Part shown: in pieces, positions 1-64,000 of the stretch | Layout: every line of letters begins with the position of its first letter | Position numbering within the stretch: the first letter of the stretch is position 1 | NCBI GenBank assembly: GCA_050011775.1 | Contig: JBEKIL010000003.1 | Coordinates: forward strand, 230,853 to 294,852 | Reading direction: 5' to 3' | Source: Bacteroidota bacterium | GTDB taxonomy: Bacteria > Bacteroidota > Ignavibacteria > UBA10030 > CAVZMI01 | DNA: 64,000 nt | Position numbers and translations under genes: made by a program | The notes under the pieces: model-generated | Database searches by the model: none | Seen by the model: the letters and a program-made list of their open reading frames with translations, nothing else | What the model was told of the DNA's origin: nothing

Positions 1-1
1 A

Positions 2-751
2 CGTCGCTGGCTTTCTCCGGTTTTTTTCACGGCTTTGATTATCCTCTGGCAGGTCTTATATCAACTTCAACTCTGGCCCGTATATCTTTTTCCTTCACCG
101 GCCGATGTAATATCGACTCTTCTAAATGGTGTATCGAACGGGACGATCCTACAAGGTGTCGGTGCAAGTCTCTGGCGTCTCCTGATAGGTTATATGATCT
201 CGCTGGCTATCGGTATCCCGCTCGGGTTTGCATCCGGGCGAATCAAGAGATTTGATCAGACGGTAGGAAAGCTTCTCCTGGGACTCCAGACACTTCCGAG
301 CATTTGTTGGCTCCCGCTCGCACTTCTATGGTTTGGATTAAACGAACGTGCCATAGTGTTTGTCGTCGTTATGGGAGCTGTTCTCTCTATCGCACTCTCG
401 GCGCGCGACGGCGTCCAGAGAGTCAGTCCGCTTTATCTCAGAGCTGCAACCAACATGGGTGTAAAAGGATGGAATCTCCATGCCAGGGTTATATTTCCTG
501 CATCACTTCCCTCCATCGTCACCGGTATGAAACTCGGCTGGTCGTTCGCCTGGCGGTCGTTAATGGCAGGTGAGTTGTTATACGGTAATACCGGACTCGG
601 TCAACTCTTGATGATGGGGCGGGAACTTAATGACATGAGTCAGGTCATTGCCATTATGCTTGTAATTGTTCTCCTGGGAGTTCTAACAGACCGCATCGTG
701 TTTGCCCCGGTTGAACGTCGAATGCACGAACGGTGGGGACTTGGCCAATGA
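2..751 (+). CDS. ABC transporter permease, NitT/TauT (TauC/SsuC/NrtB-like) family; 5' end lies outside window
   Basis: Frame open from the window edge with no in-frame stop before the listed M at 35. Multi-TM MetI-like permease with conserved cytoplasmic loop 'LRAATNMGVKGWNLHARVIFPASLPSIVTGMKLGWSFAWRSLMAGEL'. Stop TGA (749-751) overlaps next start (ATGA). Confidence 0.7.
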   Translation, partial: RRWLSPVFFTALIILWQVLYQLQLWPVYLFPSPADVISTLLNGVSNGTILQGVGASLWRLLIGYMISLAIGIPLGFASGRIKRFDQTVGKLLLGLQTLPSICWLPLALLWFGLNERAIVFVVVMGAVLSIALSARDGVQRVSPLYLRAATNMGVKGWNLHARVIFPASLPSIVTGMKLGWSFAWRSLMAGELLYGNTGLGQLLMMGRELNDMSQVIAIMLVIVLLGVLTDRIVFAPVERRMHERWGLGQ

Positions 752-1872
752 ATGACCTTCATCTCTGTTTCATTCTCGATTCCTACCCTCCGGCGATCGG
801 TGGGGCAGAGACCGCTCTACAAAACATTTGCGAAGGACTCGCGCAGCGGAATTTTGATGTTACTGTAATCACCGCCTGGTTTGGTGGAAATGAACCGGTT
901 ATAGAGAAGAGCGAAGGTCTTACCGTCGTCCGTCTCAGGATTCCTCGACTCCTTCGCCGATTCTGGTTCGTTCAGCAGGCAATTCCCGCCATTCTCAGAT
1001 ATGCACGCAATTCTGATATCGTGGTTGGCAGCACTTACGGTGGTGTGCTCCCGGCTTTCCTTGGTTCTATTCTTCTGAAAAAAAAACGTGTGATGATGGT
1101 GCATGAAGTAATGAGGCACCGATGGTTCCGCTTTGAAAAAAATCCGCTGAAAGCCTTTTTTTATTATTTAACCGAGAAAATTCTCATACGGCTTCCGTTT
1201 CAGAGAGTAGTTGCTGTATCGGAATATACGCGGAATGAATTATTGCACATGGGTATGAATGATGAGGCTATCGATGTCATATACCATGGAATGCCAGACG
1301 GTGGAGCGAGACCTATTAGAAATCGCGATGAGGTTCGTACATCGCTTGGATTCGGAAAAGGCGATTTTCTCTACCTTGCCTTTGGCCGCTTGGGCGTTAC
1401 GAAGGGCTTTCAGTATCTTGCTCGTGCAATACCGGAGATAATACGACAAGTGCCTCAAGCCCGATTTTTATTGATTTTTTTTGACTATGATCGGCGGATC
1501 CGGCGTGAAATAGGGGAGGCTCTGGTAAAAGTCACATCGAACTCATACAAGCTATTTGATTCTGTCCCGCGTGAATTGTTAATTGATTATATCCATGCAG
1601 CAGATTGTGTGGTGATACCGTCGCTTTCAGAGGGATTTGGTTTTGCAGCGCTTGAAGCGTGCGCGGCAGGTACACCGCTCGTTGCGACAAAAGCCGGCGC
1701 TCTACCTGAGGTTGTGTACGGTCGCCATGTACTTGTTGAACCAGCTTCGGTCGAACAGCTTTCGGAAGGCTGCCGTCGGGTGTTCGAAGGCAGGACTTTG
1801 TATTCCGAACCGAAAGATTTTCGTTGGGAAACGTCGATTGAGAAATGGGAGATAATGTTTCGATCATTGTAA
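748..1872 (+). CDS. glycosyltransferase family 4 (retaining GT-B)
   Basis: C-terminal GT4 signature 'EGFGFAALEACAAGTPLVATKAGALPEVV'. Start ATG 748 forms an ATGA overlap with the upstream permease stop; the listed ORF start 733 is GTG. Confidence 0.8.
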   Translation: MNDLHLCFILDSYPPAIGGAETALQNICEGLAQRNFDVTVITAWFGGNEPVIEKSEGLTVVRLRIPRLLRRFWFVQQAIPAILRYARNSDIVVGSTYGGVLPAFLGSILLKKKRVMMVHEVMRHRWFRFEKNPLKAFFYYLTEKILIRLPFQRVVAVSEYTRNELLHMGMNDEAIDVIYHGMPDGGARPIRNRDEVRTSLGFGKGDFLYLAFGRLGVTKGFQYLARAIPEIIRQVPQARFLLIFFDYDRRIRREIGEALVKVTSNSYKLFDSVPRELLIDYIHAADCVVIPSLSEGFGFAALEACAAGTPLVATKAGALPEVVYGRHVLVEPASVEQLSEGCRRVFEGRTLYSEPKDFRWETSIEKWEIMFRSL

Positions 1873-1905
1873 CAAGACGGAAGATATATCATGATACAAA
1901 ATACA

Positions 1906-1988
1906 ATGCTGAGGAACAGGAAAAGGTAGAGGAAAAGTTTATCCCGAGCGAGTGAACGTAGTGAACGAGTCGAGGGGGTAAAGGGAAG
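1906..1988. repeat. purine-rich intergenic motif copies (AGGTAGAGG family), + orientation
   Basis: 'GGAAAAGGTAGAGGAAAAG' (1918-1937) and 'GGGGGTAAAGGGAAG' (1974-1988). Confidence 0.5.
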
Positions 1989-2345
1989 ATGTATAAATCT
2001 TTTAAAGAAATGCCGGTTTGGAAAGAGGCAATGTCGATTGCAGAGGAAGTGTTCCAGATTACAGAAGGACTTCCTAAGAAAGAAGATTATGGATTAACCT
2101 CGCAAATCCGAAGATCCACCTTGAGTATCTCCGCCAATATAGCAGAAGCATATGGGCGTAAACACACTCTTGATAAAAGAAAATTTTATTATACAGCCGG
2201 AGGGTCAACGACAGAAACACAAAACCACTTGGAATACGGATTGCGTGTTGGTTATTTTACTCGAATTCAAGTCGATGATTTTGATAAACGTTTAAATCAA
2301 ATATACAATGATCTCAATAAAATTATTGTGACAATAAAACCATAG
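1989..2345 (+). CDS. four-helix-bundle protein (23S rRNA intervening-sequence protein family, TIGR02436-like), copy 1
   Basis: 118 aa with '[59 protein letters not shown]'. Strong SD 'GGGGGTAAAGGGAAG' upstream. Paralog at 3873. Confidence 0.8.
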   Translation: MYKSFKEMPVWKEAMSIAEEVFQITEGLPKKEDYGLTSQIRRSTLSISANIAEAYGRKHTLDKRKFYYTAGGSTTETQNHLEYGLRVGYFTRIQVDDFDKRLNQIYNDLNKIIVTIKP

Positions 2346-2386
2346 CCTAAACCAAAACTTTTTTAACCTTAACCTTAACCTTTTCA

Positions 2387-2923
2387 ATGCCACCGAAACA
2401 GCGCTCTTTCGTCCTATGGTTCACAGGACTTCCCAGCTCGGGGAAGACTACGCTGGCTGACTCTGTCTATCGGTGGTTGAAGAGATACGGCTATAAGGTT
2501 GAGCGACTCGACGGCGATTCGATCCGTAAGGTATTTCCTCAAACCGGTTTTGACAAGAAATCACGTAATGAACATATCCGGAGAGTCGGATATATTGCCT
2601 CGATTCTTGAGCGAAACGGGATTACTGTCATCGCATCGTTTGTATCTCCTTATCGTGAGTCGAGAGATTTTGTCCGGGAGATCTGTAAACATTTTATCGA
2701 AGTCCATGTTGTCGCTCCAAACGAAGTCTGTGAGAAACGAGACGTGAAAGGATTATATCACCGGGCACGCAGCGGCGAAATCACGAATTTTACGGGCGTG
2801 AACGATCCTTTTGAAGAACCGCTCAAACCCGAATTGGTGGTGAGAACCGACACGAAATCGAAGAGAGCTTGTGTAAGAAAAATCACCGGATATCTCAGAC
2901 AACGTTATAAAATAAAACCTTAA
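2387..2923 (+). CDS. cysC: adenylyl-sulfate (APS) kinase
   Basis: P-loop 'FTGLPSSGKTTLA', 'LDGDSIRK' motif, ~180 aa, which is the typical size. Confidence 0.9.
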   Translation: MPPKQRSFVLWFTGLPSSGKTTLADSVYRWLKRYGYKVERLDGDSIRKVFPQTGFDKKSRNEHIRRVGYIASILERNGITVIASFVSPYRESRDFVREICKHFIEVHVVAPNEVCEKRDVKGLYHRARSGEITNFTGVNDPFEEPLKPELVVRTDTKSKRACVRKITGYLRQRYKIKP

Positions 2924-2949
2924 CCTTGATCTTTACCTCTACCTTTCCC
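2918..2949. repeat. pyrimidine-rich intergenic motif copy (CCTCTACCT, reverse orientation of AGGTAGAGG)
   Basis: 'CCTTAACCTTGATCTTTACCTCTACCTTTCCC' directly before cysD. A related (AACCTT)x3 tract sits at 2365-2382 before cysC. Confidence 0.5.
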
Positions 2950-2955
2950 TGACAC

Positions 2956-3837
2956 ATGAGCCATTTAGACAGATTAGAAAGCATTTCAATCTATATCCTT
3001 CGTGAAGCTTATGCAACGTTTCACAACCTCGGTATGCTGTGGTCGATTGGTAAAGATAGCACGGTTCTCCTCTGGTTGGTCCGGAAAGCGTTTTTCGGAC
3101 ATGTACCGTTTACATTGATTCATATTGATACCAGTTTCAAAATTCCAGAGATGATCCGATACCGCGATAAACTTGTTGAAGAACTCGGATTAAATCTGAT
3201 TTTTGGAATCAACGAAGAAGCGTTGAGAAAAAAACAAACGTTCCCCGACGGTCATGTAGACCACCTTGCATGCTGTAAAATCCTGAAGACCGACGCTCTC
3301 ATCAATACAATTAATGGTAACTGGACGCGATATCGCTTTAACCATACAACAAAAAGGTACGAACCAGAACATCATGGCGAGTCGTTCGATGGAATCATAG
3401 CCGGAGCACGGGCCGACGAAGAGGGCTCCCGATCGAAAGAGCGCTATTTTTCGGCACGCGATGAAAAAAGCCAGTGGGATATCGCCAGCCAGCCGCCTGA
3501 ATTCTGGAATTTTTATAAAACCGACTTTACCCCGGGGACACATGTCCGCATCCATCCGCTTCTTGATTGGACAGAACTGAACATCTGGGAATATATCAAA
3601 CGTGAAAATATCCCAACGGTATCGTTGTATTATAATAAAGGGGATGGGAAAAGATATCGTTCGCTCGGTTGTTATCCATGCACATTCCCGATCGACTCCG
3701 ACTCCAGAACAGTCGATGAGATCATCGAAGAACTTAAAAGTGGAAAGCTGAAAAACGTCGCTGAGAGAAGCGGGAGAGCTCAGGATAAGGAAGATCAGGG
3801 AGGTTTGGAAAGTTTGCGGAGAGACGGTTATATGTGA
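2956..3837 (+). CDS. cysD: sulfate adenylyltransferase subunit 2 (PAPS reductase-like fold)
   Basis: '[19 protein letters not shown]...HIDT...[18 protein letters not shown]', '[21 protein letters not shown]', 'LGCYPCT' align with CysD. Carries a ~25-aa insertion relative to the E. coli enzyme. Confidence 0.85.
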
Positions 3838-3872
3838 GGAAAAGGAAGAGGAAAAGGTTAAGGAGAGAAAAT

Positions 3873-4229
3873 ATGTTCAGATCTTTTAAGGAAATGCCGG
3901 TTTGGCAGGAGGCGATGTCGATTGCGGAAGAAATATTCCGGATCACCGAAACACTTCCGAAGAAAGAAGATTATGGTTTAACTTCTCAACTTCGACGAGC
4001 AGCCTCGAGTATTTCTGCAAATATAGCGGAAGCCTATGGCCGCAAACATTCTTTGGATAAGAAAAATTTTTATTATATAGCTCGAAGCTCTTCAACAGAG
4101 ACGCAAAGTCATCTTGAATATGGAATGCGGGTGGGATATTTTGAGAAGGAGCAAATCGATGTTCTTGACTCTCGTCTGGACCAACTATATAATGATATAA
4201 ATAAAATTATAATAACATTAAGATCATAG
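3873..4229 (+). CDS. four-helix-bundle protein (23S rRNA IVS protein family), copy 2
   Basis: '[60 protein letters not shown]', about 70% identical to copy 1. The listed ORF start 3834 gives an unlikely basic leader; ATG 3873 aligns with copy 1. Confidence 0.8.
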
Positions 4230-4230
4230 T

Positions 4231-4256
4231 CTCTACCTTTACCTATACCTTTACCT
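4231..4256. repeat. pyrimidine-rich intergenic motif copy (CTCTACCTTTACCT x2)
   Basis: 'CTCTACCTTTACCTATACCTTTACCT' directly before the cysN GTG start. The purine-rich mirror 'GAGGAAAAGGAAGAGGAAAAGGTTAAGGAGAG' lies at 3836-3867. Confidence 0.5.
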
Positions 4257-4261
4257 GTATT

Positions 4262-6067
4262 GTGTCTGATAGCCATCTAAATATCATCGTCGCCGGCCAT
4301 GTCGATCATGGAAAGAGCACAATAATCGGCCGTCTTCTCGCTGATACCGGCTCTTTACCTGATGGGAAGCTCGAGCAGGTGAAGGCCTTGTGCGAGCGCA
4401 ACTCTAAGCCGTTCGAATATGCATTTCTGATCGATGCTCTTAAAGATGAGCGTTCGCAGGGCATTACCATCGATGCCGCGCGCGTGTTTTTCAAGACTGA
4501 AAAAAGGCATTACATTATTATCGACGCGCCGGGACATATCGAATTTTTAAAAAATATGGTGACCGGGGCATCGCGGGCCGGGGCAGCAATACTGGTGATT
4601 GATGCTTCGGTAGGCGTTCAGGAAAATTCACGTGGGCACAGCTATTTACTTTCATTGCTGGGGATACGTCAGATTGCTGTCGTTATTAATAAAATGGACA
4701 TCGCCGGATACCGGAAAGAGGTGTTCGATAAACATGTGAAAGAGTTTTCGCAATTCCTTGAAACGATAGGAATTTGCGCTGTGAATTTCATCCCGGTCAG
4801 CGGCTGCAGGGGAGATAACATAGCAGCGAGAAGTGCCGCGATGAAATGGTACACAGGGGCGACAGTGCTTGAGACTCTTGATACATTCGAGGAATCAAAA
4901 ACTCCGCCGGATCTTCCGTTCAGGTTCCCGGTTCAGGATGTTTATAAGTTTACGAAATATAAAGACACCCGCCGGATTATCGCCGGCACGGTTTCTTCAG
5001 GTTCAATCCGTCCGGATGACGAAATAGTCTTTTATCCTTCGGGGAAGAGGAGCAGAGTAGCGACCATCGAGGAATTCAATGCTACTCCGCCTCAGCTCGC
5101 CTGCACAGATTCGGCAACCGGTTTCACTCTCAAGGAACAAATCTATGTCACACGCGGTGAAATAGCTGCAAAGGTTGGAGAACCGCCTCCACAGATTTCG
5201 TCACGACTGCGCGTCAGTCTCTTCTGGATGGCAAGACGCCCGCTTTCCGTCGGGAAACAATATATTTTGAAATGCGGAACGGCAAGGACTCATATGCAAA
5301 TAGAAGAACTGATAAAAGTGATCGATGCTTCCGATCTTCATACATTGTCCGTTCAGAACATTGTTGAGCGGCACGAGGTTGCCGAGTGTGTTATGAAATT
5401 GGAGAAGGCGATTGCGTTTGATCGTGTAGGCGATATAGCAGGGACGGGGCGGTTCGTCGTCGTAGATGAGTATGAGATAGCCGGAGGTGGTATAATTCTC
5501 GATACACTTGAGGATCAACAAGCTTTTGTACGCGAGAAAGTTCTCACCCGTAATATCAAGTGGGAAAAAAGTACTATCCCGTCAGAAGTTCGCGCCGAGC
5601 GATTTAAACAGAAACCCGGTTTGATTCTTATAACGGGTAAAAAGGACAGCGGTAAAAAGCCGCTCGCACGGGCGCTGGAGAAAAAATTGCTCGATGGTGG
5701 ATATCATGCATATTTCCTCGGGATCGGGAATATATTATACGGAGTCGATGCAGATATCAAAGGAATTCATGATGACAGGTACGAGCATATCCGGAGGCTG
5801 GCTGAAGTCTCGAACATTCTTCTCGACACCGGTATAATACTTATTGTCACTGCCATTGAGCTTCAAGTAGACGAAATCGATCTGATTCGAATGACGTGTA
5901 ATGAATATGGAATAATGACAATCTGGGTCGGTGAAAGTGGAACTCCCGTAGTAGACTTTGATATCACAGTTTCAAGCAGCACGCCGATCGATGCAGCTGC
6001 TGAAAAAATAATCCATGATATTCAAAAGAGGTTATTCAGCGCAGGGAAAGGAAATTACAATAGCTGA
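4262..6067 (+). CDS. cysN: sulfate adenylyltransferase subunit 1 (GTPase) fused to a degenerate APS-kinase-like C-terminal domain (CysNC-type)
   Basis: GTG start. G1 motif '[19 protein letters not shown]', 'DAPGH', 'NKMD' GTPase motifs. C-terminal ~160 aa resembles APS kinase ('[27 protein letters not shown]') but the P-loop S/T and the DGD motif are not conserved ('GIGN'). Confidence 0.85.
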
Positions 6068-6081
6068 ATGCAATTGAAAGG

Positions 6082-6888
6082 ATGTACGTATTGAGAATCG
6101 TGGCTATAATGACAATTAGAAATGAAGAACTCTATCTCCCGAGAGTGTTAGCGAATCTATATAATCAGGGAATTGAGGTTTGCCTGGTCGACAATGGATC
6201 AACGGATTCGAGTCCGGAGATCGCCCGCTCTTTTCTGGAAAAGGGGGTAGCGAGAATTGAACAATTGCCTTATAAGGGTTTTTATGATTTATTTTCAATC
6301 TTAGAAAATGAAAGAAAATTGGTAAAAGAGATCGATGCGGATTGGTTCATACATCACGATGCAGATGAAATCCGTGAAGCTCCTATGCCGCCTTATAAAA
6401 CTCTTTATGAAGGAATTCAGGATGTCGACCGGATGGGCTATAATGCGATTAACTTTGATGAATTCGTTTTTTTGCCGACGAGTGATGAAGAGCATTACGA
6501 AGGGACTGATTATATTAAAGAGATGCGTTATTATTATTTATTTGAACCCGGTCCATTACGGCGTGTAAATGCATGGAAGAATTTAAAGAAACCGATCGAC
6601 TTGAAAAGCTGGGGAGGGCATCAGGTTAATTTTACTGACCGGAGGATATTTCCAGGCAATTTTATTATGCGACATTATATTGCTCTAAGTAAAGTTCATA
6701 TTATTAAAAAATATGGAGAAAGGGTATATTCTAAATATGAGGTAAACGAATTGGGTTGGCATAAGTATCGTATCGGATTTCGGACCGATCGTTTGGTTTT
6801 CCCAAAAAAGGAAGATATTTGTTGTACTGACACGAATCATTGGGATAGATCGAAACCAAGGCATCAACATTTATTTCTGAAGCAGTAA
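6082..6888 (+). CDS. putative glycosyltransferase family 2 protein (Glyco_tranf_2_4-like)
   Basis: 'IVAIMTIRNEELYLPRVLANLYNQGIEVCLVDNGSTDSSPEIA' fits the GT2_4 pattern (RNE...DNgStD); 'HHDADE' acidic motif. Confidence 0.5.
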   Translation: MYVLRIVAIMTIRNEELYLPRVLANLYNQGIEVCLVDNGSTDSSPEIARSFLEKGVARIEQLPYKGFYDLFSILENERKLVKEIDADWFIHHDADEIREAPMPPYKTLYEGIQDVDRMGYNAINFDEFVFLPTSDEEHYEGTDYIKEMRYYYLFEPGPLRRVNAWKNLKKPIDLKSWGGHQVNFTDRRIFPGNFIMRHYIALSKVHIIKKYGERVYSKYEVNELGWHKYRIGFRTDRLVFPKKEDICCTDTNHWDRSKPRHQHLFLKQ

Positions 6889-7000
6889 TATATGGCTATG
6901 AAAAACCTTCCTGGTACAATCGATGTATTTTATTGTTCAGTCGATAACTTGCTACGTAGACTACTAGACGCTAATTCTCAAATATAAAAGCTACCTTCCC

Positions 7001-7894
7001 ATGAGCCAATGGTTAAGTAACGGGCCTGTAGTAATCGGCGGTGTAGGGGGCAGCGGTACCAGAGTCATCGCGGAGATATTACGCGAGGTCGGATTCTATC
7101 TGGGAGCCGATTTAAACTTGGCGTTGGATAATCTTTGGTTTACCCTGTTGTTGAAACGGCCCAGGTTGTTTCATAAAAAAAGCGCTTTGAAAGTCGAGGT
7201 ATGCCGGGGTTTTTCAATCCTGGAGAAAATAATGAAAGGCGAGTACGGATTATCATGGCGTGAGTATAAATTTTTAATCTCTGCGATCAGCGAAATGATG
7301 GTTTTTGGCCATGACTATCTTCGGGCTGGCCAAGGCTTCTGGCCTTTGAAGCGTGTAATATCCATGTTATCAAAGAATAAATTGGCCGTGAGGGATTATA
7401 TCGGTTGGGGTTGGAAAGAACCGAATACACATATTTTCATTGAGTATTTGGCTGAGTATTTCAGCAAATTAAAATATATCCATGTCATCAGACATGGTCT
7501 GGATATGGCTTATCACAATAATCAATCCCAGTTATACAATTGGGGAAATCTTTTTGGAGTAGAAAAGCCAAAGACTTTGAAAGATCTTCCAGTTGCATCT
7601 CTTGAATATTGGATTAAAGCGAATCAAAAAGCCATACGGCTGGGTAAAAATATTTTGAAGGAGCGATTTTTGTTAATTAACTTTGACCAGCTATGTGAAA
7701 TCCCTAAAATGGAGGTAGAAAAAATTTTTTCTTTTCTGGAATTTCAAACCAACGATATTGATTTTGTTGACAGAATATGCCTGATTCCTCGAAAACCATC
7801 ATCGATCGGACGATATAAAAATCACGATTTAGCATGCTTTCCCGAACGAAGTCTTGATGAAGTAAGGAAACTTGGATTTAATATTGAAGAATAG
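7001..7894 (+). CDS. putative sulfotransferase (Sulfotransfer_3-like)
   Basis: 5'-PSB-like P-loop 'PVVIGGVGGSGTRVIAEIL' and 3'-PB-like 'WGWKEPNTHIFIEYL'. The same pair of motifs occurs in the paralog at 16833. Confidence 0.55.
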   Translation: MSQWLSNGPVVIGGVGGSGTRVIAEILREVGFYLGADLNLALDNLWFTLLLKRPRLFHKKSALKVEVCRGFSILEKIMKGEYGLSWREYKFLISAISEMMVFGHDYLRAGQGFWPLKRVISMLSKNKLAVRDYIGWGWKEPNTHIFIEYLAEYFSKLKYIHVIRHGLDMAYHNNQSQLYNWGNLFGVEKPKTLKDLPVASLEYWIKANQKAIRLGKNILKERFLLINFDQLCEIPKMEVEKIFSFLEFQTNDIDFVDRICLIPRKPSSIGRYKNHDLACFPERSLDEVRKLGFNIEE

Positions 7895-7976
7895 TATTTT
7901 ATTTTCCTATTAAAACAGCTATTCATTATGATCTCCTCTGAATTTCTTATACTCTTTTTATTGCAGAATATTCGTT

Positions 7977-9656
7977 ATGAATAGAATCTTTCTATCCTTA
8001 AGAAATCCTTCTTGGAAAGAGCTTCTCTGCTTGTCTTTAATACTCAATATACTGCTTTTTGGAATATTTTTTTTGTGGATGAATCCCGCCTTTGAAACGG
8101 TGGACGATGTGGGAATGATGTTGACATCTTCAGGGGTGAGAACCGGGGAACCGAGTGAGTATCTTACATTTCCCAGCGTCGTTATTGGAAAAATATTAAA
8201 ACATCTCTATTTGCAGGTTCCACGCATTAACTGGTATCCCGTCTATCTATATTCGATTCATTTTTTATCAATGCTCGTCATTTTATATGCTATTTTAAAA
8301 CTGAGATTTAGCTGGTCACGAATATTTCAGTATGTTGTTCTATTTATTTTTTTCGAGTGCTCGCTTTTGATGCGATTACAATTTACATCGACCGCTATAG
8401 TAATAGCGATAGCCGGTTTCTGCCTGTTCCTGACATCGCTGAGTTTAAAAGACAAAGAAGTCTGGTTTTACCTGGGAGTATCAATCGTAATGATGGTGAC
8501 GGCGGGATTAATCAGGGAAAAGGTTTTTTACTATTTTTTATTGTTGATTGCTCCCTTAGTATTGTTGAAATTCTTCGAGGCAAAGAAGCTCAGGATACCG
8601 ATCTTCTTTGCTTTAACATTATCTCTCTTTTTTATATTCGTGCAATACAATAGTTCCTACTATTCCGGCGATCCGCTATGGAAAGAATTTATTGCGTATA
8701 ACAAAATTAGGGGTCAATTACATCTTTATCCTAAACTTGCTTACAATGAGCACACGAAACCGACGTTCAATAAAATCGGGTGGAGCGAAAATGATTTCTT
8801 GATGTTCCAAAATGTGTTTTTCCCCGACAAAAAAGTATATTCCAGTGAAAATCTGACATTTATTAATGAAAGCCTAAAAAATCAACGAGGCCTCAAAGAA
8901 ACACTCACTGTGCTTTTATATATAATATATCAAAATGTTTTACTCGTAGCTGTTAGTTTCATCTTTTTGTCTTTATCACTTCAATGGGCCGATAAAAGTG
9001 AAAGGAAATTTATTTATTGTATACTTGTTACAATCATCGTGATGTTTATCTATCTTTCGTTCGCCGCCCGGCTACCGTTTCGTATTTTTATGCCGACGTT
9101 ATTATTTTTTAATACTATGTTTCTTTTTGTGCATAAGGATTTTCAATTTTCTGTTTTTAAGGAAGGAAAGCCTACCAAAAAGCGTATGAGCATTGCGGCA
9201 CTATTGTTGGTAGTATTTTTATTATTGCCATTGCACCTATTAATTTTATATAATCAGGGGAAAGCTAACCAGGAGAAGTATCTATCTATGAAGAATGGGC
9301 TGCAATTATTATCTGCTGGAAAAGATAAATTGTATATAGTATGGGGATCGGACGCAATGAACCTTCAAGATACTTCGCCGTTTTCAGATCTAAAAGAATT
9401 TTCCAATTTGAACTTTGTGTTTGCAGGGAGATTACACGATCCCTTCAATAAAAGAATACTTGCAAATTTCGGAGTTGAAAATGTTTACCTCTCCTTCACC
9501 AGGGAGACGAATATATTTCTTATTATGTACAATGATCTAATGTACAAGGATATGTTGAGCAAGTTTATAATGGAGCATTTCCAAAAAAGTGTCGAGTTTA
9601 TAGTTGTCGATAAGTATAAGAACATGGGCATATATAAAATGGCTGTAGCCAATTAG
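7977..9656 (+). CDS. large polytopic membrane protein, possible GT-C-type glycosyltransferase or polymerase (family unassigned)
   Basis: 559 aa, >12 hydrophobic segments, acidic 'ETVDDVGMM' in the first loop, very AT-rich gene. No confident family assignment. Confidence 0.4.
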   Translation: MNRIFLSLRNPSWKELLCLSLILNILLFGIFFLWMNPAFETVDDVGMMLTSSGVRTGEPSEYLTFPSVVIGKILKHLYLQVPRINWYPVYLYSIHFLSMLVILYAILKLRFSWSRIFQYVVLFIFFECSLLMRLQFTSTAIVIAIAGFCLFLTSLSLKDKEVWFYLGVSIVMMVTAGLIREKVFYYFLLLIAPLVLLKFFEAKKLRIPIFFALTLSLFFIFVQYNSSYYSGDPLWKEFIAYNKIRGQLHLYPKLAYNEHTKPTFNKIGWSENDFLMFQNVFFPDKKVYSSENLTFINESLKNQRGLKETLTVLLYIIYQNVLLVAVSFIFLSLSLQWADKSERKFIYCILVTIIVMFIYLSFAARLPFRIFMPTLLFFNTMFLFVHKDFQFSVFKEGKPTKKRMSIAALLLVVFLLLPLHLLILYNQGKANQEKYLSMKNGLQLLSAGKDKLYIVWGSDAMNLQDTSPFSDLKEFSNLNFVFAGRLHDPFNKRILANFGVENVYLSFTRETNIFLIMYNDLMYKDMLSKFIMEHFQKSVEFIVVDKYKNMGIYKMAVAN

Positions 9657-9715
9657 GATTCCAAAGCTGCAGCCGCAAAAGGTAACTTAATAATAACCAA
9701 CGAGGAAAAGCCGCG

Positions 9716-10882
9716 GTGAGAATACCATTTAACAAACCTTATATAACGGGGAAAGAATTATCATATATTTACGATGCGATACAACGCGGTCATCTATCAG
9801 GAAACGGCGAGTATACAAAGAAATGTCAATCCTGGCTGATTGAGAACATCGGCAGTAAAAAAGCACTATTGACTAATTCCTGTACCGCGGCATTGGAGAT
9901 GACCGCCGTCCTCGCGGATATTCAGCCGCATGATGAAATAATCATGCCGTCCTATACTTTTGTTTCGACCGCCAATGCTTTCGTATTGCGGGGCGGAGTC
10001 CCGGTATTTGTCGATATTCGCCCGGATACTTTGAATATTGATGAGACAAAAATCGAAGCAGCCATTACGGAAAGAACAAAAGCCATCGTTCCGGTGCATT
10101 ATGCAGGAGTGGCCTGTGAGATGGATGCAATCATGGCGATTGCTGAAAAGTATAACCTGTTGGTTATCGAAGACGCTGCTCACAGCATCATGTCGCGATA
10201 TAAAGGTCGGCTACTGGGAAGTATCGGACATTTGGCCGCATTGAGTTTTCATGAAACGAAGAATATTATCTCCGGAGAAGGCGGAGCATTATTGATCAAC
10301 GATCTCCGTTTTGCAGAAAGAGCGGAGATTATTTGGGAAAAGGGGACGGACCGGAGCAAATTTTTTCGGGGCGAAGTCGATAAATATACCTGGCTCGATA
10401 TCGGTTCCTCATATCTGCCGAGTGAAATTATCGCTGCCTTCTTATGGGCTCAAATGGAACAGGCGGAATCATTGGTTGCATCCCGGCTTAATATTTGGAA
10501 CACCTATCACAAGGCTTTTCAAAAATTTGAGATGGATAAACTGATCAGGCGCCCGATCATTCCAATTGACTGTACTCATAACGGACATATGTATTTTTTA
10601 TTGCTACCCGATCTTCAATGCCGTAATGCATTTATTGCTTTTTTAAAAGAAAACGGGATCCATGCGGTTTTTCATTATATCCCGCTTGATAGATCGCCCG
10701 GAGGTACTAAATTCGGCAGGAAACATGGGGAAATGAAAATAACATATGAGATAAGCGATAGGTTGGTGAGATTACCGTTCTATCTTGAATTAGACGAAAT
10801 GTCCATCAATTATATTATAAATATAATCACCAGGGCATTGACGTGCCCCACAATAGTAAATACTTCTCCGCAGAGAGCCTGA
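9716..10882 (+). CDS. DegT/DnrJ/EryC1/StrS-family PLP-dependent sugar aminotransferase (WecE/ArnB-like)
   Basis: 'IPFNKPYITGKELSYIYDAIQRGHLSGNGEYTKKCQ...', 'SFHETKNIISGEGGALLIND' (PLP-lysine region), 388 aa. Confidence 0.9.
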   Translation: MRIPFNKPYITGKELSYIYDAIQRGHLSGNGEYTKKCQSWLIENIGSKKALLTNSCTAALEMTAVLADIQPHDEIIMPSYTFVSTANAFVLRGGVPVFVDIRPDTLNIDETKIEAAITERTKAIVPVHYAGVACEMDAIMAIAEKYNLLVIEDAAHSIMSRYKGRLLGSIGHLAALSFHETKNIISGEGGALLINDLRFAERAEIIWEKGTDRSKFFRGEVDKYTWLDIGSSYLPSEIIAAFLWAQMEQAESLVASRLNIWNTYHKAFQKFEMDKLIRRPIIPIDCTHNGHMYFLLLPDLQCRNAFIAFLKENGIHAVFHYIPLDRSPGGTKFGRKHGEMKITYEISDRLVRLPFYLELDEMSINYIINIITRALTCPTIVNTSPQRA

Positions 10883-10913
10883 GTAAAAACGAGTAATTTC
10901 AAAAGGAAATCGA

Positions 10914-12119
10914 ATGAAAATAAAGAACACATTTTTACAATTTATGAAAAAGGAAAAATTGAACTCGTATTTGAGTTTAATCACTAAGAAAAGTACTATC
11001 ACATTCTCTATTATCACATTATTAGCGTTTTGTATTTTTTTTAATCAAGCGAGTTGCAGGATAATTCGTTCTGACCTGGGTGCTCATATCAAGTTCATGA
11101 AACAACATTTTGAACAAGGAACGAGACTCGATCATCCATTTTTTCACTATGTTACTTACTATATATCACAGCTATTTTCCTTTAATCTGGTGGCCACGGC
11201 AATTGTTATCTTAACATTATCTGTCTTAATTAGTGCGATTATAATTTTTTTAATATTAAATGAATCTCTTCGGAATGACTATTCCGAAAATATTATTTTA
11301 TTTTTTACTTTTTGTCTGATGATCGTTTCGGCTATTTATTTGCCCTTTTTTAATAAAAATATTTACCTCGGACAAAGTTCACCGAATGTATGGCATAATC
11401 CAACCACGATAGTCGTAAAACCTTTTGCATTTTTATCGATTCTTTTATTCATCTATTTGTTGAATATAGAGAATACCAAGAAATTCATAATATTTTCTAT
11501 TCTAGAAGCGGCTTTGATTGCTATAAGTATATCTGTCAAACCAAATTTTTTTATGTCATTTTTCCCAGCAGCATATATTTTTTTATTGTTAAGGGTTAAT
11601 CTTTTCAAAAAGTATTTTTGGAAGTTTACCTTGATCTCGATACCGGCGTTGGCCGTTCTCGTATGGGAATATTTTATGAGATTCGGAGAGGGAGGAGAAA
11701 GCAAGATTATAATTGATTTTTTAGGAGTCTGGAGCCATTATACTCCAAATGTTTTGGTATCGTTGCTATTACTGATAGCTTTTCCAATTTCTGTGCTTAT
11801 TTTTTATTTTAAAAAGGTTATCAAGAATGATTATTTAGTTTTAAGTTGGCTGGTATTTTTCATTGCGTTGATTCAATACTCTATATTTGCCGAAGCAGGT
11901 CGGCACCATTATCACGGAAATTTTGGCTGGGGGAGGCAGATAATACTTCCAATGGTATTTACTTTTTCAGTAGTAGAATTTATGAAATTGATCAAGGAAC
12001 CACATGGAAACAAATGGGGCAAATATAAAAAATATTTTGTTTCGCTCTGTTTTTCCTTGCATGTAATTTCAGGTCTATGTTATTTGGTAATTATGTACAT
12101 CACGAGGAGTTTCCATTAA
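10914..12119 (+). CDS. polytopic membrane protein, possible O-antigen polymerase or GT-C-like (unassigned)
   Basis: 401 aa, ~11 hydrophobic segments, AT-rich; no recognisable soluble domain. Confidence 0.4.
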   Translation: MKIKNTFLQFMKKEKLNSYLSLITKKSTITFSIITLLAFCIFFNQASCRIIRSDLGAHIKFMKQHFEQGTRLDHPFFHYVTYYISQLFSFNLVATAIVILTLSVLISAIIIFLILNESLRNDYSENIILFFTFCLMIVSAIYLPFFNKNIYLGQSSPNVWHNPTTIVVKPFAFLSILLFIYLLNIENTKKFIIFSILEAALIAISISVKPNFFMSFFPAAYIFLLLRVNLFKKYFWKFTLISIPALAVLVWEYFMRFGEGGESKIIIDFLGVWSHYTPNVLVSLLLLIAFPISVLIFYFKKVIKNDYLVLSWLVFFIALIQYSIFAEAGRHHYHGNFGWGRQIILPMVFTFSVVEFMKLIKEPHGNKWGKYKKYFVSLCFSLHVISGLCYLVIMYITRSFH

Positions 12120-12121
12120 CG

Positions 12122-13081
12122 ATGAAACAAAAACTTTTTAATTTGTCGAAACTCCTTATTAGCGGGGCATTAATTTATTTTTTATTGAAAGTTCTCGATG
12201 TCAAGCGTATTTGGCTGACCTTACAAAATGTAAATATTGGATACACTGCCCTGGCCTTTCTTTGTTCCGGATTCGTCTTACCGATCCTAGCATTTCGTTG
12301 GAAACGGGTATTGAAAGCCTCTGAAATTCATGTTCCCGTTACCAGGGTTTTACGGATAAATCTCATAGGGATTTGTTCCAGTAATTTTTTCCCGGGTTTG
12401 TTTGGTGGAGATTTAATACGCCCCCTCTATTTGATTCAAGATTATCAGAATAAAAAAATTCCTTTATATGCTTCCGTTTTTTTTGAACGGATATGCGGAT
12501 TTATGGGGATACTGCTTCTGGGATTGATAAGCGGCAGCTGGTTGGCCTTTATGATAAAAGAGAGGTATTATATTTTGATAACCGGCGTAATCTGCGCAGG
12601 TCTTATTCTTACGTTTTTCTTTTTCAATTGGATAGATATATCTAAAATATCATTACCCCGATTCTTGAAACGGTTTCAATCTTTCGTGCATCGTTTTTAT
12701 TCGAGTTTCATACTGTATGCAAAGGACGGACGATTATTGGCGGAAACTGTCGGTTGGAGTTTATTGTCCCAAATCATCAGTATATTGATGTATTGGATAT
12801 TACTGGCCGGAACGGGGAGCGTTGTCAATCCGATGATGGTAATAATTGCCGTCTCTCTGGCATGGCTTGTAGCGTTAATCCCGGTTTCTCTGAACGGATT
12901 GGGTCTACGCGAGGGGAGTATGGTGTATTTACTGACCCGGTTCGGAGTGGCTCCCGATAGAGCTGGAATTGCGGTTCTGCTGGGTCTATTACCAACTGTT
13001 TTTTTTTCTATTATTGGAGCCGCGATGTTGACTTCCGGGATCAATCTCAAGAAAATAATGAAAGAAGTAAAATACCAGTAA
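12122..13081 (+). CDS. UPF0104 / LPG-synthase-TM 'flippase-like' membrane protein
   Basis: 'LISGALIYFLLKVLDVKRIWLTLQNVNIGYTALAFLCSGFVLPILAFRWKRVL' is typical of the lysylphosphatidylglycerol-synthase TM region family that accompanies GT2 enzymes. ATG 12122 chosen rather than listed 12077 to avoid a 42-nt overlap. Confidence 0.6.
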   Translation: MKQKLFNLSKLLISGALIYFLLKVLDVKRIWLTLQNVNIGYTALAFLCSGFVLPILAFRWKRVLKASEIHVPVTRVLRINLIGICSSNFFPGLFGGDLIRPLYLIQDYQNKKIPLYASVFFERICGFMGILLLGLISGSWLAFMIKERYYILITGVICAGLILTFFFFNWIDISKISLPRFLKRFQSFVHRFYSSFILYAKDGRLLAETVGWSLLSQIISILMYWILLAGTGSVVNPMMVIIAVSLAWLVALIPVSLNGLGLREGSMVYLLTRFGVAPDRAGIAVLLGLLPTVFFSIIGAAMLTSGINLKKIMKEVKYQ

Positions 13082-13146
13082 TGTCTGTGAATCCAGATGA
13101 GGTGCTGCACTGAAATATCGATGATAAAAAGCGAGGAGGATTAACT

Positions 13147-13986
13147 ATGAAAAGATTGATAATCAATCTTTCTCCTACCGGTATGGTTCCCACTAAGAAA
13201 ATGACGCCTCATGTTCCTGAGAGTCCGGCGGAAATTATCAAAGATGTGCTGAAATGTACAACTCTCGGAGTGTCGATGGCGCATTTGCACGCACGCGATG
13301 CCAATGGAGCCCCTACCTATAAAAAAGAAATTTATAATGAGATTATAACCGGGATTAAAGAAAAAAATAAAGATTTGGTGGTTGTAGTATCGACAAGCGG
13401 CAGGACTTTTACTGAATTCTGGCAGCGTTCGGATGTGCTTGACCTTGAAGGAGAAGTAAAACCGGATATGGCCAGTTTGACTTTGAGTTCATTGAATTTC
13501 ATAAAGACGGCCAGTATGAACAGTCCTGATATGGTCATCAAACTGGCTGAAAAGATGCAGGGAAATGGCATCAAACCCGAGCTGGAAGTTTTTGACTTCG
13601 GAATGGTTAATTTTGCGCATTATCTGATTAAGAAAGAAATAATACAGCCGCCATATTACTTTAATATTCTTTTAGGTAATATTGCAACGGCACAGGCTAA
13701 ATTATTACAACTGGGTTTGATCATATCGGAACTGCCGGAAAATTCTGTCTGGTCGATAGCCGGTATTGGTGAATGCCAATGTAGAATGAATGCGATCAGT
13801 ATTCTTGAGGGCGGAGGAGTACGCGTCGGACTTGAAGATAACATCTGGTATGACGAAGAGCGGACTACTCTGGCCACTAATTATGCTCTTGTTGAGCGCC
13901 TCGTTAAGATTGCAACGGCAATCGGACGTCCGATCGCCACTCCACTGGAAGTGCGGGAGTTGTTGAAATTACGGCCTCCCGGGTAA
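13147..13986 (+). CDS. BKACE-family (3-keto-5-aminohexanoate cleavage enzyme-like, DUF849) protein
   Basis: 'INLSPTGMVPTKKMTPHVPESPAEIIKDVLKCTTLGVSMAHLHARDANG' matches the BKACE TIM-barrel N-terminal signature. SD 'GAGGAGG' upstream. Confidence 0.75.
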   Translation: MKRLIINLSPTGMVPTKKMTPHVPESPAEIIKDVLKCTTLGVSMAHLHARDANGAPTYKKEIYNEIITGIKEKNKDLVVVVSTSGRTFTEFWQRSDVLDLEGEVKPDMASLTLSSLNFIKTASMNSPDMVIKLAEKMQGNGIKPELEVFDFGMVNFAHYLIKKEIIQPPYYFNILLGNIATAQAKLLQLGLIISELPENSVWSIAGIGECQCRMNAISILEGGGVRVGLEDNIWYDEERTTLATNYALVERLVKIATAIGRPIATPLEVRELLKLRPPG

Positions 13987-14052
13987 TTTACAACTAAAAG
14001 GTTAATATAAGCCAAAAATGATTATAACTATTCCTTTGTCTGGAGAGGATCG

Positions 14053-14997
14053 ATGACAACTAAACGTCCGGTCTTTTCGGTAGTAATTCCGGTGTATAAT
14101 AGTGAACGATCGTTAAACGAATTATCGAAAAGAGTGATCGAGGTCTTTAAGAAGGAGATCAAAGCTGATTATGAGATCATCTTTGTCGATGATGGATCGA
14201 ATGATCGATCCTGGGATGTTTTGAAAGGATTAAAACATAATAACACCCGAATAACCATCATTCAACTGTCGCGCAATTTTGGACAGCATAACGCAACTCT
14301 CTGTGGGTTCAATTTTTGCCGGGGTGATTATATTGTCACACTGGATGACGATTTGCAGCATCCCCCGGAAGAAATCCCAAAGTTATATCGTCGAATGATC
14401 GAGACGGGAACAGACGTCGTCATTGGACGGCCTGAAAAAAAGAAACATTCGTTGTTTCGAAATTTAGGCAGCTTGATTATTGATAAGGCATATCAGAAGA
14501 TTTTTGATAAGCCGGCCGGACTATATATCGGAAGTTTCCGGCTTTTGAAGGGCTGGGTAGTCAAAGAGATAATTCTCAACAAGTCCCCCAATCCAATGAT
14601 TGGCGGATTAATTCTCCAGACCACCGACAAGATTGTCAATGAAACTCTGCTTCATTGCAAACGGGTGTATGGACCTTCGAATTATAAAATAGGCAAGATT
14701 GTAAAATTGATTTTGGATCTTTTTGTGAATTATTCGACACTTCCGCTGAAAATCGTTTCCGGCTGTGGTTTTTTATTTTTCATCGTCAGCTTCGTCGCCG
14801 GAATTATTGTCGTCATACGAAAAATATTCGGTTTCATAACTGTACCGGGATGGGCATCCCTCATACTGTTGTTCTTGTTTTTTTCGGGAATGAATATGAT
14901 CGTCCTTGGAGTTGTAGGGGAATACGTGGCAAGGATAATCAAAGAAGTTATGTGTTCGAAGCAGTACTTAATCAGAGAAAAATTGAACGGGGATTGA
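14053..14997 (+). CDS. GT2 polyprenyl-phosphate glycosyltransferase (ArnC/GtrB-like) with C-terminal TM helices
   Basis: 'FSVVIPVYNSERSLNEL...EIIFVDDGSNDRSWDVL', 'IIQLSRNFGQHNATLCGF', 'GDYIVTLDDDLQHPPEEIPKL'; two C-terminal hydrophobic helices. Confidence 0.85.
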   Translation: MTTKRPVFSVVIPVYNSERSLNELSKRVIEVFKKEIKADYEIIFVDDGSNDRSWDVLKGLKHNNTRITIIQLSRNFGQHNATLCGFNFCRGDYIVTLDDDLQHPPEEIPKLYRRMIETGTDVVIGRPEKKKHSLFRNLGSLIIDKAYQKIFDKPAGLYIGSFRLLKGWVVKEIILNKSPNPMIGGLILQTTDKIVNETLLHCKRVYGPSNYKIGKIVKLILDLFVNYSTLPLKIVSGCGFLFFIVSFVAGIIVVIRKIFGFITVPGWASLILLFLFFSGMNMIVLGVVGEYVARIIKEVMCSKQYLIREKLNGD

Positions 14998-15133
14998 AAA
15001 CGGATGCCCTCCCCCGTTAAAAATGAAAGTAAAAAGGAATCTCCGGATCGATTCAATTTTGAATGTGAAAGAAAAAATCTGAGATTGTCACCTCGGCTCC
15101 CTTTTTAAATTGCTCTTAAAGGAGGGTGGAATT

Positions 15134-15772
15134 TTGAAGAAACTGTTTATCTATGGGGCATCCTTCGGCGATGTGATAAAATTAGTCGATGCAATCAACC
15201 GAGTGACTGTATCCTGGACAATATCGGGTTTTTTAGATGATACCAGGGAGTTGCTGGGAAAAACGCTTATGGGTTATAAAATCCTGGGAGGTCGGGAGCT
15301 ACTCCCCGAACTGGCCGGACAGGAAGGCAGCTATTTTTTTAATAATGTAAATGGCAGTCGATTGGGGAATCAACATATCGCCGAACTATTGAATTCATTT
15401 CACTGTAATATTCCAAGTTTGGTCCATCCATCGATTGATGTAAGTTACGTTGAAATCGGTCGAGGATGCATTATCCCGGATGGGTGTGTCATTGGAGCAA
15501 ATGTGACGATTGGTGATTTTGTGACGGTTCGATATGGAAGTGTTATCAGTCATGATGTTGAAATCGGAGAGAACGTGTTGCTGGGCCCGGGTGTTACTGT
15601 CGGCGGTCGGGTCAAGATTAAGAAAGGTTGCGTGATTGGAGCAGGAGCGACAATAATGATGGAGACAACGATCGGGGAATTCGCTACGGTCGGGGCTGGG
15701 ACCGTTGTCATACGGGATGTTCCTGCGCATAGCACTGTGGTGGGGGTACCGGGTAGGGAAATAAAAAGTTAA
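15134..15772 (+). CDS. PglD/NeuD-family sugar N-acetyltransferase (left-handed beta-helix hexapeptide acyltransferase)
   Basis: N-terminal Rossmann-like 'KKLFIYGASFGDVIKLVDAIN...ISGFLDD', C-terminal hexapeptide repeats 'IGENVLLGPGVTVGGRVKIKKGCVIGAGATI'. TTG 15134 follows SD GGAGGG by 7 nt; the listed ORF start 15110 is also TTG. Confidence 0.8.
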   Translation: MKKLFIYGASFGDVIKLVDAINRVTVSWTISGFLDDTRELLGKTLMGYKILGGRELLPELAGQEGSYFFNNVNGSRLGNQHIAELLNSFHCNIPSLVHPSIDVSYVEIGRGCIIPDGCVIGANVTIGDFVTVRYGSVISHDVEIGENVLLGPGVTVGGRVKIKKGCVIGAGATIMMETTIGEFATVGAGTVVIRDVPAHSTVVGVPGREIKS

Positions 15773-15838
15773 CGTATCGTTCGAGTGTTCCTCGGTAAAT
15801 GATTCGTAACGTGGAACATGGAGAAGGAATATTTAAGA

Positions 15839-16825
15839 ATGAAGATATCGGTAGCTTTATGTACATATAACGGTGAATCGTTCCTGAAAGACCAGCTCTC
15901 GAGTATAATCAATCAAAGCCTGCCGCCGGATGAACTGATCATTGGTGACGATCATTCAACCGATAGAACCAATGAAATTATCGACTCGTTCAAGATATCA
16001 TGTCCTTTTCCTGTCACGGTATATAGGAACCCTGTAAATTTGGGATCGACCAAGAATTTTGAAAAAGCCGTTCAACTTTGTCACGGTGATATTATTACCT
16101 TCGCCGATCAGGATGATGTCTGGAAGCCTCAGAAGCTCGAAATCATATCCAGAGTCTTTATAGCCTATCCAAATATCGGTTATGCCTTTTCGAATGCTGA
16201 ATTAGTTGATGCCGAACTTAAATCCTTAGGGATGAATTTATGGGAATCGCTGGGTTTTACAGATAAAGAACTTCAAGATTACCTCGGAGGCAGGCAGCTT
16301 GAGGTTTTATTGAAACAGAATGTGGTGACGGGCGCGACTATGGCTTTCCGTGCATTCCTTAAGGATTTGGTCTTGCCTTTCTCGGGAAATTGGATTCATG
16401 ATGGATGGATTGCCATGTTGGCTTCGATTGTTGGGATTCAGGGATTGCCCATTCCAGAATCATTGGTATTATACCGGCAGCATAGTAAGCAACAATTGGG
16501 AGAATATAGGCAAAGTTATTGGGATATCGTCAATAATTCTCTAAGAATCAGTGCGGATGATTTTGGGAAATTGGCTTCAGCCTGTCAGGAAGTTGAAGAA
16601 CGGATTATCGCGAGGCACCCCGGATTAAATCCGACCCAGTATGGCCGGATTGAATTACTGGAAAGAAAAATAAATCATTTTCTAAAACGTAAATTGATCC
16701 ATTCTTCTTCCGGCTTTCTAAGGTTTAAAACGATTCTTAATGAAGTCAAATTCAGAAATTATCAAAGCTTTTCTTGCGGATGGCTGAGTATCGGACGCGA
16801 CTTATTTTTTAAACATCGATATTGA
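15839..16825 (+). CDS. glycosyltransferase family 2
   Basis: 'ISVALCTYNGESFLKDQLSSIINQSLPPDELIIGDDHSTDRTNEII', 'TFADQDDVW'. ATG 15839 after SD-like GGAGAAGG. Confidence 0.8.
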   Translation: MKISVALCTYNGESFLKDQLSSIINQSLPPDELIIGDDHSTDRTNEIIDSFKISCPFPVTVYRNPVNLGSTKNFEKAVQLCHGDIITFADQDDVWKPQKLEIISRVFIAYPNIGYAFSNAELVDAELKSLGMNLWESLGFTDKELQDYLGGRQLEVLLKQNVVTGATMAFRAFLKDLVLPFSGNWIHDGWIAMLASIVGIQGLPIPESLVLYRQHSKQQLGEYRQSYWDIVNNSLRISADDFGKLASACQEVEERIIARHPGLNPTQYGRIELLERKINHFLKRKLIHSSSGFLRFKTILNEVKFRNYQSFSCGWLSIGRDLFFKHRY

Positions 16826-16832
16826 TACGAAA

Positions 16833-17597
16833 GTGATGAAGATGCCCGGGAATCAAAATATAATTGTTTTAGGAATGCACCGCAGTGGAACTTCATTAAT
16901 AGCAAGCATATTATACAAAATTGGATTTTTTATGGGGGAGGAACTTTTAGGGAAAAATATTTCCAACCCCCTGGGCCATTTCGAAGATCAAAATTTAATT
17001 GACTTGAATGATCAAATCCTTTCGGCGGCTGGCGGGACATGGTACGATCCCCCGGAGAGGGGAGCGATTCTCAATCAGTCCGGCAAATTTCAACAGGAAA
17101 TAGTTTCATCGGTAGCTGCGATGCCATCCGGATTATGGGGATGGAAAGACCCGCGATTGTGTTTGACCATCGAATTATTTTTACCATACTTAGACACTCC
17201 GGTGTTTATCATATGCCGTCGGGAACCATCATCGATTGCAGAGTCGCTTTATCGTCGGAATCGCATCGACTATAAACAAGGTTTGTCAGTTGTCGATATA
17301 TATCAAAAAAGGATTGACCTTTTTTTGGAAAAATATCCCGATCATCGCCGGATGATCATTCGCTACGAGGAAATTTGCTCCAATCCAGACCAAGCCGTAC
17401 GTCAGATCATCGATTTTCTCAAGCTGGAAATACAACCCAAAATATTCCGGGAAGCAGTGAAGTCTGTAGTATCAAGGACAAGAATCCATAGGATGGAAAG
17501 AAGAATAGAGAGAAATGATTTGATAAAAACCGCCTTCTTTCAATTTTTTAAAAATCCGAAAGTTTTTTTTATCAAACTTAAAAATTACCTGACCTAA
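16833..17597 (+). CDS. sulfotransferase family protein (Sulfotransfer_3-like)
   Basis: 'NIIVLGMHRSGTSLIASIL' (5'-PSB), 'WGWKDPRLCLTIELFLPYL' (3'-PB-like). Paralog of 7001. Confidence 0.65.
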   Translation: MMKMPGNQNIIVLGMHRSGTSLIASILYKIGFFMGEELLGKNISNPLGHFEDQNLIDLNDQILSAAGGTWYDPPERGAILNQSGKFQQEIVSSVAAMPSGLWGWKDPRLCLTIELFLPYLDTPVFIICRREPSSIAESLYRRNRIDYKQGLSVVDIYQKRIDLFLEKYPDHRRMIIRYEEICSNPDQAVRQIIDFLKLEIQPKIFREAVKSVVSRTRIHRMERRIERNDLIKTAFFQFFKNPKVFFIKLKNYLT

Positions 17598-17707
17598 AGT
17601 CATCTAGGGTCGATGGGGAAGTCTTGTTCGAAATGCTCTTTATCATTGATACTGCATTTGAATAGCGAAGTTGTATTTATTGATAAAGAAACGGTGCCAG
17701 GGAGATC

Positions 17708-19864
17708 GTGTTAATGAAAATGAATAGTGTTTCAATTGTTGTTCCCATATTCGAGAGTAATGAGCATCTGAGTCGATGTTTGACAAGTCTCCGTCGTCAT
17801 GCCCGACATGCCGAGAAAATCATCGTTATCAACGATACAAGCGCAGGTAGTGATATCGAGCAGGTAATTATCCGTCTTATAAAAGGAGAAAATCGATTCC
17901 AATATTTCCGAAATGAAAAGAAAATCGGCTTCATTCGTACATGCAACAAAGCCGTTTTTGAATTAGATAAATCATCCAACGACATCCTTCTGTTGAATGC
18001 CAACACGGAAGTCACAAAAGGTTTTTTGGAAGAAATGATGTATTGCCTGCACGAATTTGAAAAAAATGCCGTATGTTCTCCCCGGAGCAACAATGCGACT
18101 ATCATGACAATACCCCCGTTCTATTCAGATCGTCGTAACAATTTTTCAAAAGTGAGCTTTTCATGCTGGAAATCTCTCAGACATTCTTTTCGTCGGTATG
18201 AGGTTGTCCCGACTGCTGCAGGTTTTTGTATGTTAATTAAACGTCGGATGATCGACAATTTTGGCTTTTTCGATGAGCACTGTGAGTGTGATCATAATGC
18301 GGATAATGATTTTTGCGCCCGTATTAACCGGTATGGATATTCGTCTATTCGGGCAAACCGCGCTTTTGTATATCACTACGCTGAACAATCATCGGGTAAT
18401 AAGGAAAAAGATAGCGAAAAACGGGAATCTCAGGCTCTGATTAAAAGGTATCCGGAATACAAATCTGCCCTAGAAAATTATTGTGAATGGGGGCGAAATG
18501 CGATTGATCACTTCAGTGATATTCTCGGTGAATGCTATCCTCGAAAAAGAATTTATTACGACCTTACACGGCTTCAGCCTGTGTATAATGGAGCGAATGA
18601 ACAGGCGATCCATATATTACTCGAAGCCTACCCGATTCTTAGCAAGAAGTGCGATGTCACGATAGTCATTAATAAATACACTGATGATTTTCTGGGTCTT
18701 TCAAACCATATTCCCGCGGTCTCCTATCCCGATTCATTGTCCGCGGATATGCATTATGATCTCGCTTTTGTTCCGCATCAAATTTATGAATACGAACAAT
18801 TGTTTTACCTTAATAGAATTGCACTGCGTATTGCTGTAAACATACTCGATGTTATCTTGCTTCGCAGCAATTATTTACATGACATCTATCTAGAAAACCT
18901 ATACCGTCATGTCGTCAAATGGACAGACGGCATTTTATCGATAAGCAGGTCCTCAATGAGAGATATCGATAATTATTACGGGAAAGAGATTATTCGGCGT
19001 TATAAGCGCAGCGCACATCCGGTTCTCATTTCTAAGGCCGACAGGCGGTCGGATGTCTGGACCGATAAATCGGCTTTAATTCCGGAAAATTTTATTCTTA
19101 TCATAGGGAATAAATTTTATCACAAAGCCGTATCGAGAGCGCTGGAAGAAATCGATTCTTCCTATCCCGTGATTGTTATAGGAGATATTCCAACAAAAGA
19201 TATTCCGGGAAATGTACAGGTGTATCGAAGTGGGTATTTATCCAATGAATTTATCGAATCGCTTTATAGCCGTTGTAAGGTATTACTTTTTCCAAGTCAA
19301 TATGAAGGGTTTGGCTTACCGGTTTTAAATGCAATAACTTATGGGAAGCCCGTTATACTGTTTCGTTCATCGGTCTTTCGGGAAATGTACACGAAATTCG
19401 ATCACAAGAATGCATTTCATTTTATAGATCGTTTTTCTGAAATACCCCCGCTCCTTCGTTCCATTTATTCTTCGAAAAATTCAAGTGCCTCTTTTTATCC
19501 GTTATCCCGTACCTGGGCGCACGTCGGAAGGGAAACAGCCGAAGTATTTGAAAAGATTCTTTCACAAAGAGTCGATCCCGCGAAACTCGAGGAGAGATTC
19601 TTTGAATTGAAATCGCTCGAACATTTTAGAATTATCGGTGCACCCGCGGAGAATCTGAATGTTCACTCTGTTCCAGAGGCAATTTCACGACTCACAGCAA
19701 TCGAGCAGTCTCTTAGCTATCGTGTCGGGAAAGTAATAACGTATCCACTACGAAAGATCTATGATAAGATTGCTTTCCCTTTATTAATGTATATGGGCCG
19801 GAGTTCATCGGATACATTTCGCCGCATTCATTTGTGGTGGACAAAAAAATTTCAGGGGCAGTAG
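17708..19864 (+). CDS. bifunctional glycosyltransferase: N-terminal GT2 domain plus C-terminal GT4-like domain
   Basis: N-terminal 'SIVVPIFESNEHLSRCLTSL...IIVINDTS', 'DNDFCARINRYGY' (GT2). C-terminal 'LLFPSQYEGFGLPVLNAITYGKPVILF' (GT4 E-X7-E region). Confidence 0.75.
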   Translation: MLMKMNSVSIVVPIFESNEHLSRCLTSLRRHARHAEKIIVINDTSAGSDIEQVIIRLIKGENRFQYFRNEKKIGFIRTCNKAVFELDKSSNDILLLNANTEVTKGFLEEMMYCLHEFEKNAVCSPRSNNATIMTIPPFYSDRRNNFSKVSFSCWKSLRHSFRRYEVVPTAAGFCMLIKRRMIDNFGFFDEHCECDHNADNDFCARINRYGYSSIRANRAFVYHYAEQSSGNKEKDSEKRESQALIKRYPEYKSALENYCEWGRNAIDHFSDILGECYPRKRIYYDLTRLQPVYNGANEQAIHILLEAYPILSKKCDVTIVINKYTDDFLGLSNHIPAVSYPDSLSADMHYDLAFVPHQIYEYEQLFYLNRIALRIAVNILDVILLRSNYLHDIYLENLYRHVVKWTDGILSISRSSMRDIDNYYGKEIIRRYKRSAHPVLISKADRRSDVWTDKSALIPENFILIIGNKFYHKAVSRALEEIDSSYPVIVIGDIPTKDIPGNVQVYRSGYLSNEFIESLYSRCKVLLFPSQYEGFGLPVLNAITYGKPVILFRSSVFREMYTKFDHKNAFHFIDRFSEIPPLLRSIYSSKNSSASFYPLSRTWAHVGRETAEVFEKILSQRVDPAKLEERFFELKSLEHFRIIGAPAENLNVHSVPEAISRLTAIEQSLSYRVGKVITYPLRKIYDKIAFPLLMYMGRSSSDTFRRIHLWWTKKFQGQ

Positions 19865-19888
19865 AGAACAATCCTTTTAAGGTAAGTA

Positions 19889-20040
19889 ATGAAGACAATA
19901 TTAATAACAGTTATTACCGGACAGGATGGCTCGTATCTCGCAGAGTTATTGCTGTCGAAAGGATATCATGTCATCGATCAATGGAGACAAACGTCGCGAA
20001 CCTTTTACAATTGATGGAAACCGGAGCGATCGTTGCGAAT
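19889..20040 (+). pseudogene. gmd: 5' remnant of GDP-mannose 4,6-dehydratase (frameshifted and truncated)
   Basis: Unlisted 42-codon ORF '[28 protein letters not shown]...' matches the Gmd N-terminal Rossmann motif ([14 protein letters not shown].LL.KGY). A weak continuation 'GDKRREPFT' sits in the next frame. Only ~460 nt remain before the next gene. Confidence 0.6.
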
Positions 20041-20349
20041 TTTATGAAAGCAAAAAAGAATTATCAGGTGAATGCCTAAAAACATCGGTTCCGGAGATGC
20101 TGGCCAAGATTGTGGAAAATCATCTGACAACACTACGCGGCGGATCGAAATAGAAGGAAAAAGATAAAAAAGAAATTGCATATAATTGCCTAAATTTGTA
20201 TACATTCGTATTATTCGACCCGCACTGAGCGGATTGTTGGGCGAAGTTGAAGGAAAATCGTGCCAGTCGAAGTGTTATCTGTTTTCTTTTTTTCTTACAA
20301 ACTGGTTATATTTATAAAGAGGAATTCATCCGAAGGAGGTCATATATAA

Positions 20350-21414
20350 ATGTTTGTCAACGCACGATTCTTAACGAAGAGGATAACAGGCCTCGAACGA
20401 TACGCTATCGGTGTTTCTCTCCGTTTAAAAACTTTGTCACCCGAATCGGAATTTATCGCGCCACATGATATTATACACAAGGAACATGCGCGTACCTTGG
20501 GTGTGAAGACTGTGGGATACTCGACCGGTCATGTATGGGAACAAACCGAACTTCCCGTGTATCTCACCACCAAAAAAACGCCGCTCCTGCTGGGTTTGAC
20601 CAATACAGGCCCGCTGACATATACAAATCAAGTCGTGGTCATCCATGATCTTGCATTTCTACGTGAACCGGGATGGTTCTCAAAGAAGGCTGCGTTATCG
20701 TTTAAATATCTTGTCTCGGGTGTGGCAAAAATTGCACGGCGTATTATCACGAACAGCGAATTTACAAAAAAAGAAGTGGTTGAACTTCTTGGAGTCGCGC
20801 CTGAAAAAATATCTGTCGCATACCCTGCAGTCCCTGAAAATATTCTTCGCCTGGCTGCGGTACCACATGAGAATAAATACGGCGATTATATACTCACACT
20901 CTCCTCTCTGGATCCGCGGAAAAATCTGAAGAGTTTGATTAAAGCATACCGTCAGCTTGAGCTACGGGATGTAAAATTGGTCGTTTCAGGGGGGGAAAAT
21001 CAGGATGTATTCGGGAAACATGCATTTGATCTGCGGGCTATAACAAAGGAAGATGCAAATATTCAATTTACAGGATATTTGAGTGATGATCAGATCGTGG
21101 GTCTCTATCAAAATGCCCGCCTGTTTGTCTATCCATCGCTCTATGAAGGATTCGGCTTTCCGCCGCTCGAAGCAATGGCATGTGGTTGTCCTGTAGTTGC
21201 CTCAGAATCAAGTTCACTCCATGAAGCATTGGGATCAGCAGCACTCTATTCCGACACGCGGGATATCAACAGTCTGGCCGATACCATATCAAAAGCTTTG
21301 AACGAGCCGAAAACGGTACGTGCCGGCGCCCGGGCCGAACAGGTAAAGAAATTCTCCTGGGAGAAAACAGCGACAGCAATCCTGGATGCGGTGAAGATGA
21401 TCGAGAAGAGTTAA
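20350..21414 (+). CDS. glycosyltransferase family 4
   Basis: 'YPSLYEGFGFPPLEAMACGCPVVASESSSLHEALG'. SD GGAGG 7 nt upstream. Confidence 0.8.
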   Translation: MFVNARFLTKRITGLERYAIGVSLRLKTLSPESEFIAPHDIIHKEHARTLGVKTVGYSTGHVWEQTELPVYLTTKKTPLLLGLTNTGPLTYTNQVVVIHDLAFLREPGWFSKKAALSFKYLVSGVAKIARRIITNSEFTKKEVVELLGVAPEKISVAYPAVPENILRLAAVPHENKYGDYILTLSSLDPRKNLKSLIKAYRQLELRDVKLVVSGGENQDVFGKHAFDLRAITKEDANIQFTGYLSDDQIVGLYQNARLFVYPSLYEGFGFPPLEAMACGCPVVASESSSLHEALGSAALYSDTRDINSLADTISKALNEPKTVRAGARAEQVKKFSWEKTATAILDAVKMIEKS

Positions 21415-21467
21415 TCTCGAAGGGAATAAATCAGTCAGCATATTCTAAGGAAAAGGAAAAATTAAAT

Positions 21468-21556
21468 CCTTCGACTCGCACTACCTTCCTTCGACTCGTA
21501 CTACCTTCGGTAGTACTCGCTCAGGATAAGTCGGTAGTGCTTGCTCAGGACAAGAA
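21468..21556. repeat. compound direct plus inverted repeat hairpin element upstream of nadE
   Basis: 'CCTTCGACTCGCACTACC' (21468-21485) and 'CCTTCGACTCGTACTACC' (21488-21505), followed by 'GGTAGTACTCGCTCAGGA' and 'GGTAGTGCTTGCTCAGGA'. GCACTACC pairs with GGTAGTGC and GTACTACC pairs with GGTAGTAC. Confidence 0.7.
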
Positions 21557-21707
21557 TTAAAAAGTAAGAAGTATTCATTCGCCAGGGAATGTCATATATT
21601 TTTTAAAGAACGACTAAACACTTTTTCTTTTTCCTTTTTCCTTTTTACTTCATCAACAGCCATTGAGAAGTTGTAGCTACAGCCATTGAAAAGGGAAATA
21701 TCAAACG

Positions 21708-23360
21708 ATGCGCGTCGGACTATTACAACTGAATTTCGTCGTTGGTGATCTTGAAGGAAATGCAGAAAAGATTGCCAGCGCGGTGAAAAATACTCTCGGG
21801 GGGAAGGCCGACCTGTACGTTACCTCGGAGCTTTCGCTTCTGGGCTATCCCCCGCGCGACTTGTTGTTACAGAAAAGCTTTATCGAGCGCGGACTGCGGG
21901 TTCTGGAAGAACTTGCACGTAACGTGGCCAATGGACCGCCGGTACTGGTGGGGACGGCAATTCCCAATACCAGTCTGGCAGGCCGGCCTCTTTTCAACAG
22001 CGCCGTTTTGCTGCATAAGGGAAGAGTGGGTGTGAGTTTTGCAAAAGCCCTTCTTCCTACTTATGATGTATTCGATGAGGATAGGTATTTCGAGCCGTCA
22101 CAATCACCCGGGATCCTCATTATGGAAAGATTACGAATCGGTGTAACGATCTGTGAAGACATCTGGAACGATAAAGATTTTATGTCGCACCAGCTGTATG
22201 TCAGCGATCCAGTTGAACAGATCATGGAAGCAGGTAACATCGATTTCTTTGTTAACCTTTCCGCCTCTCCCTTTACGGTCGGAAAACAATCTTTTCGTGA
22301 ATTGATGTTCTCCAGTATTGCAAAAAAATATAAGGTTCCGATCATTTATGTAAATCAGGTGGGTGGGAATGACGATCTCGTTTTTGATGGTCGAAGCTGC
22401 ATCTTCGATCGGGAAGGTGTGTTGATTACCCGGGCGAATTCATTTAAAGAGGATGTCATCATCGCCGATGTCACGAAACGTGGCAGGGTGGAAGAGGATG
22501 ATTTTACGCCCGAATCAGAAATCTGGCGGGCACTGGTTCTCGGGACCCGTGACTACGTCCATAAATGCGGATTCAAGAGCGTTCTGGTGGGATTATCGGG
22601 AGGGGTCGACTCGGCGTTAACAGCGGCTATAGCTGTTGAAGCTGTTGGAAAAGAAAATGTCCTCGGTGTTATGATGCCCTCCCCATATTCGAGTGGGGGA
22701 AGCATCGATGATGCGACCGAATTTACCCGACGGTTTGGGATTCGTACAATAACACTTCCGATTGTTTTAATCATGGGTGCGTACGCGACAACATTAAAGG
22801 AAGTATTCCGGGATTATCCGGAGGATGTCACGGAAGAAAATATTCAATCGCGAATCCGGGGAAATCTTCTGATGGCTCTTTCAAATAAGTTTGGTTCACT
22901 TCTTTTAACGACGGGAAATAAATCGGAGCTGGCAGTCGGGTATTGTACGATCTATGGCGACATGTCGGGCGGACTCGCCGTTATTGCCGATGTCCCCAAG
23001 ACAATGATCTATCGGATAGCCCGGTGGGTGAATCTGACTAAAGGACATCTGATCCCAGAAGAAATCATTAAGAAGCCGCCGTCGGCCGAGCTTCGGCCAA
23101 ACCAGACCGATCAGGATAGTCTGCCGCCTTATGATATTCTTGACGAGATTCTTCAACGCTTTATTGAATTACATCAAGGGTATGGAGAGATTATCAGAGC
23201 TGGATTCGATCCGGAGATTGTCAACAAAGTTCTTCATCTCGTTCGTATCGCAGAATTCAAACGAAGGCAGGCTGCCCCGGGATTGAAAGTCACAGATCAG
23301 GCGTTTGGTACCGGATGGCGGATTCCTATAGCGCGTGCCGATCATGAGAGGATTTTCTGA
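21708..23360 (+). CDS. nadE: glutamine-dependent NAD+ synthetase (nitrilase-like glutaminase domain plus NAD synthetase domain)
   Basis: Nitrilase triad context ('YVTSELSLLGY', 'KALLPTYDVFDE', 'IGVTICEDIW'); PP-loop 'LVGLSGGVDSALTAAIA'; 550 aa. Confidence 0.9.
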   Translation: MRVGLLQLNFVVGDLEGNAEKIASAVKNTLGGKADLYVTSELSLLGYPPRDLLLQKSFIERGLRVLEELARNVANGPPVLVGTAIPNTSLAGRPLFNSAVLLHKGRVGVSFAKALLPTYDVFDEDRYFEPSQSPGILIMERLRIGVTICEDIWNDKDFMSHQLYVSDPVEQIMEAGNIDFFVNLSASPFTVGKQSFRELMFSSIAKKYKVPIIYVNQVGGNDDLVFDGRSCIFDREGVLITRANSFKEDVIIADVTKRGRVEEDDFTPESEIWRALVLGTRDYVHKCGFKSVLVGLSGGVDSALTAAIAVEAVGKENVLGVMMPSPYSSGGSIDDATEFTRRFGIRTITLPIVLIMGAYATTLKEVFRDYPEDVTEENIQSRIRGNLLMALSNKFGSLLLTTGNKSELAVGYCTIYGDMSGGLAVIADVPKTMIYRIARWVNLTKGHLIPEEIIKKPPSAELRPNQTDQDSLPPYDILDEILQRFIELHQGYGEIIRAGFDPEIVNKVLHLVRIAEFKRRQAAPGLKVTDQAFGTGWRIPIARADHERIF

Positions 23361-23395
23361 AGTAACCCGATAATGGAATAATTTTATTTGACTAG

Positions 23396-24208
23396 TTGTC
23401 GAGAGTGATAATTCTGAATACACGACAAAAAAATCATCGCCGCCCGTGGCTTGCCGCCTTTATCTCCTATCGGGATATTATTCGTGAATTTGCAGTTGCC
23501 GACTTTCGACTCAGGTATCATGATTCGGTGCTGGGGTATGTCTGGTTTTTGTTGAGTCCCGCACTGATGTTCAGTATATATTATCTTATTTTCACTAGGG
23601 TAATATTTGTCAGAATTCCGGATTATGCTCTGTACTTATTGCTCGGAATCATAGGTTATAATTTTTTTAAAGATTGCACATTCAGCGCAATGTACAGTTT
23701 GCATTCAAAAGCATCCATCATTAAAAAAGTCTATTTTCCCCGTTACCTGATTGTGTACTCGTCCACGCTCACGGCTTTTTTCTCGCTTTTTGCAAATTTT
23801 TGCATTGTGTTGACTGTATGCTTTATTATCCATGGTGTTTCGCCGCTTGTTTTCCTGATTCCTATTCCTGTAATCTGTCTGATTCTTTTTTCAGCGGGAG
23901 TAGGTTTTTTGCTGACGATACTTTATGTGCACTTCCGGGACCTCGGTCAAATCTGGGATGTCCTCGTACTTGCAATTTTTTGGATTACGCCTGTCGTCTA
24001 TAATATTGACGCCCTGCCGGAATCAACCCAGATCATCGTATTCCTGAATCCACTTGCACGGATTTTCATGCTCTTTCGCCATTACCTTTTATATGATTAT
24101 TTCGATCTCCGATTTTTGCTGATAACAATCGGTATTTCCCTGTTGATATATGTTGTTGGATTTTATGTATTTCGAAAATATCAGGACCAGATAGCGGAAT
24201 ATATTTAA
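23396..24208 (+). CDS. wzm: ABC-2 type polysaccharide/O-antigen export permease (Wzm/TagG/KpsM family), pair 1
   Basis: 'RDIIREFAVADFRLRYHDSVLGYVWFLLSPALMFSIYYLIF', 6 TM, ~260 aa. Confidence 0.8.
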   Translation: MSRVIILNTRQKNHRRPWLAAFISYRDIIREFAVADFRLRYHDSVLGYVWFLLSPALMFSIYYLIFTRVIFVRIPDYALYLLLGIIGYNFFKDCTFSAMYSLHSKASIIKKVYFPRYLIVYSSTLTAFFSLFANFCIVLTVCFIIHGVSPLVFLIPIPVICLILFSAGVGFLLTILYVHFRDLGQIWDVLVLAIFWITPVVYNIDALPESTQIIVFLNPLARIFMLFRHYLLYDYFDLRFLLITIGISLLIYVVGFYVFRKYQDQIAEYI

Positions 24209-24220
24209 TCGGTATAAATC

Positions 24221-24943
24221 ATGATCGTTCTGGACGACATAACAAAGATATTTAAGATACCGCATGAGCGGAAGAGAACACTCTATCATCGGTTGGTTTC
24301 AATCGTGAAAAGACGATATGATTTTGAACCGCTCCATGCACTCCGCAATATTTCACTCTCTATAGCCGACGGAGAATTCATCGGAATCATCGGGAGAAAT
24401 GGATCCGGGAAGTCGACGCTTCTCAAAATAATTTCACGGATTTATTGCCCGAGCAGCGGAAAAGTCCATGTGAAAGGTGATGTATTTCCGATGTTGGAGC
24501 TGGGCATCGGTTTTCAACCGGAATTCTCATGTCGCGAGAATGTCTTTCTTCAGGGTGTGGTGCTCGGTTTCACGCGAAAAGAAATCGTGAAACGGTTTGA
24601 CGAGATAATTGCGTATGCAGAATTGGAACGATTTGTCGACGCCAAATTGGGCACACTGTCTTCGGGAATGCTTATGAGACTGGGCTTTTCGATCGCCGCG
24701 CAGTCTGATGCTTCAATTTTTCTTGTCGATGAGGCTTTTGCCGTCGGCGATCGGGCGTTCGGTGCTAAATGCGAACAGAAGTTCAGGCAATTCAAATCGG
24801 AAGGAAAAACGGTCTTACTTGTTAGTCACGATCTTCACACAGTTCAGCATTTTTGCTCACGGGTGATTGTTCTTCAAGACGGACAAATCGTCAATGAAGG
24901 AGATCCGCAAGCAATGATCGCCTGGTACAGCGCAAAATTATGA
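24221..24943 (+). CDS. wzt: polysaccharide ABC exporter ATP-binding protein (Wzt/TagH-like, short form without C-terminal binding domain), pair 1
   Basis: Walker A 'GIIGRNGSGKSTLLKII', signature 'LSSGMLMRLGFSIAA', Walker B 'IFLVDEAFAVGD'; 240 aa. Confidence 0.85.
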   Translation: MIVLDDITKIFKIPHERKRTLYHRLVSIVKRRYDFEPLHALRNISLSIADGEFIGIIGRNGSGKSTLLKIISRIYCPSSGKVHVKGDVFPMLELGIGFQPEFSCRENVFLQGVVLGFTRKEIVKRFDEIIAYAELERFVDAKLGTLSSGMLMRLGFSIAAQSDASIFLVDEAFAVGDRAFGAKCEQKFRQFKSEGKTVLLVSHDLHTVQHFCSRVIVLQDGQIVNEGDPQAMIAWYSAKL

Positions 24944-25163
24944 CGGTAAGGAAGATGGAAATTATGTGTCCGTACGGGCTTATGGATTATTTTGATTAAA
25001 AGAGATTCTTTGAGAACCAGAAGTACCCAATATCTTTGACCAGCCAAACAGAACCAGACATGAATGGCTAAATTTTTTCTTCTGCCGCGGCAATGCCCTT
25101 TGCCATCCCGGCGTCCTTATCCGCAGGGAGTGTTATGAAAGCTGCAGTCTTTACAGGTTAGGG

Positions 25164-25691
25164 GTGGCCCAAACCGGCGATTTTGATATGTGGGTGAGGC
25201 TTTGCCTGAAATATGAAATTCGTGTGCCACCCGAAAAGCTGGTGCGCTTTTGCGTGCTTGCCAATGAAGCCAATGCGAGTGGCAGCAGGCCTGAATCCCG
25301 CATCCGCAGCACAATGGAGTTATATAGCCTTATTAATAATTATCCGGCGATAGAATCATTTGAAAAGATGGTTGCCGTATTTCCTGAAGCAACCAAATAT
25401 TATCGGGCAGACGGCCTTGATCTGAAATTTGTTCTTGTAATAGTCGCGCCTGAAAAGAAACCCTTCCCTTTTACCAGTTTTTTCGGCATTGAACTGCTGT
25501 TTGAGACGATTGCTGATCCTGCTCGCGCGAAAGCAATTAAAGACATTTATGAATTTGATTATTTCGATTTGATCAATCTTACAGGAAAGCATGATGGCTT
25601 TTCTTTCGAACGCTTATTTTCTAATAATCAGTCACTTTCTGGCGAACGAGCAACTGTCGATAAAATAAAAAAGCATTGGCAGAATCTCTAG
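25164..25691 (+). pseudogene. C-terminal fragment of a GT2 glycosyltransferase (N-terminal catalytic half missing)
   Basis: Begins inside the conserved GT2 C-motif 'GDFDMWVRLCLKYEIRVPPEKLVRFCVLANEANASGS' (compare 'EDYDLWLRL...PE.LV.YR.H..s.S'). No DxD-containing N-domain in any frame upstream (24944-25163). Confidence 0.5.
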
Positions 25692-27280
25692 ATGCGAAGC
25701 GTTCTATAGGAGAATGTTTGCAGCGTCAATCTTGTCATATTTCGTTTAGGAGGGTTGCTTTGCCAATTGCCAAGAAAATATTTTTTCTTATTTTAACAGG
25801 ACGGATTTTTAGAGCGTGGCAATTGCTTAATTCCTATGTCGCCGTTCGCCGTGCCGACTTATTTGATCCAATTTATTATCTGGAACAATACAGAGACGTT
25901 TCGTCCGCACATATTGATCCGATGCTTCACTATCTTTTAAGTGGGAGTTCTGAGCGGCGTAATCCAAGTGCACTTTTTGATACTGCTTTTTATGTTGAAC
26001 AACACCCTGAGGCGGGAAAAAAGGGCACAGACCCATTGCTTCACTATATTCGACATGGTCGGGACGCCGGCTTCAATACATTGCCGAAGCTTAATCCGTC
26101 CTCATCCGAAAAGACAAATCCTCGATCATTTTCTTCTGTCCCGCATTTATATCCTCCAAGGATAAGCATCATTATTCCCACGTATAACGGCGGTCCGTTA
26201 TTTAAAAGCGTGCTCGATGCCATTTCCGATCAGGACTTTAGAGGATCGCGGGAGTTGATCGTTGTTGATTCCGGATCCACCGATGGTACAGATAAACTTG
26301 CCGAGCGTTACGGAGCCATTGTCAAACGTATTTCCAGGGAAGAGTTTCACCACAGTCGCACTCGTCAATGGGCTTTATCTTTTGCGCAATTTGACCGTGT
26401 CGTGTATATGGTTCAAGACGCAATTCCAGTTAATAAAACATGGTTACAGGCAACCAATAGCGCTTTAGATGAAAAGGTTGCTGCGGCTTATGGGCGTCAA
26501 ATCCCCCATAAAGACGCAGATCTTTATGCACGTTTCGAAATTGAAAGACATAGTGAATATCTGGGCAATGTTTCCCGTATCCAATGTCTTCCACCTGAGC
26601 ATCGCGAATTTTCATATAAGGATGAGCTTTACCGTTATCGTTTTGACAATGTATGTTCTATCTTTTGGCGTGAAGCACTTGACGAAATTCCGTTTCCAGA
26701 TACTCCATACGCCGAAGACATAGCGTGGGCCCGAACTGCAATACGTAATGGGATAAGCATACGGTATGCTCCGGAAATTCAAATCTATCATTCACATAAC
26801 CGTTCGCCTGATTATCGATTTAAGCGGGCAATAGTCGATATAGTTATGTGCGCCAAGATTCTAAATAAGCTTGAGCAGGATTTACGGCCTGCCGGAATAT
26901 CGGAAATCAAGGGATTAGAAGAATCTTGTAAACAGCTACTTGCCGAGAAAATGTTAAAATTTGATTCTTTCTCACGTCCACGTATCAAGTCTTTTAAAAA
27001 GACTTTTTTTGAACGAGTTTTTGCTAAGCGCTTGAAATATATTGGTAAGCCCGGTTCTCAAATTGTCTCCATTGTAGAATCTCATGTTGACTTTTTATTA
27101 GATTTAATTGCCCAACGGTACACCGAAGCGACTGATACCGAAATCCGCGGATGTATTCCTCATGTCATTGCAGTATCGCAGGGGGCAATAATTGGGCAAA
27201 TCTACGCGAGTTATCTTCTTAACGATGGGGTGCCTGTAGAATTGGAAGAATATGTCCGACCTTTAATGACGGGGGTGTAA
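25676..27280 (+). CDS. GT2 glycosyltransferase with N-terminal tandem 'FDxxYY...DPLLHY..G' repeat region
   Basis: Repeats 'LFDPIYYLEQYRDVSSAHIDPMLHYLLSGSSERRNPSALFDTAFYVEQHPEAGKKGTDPLLHYIRHG', then 'ISIIIPTYNGGPLFKSVLDAISDQ', 'ELIVVDSGSTDGTDKLAE' (GT2). Confidence 0.75.
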   Translation: MAESLDAKRSIGECLQRQSCHISFRRVALPIAKKIFFLILTGRIFRAWQLLNSYVAVRRADLFDPIYYLEQYRDVSSAHIDPMLHYLLSGSSERRNPSALFDTAFYVEQHPEAGKKGTDPLLHYIRHGRDAGFNTLPKLNPSSSEKTNPRSFSSVPHLYPPRISIIIPTYNGGPLFKSVLDAISDQDFRGSRELIVVDSGSTDGTDKLAERYGAIVKRISREEFHHSRTRQWALSFAQFDRVVYMVQDAIPVNKTWLQATNSALDEKVAAAYGRQIPHKDADLYARFEIERHSEYLGNVSRIQCLPPEHREFSYKDELYRYRFDNVCSIFWREALDEIPFPDTPYAEDIAWARTAIRNGISIRYAPEIQIYHSHNRSPDYRFKRAIVDIVMCAKILNKLEQDLRPAGISEIKGLEESCKQLLAEKMLKFDSFSRPRIKSFKKTFFERVFAKRLKYIGKPGSQIVSIVESHVDFLLDLIAQRYTEATDTEIRGCIPHVIAVSQGAIIGQIYASYLLNDGVPVELEEYVRPLMTGV

Positions 27281-27478
27281 TGAATGATCGCTCCCCGGAA
27301 AAGTGGATACACAAAGAGTCTGTGATGGCATGAAAGCCATGCCCAGCATGTGGTGATGTCCAACAGAAGGGTGATGTGTCGGTTTGAATATGCGAAATGT
27401 ATTACAATCGCAGAAGGTCTCATTTATGAATAGGGGAAGGTCAACACACAATTTTGTAAATCAGAGGGCCTCAAGCCC

Positions 27479-28882
27479 GTGCCAGAATCATTTTGGGTAC
27501 GATGTATGGCGAAATTAAAGTTATTATGGACAGTTCTTCTTTTAATGAAAAGACCTGTCAGCAACATAAAAAAAACGATCGATAAGTCATTAAGGGGCAC
27601 TCGTTTCTACCGTACCAAGGCTCCTATTGAAAGAACAACTATGGGAGCCGAAATAAAAACAAATGGAAGCACATTTCGTGGTTCTACCTCCATTTTATTT
27701 ATCGGACATGATGCCTTGCTGGCAGGAGCGCAAGTTTTACTTCTTAGTTTAATCAAATGGCTTAGCGAAAATACGGGGATAGAAATTAAAATAATACTTC
27801 TCCGTGGCGGTGTGCTTCTTGGCAGGTTTAAAAAAATTGCACCTGTTTTGATATGGAAAGATTTTATTGGCAAATATCCTGACGAAGAAAAAAGGAGAAG
27901 GATCTTAAATAAATTTGTCGGAAAGCCTGATTTGATTTATGGAAATACCGTGCTTTCATCAGCTATTTATGATGAGTTGAAGTATCTTCATGTTCCTTAT
28001 GTGACGCATGTTCATGAGCTTGAAAAGTCGATAGAAAGGTATGTTGAAAAAACCACTATTGAAAAAATGCGACTATTTACCCATAACTTTATCGCTTGTT
28101 CGAATCCGGTCGGATTGAATCTGAAAAACAATCACAATATTGACCCTGGAAAAATCACAACGATTCACGAATTCATAGAAGAGAGGGAAATAGATTTCAC
28201 TCATCCCAAGAAAGATCTTCAAAAAAAACTGGGCTTAATTAAAAACGGATTGATTGTTCTTGGTTGCGGCACAATATATTGGAGGAAAGGTGTTGATCTT
28301 TTCATTGAAACCGCCTTGATTTTAAAACGAAAAGGCCTCTCAAACTTCCATTTTTATTGGATAGGAGAACAAGTTTGGGATTCAGATCCTGCCTCTCAAA
28401 TGATTTGTTCCTGGGATGAACTCGAACTCAAGATGCTTCATAATGGACTAAAGAGCCACATTACTTTCCTTGGAGTGAAAGATAATGTCTTTGATTATTT
28501 CCTTGCAGGTGATCTGTTTTATTTGCCTTCCAGGGAGGATCCATTCCCACTGGCTTGTCTTGAAGCGGCTCAATGCAGTATTCCTGTTATTTGTTTTAAA
28601 AATGCAGGGGGAATGCCCGATTTTGTCGAAGATGACGCGGGGTTTGCTGTCTCCTACGAAGACGTCAATGAAGCGGCCGAAAAAATAATTTACTTGAATA
28701 ACAATCGTGGCAGATTAAGAGAGCTTGGTGCGACAGCAAGGGAAAAATTTCTTTTACGCCATCGTTTGGATATCGCCGCTCCTAAAATTCTCGATTTTTG
28801 CCAAAAAGTTGTAAACCTGCAACCGGCTATTTCAACTATCGTCCCGAATTGTAATCGCCAAAAGTACTTCGAAAAAAAATGA
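27479..28882 (+). CDS. glycosyltransferase family 4 (start uncertain; possibly ATG near 27644)
   Basis: 'ILFIGHDALLAGAQVLLLSLIKWL', 'GDLFYLPSREDPFPLACLEAAQCSIPVICFKNAGGMPDFV'. Confidence 0.75.
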   Translation: MPESFWVRCMAKLKLLWTVLLLMKRPVSNIKKTIDKSLRGTRFYRTKAPIERTTMGAEIKTNGSTFRGSTSILFIGHDALLAGAQVLLLSLIKWLSENTGIEIKIILLRGGVLLGRFKKIAPVLIWKDFIGKYPDEEKRRRILNKFVGKPDLIYGNTVLSSAIYDELKYLHVPYVTHVHELEKSIERYVEKTTIEKMRLFTHNFIACSNPVGLNLKNNHNIDPGKITTIHEFIEEREIDFTHPKKDLQKKLGLIKNGLIVLGCGTIYWRKGVDLFIETALILKRKGLSNFHFYWIGEQVWDSDPASQMICSWDELELKMLHNGLKSHITFLGVKDNVFDYFLAGDLFYLPSREDPFPLACLEAAQCSIPVICFKNAGGMPDFVEDDAGFAVSYEDVNEAAEKIIYLNNNRGRLRELGATAREKFLLRHRLDIAAPKILDFCQKVVNLQPAISTIVPNCNRQKYFEKK

Positions 28883-28923
28883 AACGGTTTCCTAAATAAG
28901 ACATTCAAATGCGTATGGTGAAA

Positions 28924-29001
28924 GACAGTCTATTTATAGTAATCAGGGATTGATTGGGACTGTTCTATAAAAGTTAATTACGGGACAGACTATAAATGTC
29001 C
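28924..29001. promoter_or_regulatory. three copies of a GACWGWCTATWWA motif; the last lies in a GGACA-N9-TGTCC dyad
   Basis: 'GACAGTCTATTTATAG' (28924), 'GACTGTTCTATAAAAG' (28958), 'GGACAGACTATAAATGTCC' (28983-29001), all in the 223-bp gap before the methyltransferase genes. Confidence 0.3.
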
Positions 29002-29143
29002 GTGGTAATGGCGAAGCCCTGGGTGATTATAAATATATTGCCGATGCTGTATCGACACTATCTGGATATCTCGAGTTTCGCTTGAAGAAGGTGTCGCTCG
29101 CACCGTGAAGTGTTGGTGTTCGAAAAAGGGAGAAAGGCGATAT

Positions 29144-30073
29144 ATGGAAAACGATAATATAATAAAAGCTGCGCAATACTGGGATAAGAATGTGCATATA
29201 CGCGATAAAGCCTCTACACAGATGATTAATTGGTTGAACTCTCCACTTGTCGGAAAATACTGCCTCAATAAACTCAAGGTTGGAGATAAGATTATGAGCG
29301 TTTTCCAGTGGTTGCCGTGGGTCAAAGAAAAATACATACCGGAAGTTTTGGATTATGGGCTTTCTTTTGGGTGCGGTGATGGCACGCTTGAGCGGCAGGG
29401 ATTATCAATGAATATATGTAAAGAGTTTGACGCCTTTGATATATCTAAACGATCCATAAGCATCGCTGTGGAGGAAGCTAAGAAGAAGGGGGTATCCAAC
29501 AGATTACATTATCAGGCTGCAGATATAAATCATATTAAACTCGAAACCGATAAATACAATATTGTTTTTTTTAACTCTGCTATGCATCATTTTCATAATT
29601 TAGAACATGTGATAAAGGAGACTCAAAAAAGCCTGGGAAAAAATGGATTGCTTGTCGCTAACGAGTTTATCGGGCCATCACAGTTTCAATGGACAGAAAA
29701 ACAACTGCAAATCATGAATGAGCTTTTACAATTATTACCGCTAAGACTTAGATATGAGGTTACAACAGGTCGAACAAAATTGACGATTGACAAGCCGACT
29801 GTTGAGCATATGAATACGAATGATCCGTCCGAAGCAATACGTTCTGCGGAGATAATAACTTTTCTTGAAAACTCATTTGAGATTATTGAGAGGGTTGACT
29901 TTGGCGGAACCATCCTACATTATTTATTGCATGGAATTATTGATAATTTTGATGCATCCAGGGAGGATGATATTGATATTCTAAAAATGTTGGGCTATAT
30001 AGAAGATATTTTGATTAGAGAGAGTGTGTTGTCGAGCGATTTTACGATTATAGTCGCAAGAAATAAAAAGTAG
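29144..30073 (+). CDS. class I SAM-dependent methyltransferase
   Basis: Motif I 'VLDYGLSFGCGDGTLE', 'FFNSAMHHFHNLEHV'. ATG 29144 after SD 'AAAGGGAGAAAGG'. Confidence 0.75.
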   Translation: MENDNIIKAAQYWDKNVHIRDKASTQMINWLNSPLVGKYCLNKLKVGDKIMSVFQWLPWVKEKYIPEVLDYGLSFGCGDGTLERQGLSMNICKEFDAFDISKRSISIAVEEAKKKGVSNRLHYQAADINHIKLETDKYNIVFFNSAMHHFHNLEHVIKETQKSLGKNGLLVANEFIGPSQFQWTEKQLQIMNELLQLLPLRLRYEVTTGRTKLTIDKPTVEHMNTNDPSEAIRSAEIITFLENSFEIIERVDFGGTILHYLLHGIIDNFDASREDDIDILKMLGYIEDILIRESVLSSDFTIIVARNKK

Positions 30074-30193
30074 GTGTCTGTTTACTGTCCAAGTTTCGAA
30101 AAGGATTGCGGCACAGGTGACGTGTGATATAATAATACATTCGAAAGGTATGCGATTATTCAACACTATCAATGATGCGACGGTGGAGTTACT

Positions 30194-31000
30194 ATGCAGG
30201 AGTTGTATATGAATTCAGAATACATAGATTTAAGCGCTGAAAAAGAGAAATTAATGCTGGAGTATCCGGAGGAATCGTTAGAGTTCAATTTGCTTAAGAA
30301 GGTCAAAGGCACGATATCTAAAAAAGATGATATGTACTTTGGGAATGCCGATCATTATTTAAAGGTTGGTTTGTCGGCGATTCAGTGTATTAACGATTCC
30401 ATCAGTAACGTTGAGAATCCCAAGATTATTAATATTCTTGATATGCCTTGTGGTTATGGAAGGGTGCTGAGGTTCTTATGCCAACGATTTCCAAATGCAA
30501 ATCTCGCTGCTATGGATATAGTTGAAGAAGGGGTCGATTTCTGTACGCATACGTTTGGGGTTCAGGGAATCTATTCTAAAAAGAGACTAGACTTATTAAC
30601 ATTCGGGAGTAAATTCGATCTAATCTGGTGCAGTTCATTAATAACACATCTAAACGCAATATTTGCGGTTGACCTGCTTAATTTTTTCAACCGACACCTT
30701 TCTGTTGGCGGGCTTCTCATTTTCTCTTCGCACGGTAAGTTTGTCTGGGAAAATATTAAAGATGGCAAAAATACCTATGGTCTGGAAAAAGGAGGGGTCT
30801 CGCAATTAATCTGTTCTTATACAGAATCAGGATATGGCTACGCCAATTATCCGGGGCAGGTGGACTACGGTATTTCCGTCACCTCAACAGAATGGCTGCG
30901 AGGTCGATTCAATAAAATACAAGGCTGGAAAGAGATTTATTGTAAAGAACAAGGATTGGATAACAATCAGGATATTTTCTGTATTCAGAAAAACTGTTGA
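30194..31000 (+). CDS. class I SAM-dependent methyltransferase
   Basis: 'ILDMPCGYGRVLRFLCQRFPNANLAAMDIVEEGVDFC'. Confidence 0.75.
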   Translation: MQELYMNSEYIDLSAEKEKLMLEYPEESLEFNLLKKVKGTISKKDDMYFGNADHYLKVGLSAIQCINDSISNVENPKIINILDMPCGYGRVLRFLCQRFPNANLAAMDIVEEGVDFCTHTFGVQGIYSKKRLDLLTFGSKFDLIWCSSLITHLNAIFAVDLLNFFNRHLSVGGLLIFSSHGKFVWENIKDGKNTYGLEKGGVSQLICSYTESGYGYANYPGQVDYGISVTSTEWLRGRFNKIQGWKEIYCKEQGLDNNQDIFCIQKNC

Positions 31001-31019
31001 ATGCTTCTTAATATATAGA

Positions 31020-32771
31020 ATGCTAAAAAGATTCCTTGCTATATTTATTCGTCGGTTCAATCTGATAAAGCGATTGTCCGTTCCTTTTCCGGAAACACGA
31101 TTTATCTTTCCTTTATGGTTTTGGGTAATCTTGTTTGTGTCAGCGATGATAAAGTTATGGTTGGTAAGTGCGCAAACAATGCCTGCTTATTATTCACCGC
31201 ATGATGATGAGCTTTTCTTAAAACTTGCGCGACACATAGCTTCGGGCGGGTGGCTTGGAGAGTATAATAATGTAACATTAGCAAAAGAACCGTTCTATCC
31301 CTTCTGGATAGCTGTAATGTTTTGGTCGGGAGTGCCGCTTTCCCTTTCCCAACATCTTCTCTATGTTTGTACCTGCGTGGTATTCATAATCGCAATACGG
31401 CCATTACTTCGAAATATGGCGCTGCCTTTTCTTTTTATCTACTTCGCGCTATTGTTCCATCCAATCAGCTATGATACCGCTGTCATGGCAAGAGTGATTC
31501 GTGAAGGAATTTATGTATCGCTTGCGTTATTGGTGTCGTCATTTGCGATAGGCATTTTATTAAGAAAAGATGTATCCTTAAAAGTGCTCATAAAGTGGAA
31601 TATCGGTCTGGGGCTTTCCTTTGCTGCTTTATGGTTGACCAGAGAAGAAGGTGTATTGATATTGCCTTCTTTGTTTCTTTTGTCGGGCGCTTCGTTTGTT
31701 TCTATCCTGTTATTTTCTAAGAATAAAATAAGGCGTATTATAATATACTGTATTCCAATAATTCTTTTTATTGGCATAATAACTTTGGTGGCAGGAGTAA
31801 ATAAATTATATTATGGTGTTTTTACTACCTGTGAAGAGAAACAACAGGATTTTGTCGATGCGTATGGTTCTTTGTTGCGTGTCCAGCCGAGACAGTTTCA
31901 GCAATATCTTCAAGTTCCTCGTGAGACCCGGGAACGCATTTATGCCGTAAGCCCTGCGTTTATGGAACTGCGTCAATTTTTAGAAGGAGACCTTGGGAAA
32001 GCATGGGGGAAATATGGTCCCTATGCCGGGAAAGATATTAGTACTCATTTTAATTGGGCATTGCGAGACGCGGTCGTGCTGGCAGGATACGGCTCGTCCG
32101 GGGATGTCGCAGCGAGGTATTACCACCGCCTATCTTCAGAGGTAAACAACGCATGTGATAAAGGTTTACTCGAGTGTTATGGACGACATAATTCTTTAGT
32201 GCCTATATGGCGCACAGAATACCTTAAACCTCTACTTTCTACTTCCGTAAGGACGGCGTTTTCAGTTATTCGTCTGGATAATTTTGTAGTTGGGCCATGC
32301 ACGCCAAGCAATGGTCCGGATGAAATAATTTATTTATTTGAGGATATTATGCGAAGCAGAATCTCACCAAGGCAGAATGATCTTCCGGTGTTGCCTTATC
32401 TACAGCGGGTAGATTCATTAAAAATGAGCGCATTGAATTTATTACTTTCGTGCTTTCGTTTTTTTATGTTTATTTTTACTTCATTAGGAATTGTTTCATA
32501 CGTCTGTCATATAGTAATAATTTTTATGAAGCGTAAGGTTAGTTTTACATTTATCATAATGACGGCATTGTTACTTTATGTCCTCGCTAGAATCTTTTTG
32601 GTTTCACTGCTTGATGTAACCACATGGCCAAATATAGCACAGGATTTGACCTATCGCGCATCACTCTACCCTTTGTTTACGGCTTTTTCTTCGTTATCAA
32701 TATTAGCTCTAATTTTAAAAAATGGAGAAAAATATACTTTTTCATTTAGTTCGTTTAAGTTAAAAAGATGA
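31020..32771 (+). CDS. GT-C-fold membrane glycosyltransferase (ArnT/PMT-like, GT39/GT83-like)
   Basis: 'YYSPHDDELFLKLARHIASGGWLG' resembles the DE..F/Y...A..I..G.W first-loop motif of ArnT/PMT enzymes, followed by >10 TM segments. ATG 31020 chosen; the listed ORF start 30834 overlaps the upstream gene. Confidence 0.5.
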   Translation: MLKRFLAIFIRRFNLIKRLSVPFPETRFIFPLWFWVILFVSAMIKLWLVSAQTMPAYYSPHDDELFLKLARHIASGGWLGEYNNVTLAKEPFYPFWIAVMFWSGVPLSLSQHLLYVCTCVVFIIAIRPLLRNMALPFLFIYFALLFHPISYDTAVMARVIREGIYVSLALLVSSFAIGILLRKDVSLKVLIKWNIGLGLSFAALWLTREEGVLILPSLFLLSGASFVSILLFSKNKIRRIIIYCIPIILFIGIITLVAGVNKLYYGVFTTCEEKQQDFVDAYGSLLRVQPRQFQQYLQVPRETRERIYAVSPAFMELRQFLEGDLGKAWGKYGPYAGKDISTHFNWALRDAVVLAGYGSSGDVAARYYHRLSSEVNNACDKGLLECYGRHNSLVPIWRTEYLKPLLSTSVRTAFSVIRLDNFVVGPCTPSNGPDEIIYLFEDIMRSRISPRQNDLPVLPYLQRVDSLKMSALNLLLSCFRFFMFIFTSLGIVSYVCHIVIIFMKRKVSFTFIIMTALLLYVLARIFLVSLLDVTTWPNIAQDLTYRASLYPLFTAFSSLSILALILKNGEKYTFSFSSFKLKR

Positions 32772-32989
32772 TATTATGGCAGGAGGCAATTATGCCTGTG
32801 AATTACTTTACATTACTTACAGAAGAAAGAATGCACGCGTGATTATTTATGATAGTTTTACTTCAGGTAAAATACGGCAACTTGAAGGCTTAAAGATATT
32901 AGAATACATATTCTGAGGAAAAAATAATCGTCATCATGAGAAAATCTCAGTACCGGCGACGGGGAAATTATAGGTACTAGGAGTCACAG

Positions 32990-34144
32990 ATGAGTAAAAT
33001 TGAACTGACAATTTTGATGCCCTCACTTAATGAGTCGGCAACTATTGCTAAGTGTATACGAAAGGCGCGTGGGTTTCTTGATCGGGAAGGAATTCATGGA
33101 GAGGTTTTAGTTGCAGACAACGAGAGCACCGATGGATCGCAGTCAATTGCCGAACAATCGGGCGCTCGAGTCATCCATGTCGAACAAAAAGGGTATGGAA
33201 GTGCGCTGCTTGGGGGGATTCAGGCAGCAAGGGGCACCTTCGTAATCATGGGAGATGCTGACGATAGTTATGATTTCGCTAATCTTAAACCCTTTGTCGA
33301 TCGACTGCGAGAAGGGTATGACCTGGTAATGGGGAACCGTTTTAGAGGAGGCATTGCCCCGGATGCTATGCCTTTTCTCCATCGCTATCTCGGCAATCCG
33401 GTTCTTACCTGGCTTGGAAAGATATTATTCCACAGTCCATGCGGTGATATTTATTGCGGACTTAGGGGATTTAAGCGGGAGAGTATATTGGACCTCGATT
33501 TACGGACAACGGGAATGGAATTTGCAATCGAAATGATTGTAAAAGCACCGCTTCGTGGAATGAAAATAACTGAAGTTCCCACAATGTTATCACCGGACGG
33601 GCGGGGCCGACCACCTCATCTCCTGACGTGGAGAGACGGGTGGCGGAGTCTCCGCTTTCTCATCTTATATAGCCCCACGTGGTTATTCCTGTATCCCGGA
33701 TTTGCACTCATGGCGCTGGGTATCGTCGGCGGGTCTGTGTTGATTTTTGCCGGACCTCTAAAAATCGGCTCTGTGTATCTGGATATTCATTCGCTGCTCC
33801 TTTCAAGTCTTTTGGTTATTCTTGGTTTTCAATCTATTTCATTTGCTTTTATAAGCAAATTATTTGCTATAACGGAAAAACTGTTGCCACAGAGCCAACG
33901 ATTTACAAAGCTGTTTAGGTTTTTTACATTGGAAAAAGGATTAATAACGGGATTTATCGAGGTATTTTTTGGTTTCGCGGGAATGGCCTATGCGGTGATC
34001 TTATGGGGTGAGCGATCTTTTGGTGAGCTCAACGCTTCCCAGATGATGCGTGTGGTGATCCCGGCATTCACTTTTTTGGCTCTTGGCGTTCAAACAATTC
34101 TAACAAGTTTTCTCTTAAGTTTCATTGGACTAAAAAGGCGATGA
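32990..34144 (+). CDS. GT2 polyprenyl-phosphate sugar synthase (DPM1/GtrB-like) with C-terminal TM domain
   Basis: 'LTILMPSLNESATIAKCI...EVLVADNESTDGSQSIAEQSGARVIHVEQKGYGSALLGGIQAARGTFVIMGDADDSYDF'; four C-terminal hydrophobic helices. Confidence 0.85.
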   Translation: MSKIELTILMPSLNESATIAKCIRKARGFLDREGIHGEVLVADNESTDGSQSIAEQSGARVIHVEQKGYGSALLGGIQAARGTFVIMGDADDSYDFANLKPFVDRLREGYDLVMGNRFRGGIAPDAMPFLHRYLGNPVLTWLGKILFHSPCGDIYCGLRGFKRESILDLDLRTTGMEFAIEMIVKAPLRGMKITEVPTMLSPDGRGRPPHLLTWRDGWRSLRFLILYSPTWLFLYPGFALMALGIVGGSVLIFAGPLKIGSVYLDIHSLLLSSLLVILGFQSISFAFISKLFAITEKLLPQSQRFTKLFRFFTLEKGLITGFIEVFFGFAGMAYAVILWGERSFGELNASQMMRVVIPAFTFLALGVQTILTSFLLSFIGLKRR

Positions 34145-34761
34145 AGATTATTGATCTGCTGCACGAGAAATTTATTTACCAGCGGCGCATAAAAATCCTT
34201 GCCTGTCATCTTGCGAAACTCATCCCTCAAAATGCCAGTGTGTTGGATGTCGGTTGTGGCGATGGCCTGCTTGACCGGACGATAATGACTCTCCGTACCG
34301 ATATAACAATCTGTGGAATAGATGTTCTCATACGCGGGAATTCACATATCGCCATCAGGGAGTTTGATGGAAAAAACATTCCGTTCGATAGTTCAAGATT
34401 TGATGTCGTAATGTTTATCGATGTGCTTCATCATACAAAAAATCCTGAGGATTTACTAAAAGAAGCAGTGAGAGTGTCGCGGGGAATACTTGTGTTGAAA
34501 GATCATCTCAAGCACGGAATATTTGCAGGAACAATACTGAAATTAATGGATGATATCGGCAATTATCGACATGGTATTAATCTGGTCTATAATTACTTCA
34601 CAAAAAAAGAATGGGATAAAACATTTGCATCGCTTGGATTATCTGTAACCGATTGGGACACCATGGTCCGTTTGTATCCTTGGCCGTTGAGTTTAGTTTT
34701 TGGTCGAATTCTCCATTTCATTGCGAGGTTGAATCTTCCACAGAAATATTATTTACAATAA
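34141..34761 (+). CDS. class I SAM-dependent methyltransferase (small)
   Basis: 'VLDVGCGDGLLDRTIM', 'VVMFIDVLHHTKNPEDLL'. Confidence 0.7.
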   Translation: MKIIDLLHEKFIYQRRIKILACHLAKLIPQNASVLDVGCGDGLLDRTIMTLRTDITICGIDVLIRGNSHIAIREFDGKNIPFDSSRFDVVMFIDVLHHTKNPEDLLKEAVRVSRGILVLKDHLKHGIFAGTILKLMDDIGNYRHGINLVYNYFTKKEWDKTFASLGLSVTDWDTMVRLYPWPLSLVFGRILHFIARLNLPQKYYLQ

Positions 34762-34775
34762 CAGGGATATCAACA

Positions 34776-35324
34776 GTGCGAAAGCTGGATCGAGCAATAC
34801 AGCTGTTGCGTATAAAAAAAGCTATTCAATTCATACCTGACGGAGCATCTGTCCTGGATATAGGTTGCATGGAAGGCGAATTGTTTAAGTATCTTGGTGA
34901 TCGCATTGGATCGGGTATTGGTGTGGATCCGAGACTTCCGTTCCCTGTTTATACACCTCACTATGAACTTATCCCCGGACGATGGCCCGAAGATGTACCT
35001 CCGGCTATGGCGTTCGACGTGGTAACCCTCCTTGCGGTCATCGAGCACTTGCCCGAAGATATACTTGCAATCTTCAATTCGCGGTGTGCTCGGATGATGA
35101 AACCGGGAGGTCGATTGATCCTCACGGTTCCTTCCCCATTTGTTGATGTTTTGTTGCGTGTCCTTATGACTTTGAGGCTCATGGATGCTATAGCGTTTGA
35201 AGAACATCATGGTTTTGTTCCGGAAAATATTTTTGAATTTATTGGTCCGCCATATTTTCGTCTATATCATCATGAACGTTTTGAATTTGGGTTTAATAAT
35301 ATATTTGTATTCGCAAGAATCTGA
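34776..35324 (+). CDS. class I SAM-dependent methyltransferase (small)
   Basis: 'VLDIGCMEGELFKYLGDRIGSGIGVDP', 'VVTLLAVIEHLPEDILAIF'. GTG 34776 with GGGA 11 nt upstream; the listed ORF start 34653 overlaps the previous gene. Confidence 0.65.
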   Translation: MRKLDRAIQLLRIKKAIQFIPDGASVLDIGCMEGELFKYLGDRIGSGIGVDPRLPFPVYTPHYELIPGRWPEDVPPAMAFDVVTLLAVIEHLPEDILAIFNSRCARMMKPGGRLILTVPSPFVDVLLRVLMTLRLMDAIAFEEHHGFVPENIFEFIGPPYFRLYHHERFEFGFNNIFVFARI

Positions 35325-35398
35325 ATTCTAAATTGTAAATTCTTTGAAAACGAGTTTACCGCAGCGCTTTGAATTCTAATCACTAATCGATTTAAATC

Positions 35399-35464
35399 AT
35401 GATTGTTCTTCAAGACGGACAAATTGCCAATGAAGGAAATGCTGAAGAGATGATTTCCTGGTAA
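35399..35464 (+). pseudogene. orphan 3' fragment of a wzt-like ABC ATPase gene
   Basis: 'MIVLQDGQIANEGNAEEMISW*' versus the Wzt-1 C-terminus 'VIVLQDGQIVNEGDPQAMIAWYSAKL'. DNA 'TGATTGTTCTTCAAGACGGACAAAT' (25 nt) is identical to 24864-24888. Confidence 0.5.
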
Positions 35465-35465
35465 A

Positions 35466-35729
35466 GTGGAAGGAGCTGAATGCCAACAATGGGAGATGAT
35501 TTTTATGGGCCATTTTGAAAAAATCTGCTCCTCTTTGTTTGATGGATTACTCGATAGAGGTTCCCATGGCCCGCTCTGGCTTAGAGAACCGGAGATTGCA
35601 AAAATAGTACAGGATGCACTTCTTTTTAGAGATAGGAAAGTGTTTACTCTTATCGCACATAGTATAATGCCGAACCATGTGCACATGGTATTTGAGCCGA
35701 CGAATGTAGGTCGACTCGCCCGCCTTTAG
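35466..35729 (+). mobile_element. truncated IS200/IS605-type (REP-associated Y1/HuH) transposase fragment
   Basis: 'KVFTLIAHSIMPNHVHMVFEPT' carries the HuH motif (H-V-H-M-V) of the Y1 transposase family. The ORF ends 13 codons later, before any catalytic Tyr region, and runs into a palindromic cluster. Confidence 0.55.
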
Positions 35730-35810
35730 GCGAGGTCTCGTTCCGCGATAACGGAACGGACTGAGTCGACCTCGACCAAAGAAGGTCGAGACGGCGTCTC
35801 GACCTACATT
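35703..35810. repeat. REP/BIME-like nested inverted-repeat cluster
   Basis: Outer 12-bp IR 'AATGTAGGTCGA' (35703-35714) / 'TCGACCTACATT' (35799-35810). Inner hairpins: 'CGCCTTTAGGCG', 'CGTTCCG-CGATAA-CGGAACG', 'CTCGACC-AAAGAA-GGTCGAG', 'GAGACGGCGTCTC'. Confidence 0.7.
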
Positions 35811-36063
35811 ACTTTCATATAGCATCTACGCATCATGAAGTTCGCCGGAATGAGGTCCTGGTTTAAATCAGTCTAAATATTAGTGCTTTAATATTAATTA
35901 AGAAATCATTATATTTATAAAAGAATTTACGACTTGTAAATTCTTTATTAAAATCTATTTTAGTAATATACAAGGATGCCGGGTACTGAAGATACTCCAC
36001 TGTAAGAGTATAACTGCCCTGAATTCCGATCAGCAATAATGGTTTTTATAGTAAGGATGGAAA

Positions 36064-38862
36064 ATGTACAGTCTTGCCGCCTTCATTCATATTGTCGTGC
36101 TTTTAGTGATTACGTGGTATTCCTTACGATCATACGATGAATGCTGGCTCCATAAGAGTTTCGCCGTACTGATTCTTATTTGGTCAAATTTAGTTATTAC
36201 GGCTTTGTTTCTGAGCCTCTTCTCAGCACTCGGTTCTCTACCCCTTTATTTCTTCGTCTCAATTATTCTTGCGATTGTAACGGCTCTCGTAGTGCCGCAT
36301 TTTACAAGATCAATAGCTGCCAATTATTCCTGTACGATAATGCAGGGGAAAAGTGCCCGGTCATGGTTAATGACAACGTCATTGATTCTTCTGCTCATTT
36401 GCTTTATTTGTTCAAGTGTCATTTGCTTGTTATACTATCCAAACAACTGGGATACTGAAGCGTATCGCTTTGGACGGGTATTTCTTTATTTAGGACAGGG
36501 AAACTTGAACCATATCCCGTGTGGAGATTCAAGACTCTCGATGTATCCATTTAACGGCACACTTGCCTATCTGTACTTTGCAGAATATGCACTCGATGGA
36601 AGATGGTTCAATTTTCTCAGCCTGATATTTTGGAGTTTCGGTGTTGCCGGTTGTTTTGCATTCGCACGCGATTTGGGTGCTTCGAAAACAGGTTCATTGA
36701 TTGCGGCGGCAATTTTTGGGACAACCCCGATCGTTGCAACCGTGGCGGCTTCGACAAACGACGAAATTATCGCAGCCGTACCGCTTCTTCTTGGGCTCAT
36801 ATTTCTTTTTCGCTGGTGGAAGTCCCGGAATCGATTCGATTCGATCGTCAGCGGGCTTGCCCTGGGCTTGTGTGCAGGAACAAAACTACACATCGTTTTC
36901 TTCATACCGATCATAGCTGTAGTGGCAATAATTCTCCTTCTTATCCTTATCCGAAAGAAGATGGTTCGTACCGTCATCCGTGAGCGCGGTAAAGGTGCAT
37001 TGGTCATCATAATAATCGCTATCTTCCTTTTTGTACCGTTTATGATTGTCAACATATCACAGGGAGGTTTTACATTTTTCAGTTCCAAATGGATCAATCC
37101 TATGTTAAATAAGCCCTTCGATGCAGGTATGGCACTCAAAAACACAACGCTTTTTTCATCTCAATTATTTCTCAGCCCGATTCCCGATCTGATTATTTCA
37201 CCGGATGACGACTTTAAACGTAAGTGTTATCAAAATTTTAATGACTTTTTCAACAAATTGGTTTTTACTGATGTGAATAACGATAAGAATTATTCATTCG
37301 CTCATTATCACTTCAGGGGTGTCGCAAATCCGGATGGTTTTTACTCGTTTGAACAAACCTTCTGGCTTGGTTTCATTCCTTTCCTTTTTGTATACGGACT
37401 GATCACCCTTTATCGAAACAGGAAATATGTTACTTTTGTGCCTTTTCTTCTTATAATATTTTTCTTCTCATGGCACTTTGCCCGCAGTATGCTGACAAAA
37501 TATATTGAAACGACGGGAGTATATTATGTATATCCATTTACAATTGCGGCAATGGCGATTGCAGTGATCTGGGATCTTCGTGAACATCAGGGAAGAATTG
37601 GTCGAAAAATCACTCTGATTGGTTTTTCCATAATTATTCTCAGTAATGGAATATTTCTTTCGAACTTGTTCCTATATAATATTCAAAGAAATTTAAGTCG
37701 GCTTTATCAATCACATTTTATTCCGCAGCAGAAATATATGTCAAGAGAAGTCGTCAAGGCGATGCAGGAATCACCAAAAGTGAATTTTATTTATACAAGG
37801 AGGGAATTTCCTTACTTCCAGTTTGCAGCTCGAAGTCCGGAAACACGTTTCATTACAGAGACACAACTTGATCCCCAAAAAGTCGATATCCTGAATCTTA
37901 TGATTTATCCTTTCAGAAGCGAGTACGGTCACATACCTATTAAAGTACCCCATCCTCAAAATAATTTATTGACACTCATGGGCTATCTGGAAAATGTTTA
38001 CGGAAGAGAAGGAATTTTTGGATTTGGTGGAAATAGCCGTGAGTATAATACCTATGGAACGGACTATAACCTTTTACATTATAAACCAATTTATGATGAA
38101 AACTCCTCGATCCCTAAAGCACTGGTTTTCTCTCCAAAGTTGGAGGTGCCGCTCGATTCTTCATACGAATTTCGATTGCTGGTTGTAGAGCCTTCCGGTT
38201 TTTATCTTAATCTGACAGAATGGATCGGGAAGGAGCGTATGGGGATGCGAATTCCTCTTCCTTTGATTCCTGAGGGGTCGAAGTTGAATGTACAAACGCG
38301 GCTTCGGTCTGCGCCTCTGGATATTACTGAAACTCTGTTTCCGCTTGATCGAGGTATTGAGTGGGATATATCGCAAAAAAGTATAAAGCCGACTGAGTTA
38401 GATATCGGTAAAAGGAATATACTGGAGGGCGTGGTCTTTCAATGTGATTTGATCGAAAATGTCGTACAGAATGGTTTCTCAGTGAATGGAATGCGGGAAC
38501 CGGAGGGCCCGTATGAAAAATGGCAATTGCCACGTGTCCGCTGGGCGAACAATCCTGTTGTAACGCTTACGGTTTCGGATGAACTGTCAAGGTCGATAAA
38601 TACTCTTTCATTGATATTCAGCATTAGGCCGCAAATCCGGCCGTCGTCTTCATTTTCCGTTCGTCTCAATAATAAGATCATAAAGAAGTATGAGCTGAAT
38701 GATCCGACCACATGGGTTGATGATGTAATCGAATTGCATCTTTTGAAAGGATTGAATAAGATTGAACTCATCAGCCGGAGTAAATCCAAGGGGGCTGCAC
38801 CATCGGAAAATCTTCACATGTTATTCCGTTCTCTTATGGTAACGGGTAAAAGAAAACACTAG
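36064..38862 (+). CDS. large membrane protein, paralog A: N-terminal polytopic GT-C-like domain plus ~400-aa C-terminal soluble domain
   Basis: 932 aa. Shares 'PNNWDTEAY', 'YLGQG', 'PFN', 'ND..IAAVPLL.G', 'GL.AG.KL' and C-terminal 'PEGPYEKWQLPRVRWAN...IRPQIRP' with the ORFs at 48226 and 53548. Confidence 0.5.
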   Translation: MYSLAAFIHIVVLLVITWYSLRSYDECWLHKSFAVLILIWSNLVITALFLSLFSALGSLPLYFFVSIILAIVTALVVPHFTRSIAANYSCTIMQGKSARSWLMTTSLILLLICFICSSVICLLYYPNNWDTEAYRFGRVFLYLGQGNLNHIPCGDSRLSMYPFNGTLAYLYFAEYALDGRWFNFLSLIFWSFGVAGCFAFARDLGASKTGSLIAAAIFGTTPIVATVAASTNDEIIAAVPLLLGLIFLFRWWKSRNRFDSIVSGLALGLCAGTKLHIVFFIPIIAVVAIILLLILIRKKMVRTVIRERGKGALVIIIIAIFLFVPFMIVNISQGGFTFFSSKWINPMLNKPFDAGMALKNTTLFSSQLFLSPIPDLIISPDDDFKRKCYQNFNDFFNKLVFTDVNNDKNYSFAHYHFRGVANPDGFYSFEQTFWLGFIPFLFVYGLITLYRNRKYVTFVPFLLIIFFFSWHFARSMLTKYIETTGVYYVYPFTIAAMAIAVIWDLREHQGRIGRKITLIGFSIIILSNGIFLSNLFLYNIQRNLSRLYQSHFIPQQKYMSREVVKAMQESPKVNFIYTRREFPYFQFAARSPETRFITETQLDPQKVDILNLMIYPFRSEYGHIPIKVPHPQNNLLTLMGYLENVYGREGIFGFGGNSREYNTYGTDYNLLHYKPIYDENSSIPKALVFSPKLEVPLDSSYEFRLLVVEPSGFYLNLTEWIGKERMGMRIPLPLIPEGSKLNVQTRLRSAPLDITETLFPLDRGIEWDISQKSIKPTELDIGKRNILEGVVFQCDLIENVVQNGFSVNGMREPEGPYEKWQLPRVRWANNPVVTLTVSDELSRSINTLSLIFSIRPQIRPSSSFSVRLNNKIIKKYELNDPTTWVDDVIELHLLKGLNKIELISRSKSKGAAPSENLHMLFRSLMVTGKRKH

Positions 38863-38936
38863 AATTATTATTTCATAACAAAAAAGGATTAATTATATTT
38901 ATAATGTCGTTAAATGATGAATATCAAAATTGATGA

Positions 38937-39665
38937 TTGCATATGAATATTCCGACACTATTTCACATCACGCATTGGAAAGCTGGATCGCAATGGGTTG
39001 CAAAAGTACTCAAGGAGCTTTTCCCTGATGAAATCATTCCACCAAGAATTGCGGCTGCCCAGGTTCTCCAGATGCCGATACAAGAACACAAAATCTATTT
39101 GTGTGTCTATATTGCGAAAGGACAATGGGACCGAATCCAACTTCCAAAAGAGACACGACGGTTTCTTATTATTCGCGATCTCCGGGATACACTGGTCTCG
39201 GCATATTTCTCAATGCGATATAGCCATCCCATCATGATAAATCAAATGGAAGAATGGCGTAATTTTTTAAGGACAAATAGTTTGCGTGATGGCATGGTGT
39301 ATTTAATGGAAAATTGGCTTCCGGACAGCGCGAATATACAGCGATCCTGGTTGAAAGCAGGGGAGAAATTTTTCCGTTTTGAAGATATTTTAAAAAGCGA
39401 TATTTTTTACTTCGAGAAAATACTTATTGACCATTGTCAGTTACCCATTGAAAAAGCAATGCTCCGGGATGTAGTTCAACGAAATAGATTCATCACGTTA
39501 AGTAAAGGCCGGAATCCGGGTGCAGAAGATCGGTTGTCGCATTATCGAAAAGGACTTCCGGGCGATTGGCAGAACTATTTCAGTGAAGAAACAAAAAAGG
39601 AATTCAAGAAACGTTTCAATGATGTTCTCAATCTGACCGGGTATGTGGACAACGATACCTGGTGA
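38937..39665 (+). CDS. putative sulfotransferase (Sulfotransfer_1-like)
   Basis: 'HITHWKAGSQWV' resembles 5'-PSB 'PKSGTTWL'; 'RDLRDTLVSAYF' resembles 3'-PB 'R.P.D..VS.Y'; 242 aa. Confidence 0.55.
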   Translation: MHMNIPTLFHITHWKAGSQWVAKVLKELFPDEIIPPRIAAAQVLQMPIQEHKIYLCVYIAKGQWDRIQLPKETRRFLIIRDLRDTLVSAYFSMRYSHPIMINQMEEWRNFLRTNSLRDGMVYLMENWLPDSANIQRSWLKAGEKFFRFEDILKSDIFYFEKILIDHCQLPIEKAMLRDVVQRNRFITLSKGRNPGAEDRLSHYRKGLPGDWQNYFSEETKKEFKKRFNDVLNLTGYVDNDTW

Positions 39666-39693
39666 AAAGTATTTCGATAAAGATAATGGGAAG

Positions 39694-40488
39694 ATGACTA
39701 AACTATTCGTATGTTTCCGTGAGTTATGGAATAGGCGCGAATTATTATTTTCGCTTACAAAGCGGGATATTAAATCGCGATATCAACAGACTTTTTTTGG
39801 AATGGGCTGGTCTTTGTTTCAGCCGGTAATGCAGGCTGTAGTCTATACAGTTGCCTTCTCGTTGATACTTAAAGTGCCGATCCGCGAAGGAATACCGTAC
39901 ATGAATTTTGTGTTCTGTAATCTCACACTCTGGACCTATTTTGCATCAACAACCCTCAGCGCAATGAACAGCATACGTATGAATTCCGCTTTGATAACAC
40001 GGGTAGCGTTCCCGCGTGAAATCATTCCTTTTTCGACCATTCTGTCAGGACTATTCGATTTCATAATTATGTTTATCGTCCTGGTTATTCTAAACGCTTT
40101 TGTCGGCTTTTATCCAAATATCCGATTTCTGTATTTGCCCACGATTATCTTAATTGAAATTCTTTTCATTCTGAATATTTCATTAGTATTAAGTGTGATT
40201 TCGATTGTACGTCGTGATATTACCCATGTCGTGAATTATTTTATTATGCTTTATATGTTTATATCGCCGGTCTTTTTTCCGTTCTCGGCACTACCGGCTG
40301 AAATACAGCGATATTATTTTCTTAATCCGATGGGGACTCTTCTTGAAGGATTTAAGAATATTATATTTCTTGACAAAGAACCCCGCTGGTTTGCATTGAT
40401 GATGGTGATCATAATACTGATCGTTCTTTTTTTCCCCTGTTATATTTTTTTCAAAAAAGCTGAACGTTCCTTCACGGATGTACTATGA
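39694..40488 (+). CDS. wzm: ABC-2 type polysaccharide export permease (Wzm family), pair 2
   Basis: 'KRDIKSRYQQTFFGMGWSLFQPVMQAVVYTVAFSLIL', 6 TM. ATG 39694 avoids overlap with the upstream gene. Confidence 0.8.
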   Translation: MTKLFVCFRELWNRRELLFSLTKRDIKSRYQQTFFGMGWSLFQPVMQAVVYTVAFSLILKVPIREGIPYMNFVFCNLTLWTYFASTTLSAMNSIRMNSALITRVAFPREIIPFSTILSGLFDFIIMFIVLVILNAFVGFYPNIRFLYLPTIILIEILFILNISLVLSVISIVRRDITHVVNYFIMLYMFISPVFFPFSALPAEIQRYYFLNPMGTLLEGFKNIIFLDKEPRWFALMMVIIILIVLFFPCYIFFKKAERSFTDVL

Positions 40489-41885
40489 TTGCACTCCGTT
40501 TCAATAATGTCACGAAAATTTATGACCTGCAGGCGGGTCGGGACACTTTTCTCACGACTCTCAGGTTCACTCTGGGCAATGTTAAGCGGAATGATTTCTT
40601 CCATGCCGTTCGTGATATAAATATTGAAATAAAAAAAGGCGAAGCAGTCGGTATCATCGGACGTAATGGAGCGGGGAAAAGTACACTGCTGAAACTTGCG
40701 GTCGGGATTACCTATCCGACATATGGATCGGTTGAAGTGAACGGTTCGATTGCCGCACTCATAGGACTTGGGGCAGGATTCAATCCCGATTTCACAGGTC
40801 GGGAAAATATTTTCCTTAATGCTTCGCTATTGGGCGTTCCAAGGAAGAGAGTGGAGGAACGTTTTTCCGAGATTGTCGCCTTTGCAGAATTAGAAGATTT
40901 TATCGATGTTCCGGTTAAGCGTTACTCTTCGGGGATGTACGCGCGGCTCGGATTTGCCATCGCGACTCACGTCGATGCCGATATCATTGTCATCGATGAA
41001 GTACTGGCTGTAGGAGACATATATTTTCAACAAAAATGCTTTTTATTTTTAGAATCGCTTCTTCAAAAAGGGAAAACTCTTCTATTTGTGAGTCATGATG
41101 TAGGCAGTGTGCGTGAACTTTGCAATTCTGTAATATTGCTTGAGAAGGGCGTGAATATATTTCATGGAGATCCAAGAGAAGGTGTAAATAGATACCTGCT
41201 ATTACAACAGAAAAAGGATACTGCAAAGGATTCCGAGAATGAAATTCGCGTGGAATCGAAGACTAGTACTGCATCAAATGCGGATATTACGGTTGATAAT
41301 AAATCGCAGGAAGGGAAGAGGAAATTCCTGCCGCGCCAATGGTCCGACATCGATGCACTGGATCTTTCTTCCTCTGCTGTTCTTATTGGTGAGAGAGATG
41401 TTCATTGGAAGGGCGTCGCGATCTATGATAAGGACGGAAGTCGCTGCAATTCTTTTTCCATGGGGGATGAAGCGTGGTTCTATTATGAGTTTGAGGTTCT
41501 GCGCGATATACTTACTCCGTTTGCCGGCGTTGCGATTTATGATAGGAAAGGAATTCTTGTTCACGGAAAGACGACATATCAGCATGGAATACAGCCGTGC
41601 CGTACAGTTGGAAAAAACGCGACGATCCGGGTTATTCAATCGATAAAGTTTCCATTGTCACCCGATACGTATACTTTTGAGCTATGGCTCAGCATGATGG
41701 AGCCGGAGACTCATGAACAGCTTCAACATCTTACAGCAGAACAAATTCAGGCAGGTGTTACCAAACTGATGCATATAAGCAGAGCAGGTTCGATCATTAT
41801 TACCCCTAATCCGAACAATATTGCTATCAATAATTTTGGTATAGTCGACTTGCCGGGGAGTGGAGATCTGACAATACTCCCCTGA
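40485..41885 (+). CDS. wzt: polysaccharide ABC exporter ATP-binding protein with C-terminal Wzt_C-like carbohydrate-binding domain, pair 2
   Basis: Walker A 'GIIGRNGAGKSTLLKL', signature 'YSSGMYARLGFAIAT', 'IIVIDEVLAVGD'. Extra ~200-aa C-terminal beta-rich domain ('HWKGVAIYDKDG...VAIYDRKGILVHG'). Confidence 0.85.
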   Translation: MIALRFNNVTKIYDLQAGRDTFLTTLRFTLGNVKRNDFFHAVRDINIEIKKGEAVGIIGRNGAGKSTLLKLAVGITYPTYGSVEVNGSIAALIGLGAGFNPDFTGRENIFLNASLLGVPRKRVEERFSEIVAFAELEDFIDVPVKRYSSGMYARLGFAIATHVDADIIVIDEVLAVGDIYFQQKCFLFLESLLQKGKTLLFVSHDVGSVRELCNSVILLEKGVNIFHGDPREGVNRYLLLQQKKDTAKDSENEIRVESKTSTASNADITVDNKSQEGKRKFLPRQWSDIDALDLSSSAVLIGERDVHWKGVAIYDKDGSRCNSFSMGDEAWFYYEFEVLRDILTPFAGVAIYDRKGILVHGKTTYQHGIQPCRTVGKNATIRVIQSIKFPLSPDTYTFELWLSMMEPETHEQLQHLTAEQIQAGVTKLMHISRAGSIIITPNPNNIAINNFGIVDLPGSGDLTILP

Positions 41886-41933
41886 TAAGTTTTTCCTAAA
41901 AAGAATCTGATAATATTATCATAGAAGAGTTAT

Positions 41934-44900
41934 ATGATCACGAAAGCCGGAAAAAATCTTGCCTATATTTATTCAACTCCCCGCTCTGGCTCGACATTGC
42001 TTGCGGCGATGCTCGGCGGTCACGATGACGTCTATGTCCCTCCCGAACCATGGTTTCTACTTCTGCTTCATTCTCTTCTCTCTTCCGATGATGCGATTGT
42101 TGCACATTATGACGAAAATCTGGCACGCCGCGCATTTCGGGAATTGTCTCCGGAGAATATCATCACAGAAGCCTCGCAAAACTATGCATTGACGGTATAT
42201 AATAGTCTGTTGGAGAAAAACAAAAAAAAATATTTTGTCGATAAAACTCCCCGATATTACCATGTCCTTGAATGGATCGATGCGCTATTCCCTGAAGCCA
42301 AAAAAATACTCTTAGTCCGAAATCCACTCGATGTCTTTGCATCATATAAAGATGTGTGGGGAATCGAAGTAGAGGAAATGATCGGTGAACAGCTCTCTCC
42401 ATTTTCATTCGATGCCACGATAGCATATTTCAGATTTCAGGATTTTTATAAGCGATCGCATACAAATATGATCCGGATTTCCTATGAGAATCTTGTGATT
42501 GATCCCCATACCGTGATGCACGGGGTATGCGGTTTTTTAGGATTGGCATTTAACGAGAGGATGATATCCTATGGAGAGAATAAAGAACTATTGACACGGT
42601 ACGCAAATTCCAGCATGGGCGATCGAAAGGTGCTTTCCGAAATAACTCCGCATCGAAAATCATGCGGAAAATGGAAAACAATCCTGACCCCCTTAGAAAC
42701 TCAGAAGATTGTGACGACGCTTGGGACAAGGATATTCGAAGAGAACGGTTATAAGACCGAATTACAGGAAGCTCTGTCATTTGCTTCGCTGCAATATGAG
42801 AAGGTCGACCGCGAAGGAAGAAAGGAAGAACTCTTTAAACAGTATCAGACCTATGTCGAGACGCGGCTTTCATCATCTGCAGCTCTTTCCAATGTGGCTC
42901 TCACAAGGAAGAATGAAGAGCTCTTAAAATATATAACTACAATAGAGAAGGATCGGCAGGATCGACTCGAGGCAATCCTACGTTATCAGGAAAAACTGGA
43001 TAACTCTCATAATGCAATTGAGCAAAAGGAAATACGAAATCAACAACTTCTTGAGGAATCACTCAGGATTCAGGATCAACTGGTAGACTCTCGTAATGCA
43101 ATTAAGCAAAAAGAAGTACGAATTCGACAACTTCTGGAGGAATCACGTGGGTTTCAGAATCAACTGGCAGACTCTCGTGATGCAATTGGGCAAAAAGAAA
43201 TACGAATTCAACAACTTATGGCGGGAACGTACGGGTTTCAACATCAACTGACGGAACTCCGGGATGTCATAGCACAAATCGAAAAAGACAGACAGGCCAG
43301 ACTCGATTCGATACTCTATTACCAAAAAGAACTGGCGGAAGTACAGCGGAGGAATCAGGAACTTATCGATACGATTTCTTCGATTGAAAACGACAGGCGG
43401 GCCAGACTTGAGTCGATACTCTATTACCAAACAGTATTGTCGGATTTACAACATCGGTACGATGTGATCGAAAAAGATCATGCAAATCTTTTGATGTTAG
43501 TCGAAACATTGAATGGTCATATTGCCGAACTCGGGACATTGGAAACATCGTTACGCCGGTTCATTGAGTTGTCGTTACGCAGCATCGGTCTCTATGAATT
43601 TATTTTACGCCACCGAAAAAAGCTTAACCGGGTTTTTCTGTTCGTATTGCACGCGGGGGCCGGATTAGCTTCTGTTATCCGCAAATTCCATCGCAAAAGG
43701 GAGCTTGGTGTAGTGAAAGCAGACACCGCTCCTTTACAAAAACAGACTCTTAAAGAAACATTAAACTCACCCGAGGTCAATGCTTATGTCAATTCACGGT
43801 TAATTCAGGGTGATCTGGAAGACAGTGTAATACACCATTTCCTCGATAATAATTCTTCGTTTTCATCCGTAATCTGTCTCATGCCGGACCCAAATGATCT
43901 TCAATTACTGATTTTTCTTAAAGAACTCGGGAAATCTGTATTTGTTCTTCATTCTCCATCCGAAAATTTAAGTCTCATTAAACCGAATATTTCTTTTACA
44001 GCATGCATCGCCGATGAATGGTTCATGAAATATGGACGGTTGGAACTTTCAAAATATGATGTTCTTTTCATAGGAAAGAATTGTTCAGGTTCGTATTTCC
44101 GACTATTAAAAAATTATGTATCACCTCGAACAGCGATAATTCTTCATAATACCAGTTTTTCGGAAGAGTTATTTTTACTTGAGGGTAGGATTAAAGTGAC
44201 AATCGGCAGCTTTGTTTCTCTGTCTCCTTGCTCCGATTCAAAGGTATTATTCAAGGTATGCGAAGAACGCCGAACAATCGATAATGCACAATGGCCGTGG
44301 AAGCAGTTCAAGTCTGAAATCCCATCGAACATGCCCTCCGGCAGGCCCTGGCCGAGAATATCGGTCGTTACGGCCACACTCAATCAGGGCGATTTCCTTG
44401 AAGAGACAATTCGCTCGGTGCTGCTGCAACGTTATCCGAACCTTGAGTACATTCTCCTCGATGGGGGTTCCACCGATACAACACCGGAGATTCTCAACCG
44501 GTATAAAAATGAGTTCGCAGTGTGTCTAAGTCAAAAGGATAAAGGTCAGGCCGATGCGTTGAACAGGGGTTTCAATCATGCAACCGGAGAAATTCTTGCA
44601 TGGCTGAATAGCGACGACCGATATCTTCCCAACACATTTCTTGATGTTGCGCTGGCATATGATTTGTATGCCTGTGATATGGTTGCAGGGGGATGTGCTC
44701 TTGTCAATGATAACGAAGCAATTCCCTGGAGTGTACATCACACTTTATTACCTCTGGGGGAAAAAGTCCGGCTTCCACTCGATAATCTTCTCGATATCGA
44801 TGGTTCCTGGCAAAAAGGCGATTTCTTTTATCAACCGGAGGTGTTCTGGAGCAGGAACATCTGGGAAAAATCCGGGAGACGAATTGATAGTACTCTCCAT

Positions 44901-45086
44901 TACAGCATGGATTATGAGCTCTGGGTAAGAATGGCGATCGCTGAAGCATCCATTGTTCATATTCCCGAGACGCTTGCGTATTTTCGAATGCATCAACAGC
45001 AAAAAACAAGCGGTAAGGATTTACCGTTTCTTCCGGAGTTACGAAAGTTGAATAAAAGGCTTCTTAAAGAATTGAGAAAAAAATAA
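41934..45086 (+). CDS. multidomain protein: N-terminal sulfotransferase, central tandem coiled-coil repeats, C-terminal GT2 glycosyltransferase (candidate chain-length regulator and terminator)
   Basis: N-terminal 'IYSTPRSGSTLLAAMLGG' (5'-PSB) and 'DKTPRYYHVLEWIDALFPEAKKILLVRNPLDVFAS'. Residues ~335-520 are heptad-like 20-aa repeats ('DSRNAIKQKEVRIRQLLEESRGFQNQLA' x3; 'IEKDRQARLDSILYYQKEL' x3). C-terminal 'ISVVTATLNQGDFLEETIRSVLLQRYPNLEYILLDGGSTDTTPEIL', 'LNSDDRY' (GT2). Confidence 0.7.
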   Translation: MITKAGKNLAYIYSTPRSGSTLLAAMLGGHDDVYVPPEPWFLLLLHSLLSSDDAIVAHYDENLARRAFRELSPENIITEASQNYALTVYNSLLEKNKKKYFVDKTPRYYHVLEWIDALFPEAKKILLVRNPLDVFASYKDVWGIEVEEMIGEQLSPFSFDATIAYFRFQDFYKRSHTNMIRISYENLVIDPHTVMHGVCGFLGLAFNERMISYGENKELLTRYANSSMGDRKVLSEITPHRKSCGKWKTILTPLETQKIVTTLGTRIFEENGYKTELQEALSFASLQYEKVDREGRKEELFKQYQTYVETRLSSSAALSNVALTRKNEELLKYITTIEKDRQDRLEAILRYQEKLDNSHNAIEQKEIRNQQLLEESLRIQDQLVDSRNAIKQKEVRIRQLLEESRGFQNQLADSRDAIGQKEIRIQQLMAGTYGFQHQLTELRDVIAQIEKDRQARLDSILYYQKELAEVQRRNQELIDTISSIENDRRARLESILYYQTVLSDLQHRYDVIEKDHANLLMLVETLNGHIAELGTLETSLRRFIELSLRSIGLYEFILRHRKKLNRVFLFVLHAGAGLASVIRKFHRKRELGVVKADTAPLQKQTLKETLNSPEVNAYVNSRLIQGDLEDSVIHHFLDNNSSFSSVICLMPDPNDLQLLIFLKELGKSVFVLHSPSENLSLIKPNISFTACIADEWFMKYGRLELSKYDVLFIGKNCSGSYFRLLKNYVSPRTAIILHNTSFSEELFLLEGRIKVTIGSFVSLSPCSDSKVLFKVCEERRTIDNAQWPWKQFKSEIPSNMPSGRPWPRISVVTATLNQGDFLEETIRSVLLQRYPNLEYILLDGGSTDTTPEILNRYKNEFAVCLSQKDKGQADALNRGFNHATGEILAWLNSDDRYLPNTFLDVALAYDLYACDMVAGGCALVNDNEAIPWSVHHTLLPLGEKVRLPLDNLLDIDGSWQKGDFFYQPEVFWSRNIWEKSGRRIDSTLHYSMDYELWVRMAIAEASIVHIPETLAYFRMHQQQKTSGKDLPFLPELRKLNKRLLKELRKK
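42936..43494 (+). repeat. in-frame ~60-nt tandem DNA repeats encoding the coiled-coil segment of the 41934 protein
   Basis: For example 'GACTCTCGTAATGCAATTAAGCAAAAAGAAGTACGAATTCGACAACTTCTGGAGGAATCA' versus 'GACTCTCGTGATGCAATTGGGCAAAAAGAAATACGAATTCAACAACTTATGGCGGGAACG'. Confidence 0.7.
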
Positions 45087-46327
45087 TGGAGTGGAAGATC
45101 GGAGAATACCTCCATTCTGGAAAACGGCTTCGTGTGCTTTTCCTTAATGACGTTGGCTTTCAATATGGAGCGGGAATAGCGCAAATGCGGCAGATTCAAT
45201 CGTTCCTGCTGATGGGGTGTGAAGTGGCAGGGTTGTGCTGGAGTCACGGAGTTGAAGCGCAGATCCCGTTCATACCTCACGATGCATCGGGCACATGGTT
45301 GGGATTACGGCAAGTGCCTCATCTTCATCACAGCAGAGGTAGCGATGATGAAATGATTATTAGAGGCCTTCTGGAAGAAATATACGACATTTCTCCCGAT
45401 CTTATTGTTGTCGGAAATCTCCATGGAGCACGCTGGCCTTTGGAATTACTCTCTGTTTTGCGGGAACAGGGAATCCCCATGGTTGTATATATGCATGATT
45501 TGTTCTGGCTGAGTGGACGCTGTGCATACCCGGGGGAATGCCTCAAATTTATTTCCGGATGTGATGCCTCCTGTCCTACAGCACATGAATATCCGGAACT
45601 TGAGCCGTCGAAAATCGAGGACGCATGGAAATTACGCCGTTCACTTTTTTGTGGTCCCGACGGCATTCCGTTCGCAACGAACAGCGACTGGATCACACGC
45701 CTGGCTCACGATGCACTTACACCGGCTACGAAATCGGAAACGATATATCTCGGTCTGGACACCTGTTTCTATCGTCCGATCGATAAAAAACTTGCCCGTC
45801 GTTTGCTTCGCCTATCGCAGGATGAATTCATCATTCTTAGCGGTGCCGTTAATGTGTCCGAAAACAGAAAAGGAGTAAAATATTTACAGGAAATAATACA
45901 TTATTTTGATTCTTCTGCGACGTTCATCGTCTTTGGAGAGAATTCGCTCACGATGAATGGAGTCTATTCTTCCGGTCTCCTGCGGGATTACCGGAAGATG
46001 ATTCTATTATATAATGCAGCAGATGTCTTTATAGGCACAGCCCTGCAAGAGGCTTTCGGCCAGACATTTTGCGAAGCTTCGGCATGCGAGCTCCCTGTCG
46101 TCGCATTTAATATCGGAGGTGTATCCGAAGTCATTACTGATGCAAAGACAGGAATTCTTGTCCCGCCCGGTGATAATAATGAAATGATTAAAGCGATTGA
46201 GACGCTTCGAAACGATCGTGCATTTCGCGAAGTACTGGGCCGTGCCGGACGGCAACGGATTGAAGAAAGATTTTCGCTGGAAAAACAGAAAGAACGCTGG
46301 GTCAATTTTTTATTGAATATCAATTAA
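45086..46327 (+). CDS. glycosyltransferase family 4
   Basis: 'EAFGQTFCEASACELPVVAFNIGGVSEVI'. ATG overlaps the preceding stop (TAATGG). Confidence 0.8.
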   Translation: MEWKIGEYLHSGKRLRVLFLNDVGFQYGAGIAQMRQIQSFLLMGCEVAGLCWSHGVEAQIPFIPHDASGTWLGLRQVPHLHHSRGSDDEMIIRGLLEEIYDISPDLIVVGNLHGARWPLELLSVLREQGIPMVVYMHDLFWLSGRCAYPGECLKFISGCDASCPTAHEYPELEPSKIEDAWKLRRSLFCGPDGIPFATNSDWITRLAHDALTPATKSETIYLGLDTCFYRPIDKKLARRLLRLSQDEFIILSGAVNVSENRKGVKYLQEIIHYFDSSATFIVFGENSLTMNGVYSSGLLRDYRKMILLYNAADVFIGTALQEAFGQTFCEASACELPVVAFNIGGVSEVITDAKTGILVPPGDNNEMIKAIETLRNDRAFREVLGRAGRQRIEERFSLEKQKERWVNFLLNIN

Positions 46328-46343
46328 AGAAAAAAGATAGAAG

Positions 46344-47207
46344 ATGCTTAAAGTCTCTCCATCGCCGACATTATATTATAACGACCGCTCACTTAATAGC
46401 ATGCGTCCGAGCTATAACCGTGATAATGTATTTCTTAATGAAGAACACAGGAGGATTTTCGAGACGACAAAGTATATCCCGGGATGGCAGATGGAAGCCG
46501 ACTCGTATAAATTATACGAACTCGGGTATTATGCCGGTGATGTTATCCTGGAAATCGGTACATACGGGGGACGTTCGGCGGTTATCGAGCTGCGTGGGGC
46601 ATTGAGCAATCCGGATAGGCTGGGACCACCCCAATTCTTTGGTGTTGACGTTGATCGTAAATCCATTCGTCGTACATTCTACACGTTGAACAGGTTCGGT
46701 GTATTAGAAAACGCATTTCTCTTTCATGGTACTCTCTACCGGTTTGTTCATAGGTACCAGATATCACCGACAATGGTGTTTATGGATGCAAACCATCGTT
46801 ATGAAGATATCGTGGAGGATATTCGTCGACTGACGACGATTCTTCCTGCCGGTGTTCCTGTTTTATTCCATGATTTTTTAAATCCGGAAAATGATACAGG
46901 TGAATACGGTGTCCGGCGAGCAGTAACTGAGTGGGAAAATGATGGATACGGAACTTTCATCGGTGCATTCGGTTGTTCGGCATTGTTCGTCAGCGGACAG
47001 CGTTGTTGTGGTAACGGGAATTCATTATCCCGTGATGAATTCGATCAATCCCGACATAGACTATTCAGATCGTATAAATTGATGGAAAAAAAGGGGGATA
47101 AAACAATCATAGTTCCTGAAGAGAAAAGAATCTGGTCTTTCCATGATGATATTTCACTGCTGTCGAGAATAAAGACAAGAATACTTCATATGTTGAGACC
47201 GAGGTAA
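46344..47207 (+). CDS. putative O-methyltransferase (TylF/MycF, Methyltransf_24-like)
   Basis: 'GDVILEIGTYGGRSAVIE' resembles the TylF-family 'GDIVE.GV..GGS' motif; 'FMDANHRYEDI', 'LFHDF'. Confidence 0.55.
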   Translation: MLKVSPSPTLYYNDRSLNSMRPSYNRDNVFLNEEHRRIFETTKYIPGWQMEADSYKLYELGYYAGDVILEIGTYGGRSAVIELRGALSNPDRLGPPQFFGVDVDRKSIRRTFYTLNRFGVLENAFLFHGTLYRFVHRYQISPTMVFMDANHRYEDIVEDIRRLTTILPAGVPVLFHDFLNPENDTGEYGVRRAVTEWENDGYGTFIGAFGCSALFVSGQRCCGNGNSLSRDEFDQSRHRLFRSYKLMEKKGDKTIIVPEEKRIWSFHDDISLLSRIKTRILHMLRPR

Positions 47208-48178
47208 TGGATATCAATTCATGGTTAAAGCAATGGCGGGAGAAGGCAGGGATTATTTATGTCTCCCAACCACACCGTTTTGCTCATGACGAAACCAAGT
47301 ATGATGAACAATATAAGATCGATCCGAAGGATATACAGGCGGGGAAGGGGTTGGTCTCGTTGTTGCGGCGCTGTGATGCTTCATTCACGGGCCCTGCGTT
47401 GGAAATCGGTTGCGGTACCGGCCGTTTATCATTGGGTCTGGTCCAGGAAAATGTGTACCCCGTAACACTTCTGACCGATCCGTCGGTTAAATTCCTCAAA
47501 ATTGTGCAGGAGAAGATGACACGGTTATCCATAAATCAGAATTCAATACGATATGCGGTTCTGTCCGCCGAAGAAATCGGCGTATTACCAGAAAATACAT
47601 TTTCGCTAATTGCACTGCGCTCGACATTACATCATGTCCTCGATGTATCGAAATTTATTCATGAAGCCGCCCGGGCATTGTTGCCCGGGGGAATATTGAC
47701 GTTCGAGGAGCCATGCCGCGAAGGATTTATAATAATGGGGATGATGGCGCAATTCATGATTCCGATGTTAGAGGCAAAAGGAATCGGTATTTCCGGTAAG
47801 CATCAGTCACAGATAAAGACGTTTGTTGATGTGATGAAATTTTATTCCCGTTACGATGTCGATAAAACATCGAGTGAGGATAAACATGTCTTTCGAGTCG
47901 ATGACGTAATGAAACAGGGTCAATCAGCCGGATTGAAAGTGGAGTTTCTGCCGAACCGTGCGTTCGATGAGTTTATTTATCAGCCCGTGTCTCCTCACGA
48001 TAGAAAATTTTTTAATGTTTTTTTTAAAAAATACCTCTCTTACTGTATGTCATTTGATAACGAGCTGATAGATGTTCTTGATAAACACTTCTTTGAATAT
48101 TTTTCATTTATAGAAGATATATCGGAGGGAGATAACGCCCCATATATGCATGGTGTTTTTATTTGCATAAAATTATAA
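47207..48178 (+). CDS. class I SAM-dependent methyltransferase
   Basis: 'ALEIGCGTGRLSLGL', 'LIALRSTLHHV', 'GGILTFEEP'. Confidence 0.75.
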   Translation: MDINSWLKQWREKAGIIYVSQPHRFAHDETKYDEQYKIDPKDIQAGKGLVSLLRRCDASFTGPALEIGCGTGRLSLGLVQENVYPVTLLTDPSVKFLKIVQEKMTRLSINQNSIRYAVLSAEEIGVLPENTFSLIALRSTLHHVLDVSKFIHEAARALLPGGILTFEEPCREGFIIMGMMAQFMIPMLEAKGIGISGKHQSQIKTFVDVMKFYSRYDVDKTSSEDKHVFRVDDVMKQGQSAGLKVEFLPNRAFDEFIYQPVSPHDRKFFNVFFKKYLSYCMSFDNELIDVLDKHFFEYFSFIEDISEGDNAPYMHGVFICIKL

Positions 48179-48225
48179 ACAACAACACCATGAATATTTT
48201 TGGTCTCATAATTGATCCATACCCC

Positions 48226-50964
48226 ATGATAATATTCTTGATTCATCTTTTTCTTATTTCCTTTGTTTCATACAAGATCACACAGCGGTTTCTGCCGGAT
48301 GTGCTCGAGAGGGTACTGGCCGCTTTCATCCTCGTGTGGGCGAATCTTGTCGTTACCGCCCTTCTTCTTTCTTGTTTTATTCTCTTAGGAAACCGTTATT
48401 TCTATTTTAGTCTCTCGGTTCTGATGACGCTCGTAGGATATGGAATTGTATATAAGAAGAATCCATATCCATCAATAGAGTGGAAAAGTATCATACGACA
48501 ATTCTTCCAGTATTCGTATTCACTCTGGGATATTTTTCTATTTCTGACATTTCTATTCTTTATATGCGTTAACATCGTGATTGCATTTTCCTTCAGACCA
48601 AATGGTTGGGATTCATTGGCTTATCACCTCCCACGCATTTATTTTTATTTGGGGCAGGGGCATCTGGGCCATTTTACAACCGGTGATTTCCGGATGATTT
48701 TCTTTCCATTTAATTATGAATTATTACAACTGCTGTGTGTGACATACGGGCAGCCGGACTGGCTGTTGAATTATACAAATCTCTTTTGCTGGATATTTGC
48801 CGGAATTGCACTTTTTGTCATATGTCGTAGAATTGGCCTGAAAACCGGTACAGCACTTCTTTCGAGCTGGATTGGATTAACTGCGACACTGGTACTTGCT
48901 TATGCAACAATAACATATAATGATCTTCCAACAGCAGTACCGCTTCTCATCGGTGTTGTATTTGCACTTCGATGGTTTGATGATCAACATTGGAAGAACG
49001 TGGTGTTCGCTGGAATTGCGTTTGGACTCTCGGCAGGGAGTAAGCTTACAATATTTTTTTTCTGGCCGATGGGGATCATCATTCCTGGATTCATACTTTA
49101 TCGCATTATTAAAAAGAAGATCACGCTACAACAGGCCTTTCAAGGAGTACGGCATTGGATTGTCGGTGCTCTCATCGCATTTATTCTCACGGCACCGTTT
49201 ATGATGATAAACTACTACTATGCGAAGCAATTGATAACACCAGGAAGCGATTTCATGTTAAATAGACCGTTTAATTGGCGAAGCCCGGGGAAAACCCTTT
49301 ATACCTATGGCCTGCAATTGGTATTTGATCCTTTTCAAAGAGTGGCGATCGATATGCCCGGGAAAAACGTCACGGCAGGAGCGAGAAATTTTTTAGAGCC
49401 GCGAGTCCGGAAATATCTTCTTCCGGATTGGGACCTTAATTACACAGCTTCGAATTTATCTATTTTGTATTCAGGTTTGAGCGAAGATTTTGTTTGGTTC
49501 GGATTTGCCGGTCCTCTTGTTGTGCTTTCAGTGCTCTGGACATTGGTGTCTCGACCAACCCGAAAATCAAATGTTACCTGGTTAGGTCTCGCGAGTATGA
49601 TCTGGATCATTACGTATTGCATTCAGTTTAAGTGGTATTACGGCATTCAACGCTATTTTATTGGGGCATTCCTTCTAGGTATTCCTTGTACCGGTTATTT
49701 TATTGAGACCTTGATTGAGCGATCTTCCATCATTAAATATGTTATCAAGTTTTGTATCGTATCTATCGTTCTGACGTCGGCACTCTTTGGTTACATTTAC
49801 GTAATGAATAAGGCACTACTACTTTTAGTTGATCCGGCATATTACAGCGAGTCACGACAACGCTCACCCCGAATACGCCAGGAGTTATCGCATCAGAAAA
49901 ATATAAATATTGTATTCGGTCAGGAATACCTCAATTTTAGCCAGGAGCATTTCGGCGAAAAATTATATCATCTTATGGATATAGGCAGAGCGCAAACGTT
50001 CCGATTGGATACGGTGACAAGGAAAGGTTGGTATAACATATATTCATGTCCGTCAGCATCGAAAGAAATTCTATATTCAAACAGACCTTCGACATCGTCG
50101 TATGTAACGATTGCTATCCCGGATAAGAAAACACCCGGAGTGGAGTTCCTTGACTCTATATACTTTATTGGGTCATTATATTTTCATTACTATGGGTATG
50201 ACGATGGGATTAAAGCTGCGGATTCATTGAAGAATAACAATTTAATTATGATCAAAGTGGTATTTGATGGAATTACCGGAGACGGCTTTTCGAAACTTCG
50301 ATTGAGTCTGAATGGTTGTCGTGATGCTGACAGCTTTACAACTGAAGTATATTATAAAGATATCATCGGGAATAGAACACTTGGATGCACATTTACAAAA
50401 GATTCGATACAGTCACTGGTCGTCCCCCAATTTTTTACCGGCCTCTACGTTCTTGTCCATGAAAAGCAGACCGGCCTCTTGAAGGGAGAGGGAGAAATAA
50501 AGGTGAGAGAATTTAATTCCGGACAGACTACAACATCGGGTACTATAACTAAAGAAGATCTTATTAAAGTGGCATTGCCCCACAGAGTATTGCTTGATGG
50601 TTTTCGCCTACCGGAAGGTCCGTATCCCCAATGGGATTTGCCCGCTGTACGTTGGGCGAATAGATCGAGGGTGCGATTAGCTTTTTATAGTCAGGAGGAT
50701 GCACCCGGCAAACCAATATTGCTTTCAATGAGTTTCAGACCTCATATACGCCAGACGGCGTTGATGGTTGTAAGCTTTAACGGGAAAAAGCTCAAAGAGT
50801 ACACACTAACGAGTGGAAATTCTTGGAGGAATGACGAATTGCAGCTCACTCCAAAGGGTGGGGCAAATACTCTTGAGTTCGAATTTCCATTAATGAAAAA
50901 TGAAAAACCCTTGCCGGACTCACTCTTTATGCTCTTTAAAACGCTTTCTGTTAGTGGTTTTTAG
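48226..50964 (+). CDS. large membrane protein, paralog B (GT-C-like N-domain plus C-terminal soluble domain)
   Basis: 'MIIFLIHLFLISFVSYKITQRFLPDVLERVLAAFILVWANLVVTALLLSCF' is nearly identical in pattern to the 53548 N-terminus. C-terminal 'PEGPYPQWDLPAVRWAN...EKPLPDSLFMLFKTLSVSGF'. Start 48226 chosen by alignment with paralog C; the listed ORF start is 48163. Confidence 0.5.
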   Translation: MIIFLIHLFLISFVSYKITQRFLPDVLERVLAAFILVWANLVVTALLLSCFILLGNRYFYFSLSVLMTLVGYGIVYKKNPYPSIEWKSIIRQFFQYSYSLWDIFLFLTFLFFICVNIVIAFSFRPNGWDSLAYHLPRIYFYLGQGHLGHFTTGDFRMIFFPFNYELLQLLCVTYGQPDWLLNYTNLFCWIFAGIALFVICRRIGLKTGTALLSSWIGLTATLVLAYATITYNDLPTAVPLLIGVVFALRWFDDQHWKNVVFAGIAFGLSAGSKLTIFFFWPMGIIIPGFILYRIIKKKITLQQAFQGVRHWIVGALIAFILTAPFMMINYYYAKQLITPGSDFMLNRPFNWRSPGKTLYTYGLQLVFDPFQRVAIDMPGKNVTAGARNFLEPRVRKYLLPDWDLNYTASNLSILYSGLSEDFVWFGFAGPLVVLSVLWTLVSRPTRKSNVTWLGLASMIWIITYCIQFKWYYGIQRYFIGAFLLGIPCTGYFIETLIERSSIIKYVIKFCIVSIVLTSALFGYIYVMNKALLLLVDPAYYSESRQRSPRIRQELSHQKNINIVFGQEYLNFSQEHFGEKLYHLMDIGRAQTFRLDTVTRKGWYNIYSCPSASKEILYSNRPSTSSYVTIAIPDKKTPGVEFLDSIYFIGSLYFHYYGYDDGIKAADSLKNNNLIMIKVVFDGITGDGFSKLRLSLNGCRDADSFTTEVYYKDIIGNRTLGCTFTKDSIQSLVVPQFFTGLYVLVHEKQTGLLKGEGEIKVREFNSGQTTTSGTITKEDLIKVALPHRVLLDGFRLPEGPYPQWDLPAVRWANRSRVRLAFYSQEDAPGKPILLSMSFRPHIRQTALMVVSFNGKKLKEYTLTSGNSWRNDELQLTPKGGANTLEFEFPLMKNEKPLPDSLFMLFKTLSVSGF

Positions 50965-51073
50965 TGATTGTGCATCGTGCTCAAATTAGAGCCGTAGTAT
51001 ATTGGAAGACAATAGAAATTGGGCAATAAAAATGAGATTCTGGGAATTGATCCTATTTGAGCACATTTAAAAA

Positions 51074-51952
51074 ATGGTGATAAGCATAATACCGTTCTAT
51101 AAGCAAATCCCTTTCACTCGAATAAAAATTGCTATTGCAAAAATACTTTATCGACTGGTGAAAATCTTTTATCATTCCGATCAACAGATTATTGTGAGGA
51201 ACGGTCTCAACTATCAGGTTGATCTAAGCGAGGGGATTGATCTTTCGATATTTCTATTTGGAGATTTTCAGAAATGGGTTCATGATTGCAAAAATGTACG
51301 CATTCCCCCTGACGGTGTTATACTTGACGTCGGGGCGAACATCGGGACAATGAGTCTTCAATTAGCAGTAAGAGTCCCTCACGGTCTCGTGTATGCGTTT
51401 GAACCGACCGATTATGCATTTGCGAAACTCATTCGGAATATTTCTTTGAATCCTGATATAGCAGGGAGGATTCGTCCATTTCAGATTTTTATATCCGATC
51501 ATGATCGTGCAGTTCATACTATCAAGGCGTATTCAAGCTGGAAAATTGATGGGTCGGGGATTTCCGTACATCCCCTCCACGGCGGCTCAATTAAACCGGC
51601 TGCTTCAATTCCTTCGGTTACTATTGATCATTTCTGTGAAATTAACAACATCTACAGAATCGATTTTATCAAAATTGACACTGATGGGCATGAATATCAA
51701 GTCTTAAAGGGTGCAGAAAAGACGTTAAAAAACTATCATCCATATATCGTTTTCGAAATCGGTTTCTATCTCATGAAAGAATCGGGAGTAAATTTTGAAG
51801 AATATTACAATTACTTATCAGCTTTAAACTATTATTTAGTAAATAGTAAAAACGATCAAATTGTTTCAAAGGAAAATTACCATCGTCAGATCCCATACAA
51901 TTCAACGACGGATCTTATCGCTATTCCGACAGTTCGTGGTTCTGGAACATGA
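51074..51952 (+). CDS. FkbM-family methyltransferase
   Basis: 'VILDVGANIGTMSLQLA', 'YAFEPTDYAFAKL', 'IDFIKIDTDGHEYQVLKGA'. Confidence 0.8.
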   Translation: MVISIIPFYKQIPFTRIKIAIAKILYRLVKIFYHSDQQIIVRNGLNYQVDLSEGIDLSIFLFGDFQKWVHDCKNVRIPPDGVILDVGANIGTMSLQLAVRVPHGLVYAFEPTDYAFAKLIRNISLNPDIAGRIRPFQIFISDHDRAVHTIKAYSSWKIDGSGISVHPLHGGSIKPAASIPSVTIDHFCEINNIYRIDFIKIDTDGHEYQVLKGAEKTLKNYHPYIVFEIGFYLMKESGVNFEEYYNYLSALNYYLVNSKNDQIVSKENYHRQIPYNSTTDLIAIPTVRGSGT

Positions 51953-51983
51953 GATTAGCGGGACTGGATCATAATAATGATCC

Positions 51984-53477
51984 GTGATTTTAAGTGAAGG
52001 AATATCATTGGTTTTTACGATAACCAGAGACCAGCCAGTCGAGGCCATGGTATTATCTAAAAGAAAACAATCGATCCGGGAGCTATCGGATGCATTGGCA
52101 CCGATGCGTGATCGATGGATTGCGCGCAACAGGTATTTTCATGAGTCGGATTTTCGATACATGCGATTCCTTATACCCGAAGAATCGAATGTTCTCGATC
52201 TGGGATGCAGTACAGGACGGCTTTTGTCGGAATTGCGGCCGAAAAGGGGAGTCGGTATCGACATCAGCGACCGGATGATTAAAATTGCACAACGAAATTA
52301 TCCGGCATACGAATTTTATCAGGGTGACGTTGAAGATAAAACGTTCATAGAAACGATCCAGGGGCCGTTTGATTATATCATACTCTCAGATACGATCGGG
52401 TCTCTCGATGACTGTGAATCGACTCTTCAGCAGCTGCACCCCTTATGCACGCCGGAAACACGAATTGTAATTTCGTATTATTCCGCTCTCTGGGAACCCA
52501 TTCTCGTATTTGGAGAATTGGTGAAGTTGAGAATGCGCCAGGCGAAACAGAATTGGTTATCGACAGACGATATCATGAATATCCTTTTTCTGGCGGGGTA
52601 CGAGACTATTAAGAGGGAATGGAGGCAATTGATACCCAGACGCCTTTTAGGATTAGGTTCGCTTATTAACCGCTATTTGGCTCCTCTCGCAATAATCCGC
52701 CGGCTCTGTCTGCGGAATTATATCGTGGCCCGTCCGACAACAGGAGCTATTGATAGATTACACTCGGCCTCGATCATTATACCATGTCGTAATGAGAAAG
52801 GGAATATCGAGACAACTGTTCAACGCATCCCGCGTTTTTGTGGTAGTTGTGAAATCATTTTTGTTGAAGGACACAGCGATGATGGTACTCTTGACGAGAT
52901 TTATAGGATCATCGACAAATATATGGAGAAAGAAATTAGAGTTTTCGTGCAGGATGGAAAAGGGAAGGGAGATGCAGTTCGGAAGGGATGTGCAAATGCA
53001 AGGGGAGATATCCTCATTATCCTCGATGCCGATTTAACAGTACCGCCGGAGGCGCTGCCAAAATTTTATGACGCGATTATCTCCAGGAAGGGAGAGTTCG
53101 TCAACGGGACGCGGCTTGTGTATCCAATCGAGAAGGATTCGATGCGATGGTTGAATTTTATTGCCAACAGGATGTTTTCCTTGATGTTTAGCTGGCTTTT
53201 AAACCAGCGATTTACCGATACACTGTGTGGTTCAAAAGCATTACCAAGAATTTATTATAATAAGATTGCACAGAATCGAAGTTATTTTGGCGAATTCGAT
53301 CCATTCGGGGACTTTGACCTCATCTTTGGAGCGGCTAAGCTTAATATGAAGATTGTCGAGATACCTATCAAGTATGCTCAACGAACATATGGCGAGACCC
53401 AGATATCGCGGTTTCGCCATGGATGGCTCTTGCTTCGAATGGTTGCGTTTGCATTGAAAAAATTTAAAATGTTTTAA
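51984..53477 (+). CDS. bifunctional class I SAM methyltransferase (N-terminal) plus GT2 DPM1-like glycosyltransferase (C-terminal)
   Basis: N-terminal 'VLDLGCSTGRLLSEL...VGIDISDRMIKIAQ'. C-terminal 'ASIIIPCRNEKGNIETTVQRIP', 'GDILIILDADLTVPPEALPKF'. GTG 51984; alternative ATG 52047. Confidence 0.75.
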   Translation: MILSEGISLVFTITRDQPVEAMVLSKRKQSIRELSDALAPMRDRWIARNRYFHESDFRYMRFLIPEESNVLDLGCSTGRLLSELRPKRGVGIDISDRMIKIAQRNYPAYEFYQGDVEDKTFIETIQGPFDYIILSDTIGSLDDCESTLQQLHPLCTPETRIVISYYSALWEPILVFGELVKLRMRQAKQNWLSTDDIMNILFLAGYETIKREWRQLIPRRLLGLGSLINRYLAPLAIIRRLCLRNYIVARPTTGAIDRLHSASIIIPCRNEKGNIETTVQRIPRFCGSCEIIFVEGHSDDGTLDEIYRIIDKYMEKEIRVFVQDGKGKGDAVRKGCANARGDILIILDADLTVPPEALPKFYDAIISRKGEFVNGTRLVYPIEKDSMRWLNFIANRMFSLMFSWLLNQRFTDTLCGSKALPRIYYNKIAQNRSYFGEFDPFGDFDLIFGAAKLNMKIVEIPIKYAQRTYGETQISRFRHGWLLLRMVAFALKKFKMF

Positions 53478-53547
53478 TAAAAGCATCAGTATAATAAAGA
53501 CAATAGTGTTTTTAAAAACGTCAATGAATTAAATTGGATCGTGTGCC

Positions 53548-56274
53548 ATGGTAATTTTTATTATTCATCTTCTTTTTGTTTCCTTTTTCTCGTACAAAAT
53601 CGCGCAGCGATTTGTACCGGAAGTCCTCGAGAGAATACTGGCAGCATACCTCATCGTCTGGACGAATCTCGTCGTTACTGCCCTTTTGCTTTCATGCTTT
53701 TCTCTCCTGGGAGACCGCCAACTTTATTTTCGCTTTTCGGTACTGGCGACGCTTTTGGTTTTTGGGATTGTGTATAAAAAGAATCCATATCCATCCCTTG
53801 ATTTGAGAAATAATGTAGTTAAATTCTTCCGGCGCTCCTTTTCTCTCTGGGAAACTTTTCTCCTTGTAACAATTCTTTTCTTTCTCTGTGCCAATATCGT
53901 GATCGTATTTTCTTTCAGTCCCAACAACTACGATTCATTGACTTATCACCTTCCACGCATTCACTTTTATCTTTCACAAGGTCATCTGGGTCATTTTACG
54001 ACTATTAATACCCGTATGACATTTTTCCCATTTAATTATCAGCTGCTTCAATTGTTCTGCATAACATACGGCCAGCCCGATTGGTTGATCAACTTTCCGA
54101 ACCTACTTTCGTGGGTTCTTGCAGGGCTTGCACTCTTTGTGTTATGCAGAAGGGTCGGATTATCAGTATCGACCGCATTTCTTTCAAGCTGGATTGGATT
54201 GACATCGACGCAGGTGCTCGCGCAGGCAACAACGACGACCGTCGATCTCCCTGTCGCGGTTCCCCTGCTTATTGGCGTAATCTTTACAATTCGATGGCTG
54301 AACGAACGAAAATTGAAAAATATCGTGTTTGCGGGTCTTGCCTTCGGGTTATCAGCCGGCAGCAAGATGACAATATTTTTTTACTGGCCGGTCGTATTTG
54401 CCATAGCCGGTTTCATCATCTTCCGTATTTTTCAAAAGAAAATTTCTCTACAGCAAGCCTTTCAGGGAATCAGGCACTGGTTAGTTGCCGGACTCATTGC
54501 AGTCAGCCTTTCAGCACCATTCTTGATGATAAATTATTATTATTCGAAGCAATTGATGACATCGGAATATGATTTCCTTCTCAATAAGCCGTTCAATTGG
54601 AAGTGTGCTGTTCAGACAATATATACCTACAGTTTACAATTGGCTGTTGAACCCTTGCAGCGTACGGCGATTGACATACCGGGGATAAACATCAGCGGAG
54701 CAGCGAGAAGTTATTTGGAACCGCGAGTCCGGAAATATTTTCTTCCTGCATGGAACCCAAATTACGCGGTATCTGATTTATATGTCTTCCCCCCGGATTT
54801 AAATGAGGATCATGTCTGGTTCGGATTTGCAGGCCCATGTATCATGCTCTCCGTGCTCATGGTAATCGTGCTACGTTCGCCCCGTAAAACAGTCATTTTC
54901 TGGCTGGGTCTTGCCAGTATAATGTGGCTTCTCACATATTGTACTCAAAACAAATGGTCACTCTATACTCAACGCTATTTCGTGGGGGCATTTCTCCTGA
55001 GCATTCCGTGTGCCGGCTTTTTCATTGAGAACCTGACAAATCGAATTTCTGTTTTAAGGCATTTCGTCAATATTGGTATTGTATTTCTTGTGACAACTTC
55101 GGCGCTCTTTGGCTACATCTATGTTATGACGAACACTACACGGGCTCTTCCGCTTATATTTGATCCGGCACAATTGCGCGGATTCCCGCAACGCCCACGT
55201 CAGATACTCGAGACATTATCACAATACAAAAAAATTAATATAGTCTATGCCGGAAAGGAACACGGGAACGAACGTTTATATTGTCTCATGAACACGGGGA
55301 GATCGCAGGAATTCCGGATTGACACGACGACAAGGCCGGATTGGTATAATGTCTATTCGCATTGGTCTCCATCGAAGGAAGCCCTCTATGTAAATATACC
55401 GTCCACATCATCGTATCTTACTCTTACTATCCCGGATAAAAAAACACCCGGGTTGAATTATCTCGGTTCAATTGGCACCGGACTGACCGGCTATGATTAT
55501 TATGGATATGATGCGACAAGCAACGCGACGGATTCGCTAAAACTAAGCAATTTAATCATGATGACAGCGGTGTTTGATGGATTTGCGGACAACAGGCTGT
55601 CAGATCTCCAATTACACCTCAACGGTATTCGAGAAGCCGATAGCCTTTATGTAAAAATATATTCTGACGATGGAATGGGGAATAGAACAGATCTAGCGAC
55701 TTTTTCAAAGGATGCAATGCAGCATGTTGTTGCCCCCAAAACATATAAGTATCTACTTATTATGGTGCATGAAAAATTGACTCACAATATGGTAGCGGAG
55801 GGACAATTTCTGGTAAAAAATTATGAAGGAGAAAAAGGCATTGCCTCAAACACGACTCAGACCGTCGATCTGATAGCCGAGCGGAAATCCGTTAAGGTAT
55901 CGCTCGATGGTTTTAAAAATCCTGAAGGACCATACCCGCAATGGAACTTGCCTCTGGTGCGGTGGGCAAATAAATCAATCGCACAATTTACCTTCAAGAA
56001 TGATATAATATCATCTGCCCGTCCCGTCATACTCTCGTTGAGTTTCCGGCCGCAGATACGGCCGGCAGCCACCATGGTTGTTCAATTCAATGATAAGATA
56101 ATGAAGACATATCAACTTACAAATACCACTGCATGGAATAATGACGAGTTAAAATTATACCCTATAAAAGGTATGAATACAATCGAGTTCTCATTTCCTA
56201 TGATGAAGGGGGAGAAACCCTTGCCGGATTCTCTCTATATGCTTTTTAAAACACTTTCTTTTAGCGGTCTGTAG
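53548..56274 (+). CDS. large membrane protein, paralog C (GT-C-like N-domain plus C-terminal soluble domain)
   Basis: 908 aa. 'PNNYDSLTYHLPRIHFYLSQGHLGHFTT', 'PFNYQLLQ', 'GLSAGSKMTIFFYWP'. C-terminal 'PEGPYPQWNLPLVRWAN...EKPLPDSLYMLFKTLSFSGL'. Confidence 0.5.
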   Translation: MVIFIIHLLFVSFFSYKIAQRFVPEVLERILAAYLIVWTNLVVTALLLSCFSLLGDRQLYFRFSVLATLLVFGIVYKKNPYPSLDLRNNVVKFFRRSFSLWETFLLVTILFFLCANIVIVFSFSPNNYDSLTYHLPRIHFYLSQGHLGHFTTINTRMTFFPFNYQLLQLFCITYGQPDWLINFPNLLSWVLAGLALFVLCRRVGLSVSTAFLSSWIGLTSTQVLAQATTTTVDLPVAVPLLIGVIFTIRWLNERKLKNIVFAGLAFGLSAGSKMTIFFYWPVVFAIAGFIIFRIFQKKISLQQAFQGIRHWLVAGLIAVSLSAPFLMINYYYSKQLMTSEYDFLLNKPFNWKCAVQTIYTYSLQLAVEPLQRTAIDIPGINISGAARSYLEPRVRKYFLPAWNPNYAVSDLYVFPPDLNEDHVWFGFAGPCIMLSVLMVIVLRSPRKTVIFWLGLASIMWLLTYCTQNKWSLYTQRYFVGAFLLSIPCAGFFIENLTNRISVLRHFVNIGIVFLVTTSALFGYIYVMTNTTRALPLIFDPAQLRGFPQRPRQILETLSQYKKINIVYAGKEHGNERLYCLMNTGRSQEFRIDTTTRPDWYNVYSHWSPSKEALYVNIPSTSSYLTLTIPDKKTPGLNYLGSIGTGLTGYDYYGYDATSNATDSLKLSNLIMMTAVFDGFADNRLSDLQLHLNGIREADSLYVKIYSDDGMGNRTDLATFSKDAMQHVVAPKTYKYLLIMVHEKLTHNMVAEGQFLVKNYEGEKGIASNTTQTVDLIAERKSVKVSLDGFKNPEGPYPQWNLPLVRWANKSIAQFTFKNDIISSARPVILSLSFRPQIRPAATMVVQFNDKIMKTYQLTNTTAWNNDELKLYPIKGMNTIEFSFPMMKGEKPLPDSLYMLFKTLSFSGL

Positions 56275-56305
56275 TGACATGCCAATAGTGTAAAGAAAAA
56301 AACGA

Positions 56306-57466
56306 ATGAATGAAAATAGGATGGCAAATCCGCAACAGAAGCGGCAGTACGATAATCGTATTGATTTACTGAAAGGTATAGCAATTTTTGGTGTTGCATG
56401 TATCCATTTCGGAGGGAGTTTTGTCGGCGATTCCGTAGTTTTATGGACTGCTCCTTTTTACGTCGGATTATTTCTCAACCAATTTTTTAGCTTCTCCGTG
56501 GCGTTGTTTATTTTTCTTTCAGGATGGCTTCTTGAGTATCAATATACCTCGAGGCCTTTCCATGTGTCGACATTTTATCGCCGTCGTCTCATTCGCATTT
56601 TGATCCCTTATACTGTTGTTGTGGGCGCATATTTTGTGTTATTACCGGAGTCGGAAATCATCAAAGCCGTTACTCCATCGAACTTTTTAATTAAATTCTT
56701 CTATTATGGCGTCCAAGGAACACAATATTTCATATCGCTTATCCTCCAGCTCTATATCGTATATCCGGTACTGCGGTGGATAAAAAATAAAATTTCTTCA
56801 ACCGGTATACGCTGGCTATCTTTCGTACCAATGTTAGTCTTAATCGCTATTCATGGAACGCTTGGTTTTATGACATATTCAAACAAACTCGATTACTATA
56901 CATGGTGCAGACCCTTTTCTCTCTTTTGGATGGTATTTTTTTATGGGGGAATGGTGGCATATTCATCTCGTCAGTCAATGAAACAGCCGGTCAGCATGTA
57001 TTTATTTTTGGGTGCGGTGTTTTCTTTTTTGATCGGAATGTTCATCCTTATCATGAGTCGTCTCTTGAATCCGGCGATTGTGGGGATGGATTTTGGGAAA
57101 TCAATGATCGATTATGCCTATTCGCGGCCGGAGATTATGTTCTACAACATCATATGGATCATTATCATAGCGTTTGTTCTGCGACTCCAGTGGTCTTTTC
57201 GTGCCGCCTTACTCGAGCAATGGGGAAAAAATTCTTACACAATCTATCTCTGGCATATTTTGTTCATTTATTACATTGCATGGAATCAGCCGGTGGTCCT
57301 TGAGACATGCAGAAATTTCCCCGAAGTGATCGTTTTTGTGTGTATATTTGCATGCATGGTGATCTCGGCGGCAAGCCGCTGTATCGATTACGCTCAGGCA
57401 TTTCTTCTGATTCAGTGGAAATCTTTGCGGGCAAGGCTGGTGCCCTCCAAAGTAGAAGGATCGTAG
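56306..57466 (+). CDS. acyltransferase family 3 (OatA/WecH-like membrane O-acyltransferase)
   Basis: 'YDNRIDLLKGIAIFGVACIHF' N-terminal signature, ~10 TM, 386 aa. Confidence 0.8.
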   Translation: MNENRMANPQQKRQYDNRIDLLKGIAIFGVACIHFGGSFVGDSVVLWTAPFYVGLFLNQFFSFSVALFIFLSGWLLEYQYTSRPFHVSTFYRRRLIRILIPYTVVVGAYFVLLPESEIIKAVTPSNFLIKFFYYGVQGTQYFISLILQLYIVYPVLRWIKNKISSTGIRWLSFVPMLVLIAIHGTLGFMTYSNKLDYYTWCRPFSLFWMVFFYGGMVAYSSRQSMKQPVSMYLFLGAVFSFLIGMFILIMSRLLNPAIVGMDFGKSMIDYAYSRPEIMFYNIIWIIIIAFVLRLQWSFRAALLEQWGKNSYTIYLWHILFIYYIAWNQPVVLETCRNFPEVIVFVCIFACMVISAASRCIDYAQAFLLIQWKSLRARLVPSKVEGS

Positions 57467-57475
57467 AAGTAACTT

Positions 57476-58225
57476 ATGACAGGTACTCCGGTAGACAGCG
57501 GTGATATCGTCTATGACGTCTCGGGCGATCCATACTACGTTGAAGATCTTCAGATGATGGCGAAAGCGGTCCGTTATAGGCAATGGCTCTATGATCTTCT
57601 TCATCCTTTCCTGGGGACGCAAATTCTGGAAGTAGGAGGAGGAATTGGAAATTACACATTGATGTTTGTCGGGAATGCAGAATCAGTGGTGAGCATCGAA
57701 CCGAATGCATATTGTTTTGACAGGCTGTCCGAAGCCACGAAAGATGATCCAAAAATACAAATCTTGAAGACAGACCTGGAACACCTGCATTTTTCACTGC
57801 TGGATTCGAAAGAGTTCGATACGGTAGTCTCGATTAATGTTTTGGAGCATATCGCGGATGATATGAAGGCTGTCGAAAAGATGAAGTCGTACCTTCTTCC
57901 CGGCGGGAGACTTGTCCTGATCGTTCCGGCTGTCCCTGCGGCTTTTGGTGGTATCGACCGGAAGGTAGGCCACTACCGACGCTACTCCCGTAAGATGATC
58001 CGGGAATTATTTCGGAAGGCAGGGATGGAGAGCGAAATTATACGATATTTCAATTTCGCTGGCCTTCTTGGGTGGTTCTGGAACGCAAAAATCTGGCCGA
58101 GGAATACACAGAGCGAACGGCAAATTATGATTTTTGACACCTATCTCGTCCCTCTGATCTCGCGCCTTGAATATGTCGTGCCAGCCCCCGTCGGGCAATC
58201 GCTTCTGGCTGTAGCGCGAAAATGA
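57476..58225 (+). CDS. class I SAM-dependent methyltransferase
   Basis: 'ILEVGGGIGNYTLMFV', 'VVSINVLEHIADDMKAVEKM', 'PGGRLVLIVP'. Confidence 0.75.
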   Translation: MTGTPVDSGDIVYDVSGDPYYVEDLQMMAKAVRYRQWLYDLLHPFLGTQILEVGGGIGNYTLMFVGNAESVVSIEPNAYCFDRLSEATKDDPKIQILKTDLEHLHFSLLDSKEFDTVVSINVLEHIADDMKAVEKMKSYLLPGGRLVLIVPAVPAAFGGIDRKVGHYRRYSRKMIRELFRKAGMESEIIRYFNFAGLLGWFWNAKIWPRNTQSERQIMIFDTYLVPLISRLEYVVPAPVGQSLLAVARK

Positions 58226-58282
58226 TATGTATGGAAAATAGTAATCAGGGAAATTTCACCGGATAGATTCCTAGAAACGGAG

Positions 58283-59236
58283 TTGAACGCTATGGATATA
58301 GCCATTCTCATCCCATGCTACCAGGAAGAACTCACAATCGGCAAAGTCGTTGCGGATTTCCGTCGCGAACTGCCGAAAGCGAAGATTTACGTCTACGATA
58401 ATAATTCCACGGATGCGACATATGCGAAAGCACGGAAAGCCGGTGCCATCGTATGCCGTGAGAAGAAACAGGGGAAGGGGTATGTGGTTGCCTCGATGTT
58501 CGAGAATATTGATGCAGACATCTATGTTCTGGTCGACGGCGACGACACCTACGATGCTCAATCTGTTCATCAGCTGATTGCGCCGTTGAAAAACGAAGAG
58601 GCAGATATGGTGGTCGCAAATCGGCTGGGAAATCATCGGGGTAGTGGTTTCAGAAAGTTCCATGTGTTCGGAAACCGGCTGGTCTGTTTTTTTATCAATA
58701 TGATATTCCGCTCATCTATAAAGGATCTTTTTTCGGGATACCGTGCGATGACGAAAGAATTGGTGAAAACGATCCCGGTGATAGCATTCGGTTTCGATAT
58801 TGAAACGGAGTTGACGCTGCAAACACTCTATCGCAGATTCGTCATCAAAGAAATTGATGTGCCGTACGGTGAGCGTCCGTCCGGCAGCGAATCAAAATTA
58901 AGAACGGTGCGTGATGGCATCCGGGTTCTCGTGAGGGCGTTCTTCATTTTCACATCATACAAGCCGTTGACGTTTTTCGGTAGTATCGGTATCATACTCT
59001 GTATTCTGGGATTACTGGCTGGATATCAGCCGGTGATGGAATACATCAGGTATCACTATGTCTTCAGTGTTCCCCGTGCCGTTCTTGCCACTGCGTTCAT
59101 GATCTTATCATCAGGCGCCGTTGCGTTGGGACTTTTGCTTCACAGCGTCAATTTTCGGCTTTTGGAAATCGAAAAAGCGCTGATAAAACGCACACTGAAT
59201 TCAAGCAAAAGCCGGTCAAAGCGATCCGGGAATTAA
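58283..59236 (+). CDS. GT2 polyprenyl-phosphate sugar synthase (DPM1/GtrB-like) with C-terminal TM helices
   Basis: 'IAILIPCYQEELTIGKVVADFRRELPKAKIYVYDNNSTDAT', 'YVLVDGDDTYD'; two C-terminal hydrophobic helices. Confidence 0.8.
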   Translation: MNAMDIAILIPCYQEELTIGKVVADFRRELPKAKIYVYDNNSTDATYAKARKAGAIVCREKKQGKGYVVASMFENIDADIYVLVDGDDTYDAQSVHQLIAPLKNEEADMVVANRLGNHRGSGFRKFHVFGNRLVCFFINMIFRSSIKDLFSGYRAMTKELVKTIPVIAFGFDIETELTLQTLYRRFVIKEIDVPYGERPSGSESKLRTVRDGIRVLVRAFFIFTSYKPLTFFGSIGIILCILGLLAGYQPVMEYIRYHYVFSVPRAVLATAFMILSSGAVALGLLLHSVNFRLLEIEKALIKRTLNSSKSRSKRSGN

Positions 59237-59450
59237 AAATGAATTTCGGAACGATAATCGTTCTCATTACGTCATCTTTATGAGTCGTTACTTCATTACC
59301 GTCGTTATGCTATTTGATATACAAAACACAAGAATACTCTTCGCTTCGAATAAGTTCGGTAAAAAGCGATGATAAGTAAAAAGAGAGATATTCCCTCTAT
59401 CGGGCCATCGGACACATTTTACTTTTTTTAAAACAAAATTAAAATTACAA

Positions 59451-60368
59451 ATGATCAGCATCGTCACTCCGTCATCCAACAGCGGGAAATATATTCAACA
59501 GGCGATCCGAAGCGTTCTTGAACAGGAAGGAATTAAGTTAGACTATATTATTGTCGACGATGGTTCCACAGATGAAACTCTCGATATTATACGCTCATTC
59601 GGAAATAGACTGCGCTACATCTCGGAACCAGATCGGGGACAGTCGGAAGCCATCAACAGGGGCATCAGGATGTCGTACGGAGATATTATCGGATGGCTTA
59701 ATGCAGACGATTACTATCACCCCGGAACGCTTCGATTTATTAATGATTATTTTGCGAAGAATCCGGAAGTGATGCTTTTATATGGCGACGGTACGTTGGT
59801 GAAAGAAGATGGAACGGTTATGAAACCATTTCCGACAGAGGAGTACTCCCTTGAGAGATTAGCGTATCGGTGCATTATATGTCAGCCGGCGGCGTTTTGG
59901 CGGCGGTCGCTATGGGAAAAAGTCGGACCATTGGATATCTCGCTTCATTATGCTATGGATCTCGATTTCTGGATCCGTGCAGGTAAAGCTCTTAAACGGC
60001 ATCCGGAGTGGCGGTTCGTTTATATTCCAAAAGTCTTTGCATATTCTCGAATGCATCGGCACACAAAAACAATGACCCAGCATCGGGAAGTTTTGCACGA
60101 AGTTGTCAGCGTAATGAAAAAGCATTTTGGCTATGTGTCTTTTCCCTGGGTATATGGAATCGAAGAGGTTCGCGATCCGCGATACGACGGGATCATCAAA
60201 AAAAGTCCGGTTTCCTTCTCTTTGATCGCAAGGAGCCTTATGAAATGGATATGGCAGAACAGGATGCGGCCCGATCACATTATTCGCTTTATCGGCATGG
60301 TCCTATTTTCGCCCCGAAAGAGCTGGCAGAAAATGAAGGAGAGAACGGGAGATGAAGAGATAGGTTAA
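59451..60368 (+). CDS. glycosyltransferase family 2
   Basis: 'MISIVTPSSNSGKYIQQAIRSVLEQEGIKLDYIIVDDGSTDETLDIIRSF', 'GWLNADDYY'. Confidence 0.8.
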   Translation: MISIVTPSSNSGKYIQQAIRSVLEQEGIKLDYIIVDDGSTDETLDIIRSFGNRLRYISEPDRGQSEAINRGIRMSYGDIIGWLNADDYYHPGTLRFINDYFAKNPEVMLLYGDGTLVKEDGTVMKPFPTEEYSLERLAYRCIICQPAAFWRRSLWEKVGPLDISLHYAMDLDFWIRAGKALKRHPEWRFVYIPKVFAYSRMHRHTKTMTQHREVLHEVVSVMKKHFGYVSFPWVYGIEEVRDPRYDGIIKKSPVSFSLIARSLMKWIWQNRMRPDHIIRFIGMVLFSPRKSWQKMKERTGDEEIG

Positions 60369-60382
60369 GGTAGAGGTAGAGG
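60362..60382. repeat. purine-rich intergenic motif copy (AGGTTAAGGTAGAGGTAGAGG)
   Basis: Same 9-mer AGGTAGAGG twice in tandem, about 40 kb from the other copies. Confidence 0.5.
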
Positions 60383-60500
60383 ATGAGATCAAGATTGAGA
60401 TTTTTTAGAGATGGTTGTACATAAGCAGCCGTACAGATATTATATAGATCTTTTATCGTTGCTCTGTCAATACATTTGTTCTGTTTGGAAATAATCAAAG

Positions 60501-63116
60501 TTGCGCGTCGGATTCCTACGACCGAATTTCATCATAGAAGACATTATGATTTTATTGAAAGAAGCCTTACGGGTATTAATTGAAGAAGGAATCGGCAGTT
60601 TTTACAGGAAGTCGGTACGCTACGGAAAGCTGAAATTCCATGGAATACTCTTTAAGCTTAAAATGCTTGCGAGAAAACGAAAAGCCGTGATATTCCCGTA
60701 TGACGCAATGATGATGCCCGAAGTTAACGAGGGAAAAAATATAGCTTTTACTATCGGAACAAAAAATCATCTGCATCGTTCATTGACACTCCGGGACTCG
60801 TTCCTGAAGCATAATCCCGATTGGAAATTTGTAATCTTTATATCAGACATGCTGCAGAGCAACGATGAAATGATATATTGCAAAAACCTGATCGAGAAAG
60901 GTGTTGACATTATTTTTGTTCATGCACTCAAAAACAGGATACGTATCGACACACTGGAAGAAATGTTTTTTAAATATACCGTATTTGAGATGAGTACGTC
61001 CTTAAAACCATTCCTGCTGGAATATTTTTTGCAGCAGGGTTGCGAAAGGGTAATATATTTCGATTCCGATATCTACTGCCTCAATTCCATCGAGCAGGTT
61101 ACGGCTCTTTTAGACAATTACGATATTATCCTGACACCTCATATACTGAAGCCGTATGACGATGACAGGAATCCGGACGAGATAAAAATTCTCCTTTCGG
61201 GTTCATTTAATCTCGGGTTCATAGCCGTAAGGAATTCCGGCGAGACACTGCAATTCTGCCGTTGGTGGCAGCAGCGTCTTTTTAAGCATTGTTTTATGGA
61301 TGTGCATAATGGAATCCATGCCGATCAAAAATGGATCGATCTGATTCCCTCATTTTTCAATAATTATTATATCTTAAAAAATCCGGGATATAACGTCGCT
61401 TATTGGAATCTTCATGAGAGAAAAATCCGCCAGGAAAGAGGAACCTGGTATGTCAATGACGAAAAATTGGTTTTATTCCATTTTAGCGGATTAGATATCA
61501 ACGATCCGTTTGCGATTTCGATACATCAAAATCGGTATACGCTTTATGATGTGCCGTCGTTGGATCCGCTGTTTGAGGAATACAGGGAGGAGATTTTCAA
61601 ACACGGTTATGATATTGATAGGAATTGGAAATACTATTTCGACTATTTACCGACGACGACGATACGAATTCCGGATTCTGTCCGGCGCTTATTCTATAAG
61701 GAAGTACTACAGGAAACGAAAAATCCGTATACCCCTGATGCTGAAATTCTAAATAAAACGATAAATTCACTGACACGTGAGGTCGAAAGCGGGAGCGGTA
61801 TTAATCGGATCGCCTATTCTCTCTGGAACACGAGGAATGATCTCCGCCAAACCTATCCGAATCTCAGCGATAGAAATGAGCAACAACGTTTCAGAGATTG
61901 GTATCTCGGCTCGGCGTATCGCGAAAATCATATCGATAAAATATTTATTCGGGAGGACCCGGATGTAAAAGAAATTGCACCACCTAATAATGGAATGCCT
62001 GGGATTAACATCATAGGATATTTCCCCTACGATTTTGGGAATGCCATAACAACGCGAATATTCGTCAAGAAGGTGTATGAAACCGGGATACCATTCACAC
62101 TATTTCCGTTGCAGACGGGTGAACATGCGTTGATAAATCCGGAAGAACAGGCTGAATTTAAGATGTATTATGCACAACAACCGCTCTTCAAAAAAAATAT
62201 TTTTTTTGTGAATGCGGATATCATAAAGTTTGTCAGGAGAAATTATCCGGCGCTATTCAAAGGAAAGCAGAACTCGGCTGTGTGGTGGTGGGAGTTTGAG
62301 AATGATTTTCCGTTTTCCGATTCCTTTCAGTATATCGACGAGGTGATCGTTTTTTCAGATTTTGTATACTCTGCGATCGCCAAATACGCGCCTCCGCATG
62401 TGAGCGTGAATAAGATGCGATATCCTTTTATTCAGGACTGGAAGATAGTGACGTCACCGCACAGGGTGCGAGAGGCGTTGGGGTTTTCCGACGATAATTT
62501 TATTTTTATTTTTAATTTTGATTTTTTGAGTTCGTATGAGCGTAAAAACCCGGAAGCAGTTGTACGTGCATTCGCTCAGGCATGCCGGGAACGGAAGGAA
62601 GCCCGCCTGATAATCAAGACGTTGCACGGGTATGCGTTTCCGGAAAGATATGCTCAATTAAAAAAATGCATAGCCAATTCCACAATATCTAATCAGATTG
62701 TTCTGATTGAAGATATATTCCCCCGGAACGAGTTTATGAATTTGATGAACGCGGTTGATTGTTATGTTTCATTGCATCGCTCCGAGGGTTTCGGGCTCGG
62801 TATGTTCGAGGCGATGGTTATGGGGAAGCCCGTGATCGCGACAGCCTATGGCGGAAATTGCGAATATATGCACGACACCCATTCGCTGCTTGTAGATTAT
62901 GAATTGACCACATCGAAGGATACACTTTTTGATGTTTATCAAAAGGGATGGGTGTGGGCCGAGCCAAAGATTTCACCTGCTGTTGAATATATGCACGAGC
63001 TGTGCGTTAATCCCTCACGGGCGCGGGAGATTGGAAAACGCGGGAAGGTGTTTGCGGATGCGTTTTGCAGCAGCGCCACATTTTCAAACGATTTCTACAA
63101 TTATGTAGGACGATGA
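60501..63116 (+). CDS. bifunctional glycosyltransferase: N-terminal GT-A-like (DxD 'YFDSDIY') domain plus C-terminal GT4 domain
   Basis: N-terminal 'VIYFDSDIYCLNSI', 'GSFNLGFIAV'. C-terminal 'VSLHRSEGFGLGMFEAMVMGKPVIATAYGGNCEYM'. True start may be ATG ~60546. Confidence 0.65.
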   Translation: MRVGFLRPNFIIEDIMILLKEALRVLIEEGIGSFYRKSVRYGKLKFHGILFKLKMLARKRKAVIFPYDAMMMPEVNEGKNIAFTIGTKNHLHRSLTLRDSFLKHNPDWKFVIFISDMLQSNDEMIYCKNLIEKGVDIIFVHALKNRIRIDTLEEMFFKYTVFEMSTSLKPFLLEYFLQQGCERVIYFDSDIYCLNSIEQVTALLDNYDIILTPHILKPYDDDRNPDEIKILLSGSFNLGFIAVRNSGETLQFCRWWQQRLFKHCFMDVHNGIHADQKWIDLIPSFFNNYYILKNPGYNVAYWNLHERKIRQERGTWYVNDEKLVLFHFSGLDINDPFAISIHQNRYTLYDVPSLDPLFEEYREEIFKHGYDIDRNWKYYFDYLPTTTIRIPDSVRRLFYKEVLQETKNPYTPDAEILNKTINSLTREVESGSGINRIAYSLWNTRNDLRQTYPNLSDRNEQQRFRDWYLGSAYRENHIDKIFIREDPDVKEIAPPNNGMPGINIIGYFPYDFGNAITTRIFVKKVYETGIPFTLFPLQTGEHALINPEEQAEFKMYYAQQPLFKKNIFFVNADIIKFVRRNYPALFKGKQNSAVWWWEFENDFPFSDSFQYIDEVIVFSDFVYSAIAKYAPPHVSVNKMRYPFIQDWKIVTSPHRVREALGFSDDNFIFIFNFDFLSSYERKNPEAVVRAFAQACRERKEARLIIKTLHGYAFPERYAQLKKCIANSTISNQIVLIEDIFPRNEFMNLMNAVDCYVSLHRSEGFGLGMFEAMVMGKPVIATAYGGNCEYMHDTHSLLVDYELTTSKDTLFDVYQKGWVWAEPKISPAVEYMHELCVNPSRAREIGKRGKVFADAFCSSATFSNDFYNYVGR

Positions 63117-63303
63117 ACCGGTGCAATTTCAATGAAGGATTTTCAAAATTGATAAATTATCCGAATATCGAACTGATAGGGGCAAGTCCGCATGAATTGT
63201 TTAATTTTTTTTTAAGCAGACGATATTGGGTGCCATATCATCGAGAGACTGTTATTTCTATTAATTCACATTCGAGATCATATTATCATCTTTTAGAATA
63301 TCT

Positions 63304-64000
63304 ATGAAATCCGAACTCCGCTCTAAAATCGAAAACAAACAAGCTGTTGTTGGCGTTGTCGGACTTGGCTACGTCGGACTGCCGCTCTTGCTCTGCTTCG
63401 TCGAAAAAGGCTTCCATACCATTGGCCTCGATATCGATTACCGAAAAACCGAAGCGCTGATGAAGGGCGATTCATATATCAAACACATTCCCGCATGGAG
63501 AATTCACAATGCGGTGAAGTCAGGTTTATTTCAAGCGACGACAGATTTTTCTACGGCATCATCATGTGACGCGATCCTCATTGCCGTACCGACGCCGTTG
63601 AACAAAAACCGCGAGCCGGATATGACGTATATAACCTCGACATGCGAATCGCTTGTTCCATATATCCATCGGAATCAGGTGATCGTCCTTGAATCCACAA
63701 CATATCCCGGAACTACGGTCGAGGTTGTGATCCCCATCCTTGAAAAAAGCGGATTGAAAGTCGATAAGGATTTCTATGTATCATTTTCTCCGGAGCGGGA
63801 AGACCCTAACCGATCAGATTACTCCACGGAGACGATTCCGAAAGTGGTCGGTTCGACATCGGCCGACGGCTTGGAGATGACCGACTTATTATATCGACAG
63901 ATCGTTGTACGAACGGTCCTCGTCTCTTCAACGCAAATTGCGGAAGCCACTAAGCTTATGGAAAATATTTTCAGATCAGTGAATATTGCCCTCGTGAATG
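63304..64000 (+). CDS. nucleotide-sugar dehydrogenase (UDP-glucose/GDP-mannose dehydrogenase family; UDP-N-acetylhexosamine 6-dehydrogenase-like), 3' end outside window
   Basis: 'VVGLGYVGLPLLLCF' NAD-binding fingerprint, 'VILESTTYPGTTVEV' family motif; no stop before the window end. Confidence 0.8.
   Translation, partial: MKSELRSKIENKQAVVGVVGLGYVGLPLLLCFVEKGFHTIGLDIDYRKTEALMKGDSYIKHIPAWRIHNAVKSGLFQATTDFSTASSCDAILIAVPTPLNKNREPDMTYITSTCESLVPYIHRNQVIVLESTTYPGTTVEVVIPILEKSGLKVDKDFYVSFSPEREDPNRSDYSTETIPKVVGSTSADGLEMTDLLYRQIVVRTVLVSSTQIAEATKLMENIFRSVNIALVN

Follow-up and report, generated by a model that had tools for sequence, protein, structure and literature searches.

What has produced the 739-bp spacer that, among the polysaccharide genes of a wzm/wzt-type cluster in a Bacteroidota MAG, runs from the stop codon of the last methyltransferase gene (35324) to the start of a gene encoding a 932-aa membrane protein (36064)? 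The cluster, a multi-module sulfated-glycan one, was analysed within a stretch of 64,000 nucleotides, here called the window, to which all coordinates refer. The first-pass annotation had read the spacer as a rearrangement scar. Our analysis indicates that the spacer (35325-36063) is indeed very probably a scar, an inherited patchwork of gene remnants without function. Three parts follow one another from left to right: the 66-nt 3' end of a wzt of the short type, a central portion of a RAYT/TnpA_REP gene and an AT-rich region placed before the next gene. The whole account, in which this wzt'-RAYT' scar was inherited and is decaying and the hairpins found in it are part of a RAYT gene of subclass 2.4, is given a probability of about 0.85. 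A single strand carries all the genes in the surroundings of the spacer.

Scanning of region 35200-36200 against Rfam at a permissive threshold yielded only chance-level matches (best E 0.4-0.7). A tRNA/tmRNA scan gave no match either, which ruled out a tRNA-like gene as the source of the multi-hairpin fold described below.

The transposase relic and its hairpin cluster

The ORF located at 35466-35729 encodes the sequence MPNHVHMV, whose His-Val-His (35676-35684, forward strand) constitutes a HuH motif on the beta-3 strand, and ends at a TAG stop (35727-35729) ahead of any catalytic Tyr. When this fragment was compared alone with the family models, it scored below the cut-offs of both Pfam Y1_Tnp (PF01797; 14.5 bits, E 0.039, cut-off 23) and NCBIfam REP_Tyr_transpos (NF047646; 18.5 bits, cut-off 80). 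A protein search with the ORF recovered the ORF itself, which is recorded in a Bacteroidota MAG as a 'hypothetical protein', and a relative, P0002, with 66% identity (E 5.5e-20). The search was extended from P0002 and gave 315 relatives; the best 120 of these 315 were mostly of 205-255 aa, many of them with PF01797, and several were named at source 'REP element-mobilizing transposase RayT'. All four full-length relatives tested exceeded the Pfam Y1_Tnp threshold. The intact relatives tested reached 70-79 bits on REP_Tyr_transpos versus 17 bits (E 0.005-0.007) on the IS200 model, and a profile of the relatives matched the E. coli TnpArep structure (PDB 4ER8) with an E value of 6.5e-8.

Comparison of the spacer with the intact relatives by tblastn (E 2e-28 to 4e-30) revealed one continuous frame from 35514 or 35538 to 35807. 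As the transposase homology continues in this frame through the hairpin cluster and, weakly, up to about 35858, the relic of the gene extends past the ORF. It was delimited at 35466-35858 on the forward strand and corresponds approximately to residues 45-160 of about 215, the homology being weak for both end stubs, 35466-35537 on the left and 35811-35858 on the right. In-frame stops are present at 35727-35729 and 35820-35822. The 5' part, of around 45 residues with the conserved N-terminus YYRRHLPHYQP...FVTFRL, is missing. The 3' part, of around 55 C-terminal residues including the WQ motif and the catalytic Y..NP, is also missing, the homology stopping by about 35858, and the alignment confirmed that the relatives do carry these motifs (FWQHESYDH and YVLMNPV). 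Since the catalytic Tyr helix and the WQ guide-recognition region are absent, the window copy must be regarded as a relic and not as a functional member, and it is predicted to have no transposase activity now. To judge from these alignments, the ORF is a RAYT/TnpA_REP pseudogene cut at both ends. The truncated Y1/HuH transposase with MPNHVHMV and without catalytic Tyr reported by the first-pass annotation was thus recovered, and the tblastn matches assign it to the REP-associated (RAYT) type; the truncation described there, of the 3' end before the Tyr, is right, but the 5' end had been cut as well. For the public record, this means that a 74-aa 'hypothetical protein' is a fragment of a RAYT pseudogene, hairpins included. 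An IS200/IS605 insertion sequence was also considered as the identity of the element and was rejected, given the truncated tnpA, the lack of end structures and the far weaker scores of the IS200 model on the relatives.

The hairpins form an intragenic REP doublet of the 'double-foot' kind at 35703-35810 (forward strand), with a GTAG head at 35706 and a CTAC foot at 35804-35807. Its ends, GTAGGTCGA... at 35706 and ...TCGACCTAC at 35807, are those of GT[AG]G-headed palindromes. Hairpin 1 has its arms at 35708-35717 and 35763-35772, and hairpin 2 occupies positions 35783-35805. The 12-bp inverted repeat that bounds the doublet (35703-35714 and 35799-35810) is exact and extends to 18 nt at 89% complementarity. 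The predicted fold of 35703-35810 has an energy of -60.5 kcal/mol (z = -6.6), a value equalled by 0 of 200 shuffles. In the 3-nt loop of hairpin 1 there is a nested insert of 42 nt (35720-35761, forward strand, boundaries ±1 nt), which was recognised by comparison with the hairpin GTAGGTCGACTC-GCT-GAGTCGACC of the intact relative L004. The insert is composed of two extra small hairpins and contributes the in-frame TAG at 35727-35729. Translated in the frame of the ORF, the cluster reads ...PTNVGRLARL, a stop, ARSRSAITERTESTSTKEGRDGVSTYITFI and a second stop, the homology to the relatives running as ...VGRL...GRDGVSTYI. These data are in agreement with the earlier description of REP-like, GC-rich hairpins bounded by an exact 12-bp inverted repeat, to which the GTAG heads can be added. 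They do not support the view of the hairpins as a separate cluster that overlaps the end of the ORF, as what is found is an in-frame intragenic REP doublet, typical of the clade and further disrupted. On the evidence of its frame and position, the hairpin cluster is part of the RAYT gene. Genes of this clade have in frame, in the loop behind the HuH strand, a GTAG...CTAC REP that is either single or an inverted doublet; the window copy has the doublet, which acquired the stop-bearing insert of 42 nt later.

Copies of these elements were sought in the surroundings. No other copy of the 42-nt insert was present in the window or in the fetched loci, and its inner hairpin (CGTTCCG-N6-CGGAACG) had no further copies in the window or in 191 loci. 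Similarly, neither the 64-kb window nor some 7.6 kb past its left end contained another GTAGGTCG hairpin, and no further REPs were found outside the window in about 7.6 kb to the left and 0.5 kb to the right. With respect to the dispersed copies of a REP/REPIN family, a single locus was thus seen in these 64 kb and the adjoining 7.6 kb or so on the left.

Intragenic REPs in related genes and in known systems

The same design was found, in frame, in the intact genes of L004, L006, L011, L060 and L083. In these five loci and in L002, GTAGGTCG...CGACCTAC palindromes encode the residues VGR...STY, with position and frame unchanged. The peptide at the position of the doublet is VGRLAESTSSKNGRDSVSTYIV in L004, VGRLTESTTNRDGRD...GVSTYIV in L006 and DVGRNDIPTYN in L002. 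At the DNA level, L004 has there the perfect GTAG-headed palindromes GTAGGTCGACTC-GCT-GAGTCGACC ... GGTCGAGAC-AGC-GTCTCGACCTAC, and L002 has the also perfect and GTAG-headed GTAGGTCGGAAT-GAC-ATTCCGACCTAC. The window sequence is a doublet of the L004 type plus the 42-nt insert in the first hairpin's loop. An intact RAYT, P0008, which is encoded on a 306-kb contig of ENA ERZ27250059, has this REP doublet too.

Hairpins with perfect stems of 8 bp or more were counted in 75 RAYT loci. Their density was 4.97 per kb in the loop that follows the HuH motif, versus 0.19 per kb in the remaining ORF and 0.94 per kb in the flanks, where they were mostly related REPs beside the gene (e.g., L114, L125, L113, L143, L163, and L011). 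The repeated module has 27 nt (GTAG, 8 nt, a 3-nt loop, 8 nt and CTAC) and ends on a Tyr codon, which recurs in most of the loci with Tyr at that position. Six loci showed complete pairing of the module (12/12), and their stems comprised five different sequences; the distribution of paired positions was bimodal. Alignment of 13 modules showed that 90% of the cells pair, a percentage that is inflated because the modules were picked partly for pairing, which does not affect the variety of stems; slid controls of the alignment gave 32-40% pairing. Compensatory changes occurred in 7 of the 12 pairs, and the covariation score was 0.61, versus 0.19 in shuffles, none of 500 reaching the former value. 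The single G-U pair found among the module pairs argues for a palindrome at the DNA level.

A pattern scan of 185,579 genomes located hairpins of the window type in Ignavibacteria/Bacteroidota MAGs. Matches were inside the RAYT genes of L011, L060, L083 and L087, and also at several further sites per genome, JACPVN01 (five contigs) and JAPUKJ01 (three contigs) being examples; the related MAGs had exact hairpin matches outside RAYT genes on 2-5 contigs per genome. The scan gave 102 matches, and many of those in high-GC genomes, which look like chance or unrelated REP families, were left out.

A REP within its own transposase gene is a published trait. TnpA_REP subclass 2.4 (Quentin, Siguier, Chandler & Fichant 2018, PMC6006769), which is group 4 of the RAYTs of Bertels et al. 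[quoted passage not shown] As a unique trait, the tnpAREP genes of this subclass contain REPs, which lie between the HuH and Tyr motifs and keep the reading frame intact (PMC6006769). Consequently, an in-frame REP inside a RAYT is not new, and the statistics presented here are an independent confirmation of the trait (PMC6006769). The window copy resembles subclass 2.4 in its NHVH motif, its Bacteroidetes-type host, its double-foot REPs with 5' GTAG and 3' CTAC and the in-frame REP between the HuH and Tyr positions, the frame being kept over 35703-35810 despite the TAG of the insert. The WQ and Y(V/I)LxNP motifs are present in its closest intact relatives, although not in the window, and the relatives also have REPs flanking the gene. 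Unlike the genes of the subclass, the window copy is a pseudogene with both ends missing, two in-frame stops and a 42-nt loop insert, and it has neither flanking REPs nor dispersed copies in the 64 kb. By motifs and REP description, it can be classified as a probable decayed member of TnpA_REP subclass 2.4 (RAYT group 4). The element is, thus, of a known and published kind.

Other known systems show a more partial likeness. The relic shares with E. coli TnpA_REP and its REPtron (PDB 4ER8) the Y1 HuH fold family and the GTAG-headed, GC-rich palindromes. The E. coli palindromes are recognised as single-stranded DNA hairpins, and the window doublet is comparable to the inverted doublets of REPINs. 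However, the classical REP/BIME elements of E. coli are extragenic, bulged and of high copy number, whereas the window palindrome includes the head on both strands, is intragenic and is locally rare. The relic also belongs with IS200/IS605 TnpA to the superfamily of HuH/Tyr single-strand transposases (PF01797), from which it differs in the truncated gene, the absence of bounding subterminal hairpin ends and of multiple copies, and the best family match, REP_Tyr_transpos. Finally, intragenic REPs have been documented in other genes (Di Nocera et al. 2013, PMC3733652). These and the Rickettsia palindromic elements (RPE) are, like the window doublet, in-frame palindromic repeats of protein genes that are tolerated in surface loops (PMC3733652), but in the present case the REP resides in its cognate transposase gene, at a position that is fixed throughout the clade.

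The wzt remnant, the sister genome and the age of the spacer

The other recognisable piece of the spacer (35399-35464, forward strand) is the 3' remnant of a wzt gene, which encodes an ABC-transporter ATPase, and comprises its last 21 codons and the stop. It is identical at 54 of 66 nt, and in the same frame, to positions 24863-24928 of the wzt-1 gene of the cluster (24221-24943), and the stop of the remnant lies close to the position of the wzt-1 stop. In the core of the match, 35402-35436 coincides with 24866-24900 at 33 of 35 bases, where 0 such matches are expected by chance, and there is no wzt-1 similarity 5' of 35399. The first 25 nt of this 66-nt ORF had been reported as identical to the 3' end of wzt-1; an identical run of 25 nt does exist, but it starts at base 2, base 1 being A versus G. 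The identity and the shared frame nevertheless prove that the orphan wzt 3' fragment proposed earlier is real. Both wzt-1 and its wzm partner are genuine ABC-2 and ABC_tran genes, and a second wzm/wzt pair, with a Wzt_C domain, is located at 39643-41885. The nucleotide-binding domain of Wzt (Walker A/B and signature motif) is absent from the 66-nt remnant, which has no Pfam match. It is plausible that a wzt was lost from this site, and the locus would then show the probable loss of a wzt-type transporter gene from a multi-module sulfated-glycan cluster.

A metagenome scan with the 932-aa membrane protein did not find syntenic relatives. A sister locus, L110, was reached via protein search, its counterpart of the membrane protein being 93% identical and encoded on a 524-kb contig of another assembly, ENA ERZ25039515. 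Gene order in L110 is the same on both sides of the spacer, and its spacer can be aligned throughout with that of the window, wzt remnant, left and right RAYT stubs and AT-rich part alike. The difference is a segment of 274 bp (35537-35810), which contains the RAYT core and the whole REP doublet and is absent from the sister genome. The junction of this segment has a microhomology of 2 nt, and its right edge is placed 3 nt past the CTAC foot. Nucleotide identity between the window and the sister genome is 94-97% for the four flanking genes, 89.9% for the third codon positions of the adjacent membrane-protein gene, and 87.4 and 92.4% for the left and right parts of the relic, respectively. The relic is therefore diverging at about the neutral rate.

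The junctions common to both genomes and this neutral divergence indicate an old fixed feature and not a recent mobile scar. In this respect the first-pass annotation is not supported, as the related genome has the same junctions, no extra gene and 274 bp less. As none of the relatives found has a complete wzt or RAYT at this position, the ancestral state can only be inferred. The three pieces of the relic in the window are collinear and in one frame, which points to a later deletion in the sister lineage; the simplest reading of the alignment would then be a loss in the sister and not a gain in the window. The sister contig also has an intact RAYT, P0003, about 100 kb away, with its own intragenic REP and with flanking REPs.

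Origin of the scar

According to the preferred account, the ancestral site would have contained a wzt (probably together with wzm) and an intact RAYT with flanking REPs. At least three deletions, occurring before the two genomes split, would have reduced the wzt to 66 nt and the RAYT to its central part. Later, the doublet of the window would have gained the nested 42-nt hairpin insert with its stop codon, and the sister lineage would have undergone the 274-bp deletion, an event that the palindrome at its edge may have favoured. The relevance of the locus goes little beyond annotation. It is a clear natural example of decay in a subclass 2.4 RAYT with its own REP, in which truncation at both ends, a stop-bearing insert in the REP loop and then the loss of the whole core in the sister lineage can be followed.

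The joining of the two remnants could also be attributed to the transposase. The first-pass annotation proposed that a third wzm/wzt unit had been deleted or replaced by a REP/RAYT or IS200-type element, and that two glycan modules had been joined in this way. REP palindromes are known rearrangement hot spots, the 5' edge of the RAYT relic abuts the stop codon of the wzt remnant within 1-2 nt, and the deletion of the sister lineage ends 3 nt from the REP foot. In Thauera, moreover, an exopolysaccharide (EPS) cluster is flanked by GTAG REPs (PMC3733652). However, none of the ancestral breakpoints coincides with a REP foot, and the RAYT, being truncated on both sides, appears as a victim of the deletions rather than as their evident agent. 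RAYTs are also typically single-copy genes with no sign of copying themselves (PMC5581495). The junctions shared by both genomes imply that nothing recent has happened at the site, and an intact third wzm/wzt was seen in no relative. The proposal is therefore unproven, and we consider it unlikely.

A function for the host is improbable too. The hairpins could have been retained as a transcription terminator, or as a stabiliser of the mRNA 3' end, between the methyltransferase block and the next unit, and transcription termination and mRNA stabilisation are among the roles hypothesised for REPs (PMC3733652). Hairpin 2 has a terminator-like score on both strands, all the genes are on one strand, and the AT-rich stretch after the hairpins contains promoter-like matches, although not clearly above chance (5, versus 3.1 ± 1.8 in shuffles). 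Against this function are the poor T-tails (ACATTACTTT), the neutral divergence of the relic and the fact that the sister genome has lost the whole cluster with gene order unchanged. As hairpin 2 is among what was lost, any role of it as terminator must be dispensable, and it would at most be an incidental transcript-end or stabiliser structure.

The repeats that bracket the remnants are the part of the locus for which the preferred account gives no explanation. The 13-mer TTGTAAATTCTTT is present, exactly as previously noted, at 35333-35345 (forward strand, 8 nt past the stop codon of the methyltransferase gene) and at 35934-35946, and a third copy had been overlooked. This one is inverted, has one mismatch (35920-35932) and forms with the right direct copy an AT-rich palindrome (35920-35946) with an 11-bp stem and a 5-nt spacer, about 120 nt upstream of the start at 36064. 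At one mismatch or less, the 64 kb contain no matches other than these three, whereas about 0.4 are expected, and three were reached by 1 of 100 shuffles. The sister genome has TTGTGAATTC-TT at the position of the left copy; both direct copies of the window differ from it by the same A/G change, and its own two copies have only 10 nt in common. As is well established, Y1 transposases (IS200/IS605) insert without target duplication, so the 13-mers are not the footprint of such an enzyme. The three copies could represent a recombination or regulatory site, the wzt'-RAYT' block of about 600 bp being the remainder of DNA captured between two copies. The restriction of the two exact direct copies and the inverted one to this place in the 64 kb, the similarity of the right-hand pair, with its 5-nt spacer, to the site of a recombinase or a repressor, and the A/G change shared by both direct copies favour this possibility. 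On the other hand, there is no recombinase gene nearby, the copies are partly degraded in the sister genome and AT-rich sequence raises the number of chance repeats, all of which makes it quite unlikely. Very doubtful, in turn, is that a putative 13-bp site of this type exchanges blocks of glycan genes, with the wzt'-RAYT' patch as the residue of a captured cassette.

That the hairpins are an independent extragenic REP/BIME array, inserted beside or into an already truncated transposase gene, is highly improbable, since their position, frame and flanking residues (...MVFEPTN-VGRL...GVSTY-I...) are those of the intragenic doublets of L004, L006 and L011 and the 3'-side homology goes on weakly in the same frame, even if hairpins of the same types are present outside RAYT genes in related genomes, the RAYT of L011 has a second doublet just past its stop codon and the nested inserts prove that such palindromes receive insertions.

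With respect to these insertions, L001 was the only locus in which a regular-expression search recovered another REP hairpin interrupted by a long insert in its loop, and this insert is comparable to that of the window; a candidate located 3' of the L002 RAYT was recognised by eye comparison only. Judging by the inserts of the window and L001, and perhaps by the L002 candidate, the loops of REP hairpins may be preferred insertion sites for further palindromes. If this is true, loop inserts would be one of the ways in which RAYT genes with a REP of their own become inactive.

REP hairpin loops and disrupted RAYT genes

The RAYT gene of the closest relative (P0002, JGI 3300049914 contig) is also broken, and its disruption (L001, 484-535) lies inside its own intragenic REP, as in the relic of the window. 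The loop of its hairpin GTAGGTCGGAAT...ATTCCGACCTAC carries 24 additional nt which bring an in-frame TGA, and beyond this insert the frame is unchanged into the C-terminal half. This stop-containing loop insert is a parallel to the nested insert of the window REP. A REP-like hairpin was also observed in the sister genome, directly 3' of the intact RAYT P0003 (L002, 3714-3760). In this hairpin, TAGGTCGATTCGCC[TGCCCGCCGTTCGCTGGCGGAC]TGAACCGAT, the loop appears to enclose an inner hairpin, comparable to hairpin 1 of the window. Insertion into REP loops may be recurrent.

RAYT genes and REP doublets in other genomes

P0008 is an intact RAYT with a REP doublet of the same type as that of the window relic, and is encoded on a 306-kb contig (L004, ENA ERZ27250059 k141_109332). 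Another contig, k141_214204 of ERZ27250059 (L193), encodes a 178-aa protein identical to that of window positions 2387-2923 and has the gene order of the left end of the window; both contigs share one metagenome sample. P0008 may be a live RAYT copy in the window's own organism. In MAG JAZDJN01 (L011, 2938-3300) a REP doublet was found within an intact RAYT, and a second one of almost the same sequence begins about 40 nt past the stop codon of this gene. The Anaerolineae MAG JALWAP01 (Chloroflexi) contains numerous doublets in tandem, GTAGGTCGAGTC...GACTCGACC ... GGGCGAGCC...GGCTCGCC-CTAC (L013, 5800-6180; also L037, L055, L057, L077, L078, L089 and L097), whose first hairpin is near-identical to the Bacteroidota hairpin. 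These doublets are a high-copy REPIN/BIME-like family.

Other repeats of the window

The 13-mer sites of the window (35333-35345 and 35920-35946) were compared with those of the sister locus L110 (about 9542-9553 and 9870-9882). The same A/G change was present in both direct copies (GTAAATTC vs GTGAATTC) and absent from the inverted copy. This parallel change could be due to gene conversion, shared constraint or coincidence. Within the ORF at 10914-12119, a perfect 8-bp hairpin, TTCGGAATGACTATTCCGAA (11269-11288), is similar to the core of GGTCGGAATGACATTCCGACC, a REP of the sister type, and lacks GTAG/CTAC feet. Either chance or the decay of an intragenic REP could account for this hairpin.

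Glycan cluster

Glycan-cluster genes occupy window positions 2387-6067, 38937-45086 and 36064-63116. Probable sulfate-activation genes are those for an APS kinase, a GTPase/APS-kinase fusion protein and a member of the PAPS-reductase family. Several sulfotransferases are also encoded, and the cluster further contains two wzm/wzt pairs and three ORFs of roughly 900 aa (at 36064, 48163 and 53548). The two of these ORFs that were searched, at 36064 and 53548, matched PMT_2, the former under the curated cutoff. This gene content suggests a multi-module locus for a sulfated and methylated glycan.

Follow-up and report, generated by a model that had tools for sequence, protein, structure and literature searches.

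The window analyzed here is a 64,000-nt stretch of contig JBEKIL010000003.1 from a Bacteroidota bacterium, and the coordinates given below are positions in it. It is a Wzm/Wzt ABC-transporter polysaccharide cluster, in which three large membrane proteins, here called A, B and C, are encoded on the forward strand (Table 1). An earlier, sequence-only reading of this DNA had described them as three paralogous ORFs, B and C very close and A diverged, and their positions and relatedness have been borne out. Namely, B and C are 58% identical over their full length (E = 0), and A and C 25% identical over theirs (E 4e-75), which is a similarity far above chance and makes the three proteins full-length paralogs. 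A is a member of a separate subfamily of about 800 aa, whose members are all labelled 'hypothetical'. The ORF of B opens at TTG 48163 and has in-frame ATGs at 48190 (924 aa) and 48226 (912 aa), the latter being the position aligned with Met1 of C; public gene calls give 924 aa (ATG 48190) and 933 aa, the NCBI start being TTG 48163.

Table 1. Genes and protein regions of the locus, by position in the window.
Feature	Position	Strand	Description and basis
Fourth GT-C-fold protein	31137-32771	+	544 aa; invariant D23-D24
Third DPM1/AglJ-like GT2	32990-34144	+	384 aa; several hydrophobic segments in C-terminal third
Paralog A	36064-38862	+	932 aa (ORF and translation); GT-C-fold membrane domain ~aa 1-540, divergent middle region, EGPY domain
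EGPY domain of A	38458-38859	+	
Sulfotransferase after A	38937-39665	+	Pfam Sulfotransfer_1
Wzm and Wzt	39643-41885	+	ABC-2 permease; ATPase with C-terminal Wzt_C carbohydrate-binding domain (Pfam)
Sulfotransferase + coiled coil + GT2	41934-45086	+	predicted cytoplasmic assembly gene (Pfam, NCBIfam)
GT4	45086-46327	+	predicted cytoplasmic assembly gene (Pfam, NCBIfam)
Methyltransf_24	46344-47207	+	predicted cytoplasmic assembly gene (Pfam, NCBIfam)
SAM-MT	47207-48178	+	predicted cytoplasmic assembly gene (Pfam, NCBIfam)
Paralog B	48190/48226-50964	+	GT-C domain and CBM-like C-terminal region
Terminal domain of B	50560-50961	+	
FkbM-type methyltransferase after B	51074-51952	+	Pfam Methyltransf_21, 75.6 bits
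Methyltransferase-DPM1/ArnC-like GT2 fusion	51984-53477	+	497 aa; no TM helix; between B and C
Paralog C	53548-56274	+	908 aa; copy chosen for structure modelling
C aa 1-99	53548-53844	+	N-terminal extension: three TM helices and a short helix (AF2 secondary structure)
C aa 100-530	53845-55137	+	GT-C core (AF2, fold matches, positive-inside analysis)
C aa 540-908	55165-56271	+	predicted periplasmic C-terminal region, about 370 aa
EGPY domain, C aa 776-908	55873-56271	+	motif EGPYPQWxLPxVRWA; alignment A2
Acyl_transf_3 (AT3) membrane O-acyltransferase	56306-57466	+	directly after C; Pfam 100.9 bits
SAM methyltransferase	57476-58225	+	between AT3 and DPM-like GT2 (Pfam)
DPM1/GtrB/AglJ-like GT2	58283-59236	+	317 aa; Pfam GT2; two C-terminal TM helices
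Soluble GT2	59451-60368	+	305 aa (Pfam)

Do A, B and C belong to a known family? The earlier view that they do not stands in so far as an NCBIfam scan of the three returned noise only, including no ArnT match, and a 39-sequence family profile found no meaningful match among PDB sequences, but it has to be qualified in that C passes the generic Pfam model PMT_2 (PF13231). In particular, PMT_2 scores are 31.2 bits for C, 22.8 for B and 21.7 for A, so that the gathering score of 26.1 is reached by C only; a PF13231 match is precomputed for most homologs, and some have weak precomputed PF02366 matches. YfhO and PMT had been named as families in which the proteins might yet find a place, and in the Pfam scan of A, B and C at E <= 1 we found neither YfhO (PF09586) nor PF02366 (PMT), nor a MIR domain. 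Emb/Aft domains likewise had no Pfam match in the three proteins, and none of them matched the Pfam and NCBIfam models of oligosaccharyltransferases (STT3/PglB/AglB). A literature search for a characterised member returned analogues, none of them from this family. NCBI names C a 'glycosyltransferase family 39 protein' and A and B 'hypothetical'; 'GT39' is here a name given by domain rule after a generic match, rather than a tested assignment. We take the family to be a branch of the ArnT/PMT-like superfamily that is as yet uncharacterised.

Membrane domain and C-terminal region

Fourteen hydrophobic segments are present in A, and we infer 14 TM helices, in place of the 12-13 proposed earlier, three of which make up an N-terminal extension. 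The short helix of this extension in C probably lies on the cytoplasmic side, before the canonical GT-C module. The extension, in which W38, L46, L48 and S64 are invariant, is missing from proteobacterial relatives of about 670 aa that align over the core. In the core, the loop predicted to be the first in the periplasm (aa 128-173 of C, whose numbering is used throughout) carries the invariant residues D129, R137, Y141, R156 and N163; a short turn on the periplasmic side contains K273, and a large periplasmic loop (aa 324-427) carries the invariant E420. D129, whose codon is 36448-36450 in A and 53932-53934 in C, sits where the loop helix following TM 100-122 begins, and it is the conserved acidic residue that the sequence-only reading had noted in the first loop. 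All 39 aligned sequences, A, B and C among them, share D129, R137, R156, K273 and E420, and A retains all invariant columns of alignment A1. The positive-inside rule puts the loops carrying these five residues in the periplasm, and we regard this placement, predicted as it is from sequence, as likely. As for the motifs said to be shared by all three proteins, PN.(W/Y)D(S/T) and PEGPY..W.LP.VRWAN are indeed found in each, but several others are confined to B and C, the departures in A being PFNG, GLCAGTKL and AAPSENLHMLFRSLMVTG; in C, YLSQG is found, and VD replaces ND.

The polytopic membrane domain of the C model superposes on solved GT-C enzymes, with Pmt4 and ArnT as the best structural matches and AglB, STT3 and PglB also among the top ones, while EmbA/B align with the model over about 1000 columns. 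A non-GT fold, which had been raised as a possibility, is therefore not what the model shows, and A, B and C are predicted to be glycosyltransferases of the GT-C fold. Note that fold similarity has no power to separate glycan, lipid and protein acceptors.

The soluble C-terminal region has a size of about 370 aa and not of about 400 aa as first estimated. In C it consists of an alpha/beta part (~555-665), a variable middle beta module (~666-775) and a terminal beta-sandwich. In a fold search, the C-terminal modules of the C model resemble CBM35, CBM22, CBM36, CBM29 and CBM51, and in a beta-jelly-roll test the beta-sandwich fold superposes on solved CBMs. With a C-terminal region that is likely periplasmic and built of CBM-like beta-sandwiches, the Emb/AftD-type architecture suggested earlier is supported. 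The best-conserved region between A and C is the EGPY domain (36% identity), that is, the last ~130 aa, which no Pfam model covers and in which G794, P795, Y796, P802, W806, R834, R838 and W863 are invariant. Judging from the sequence, Y796, W806, R834, R838 and W863 are compatible with, but no proof of, sugar binding. The domain is rare, with 168 clusters among 1.84 billion (1.84e9) representatives, and is found nearly always at the C-terminus of proteins of 620-1030 aa that are almost always GT-C-like. When ten EGPY proteins were scanned with Pfam, four had PMT_2, with PMT in addition in one of them and with a score above the gathering score in just one; one had a sulfatase domain and five had no match.

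Could the acceptor be something other than a polysaccharide, as in PMT-like protein O-glycosylation or in ArnT- or RgtA-D-like modification of lipid A or core? That Pmt4 and ArnT are the best structural matches speaks for this, as do PMT_2 being the sole Pfam match and the 'GT39' name that NCBI gives to C and to many homologs. However, A, B and C have neither MIR nor PF02366 nor an ArnT equivalog match, their neighbors are polysaccharide assembly genes and not an arnBCADEF-type operon, there is no Ser/Thr-rich protein context, and their CBM-like tails suit a glycan acceptor. GT39 PMTs have their MIR domain in the large luminal loop and an Asp-Glu (DE) motif in loop 1, whereas loop 1 here reads PNN(Y/W)D(S/T), with the adjacent Glu absent. 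What is more, compared with ArnT and PMT these proteins have the added N-terminal extension and the 370-aa CBM-like tail, and in four phyla their genes lie within a polysaccharide cassette of the polymerase/ABC-transporter type and are inherited together with it. We consider such an acceptor quite unlikely.

Gene neighborhood, putative donor synthases and related cassettes

The sets of genes next to the paralogs are those described earlier, as confirmed by Pfam: a sulfotransferase after A, FkbM and the methyltransferase-GT2 fusion after B, and AT3, a methyltransferase and a GT2 after C. For the sulfo- and methyltransferases adjoining the paralogs, neither TM nor signal features are predicted; these enzymes are presumably cytoplasmic and modify the backbone, rather than being partners of a periplasmic step. 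Wzm/Wzt is predicted to export a lipid-linked polymer. A promoter and terminator scan around the paralogs gave nothing above the shuffled expectation, and no RNA genes turned up when the window was scanned with Rfam and for tRNAs. An 87-aa ORF at 35466-35729 ('PNHVHMV') was considered as an IS200/RAYT-type transposase, an idea left unsupported since it had no Pfam match and only chance-level PDB similarity (E 0.96).

Three genes encode DPM1/GtrB-like GT2 enzymes, for all of which DPMS, ArnC and GtrB are the best PDB matches and NCBIfam points to AglJ or Dol-P-hexose synthase. The GT2 at 58283 scores 219.6 bits against NCBIfam AglJ, under the cut-off of 325, and has Pyrococcus DPMS (5mlz, E 2e-12) as its best PDB match; it is predicted to be a polyprenyl-phosphate hexose synthase and a conserved partner of the GT-C proteins. 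The best PDB matches of the fusion at 51984 are DPMS 5mlz (E 1.7e-13), ArnC and GtrB, and those of the GT2 at 32990, a gene situated 2 kb before A and immediately after the fourth GT-C gene, include DPMS 5mlz (E 8e-12) and ArnC. The product of that fourth gene has no Pfam or NCBIfam match, its homologs are all 'hypothetical' (one of them fused to GtrA), and its AF2 model (pLDDT 92.9) finds ArnT, EmbB, STT3 and AglB as the best Foldseek matches; it probably pairs with the GT2 at 32990. Neither it (30834/31137) nor the other unassigned polytopic protein of the window (7977) is a further paralog, since hhalign against the family profile shows no relationship.

How is this arrangement kept elsewhere? 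Across phyla, the cassette comprises polymerase-like GT2/GT4 genes, methyltransferases, a GT-C gene in one to three tandem copies, AT3 and a DPM1/GtrB-like GT2. In the 33 related loci that we compared, an ortholog of the GT2 at 58283 (41-63% identity) lies downstream of the GT-C gene in 32, AT3 follows the GT-C gene(s) directly in 32, and the upstream genes include orthologs of GT4 in 30, of Methyltransf_24 in 28 and of the other methyltransferase in 24. The soluble GT2 at 59451 has tblastn matches in 30/33 loci, most of which hit the GT2 domains of the large polymerase-like proteins encoded ahead of the GT-C gene, and not a separate ortholog. Several Opitutia loci have fusions similar to that at 51984 close to the cassette. 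For A-type genes, the immediate upstream neighbors in Bradyrhizobium and in one metagenome contig are GT2 and GT4 relatives, and Bradyrhizobium has a 49%-identical ortholog of the GT2 at 58283 located 4 kb upstream; one A-type locus (L060) has no DPM-like gene within 8 kb. The presence of DPM1/GtrB/ArnC-like GT2 genes in the window and in 32/33 related loci supports, indirectly, a polyprenyl-phosphate sugar as the donor of A, B and C.

Tandem GT-C copies in the related loci share one synthase and one AT3. Given this, and the four GT-C-fold genes and three synthases of the window itself, we have dropped one synthase per paralog as a firm claim. The proposal of three parallel modules looks oversimplified: B, C and their neighbors form one cassette of the shared-synthase kind seen elsewhere, and A has no directly adjoining synthase, the nearest being the GT2 at 32990. 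Among the proteins scanned across the window there was no Pfam match to GtrA, Wzx or MATE flippases, and three checked intergenic gaps (19.9-20.3 kb, 35.3-36.1 kb and after 63.1 kb) contained no small membrane ORF. The sole flippase-like gene, LPG_synthase_TM (12077-13081), is more than 20 kb from the paralogs.

These gene contents also bear on whether the paralogs could act en bloc, transferring an Und-PP-linked polymer, once complete, to its final acceptor in the manner of oligosaccharyltransferases or ligases. Polymers of the ABC route need ligation and no WaaL-type (Wzy_C) gene is found among the window proteins scanned, which together with the AglB, STT3 and PglB matches of the model would fit such an activity. 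The near-obligate linkage to a monophosphate-sugar synthase (32/33 loci) argues against it, as do the multiple paralogs per cluster and the blank result with oligosaccharyltransferase models, and we deem it very improbable.

A more serious competitor is a periplasmic polymerising or elongating GT-C akin to EmbA/B/C, AftD or MptA/B, which would build or branch a homopolymer domain on an exported primer using one donor. The Emb genes stand in tandem, as embCAB, and the tandem GT-C genes beside a single synthase in related loci, up to three in L012, recall this arrangement. Like A, B and C, the mycobacterial EmbA/EmbB/EmbC and AftD are large (~1000 aa) GT-C proteins in which extra TM helices at the N-terminus precede the catalytic loop, and the three Emb paralogs have a common lipid-phosphate sugar donor; the alignment of EmbA/B with the C model reflects the same overall architecture. 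C-terminal periplasmic CBM domains are a further feature in common with Emb and AftD (PMC11127046). That said, the likeness to Emb/Aft is fold-level and architectural only, and a polymerising role seems to us rather doubtful.

Proposed role and relation to known systems

The reading that we favor, and hold to be reasonably probable, is that A, B and C, as GT-C enzymes facing the periplasm, carry out post-export glycosylation of a polysaccharide of the ABC-transporter route, with polyprenyl-phosphate sugars as donors. At the cytoplasmic face, the GT2 and GT4 enzymes (the C-terminal domain of 41934, and 45086) would assemble the backbone on undecaprenyl diphosphate; it would be methylated and sulfated in the cytoplasm, and then exported via Wzm/Wzt. 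The synthases at 58283, 51984 and 32990 would load a monosaccharide onto polyprenyl phosphate, and a putative flippase would bring the product to the periplasmic leaflet. There, going by the structural model, the CBM-like modules of each GT-C paralog may hold the polymer while the enzyme moves the sugar onto a defined backbone hydroxyl; by analogy with known GT-C enzymes, D129 would serve as the catalytic base and the conserved Arg/Lys residues would bind the phosphate. O-acyl groups would be added by the adjoining AT3 protein. Because the middle beta module is the most divergent part between the paralogs, these probably differ in acceptor site or linkage, and not in chemistry. Paralogy, predicted fold, conserved residues and the gene neighborhood with its conservation across phyla are what the comparisons show, while topology, donor, acceptor, residue roles and the periplasmic location of the step are inferences from them. 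Speaking against this reading are the lack of a GtrA, Wzx or MATE flippase gene next to the paralogs, the synthase and GT-C numbers, which do not match one-to-one, and the A-type locus L060.

Post-export glycosylation of this kind has parallels elsewhere. Citrobacter youngae ORF12 (GT136), a GT-C protein with a C-terminal CBM, acts in three-component periplasmic glycosylation (PMC11127046). As in the Gtr systems of Salmonella and Shigella phages (GtrA/GtrB/GtrC) and in ORF12 systems, a GT-A polyprenyl-phosphate sugar synthase adjoins the GT-C gene within an O-polysaccharide-type cluster, a predicted catalytic Asp opens the first periplasmic loop and, in ORF12, the C-terminal domain is a CBM-like beta-sandwich. 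The GtrB/DPM1-like synthase component of such a system is present in the window in three copies (58283, 51984 and 32990). However, no sequence relationship beyond PMT_2 was detected, ORF12 being compared by architecture alone (from PMC11127046), and A, B and C differ in being about 910-930 aa long as opposed to about 650 or 450-500, in their three extra N-terminal TM helices, in their multi-module C-terminal region with an EGPY end, in having no flippase gene alongside and in the tandem multiplication of GT-C copies. Their donor is probably a hexose, given the AglJ/DPMS-like synthases, and not a PRPP-derived pentofuranose as in the known system.

The Streptococcus mutans pairs SccN/SccM and SccP/SccQ act on an ABC-exported rhamnan (PMC11754754), and these loci, along with S. 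pyogenes GacI/GacL, are similar to the window in their cytoplasmic backbone synthesis and ABC-transporter export, in having several synthase and GT-C genes and in the addition of side-chain sugars outside the cytoplasm at different positions; for Scc, too, no flippase has been identified (PMC11754754). They differ in that their product is a Gram-positive wall polysaccharide, their GT-C enzymes are unrelated, and their synthase-GT-C pairing is one-to-one and experimentally shown, which in the window it is not.

One could also combine several of these elements. The EGPY-tailed GT-C proteins would then be a new CAZy-level family, whose tandem copies share one synthase and produce an Emb-like oligomeric or branched decoration on the ABC-exported polymer, with some donors perhaps modified while still on the lipid (51984, for instance, might methylate them) and with the terminal domain forming a new CBM family for a shared backbone made by GT2/GT4. 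We find this picture unlikely as a whole. The hosts that it would cover are diderms: Ignavibacteriota/Bacteroidota, Opitutia, Nitrotoga and Bradyrhizobium.

The mechanism class to which we assign A, B and C is well established, and they leave current concepts unchallenged. There would be a gain in annotation, as two of the three genes are now called 'hypothetical' and the third 'GT39'. If post-export glycosylation is indeed what A, B and C carry out, they would represent a new GT-C family together with a new terminal domain of carbohydrate-binding type, both so far lacking Pfam and NCBIfam models, and lipid-sugar-dependent extracytoplasmic glycan decoration would reach Ignavibacteriota/Bacteroidota, Verrucomicrobiota (Opitutia), Nitrotoga and Bradyrhizobium. 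The conserved cassette is then a bioinformatic marker for a shared surface polysaccharide, which is probably methylated and acylated.

Three paralogs with a predicted GT-C-type membrane domain

The common architecture that the sequence-only reading had proposed for the three paralogous membrane proteins of the window, A, B and C (table below), is borne out by intact ORFs related along their full length. Over the full length, identity is 58% between B and C and 25% between A and C (E 4e-75); NCBI carries a 933-aa version of B that starts at TTG 48163. Among the motifs listed as shared, the PN.(W/Y)D(S/T) loop motif and the C-terminal PEGPY..W.LP.VRWAN motif do occur in all three proteins, while several others are found in B and C only. 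Neighbour-joining places B and C together in a lineage-specific clade and A outside it, as a distant outgroup. Full-length homologs of B and C (~950 aa) are common in Opitutia (Verrucomicrobiota) and present also in Candidatus Nitrotoga and Nitrospiraceae, the few labelled ones being named 'glycosyltransferase family 39 protein', 'ArnT-like' or 'hypothetical'. A comes from another subfamily, of ~800-aa proteins, which has members for example in Bradyrhizobium and Xanthobacteraceae and in which all labels read 'hypothetical' except for one 'ArnT-like'. The earlier statement that the proteins fit no known family largely stands: Pfam gave only the generic PMT_2 model, with the threshold passed by C alone, A, B and C drew no match in an NCBIfam scan, and the family profile drew none among the PDB sequences. 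What is more, our literature search found no paper on any member of the family. Public collections contain identical sequences, from a MAG labelled Bacteroidota, and a locus 93-100% identical to that of the window was found on a contig of an Ignavibacteriota MAG (L001 and L035).

The GT-C-type fold suspected for the membrane domain was supported by modelling C with AlphaFold2 from a 39-sequence alignment. The model is confident (pLDDT 86.7, pTM 0.78), with residues 1-530 helical and membrane-embedded and residues 560-908 rich in beta structure, and a Foldseek search of the membrane part against the PDB matched only GT-C enzymes, all with probability 1.0 (EmbA/B, Pmt4, STT3, PglB, ArnT and AftD). 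The top structural matches would fit a protein or lipid A as the acceptor, a reading that we nevertheless consider improbable, given that A, B and C come without a MIR domain, the ArnT signature or the operon context. From the helices of the model and the positive-inside rule, C is predicted to have 14 TM helices with the N-terminus outside, three extra N-terminal helices standing ahead of the canonical module. In the predicted topology, the TM helix at 100-122 is followed by a loop in the periplasm at 128-173, with D129 at the start of this loop, while the second large periplasmic loop would span 324-427 and the C-terminal region would be periplasmic as well. Since D129, Y133, R137, Y141, R156, N163, K273 and E420 are invariant throughout the 39-sequence alignment, of which A, B and C are part, all three paralogs look catalytically competent, judging by their residues.

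A variable module and a conserved terminal domain

The middle beta module (about residues 666-775) is the most variable part of the proteins, the identity to C being 40% for B, 16% for other homologs and 12% for A. Between A and C, conservation is highest in the last ~130 residues, here called the EGPY domain (36% versus 30% in the catalytic core). We found no Pfam or NCBIfam model for this domain, and its profile matched no more than 168 clusters in a set of 1.84 billion representative proteins, nearly always C-terminally and in proteins of 620-1030 aa. When ten of the matched proteins were scanned with Pfam, four matched PMT_2 (one of them also PMT), the gathering score being exceeded in a single case; five had no Pfam match and one had a sulfatase domain instead. 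The ~670-aa proteobacterial proteins with an EGPY tail are without the N-terminal extension, and their GT-C core is homologous (hhalign probability 96%). The only non-GT-C architecture seen for the domain is that of P0303, an 866-aa protein from the representative library, with an EGPY-type domain at 160-279 and a sulfatase / alkaline-phosphatase-type domain in its C-terminal part.

The polysaccharide locus and its recurring cassette

All window ORFs with a family assignment lie on the forward strand and together make up one very large polysaccharide locus, containing PAPS synthesis genes, four sulfotransferase domains, many GT2 and GT4 genes, many SAM methyltransferases, one AT3 (Acyl_transf_3) membrane O-acyltransferase and two Wzm/Wzt pairs, the second Wzt carrying a Wzt_C carbohydrate-binding domain. 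Interspersed among the genes for sulfate activation are two that encode a '23S rRNA-intervening sequence protein'. A housekeeping-type NAD synthase sits amid the glycan genes, followed by the first Wzm/Wzt pair, and the window may in fact comprise two adjacent polysaccharide loci. The LPG_synthase_TM protein, which adjoins two unassigned polytopic proteins, is the only candidate lipid-sugar flippase seen, and lies more than 20 kb from A, B and C. The 41-aa ORF, in the gap between two glycosyltransferase genes, presumably resembles the N-terminal Rossmann motif of GDP-mannose 4,6-dehydratase and may be a gene remnant. In the 740-bp gap ahead of A, an 87-aa ORF contains a stretch that we took to resemble the HUH motif of IS200/RAYT transposases, a reading to which Pfam and PDB sequence searches lent no support; a perfect hairpin follows this ORF.

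Coordinates of the features in the window
Feature	Position	Strand	Description
PF05635 genes	1989-2345 and 3834-4229	+	'23S rRNA-intervening sequence protein'
APS kinase	2387-2923	+	sulfate activation
CysD-like	2956-3837	+	sulfate activation
CysN/C-like	4262-6067	+	sulfate activation
Polytopic membrane proteins	7977-9656 and 10914-12119	+	559 and 401 aa, no family assignment
LPG_synthase_TM protein	12077-13081	+	'flippase-like'
Short ORF	19889-20014	+	41 aa, '[29 protein letters not shown]...'
NAD synthase	21708-23360	+	housekeeping-type
First Wzm/Wzt pair	23396-24943	+	Wzt 240 aa, no carbohydrate-binding domain
Fourth GT-C-fold gene	31137-32771 (listed as ORF 30834-32771)	+	544 aa, directly upstream of 32990
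DPM-like GT2 32990	from 32990	+	384 aa, several hydrophobic segments within C-terminal third
ORF ahead of A	35466-35729		87 aa, 'PNHVHMV' stretch
Hairpin	35783-35805		10-bp stem
Paralog A	36064-38862	+	intact ORF, 932 aa
Sulfotransferase-GT2 protein	41934-45086	+	1050 aa
Paralog B	48190 or 48226 to 50964	+	intact ORF, 924 or 912 aa
MT-GT2 fusion 51984	51984-53477	+	SAM methyltransferase and DPM1/ArnC-like GT2, no TM helices
Paralog C	53548-56274	+	intact ORF, 908 aa
DPM-like GT2 58283	from 58283	+	317 aa, two C-terminal TM helices

The protein encoded at 41934-45086 combines an N-terminal NoeE-like sulfotransferase, a coiled coil of ~250 aa (SMC-type matches) and a C-terminal GT2. We take this architecture to be like that of the WbdD/WbbB terminator-ruler-polymerase proteins of ABC-transporter O-antigen pathways, and by this analogy it suggests that sulfation could signal chain termination to the Wzt_C domain of 40485.

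Three GT2 proteins of the window (58283, 32990 and 51984) are of the polyprenyl-phosphate sugar synthase type, with AglJ / Dol-P-hexose transferase as the best NCBIfam similarity and Pyrococcus DPMS, ArnC and GtrB as the best PDB matches. Fusions like 51984 occur in L010, L011, L025 and L027, recurring near the cassette in Opitutia, and methylation of the lipid-linked sugar donor is a possibility here. The polytopic product of 31137-32771 comes from a family unrelated to A, B and C, matches nothing in Pfam or NCBIfam, and has homologs that are all 'hypothetical', one of them fused to GtrA. Its AlphaFold2 model (pLDDT 92.9), with ArnT, EmbB and STT3 as best Foldseek matches, confidently predicts a GT-C fold, which would make it the second unannotated GT-C family of the window; an invariant DD follows TM1.

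A tblastn comparison of the window proteins with 33 related loci showed a recurring cassette of large GT2 polymerase-like protein(s), MT (methyltransferase), GT4, Methyltransf_24, GT-C, AT3, DPM-like GT2 and MT, with AT3 and the DPM-like GT2 each in 32 of the loci; Pfam confirmed this order in cultured Oleiharenicola lentus. Two tandem GT-C copies are found in L010, L011, L017, L018, L020 and L024, and three in L012, all seven being Opitutia loci; multiplicity is a trait of the GT-C family rather than a peculiarity of the window. The tandem copies have just one AT3 and one DPM-like GT2 next to them, and an extra divergent GT-C copy often lies a few kb off. Tandem copies with one common synthase would also suit Emb/Mpt-like polymerisation or branching in the periplasm, which we hold to be unlikely in view of the full cytoplasmic polymerase/exporter set. 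Less probable still is en bloc transfer by A, B and C, against which speak both the linkage of GT-C to a monophosphate-sugar synthase and the several GT-C paralogs per locus.

As for A-type proteins, relatives of 41934 (GT2) and 45086 (GT4) lie directly upstream of the GT-C gene in Bradyrhizobium and on a metagenome contig, both with Wzm/Wzt nearby, and the Bradyrhizobium locus also holds a DPM-like GT2 49% identical to 58283. In Bradyrhizobium sp. CCBAU 51745 (L059), the A-type GT-C adjoins not AT3 but an MBOAT/AlgX pair, which is a system of the alginate type for O-acetylation in the periplasm, so O-acylation still accompanies the GT-C, from a different enzyme family. From these loci, the polymerase-type GT2/GT4, the GT-C, the lipid-sugar synthase and the O-acylation machinery emerge as a co-inherited functional unit. 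The three parallel modules envisaged by the sequence-only reading hold only in part: B and C belong, together with the genes around them, to one conserved cassette, GT-C and synthase do not pair one to one, and a fourth GT-C-fold gene is also present.

A proposed role in the periplasm

From homology, predicted fold, conservation and context, we infer a topology, donor, acceptor and residue roles by which A, B and C would, somewhat probably as a whole mechanism, be periplasmic decorators of an exported polymer, using polyprenyl-phosphate sugars. In particular, backbone assembly, methylation and sulfation would take place in the cytoplasm, with Wzm/Wzt as the exporter, while the DPM-like GT2 enzymes would make polyprenyl-phosphate sugars that are then flipped. 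The CBM-like tails of the GT-C paralogs would hold the polymer and the sugar would be passed to specific positions, with D129 as the probable base in the transfer; the AT3 protein would carry out O-acylation. GtrABC-type systems follow the same logic. The scheme is matched by GT136 ORF12, a GT-C enzyme that also carries a CBM (PMC11127046), and by the SccN/SccM and SccP/SccQ pairs of S. mutans, which act on an ABC-exported polymer, a rhamnan (PMC11754754). Since the middle module is variable, we suggest that A, B and C differ in acceptor site or linkage. The A/B/C family is a distinct line within a well-known class of enzymes, and its terminal domain is new.
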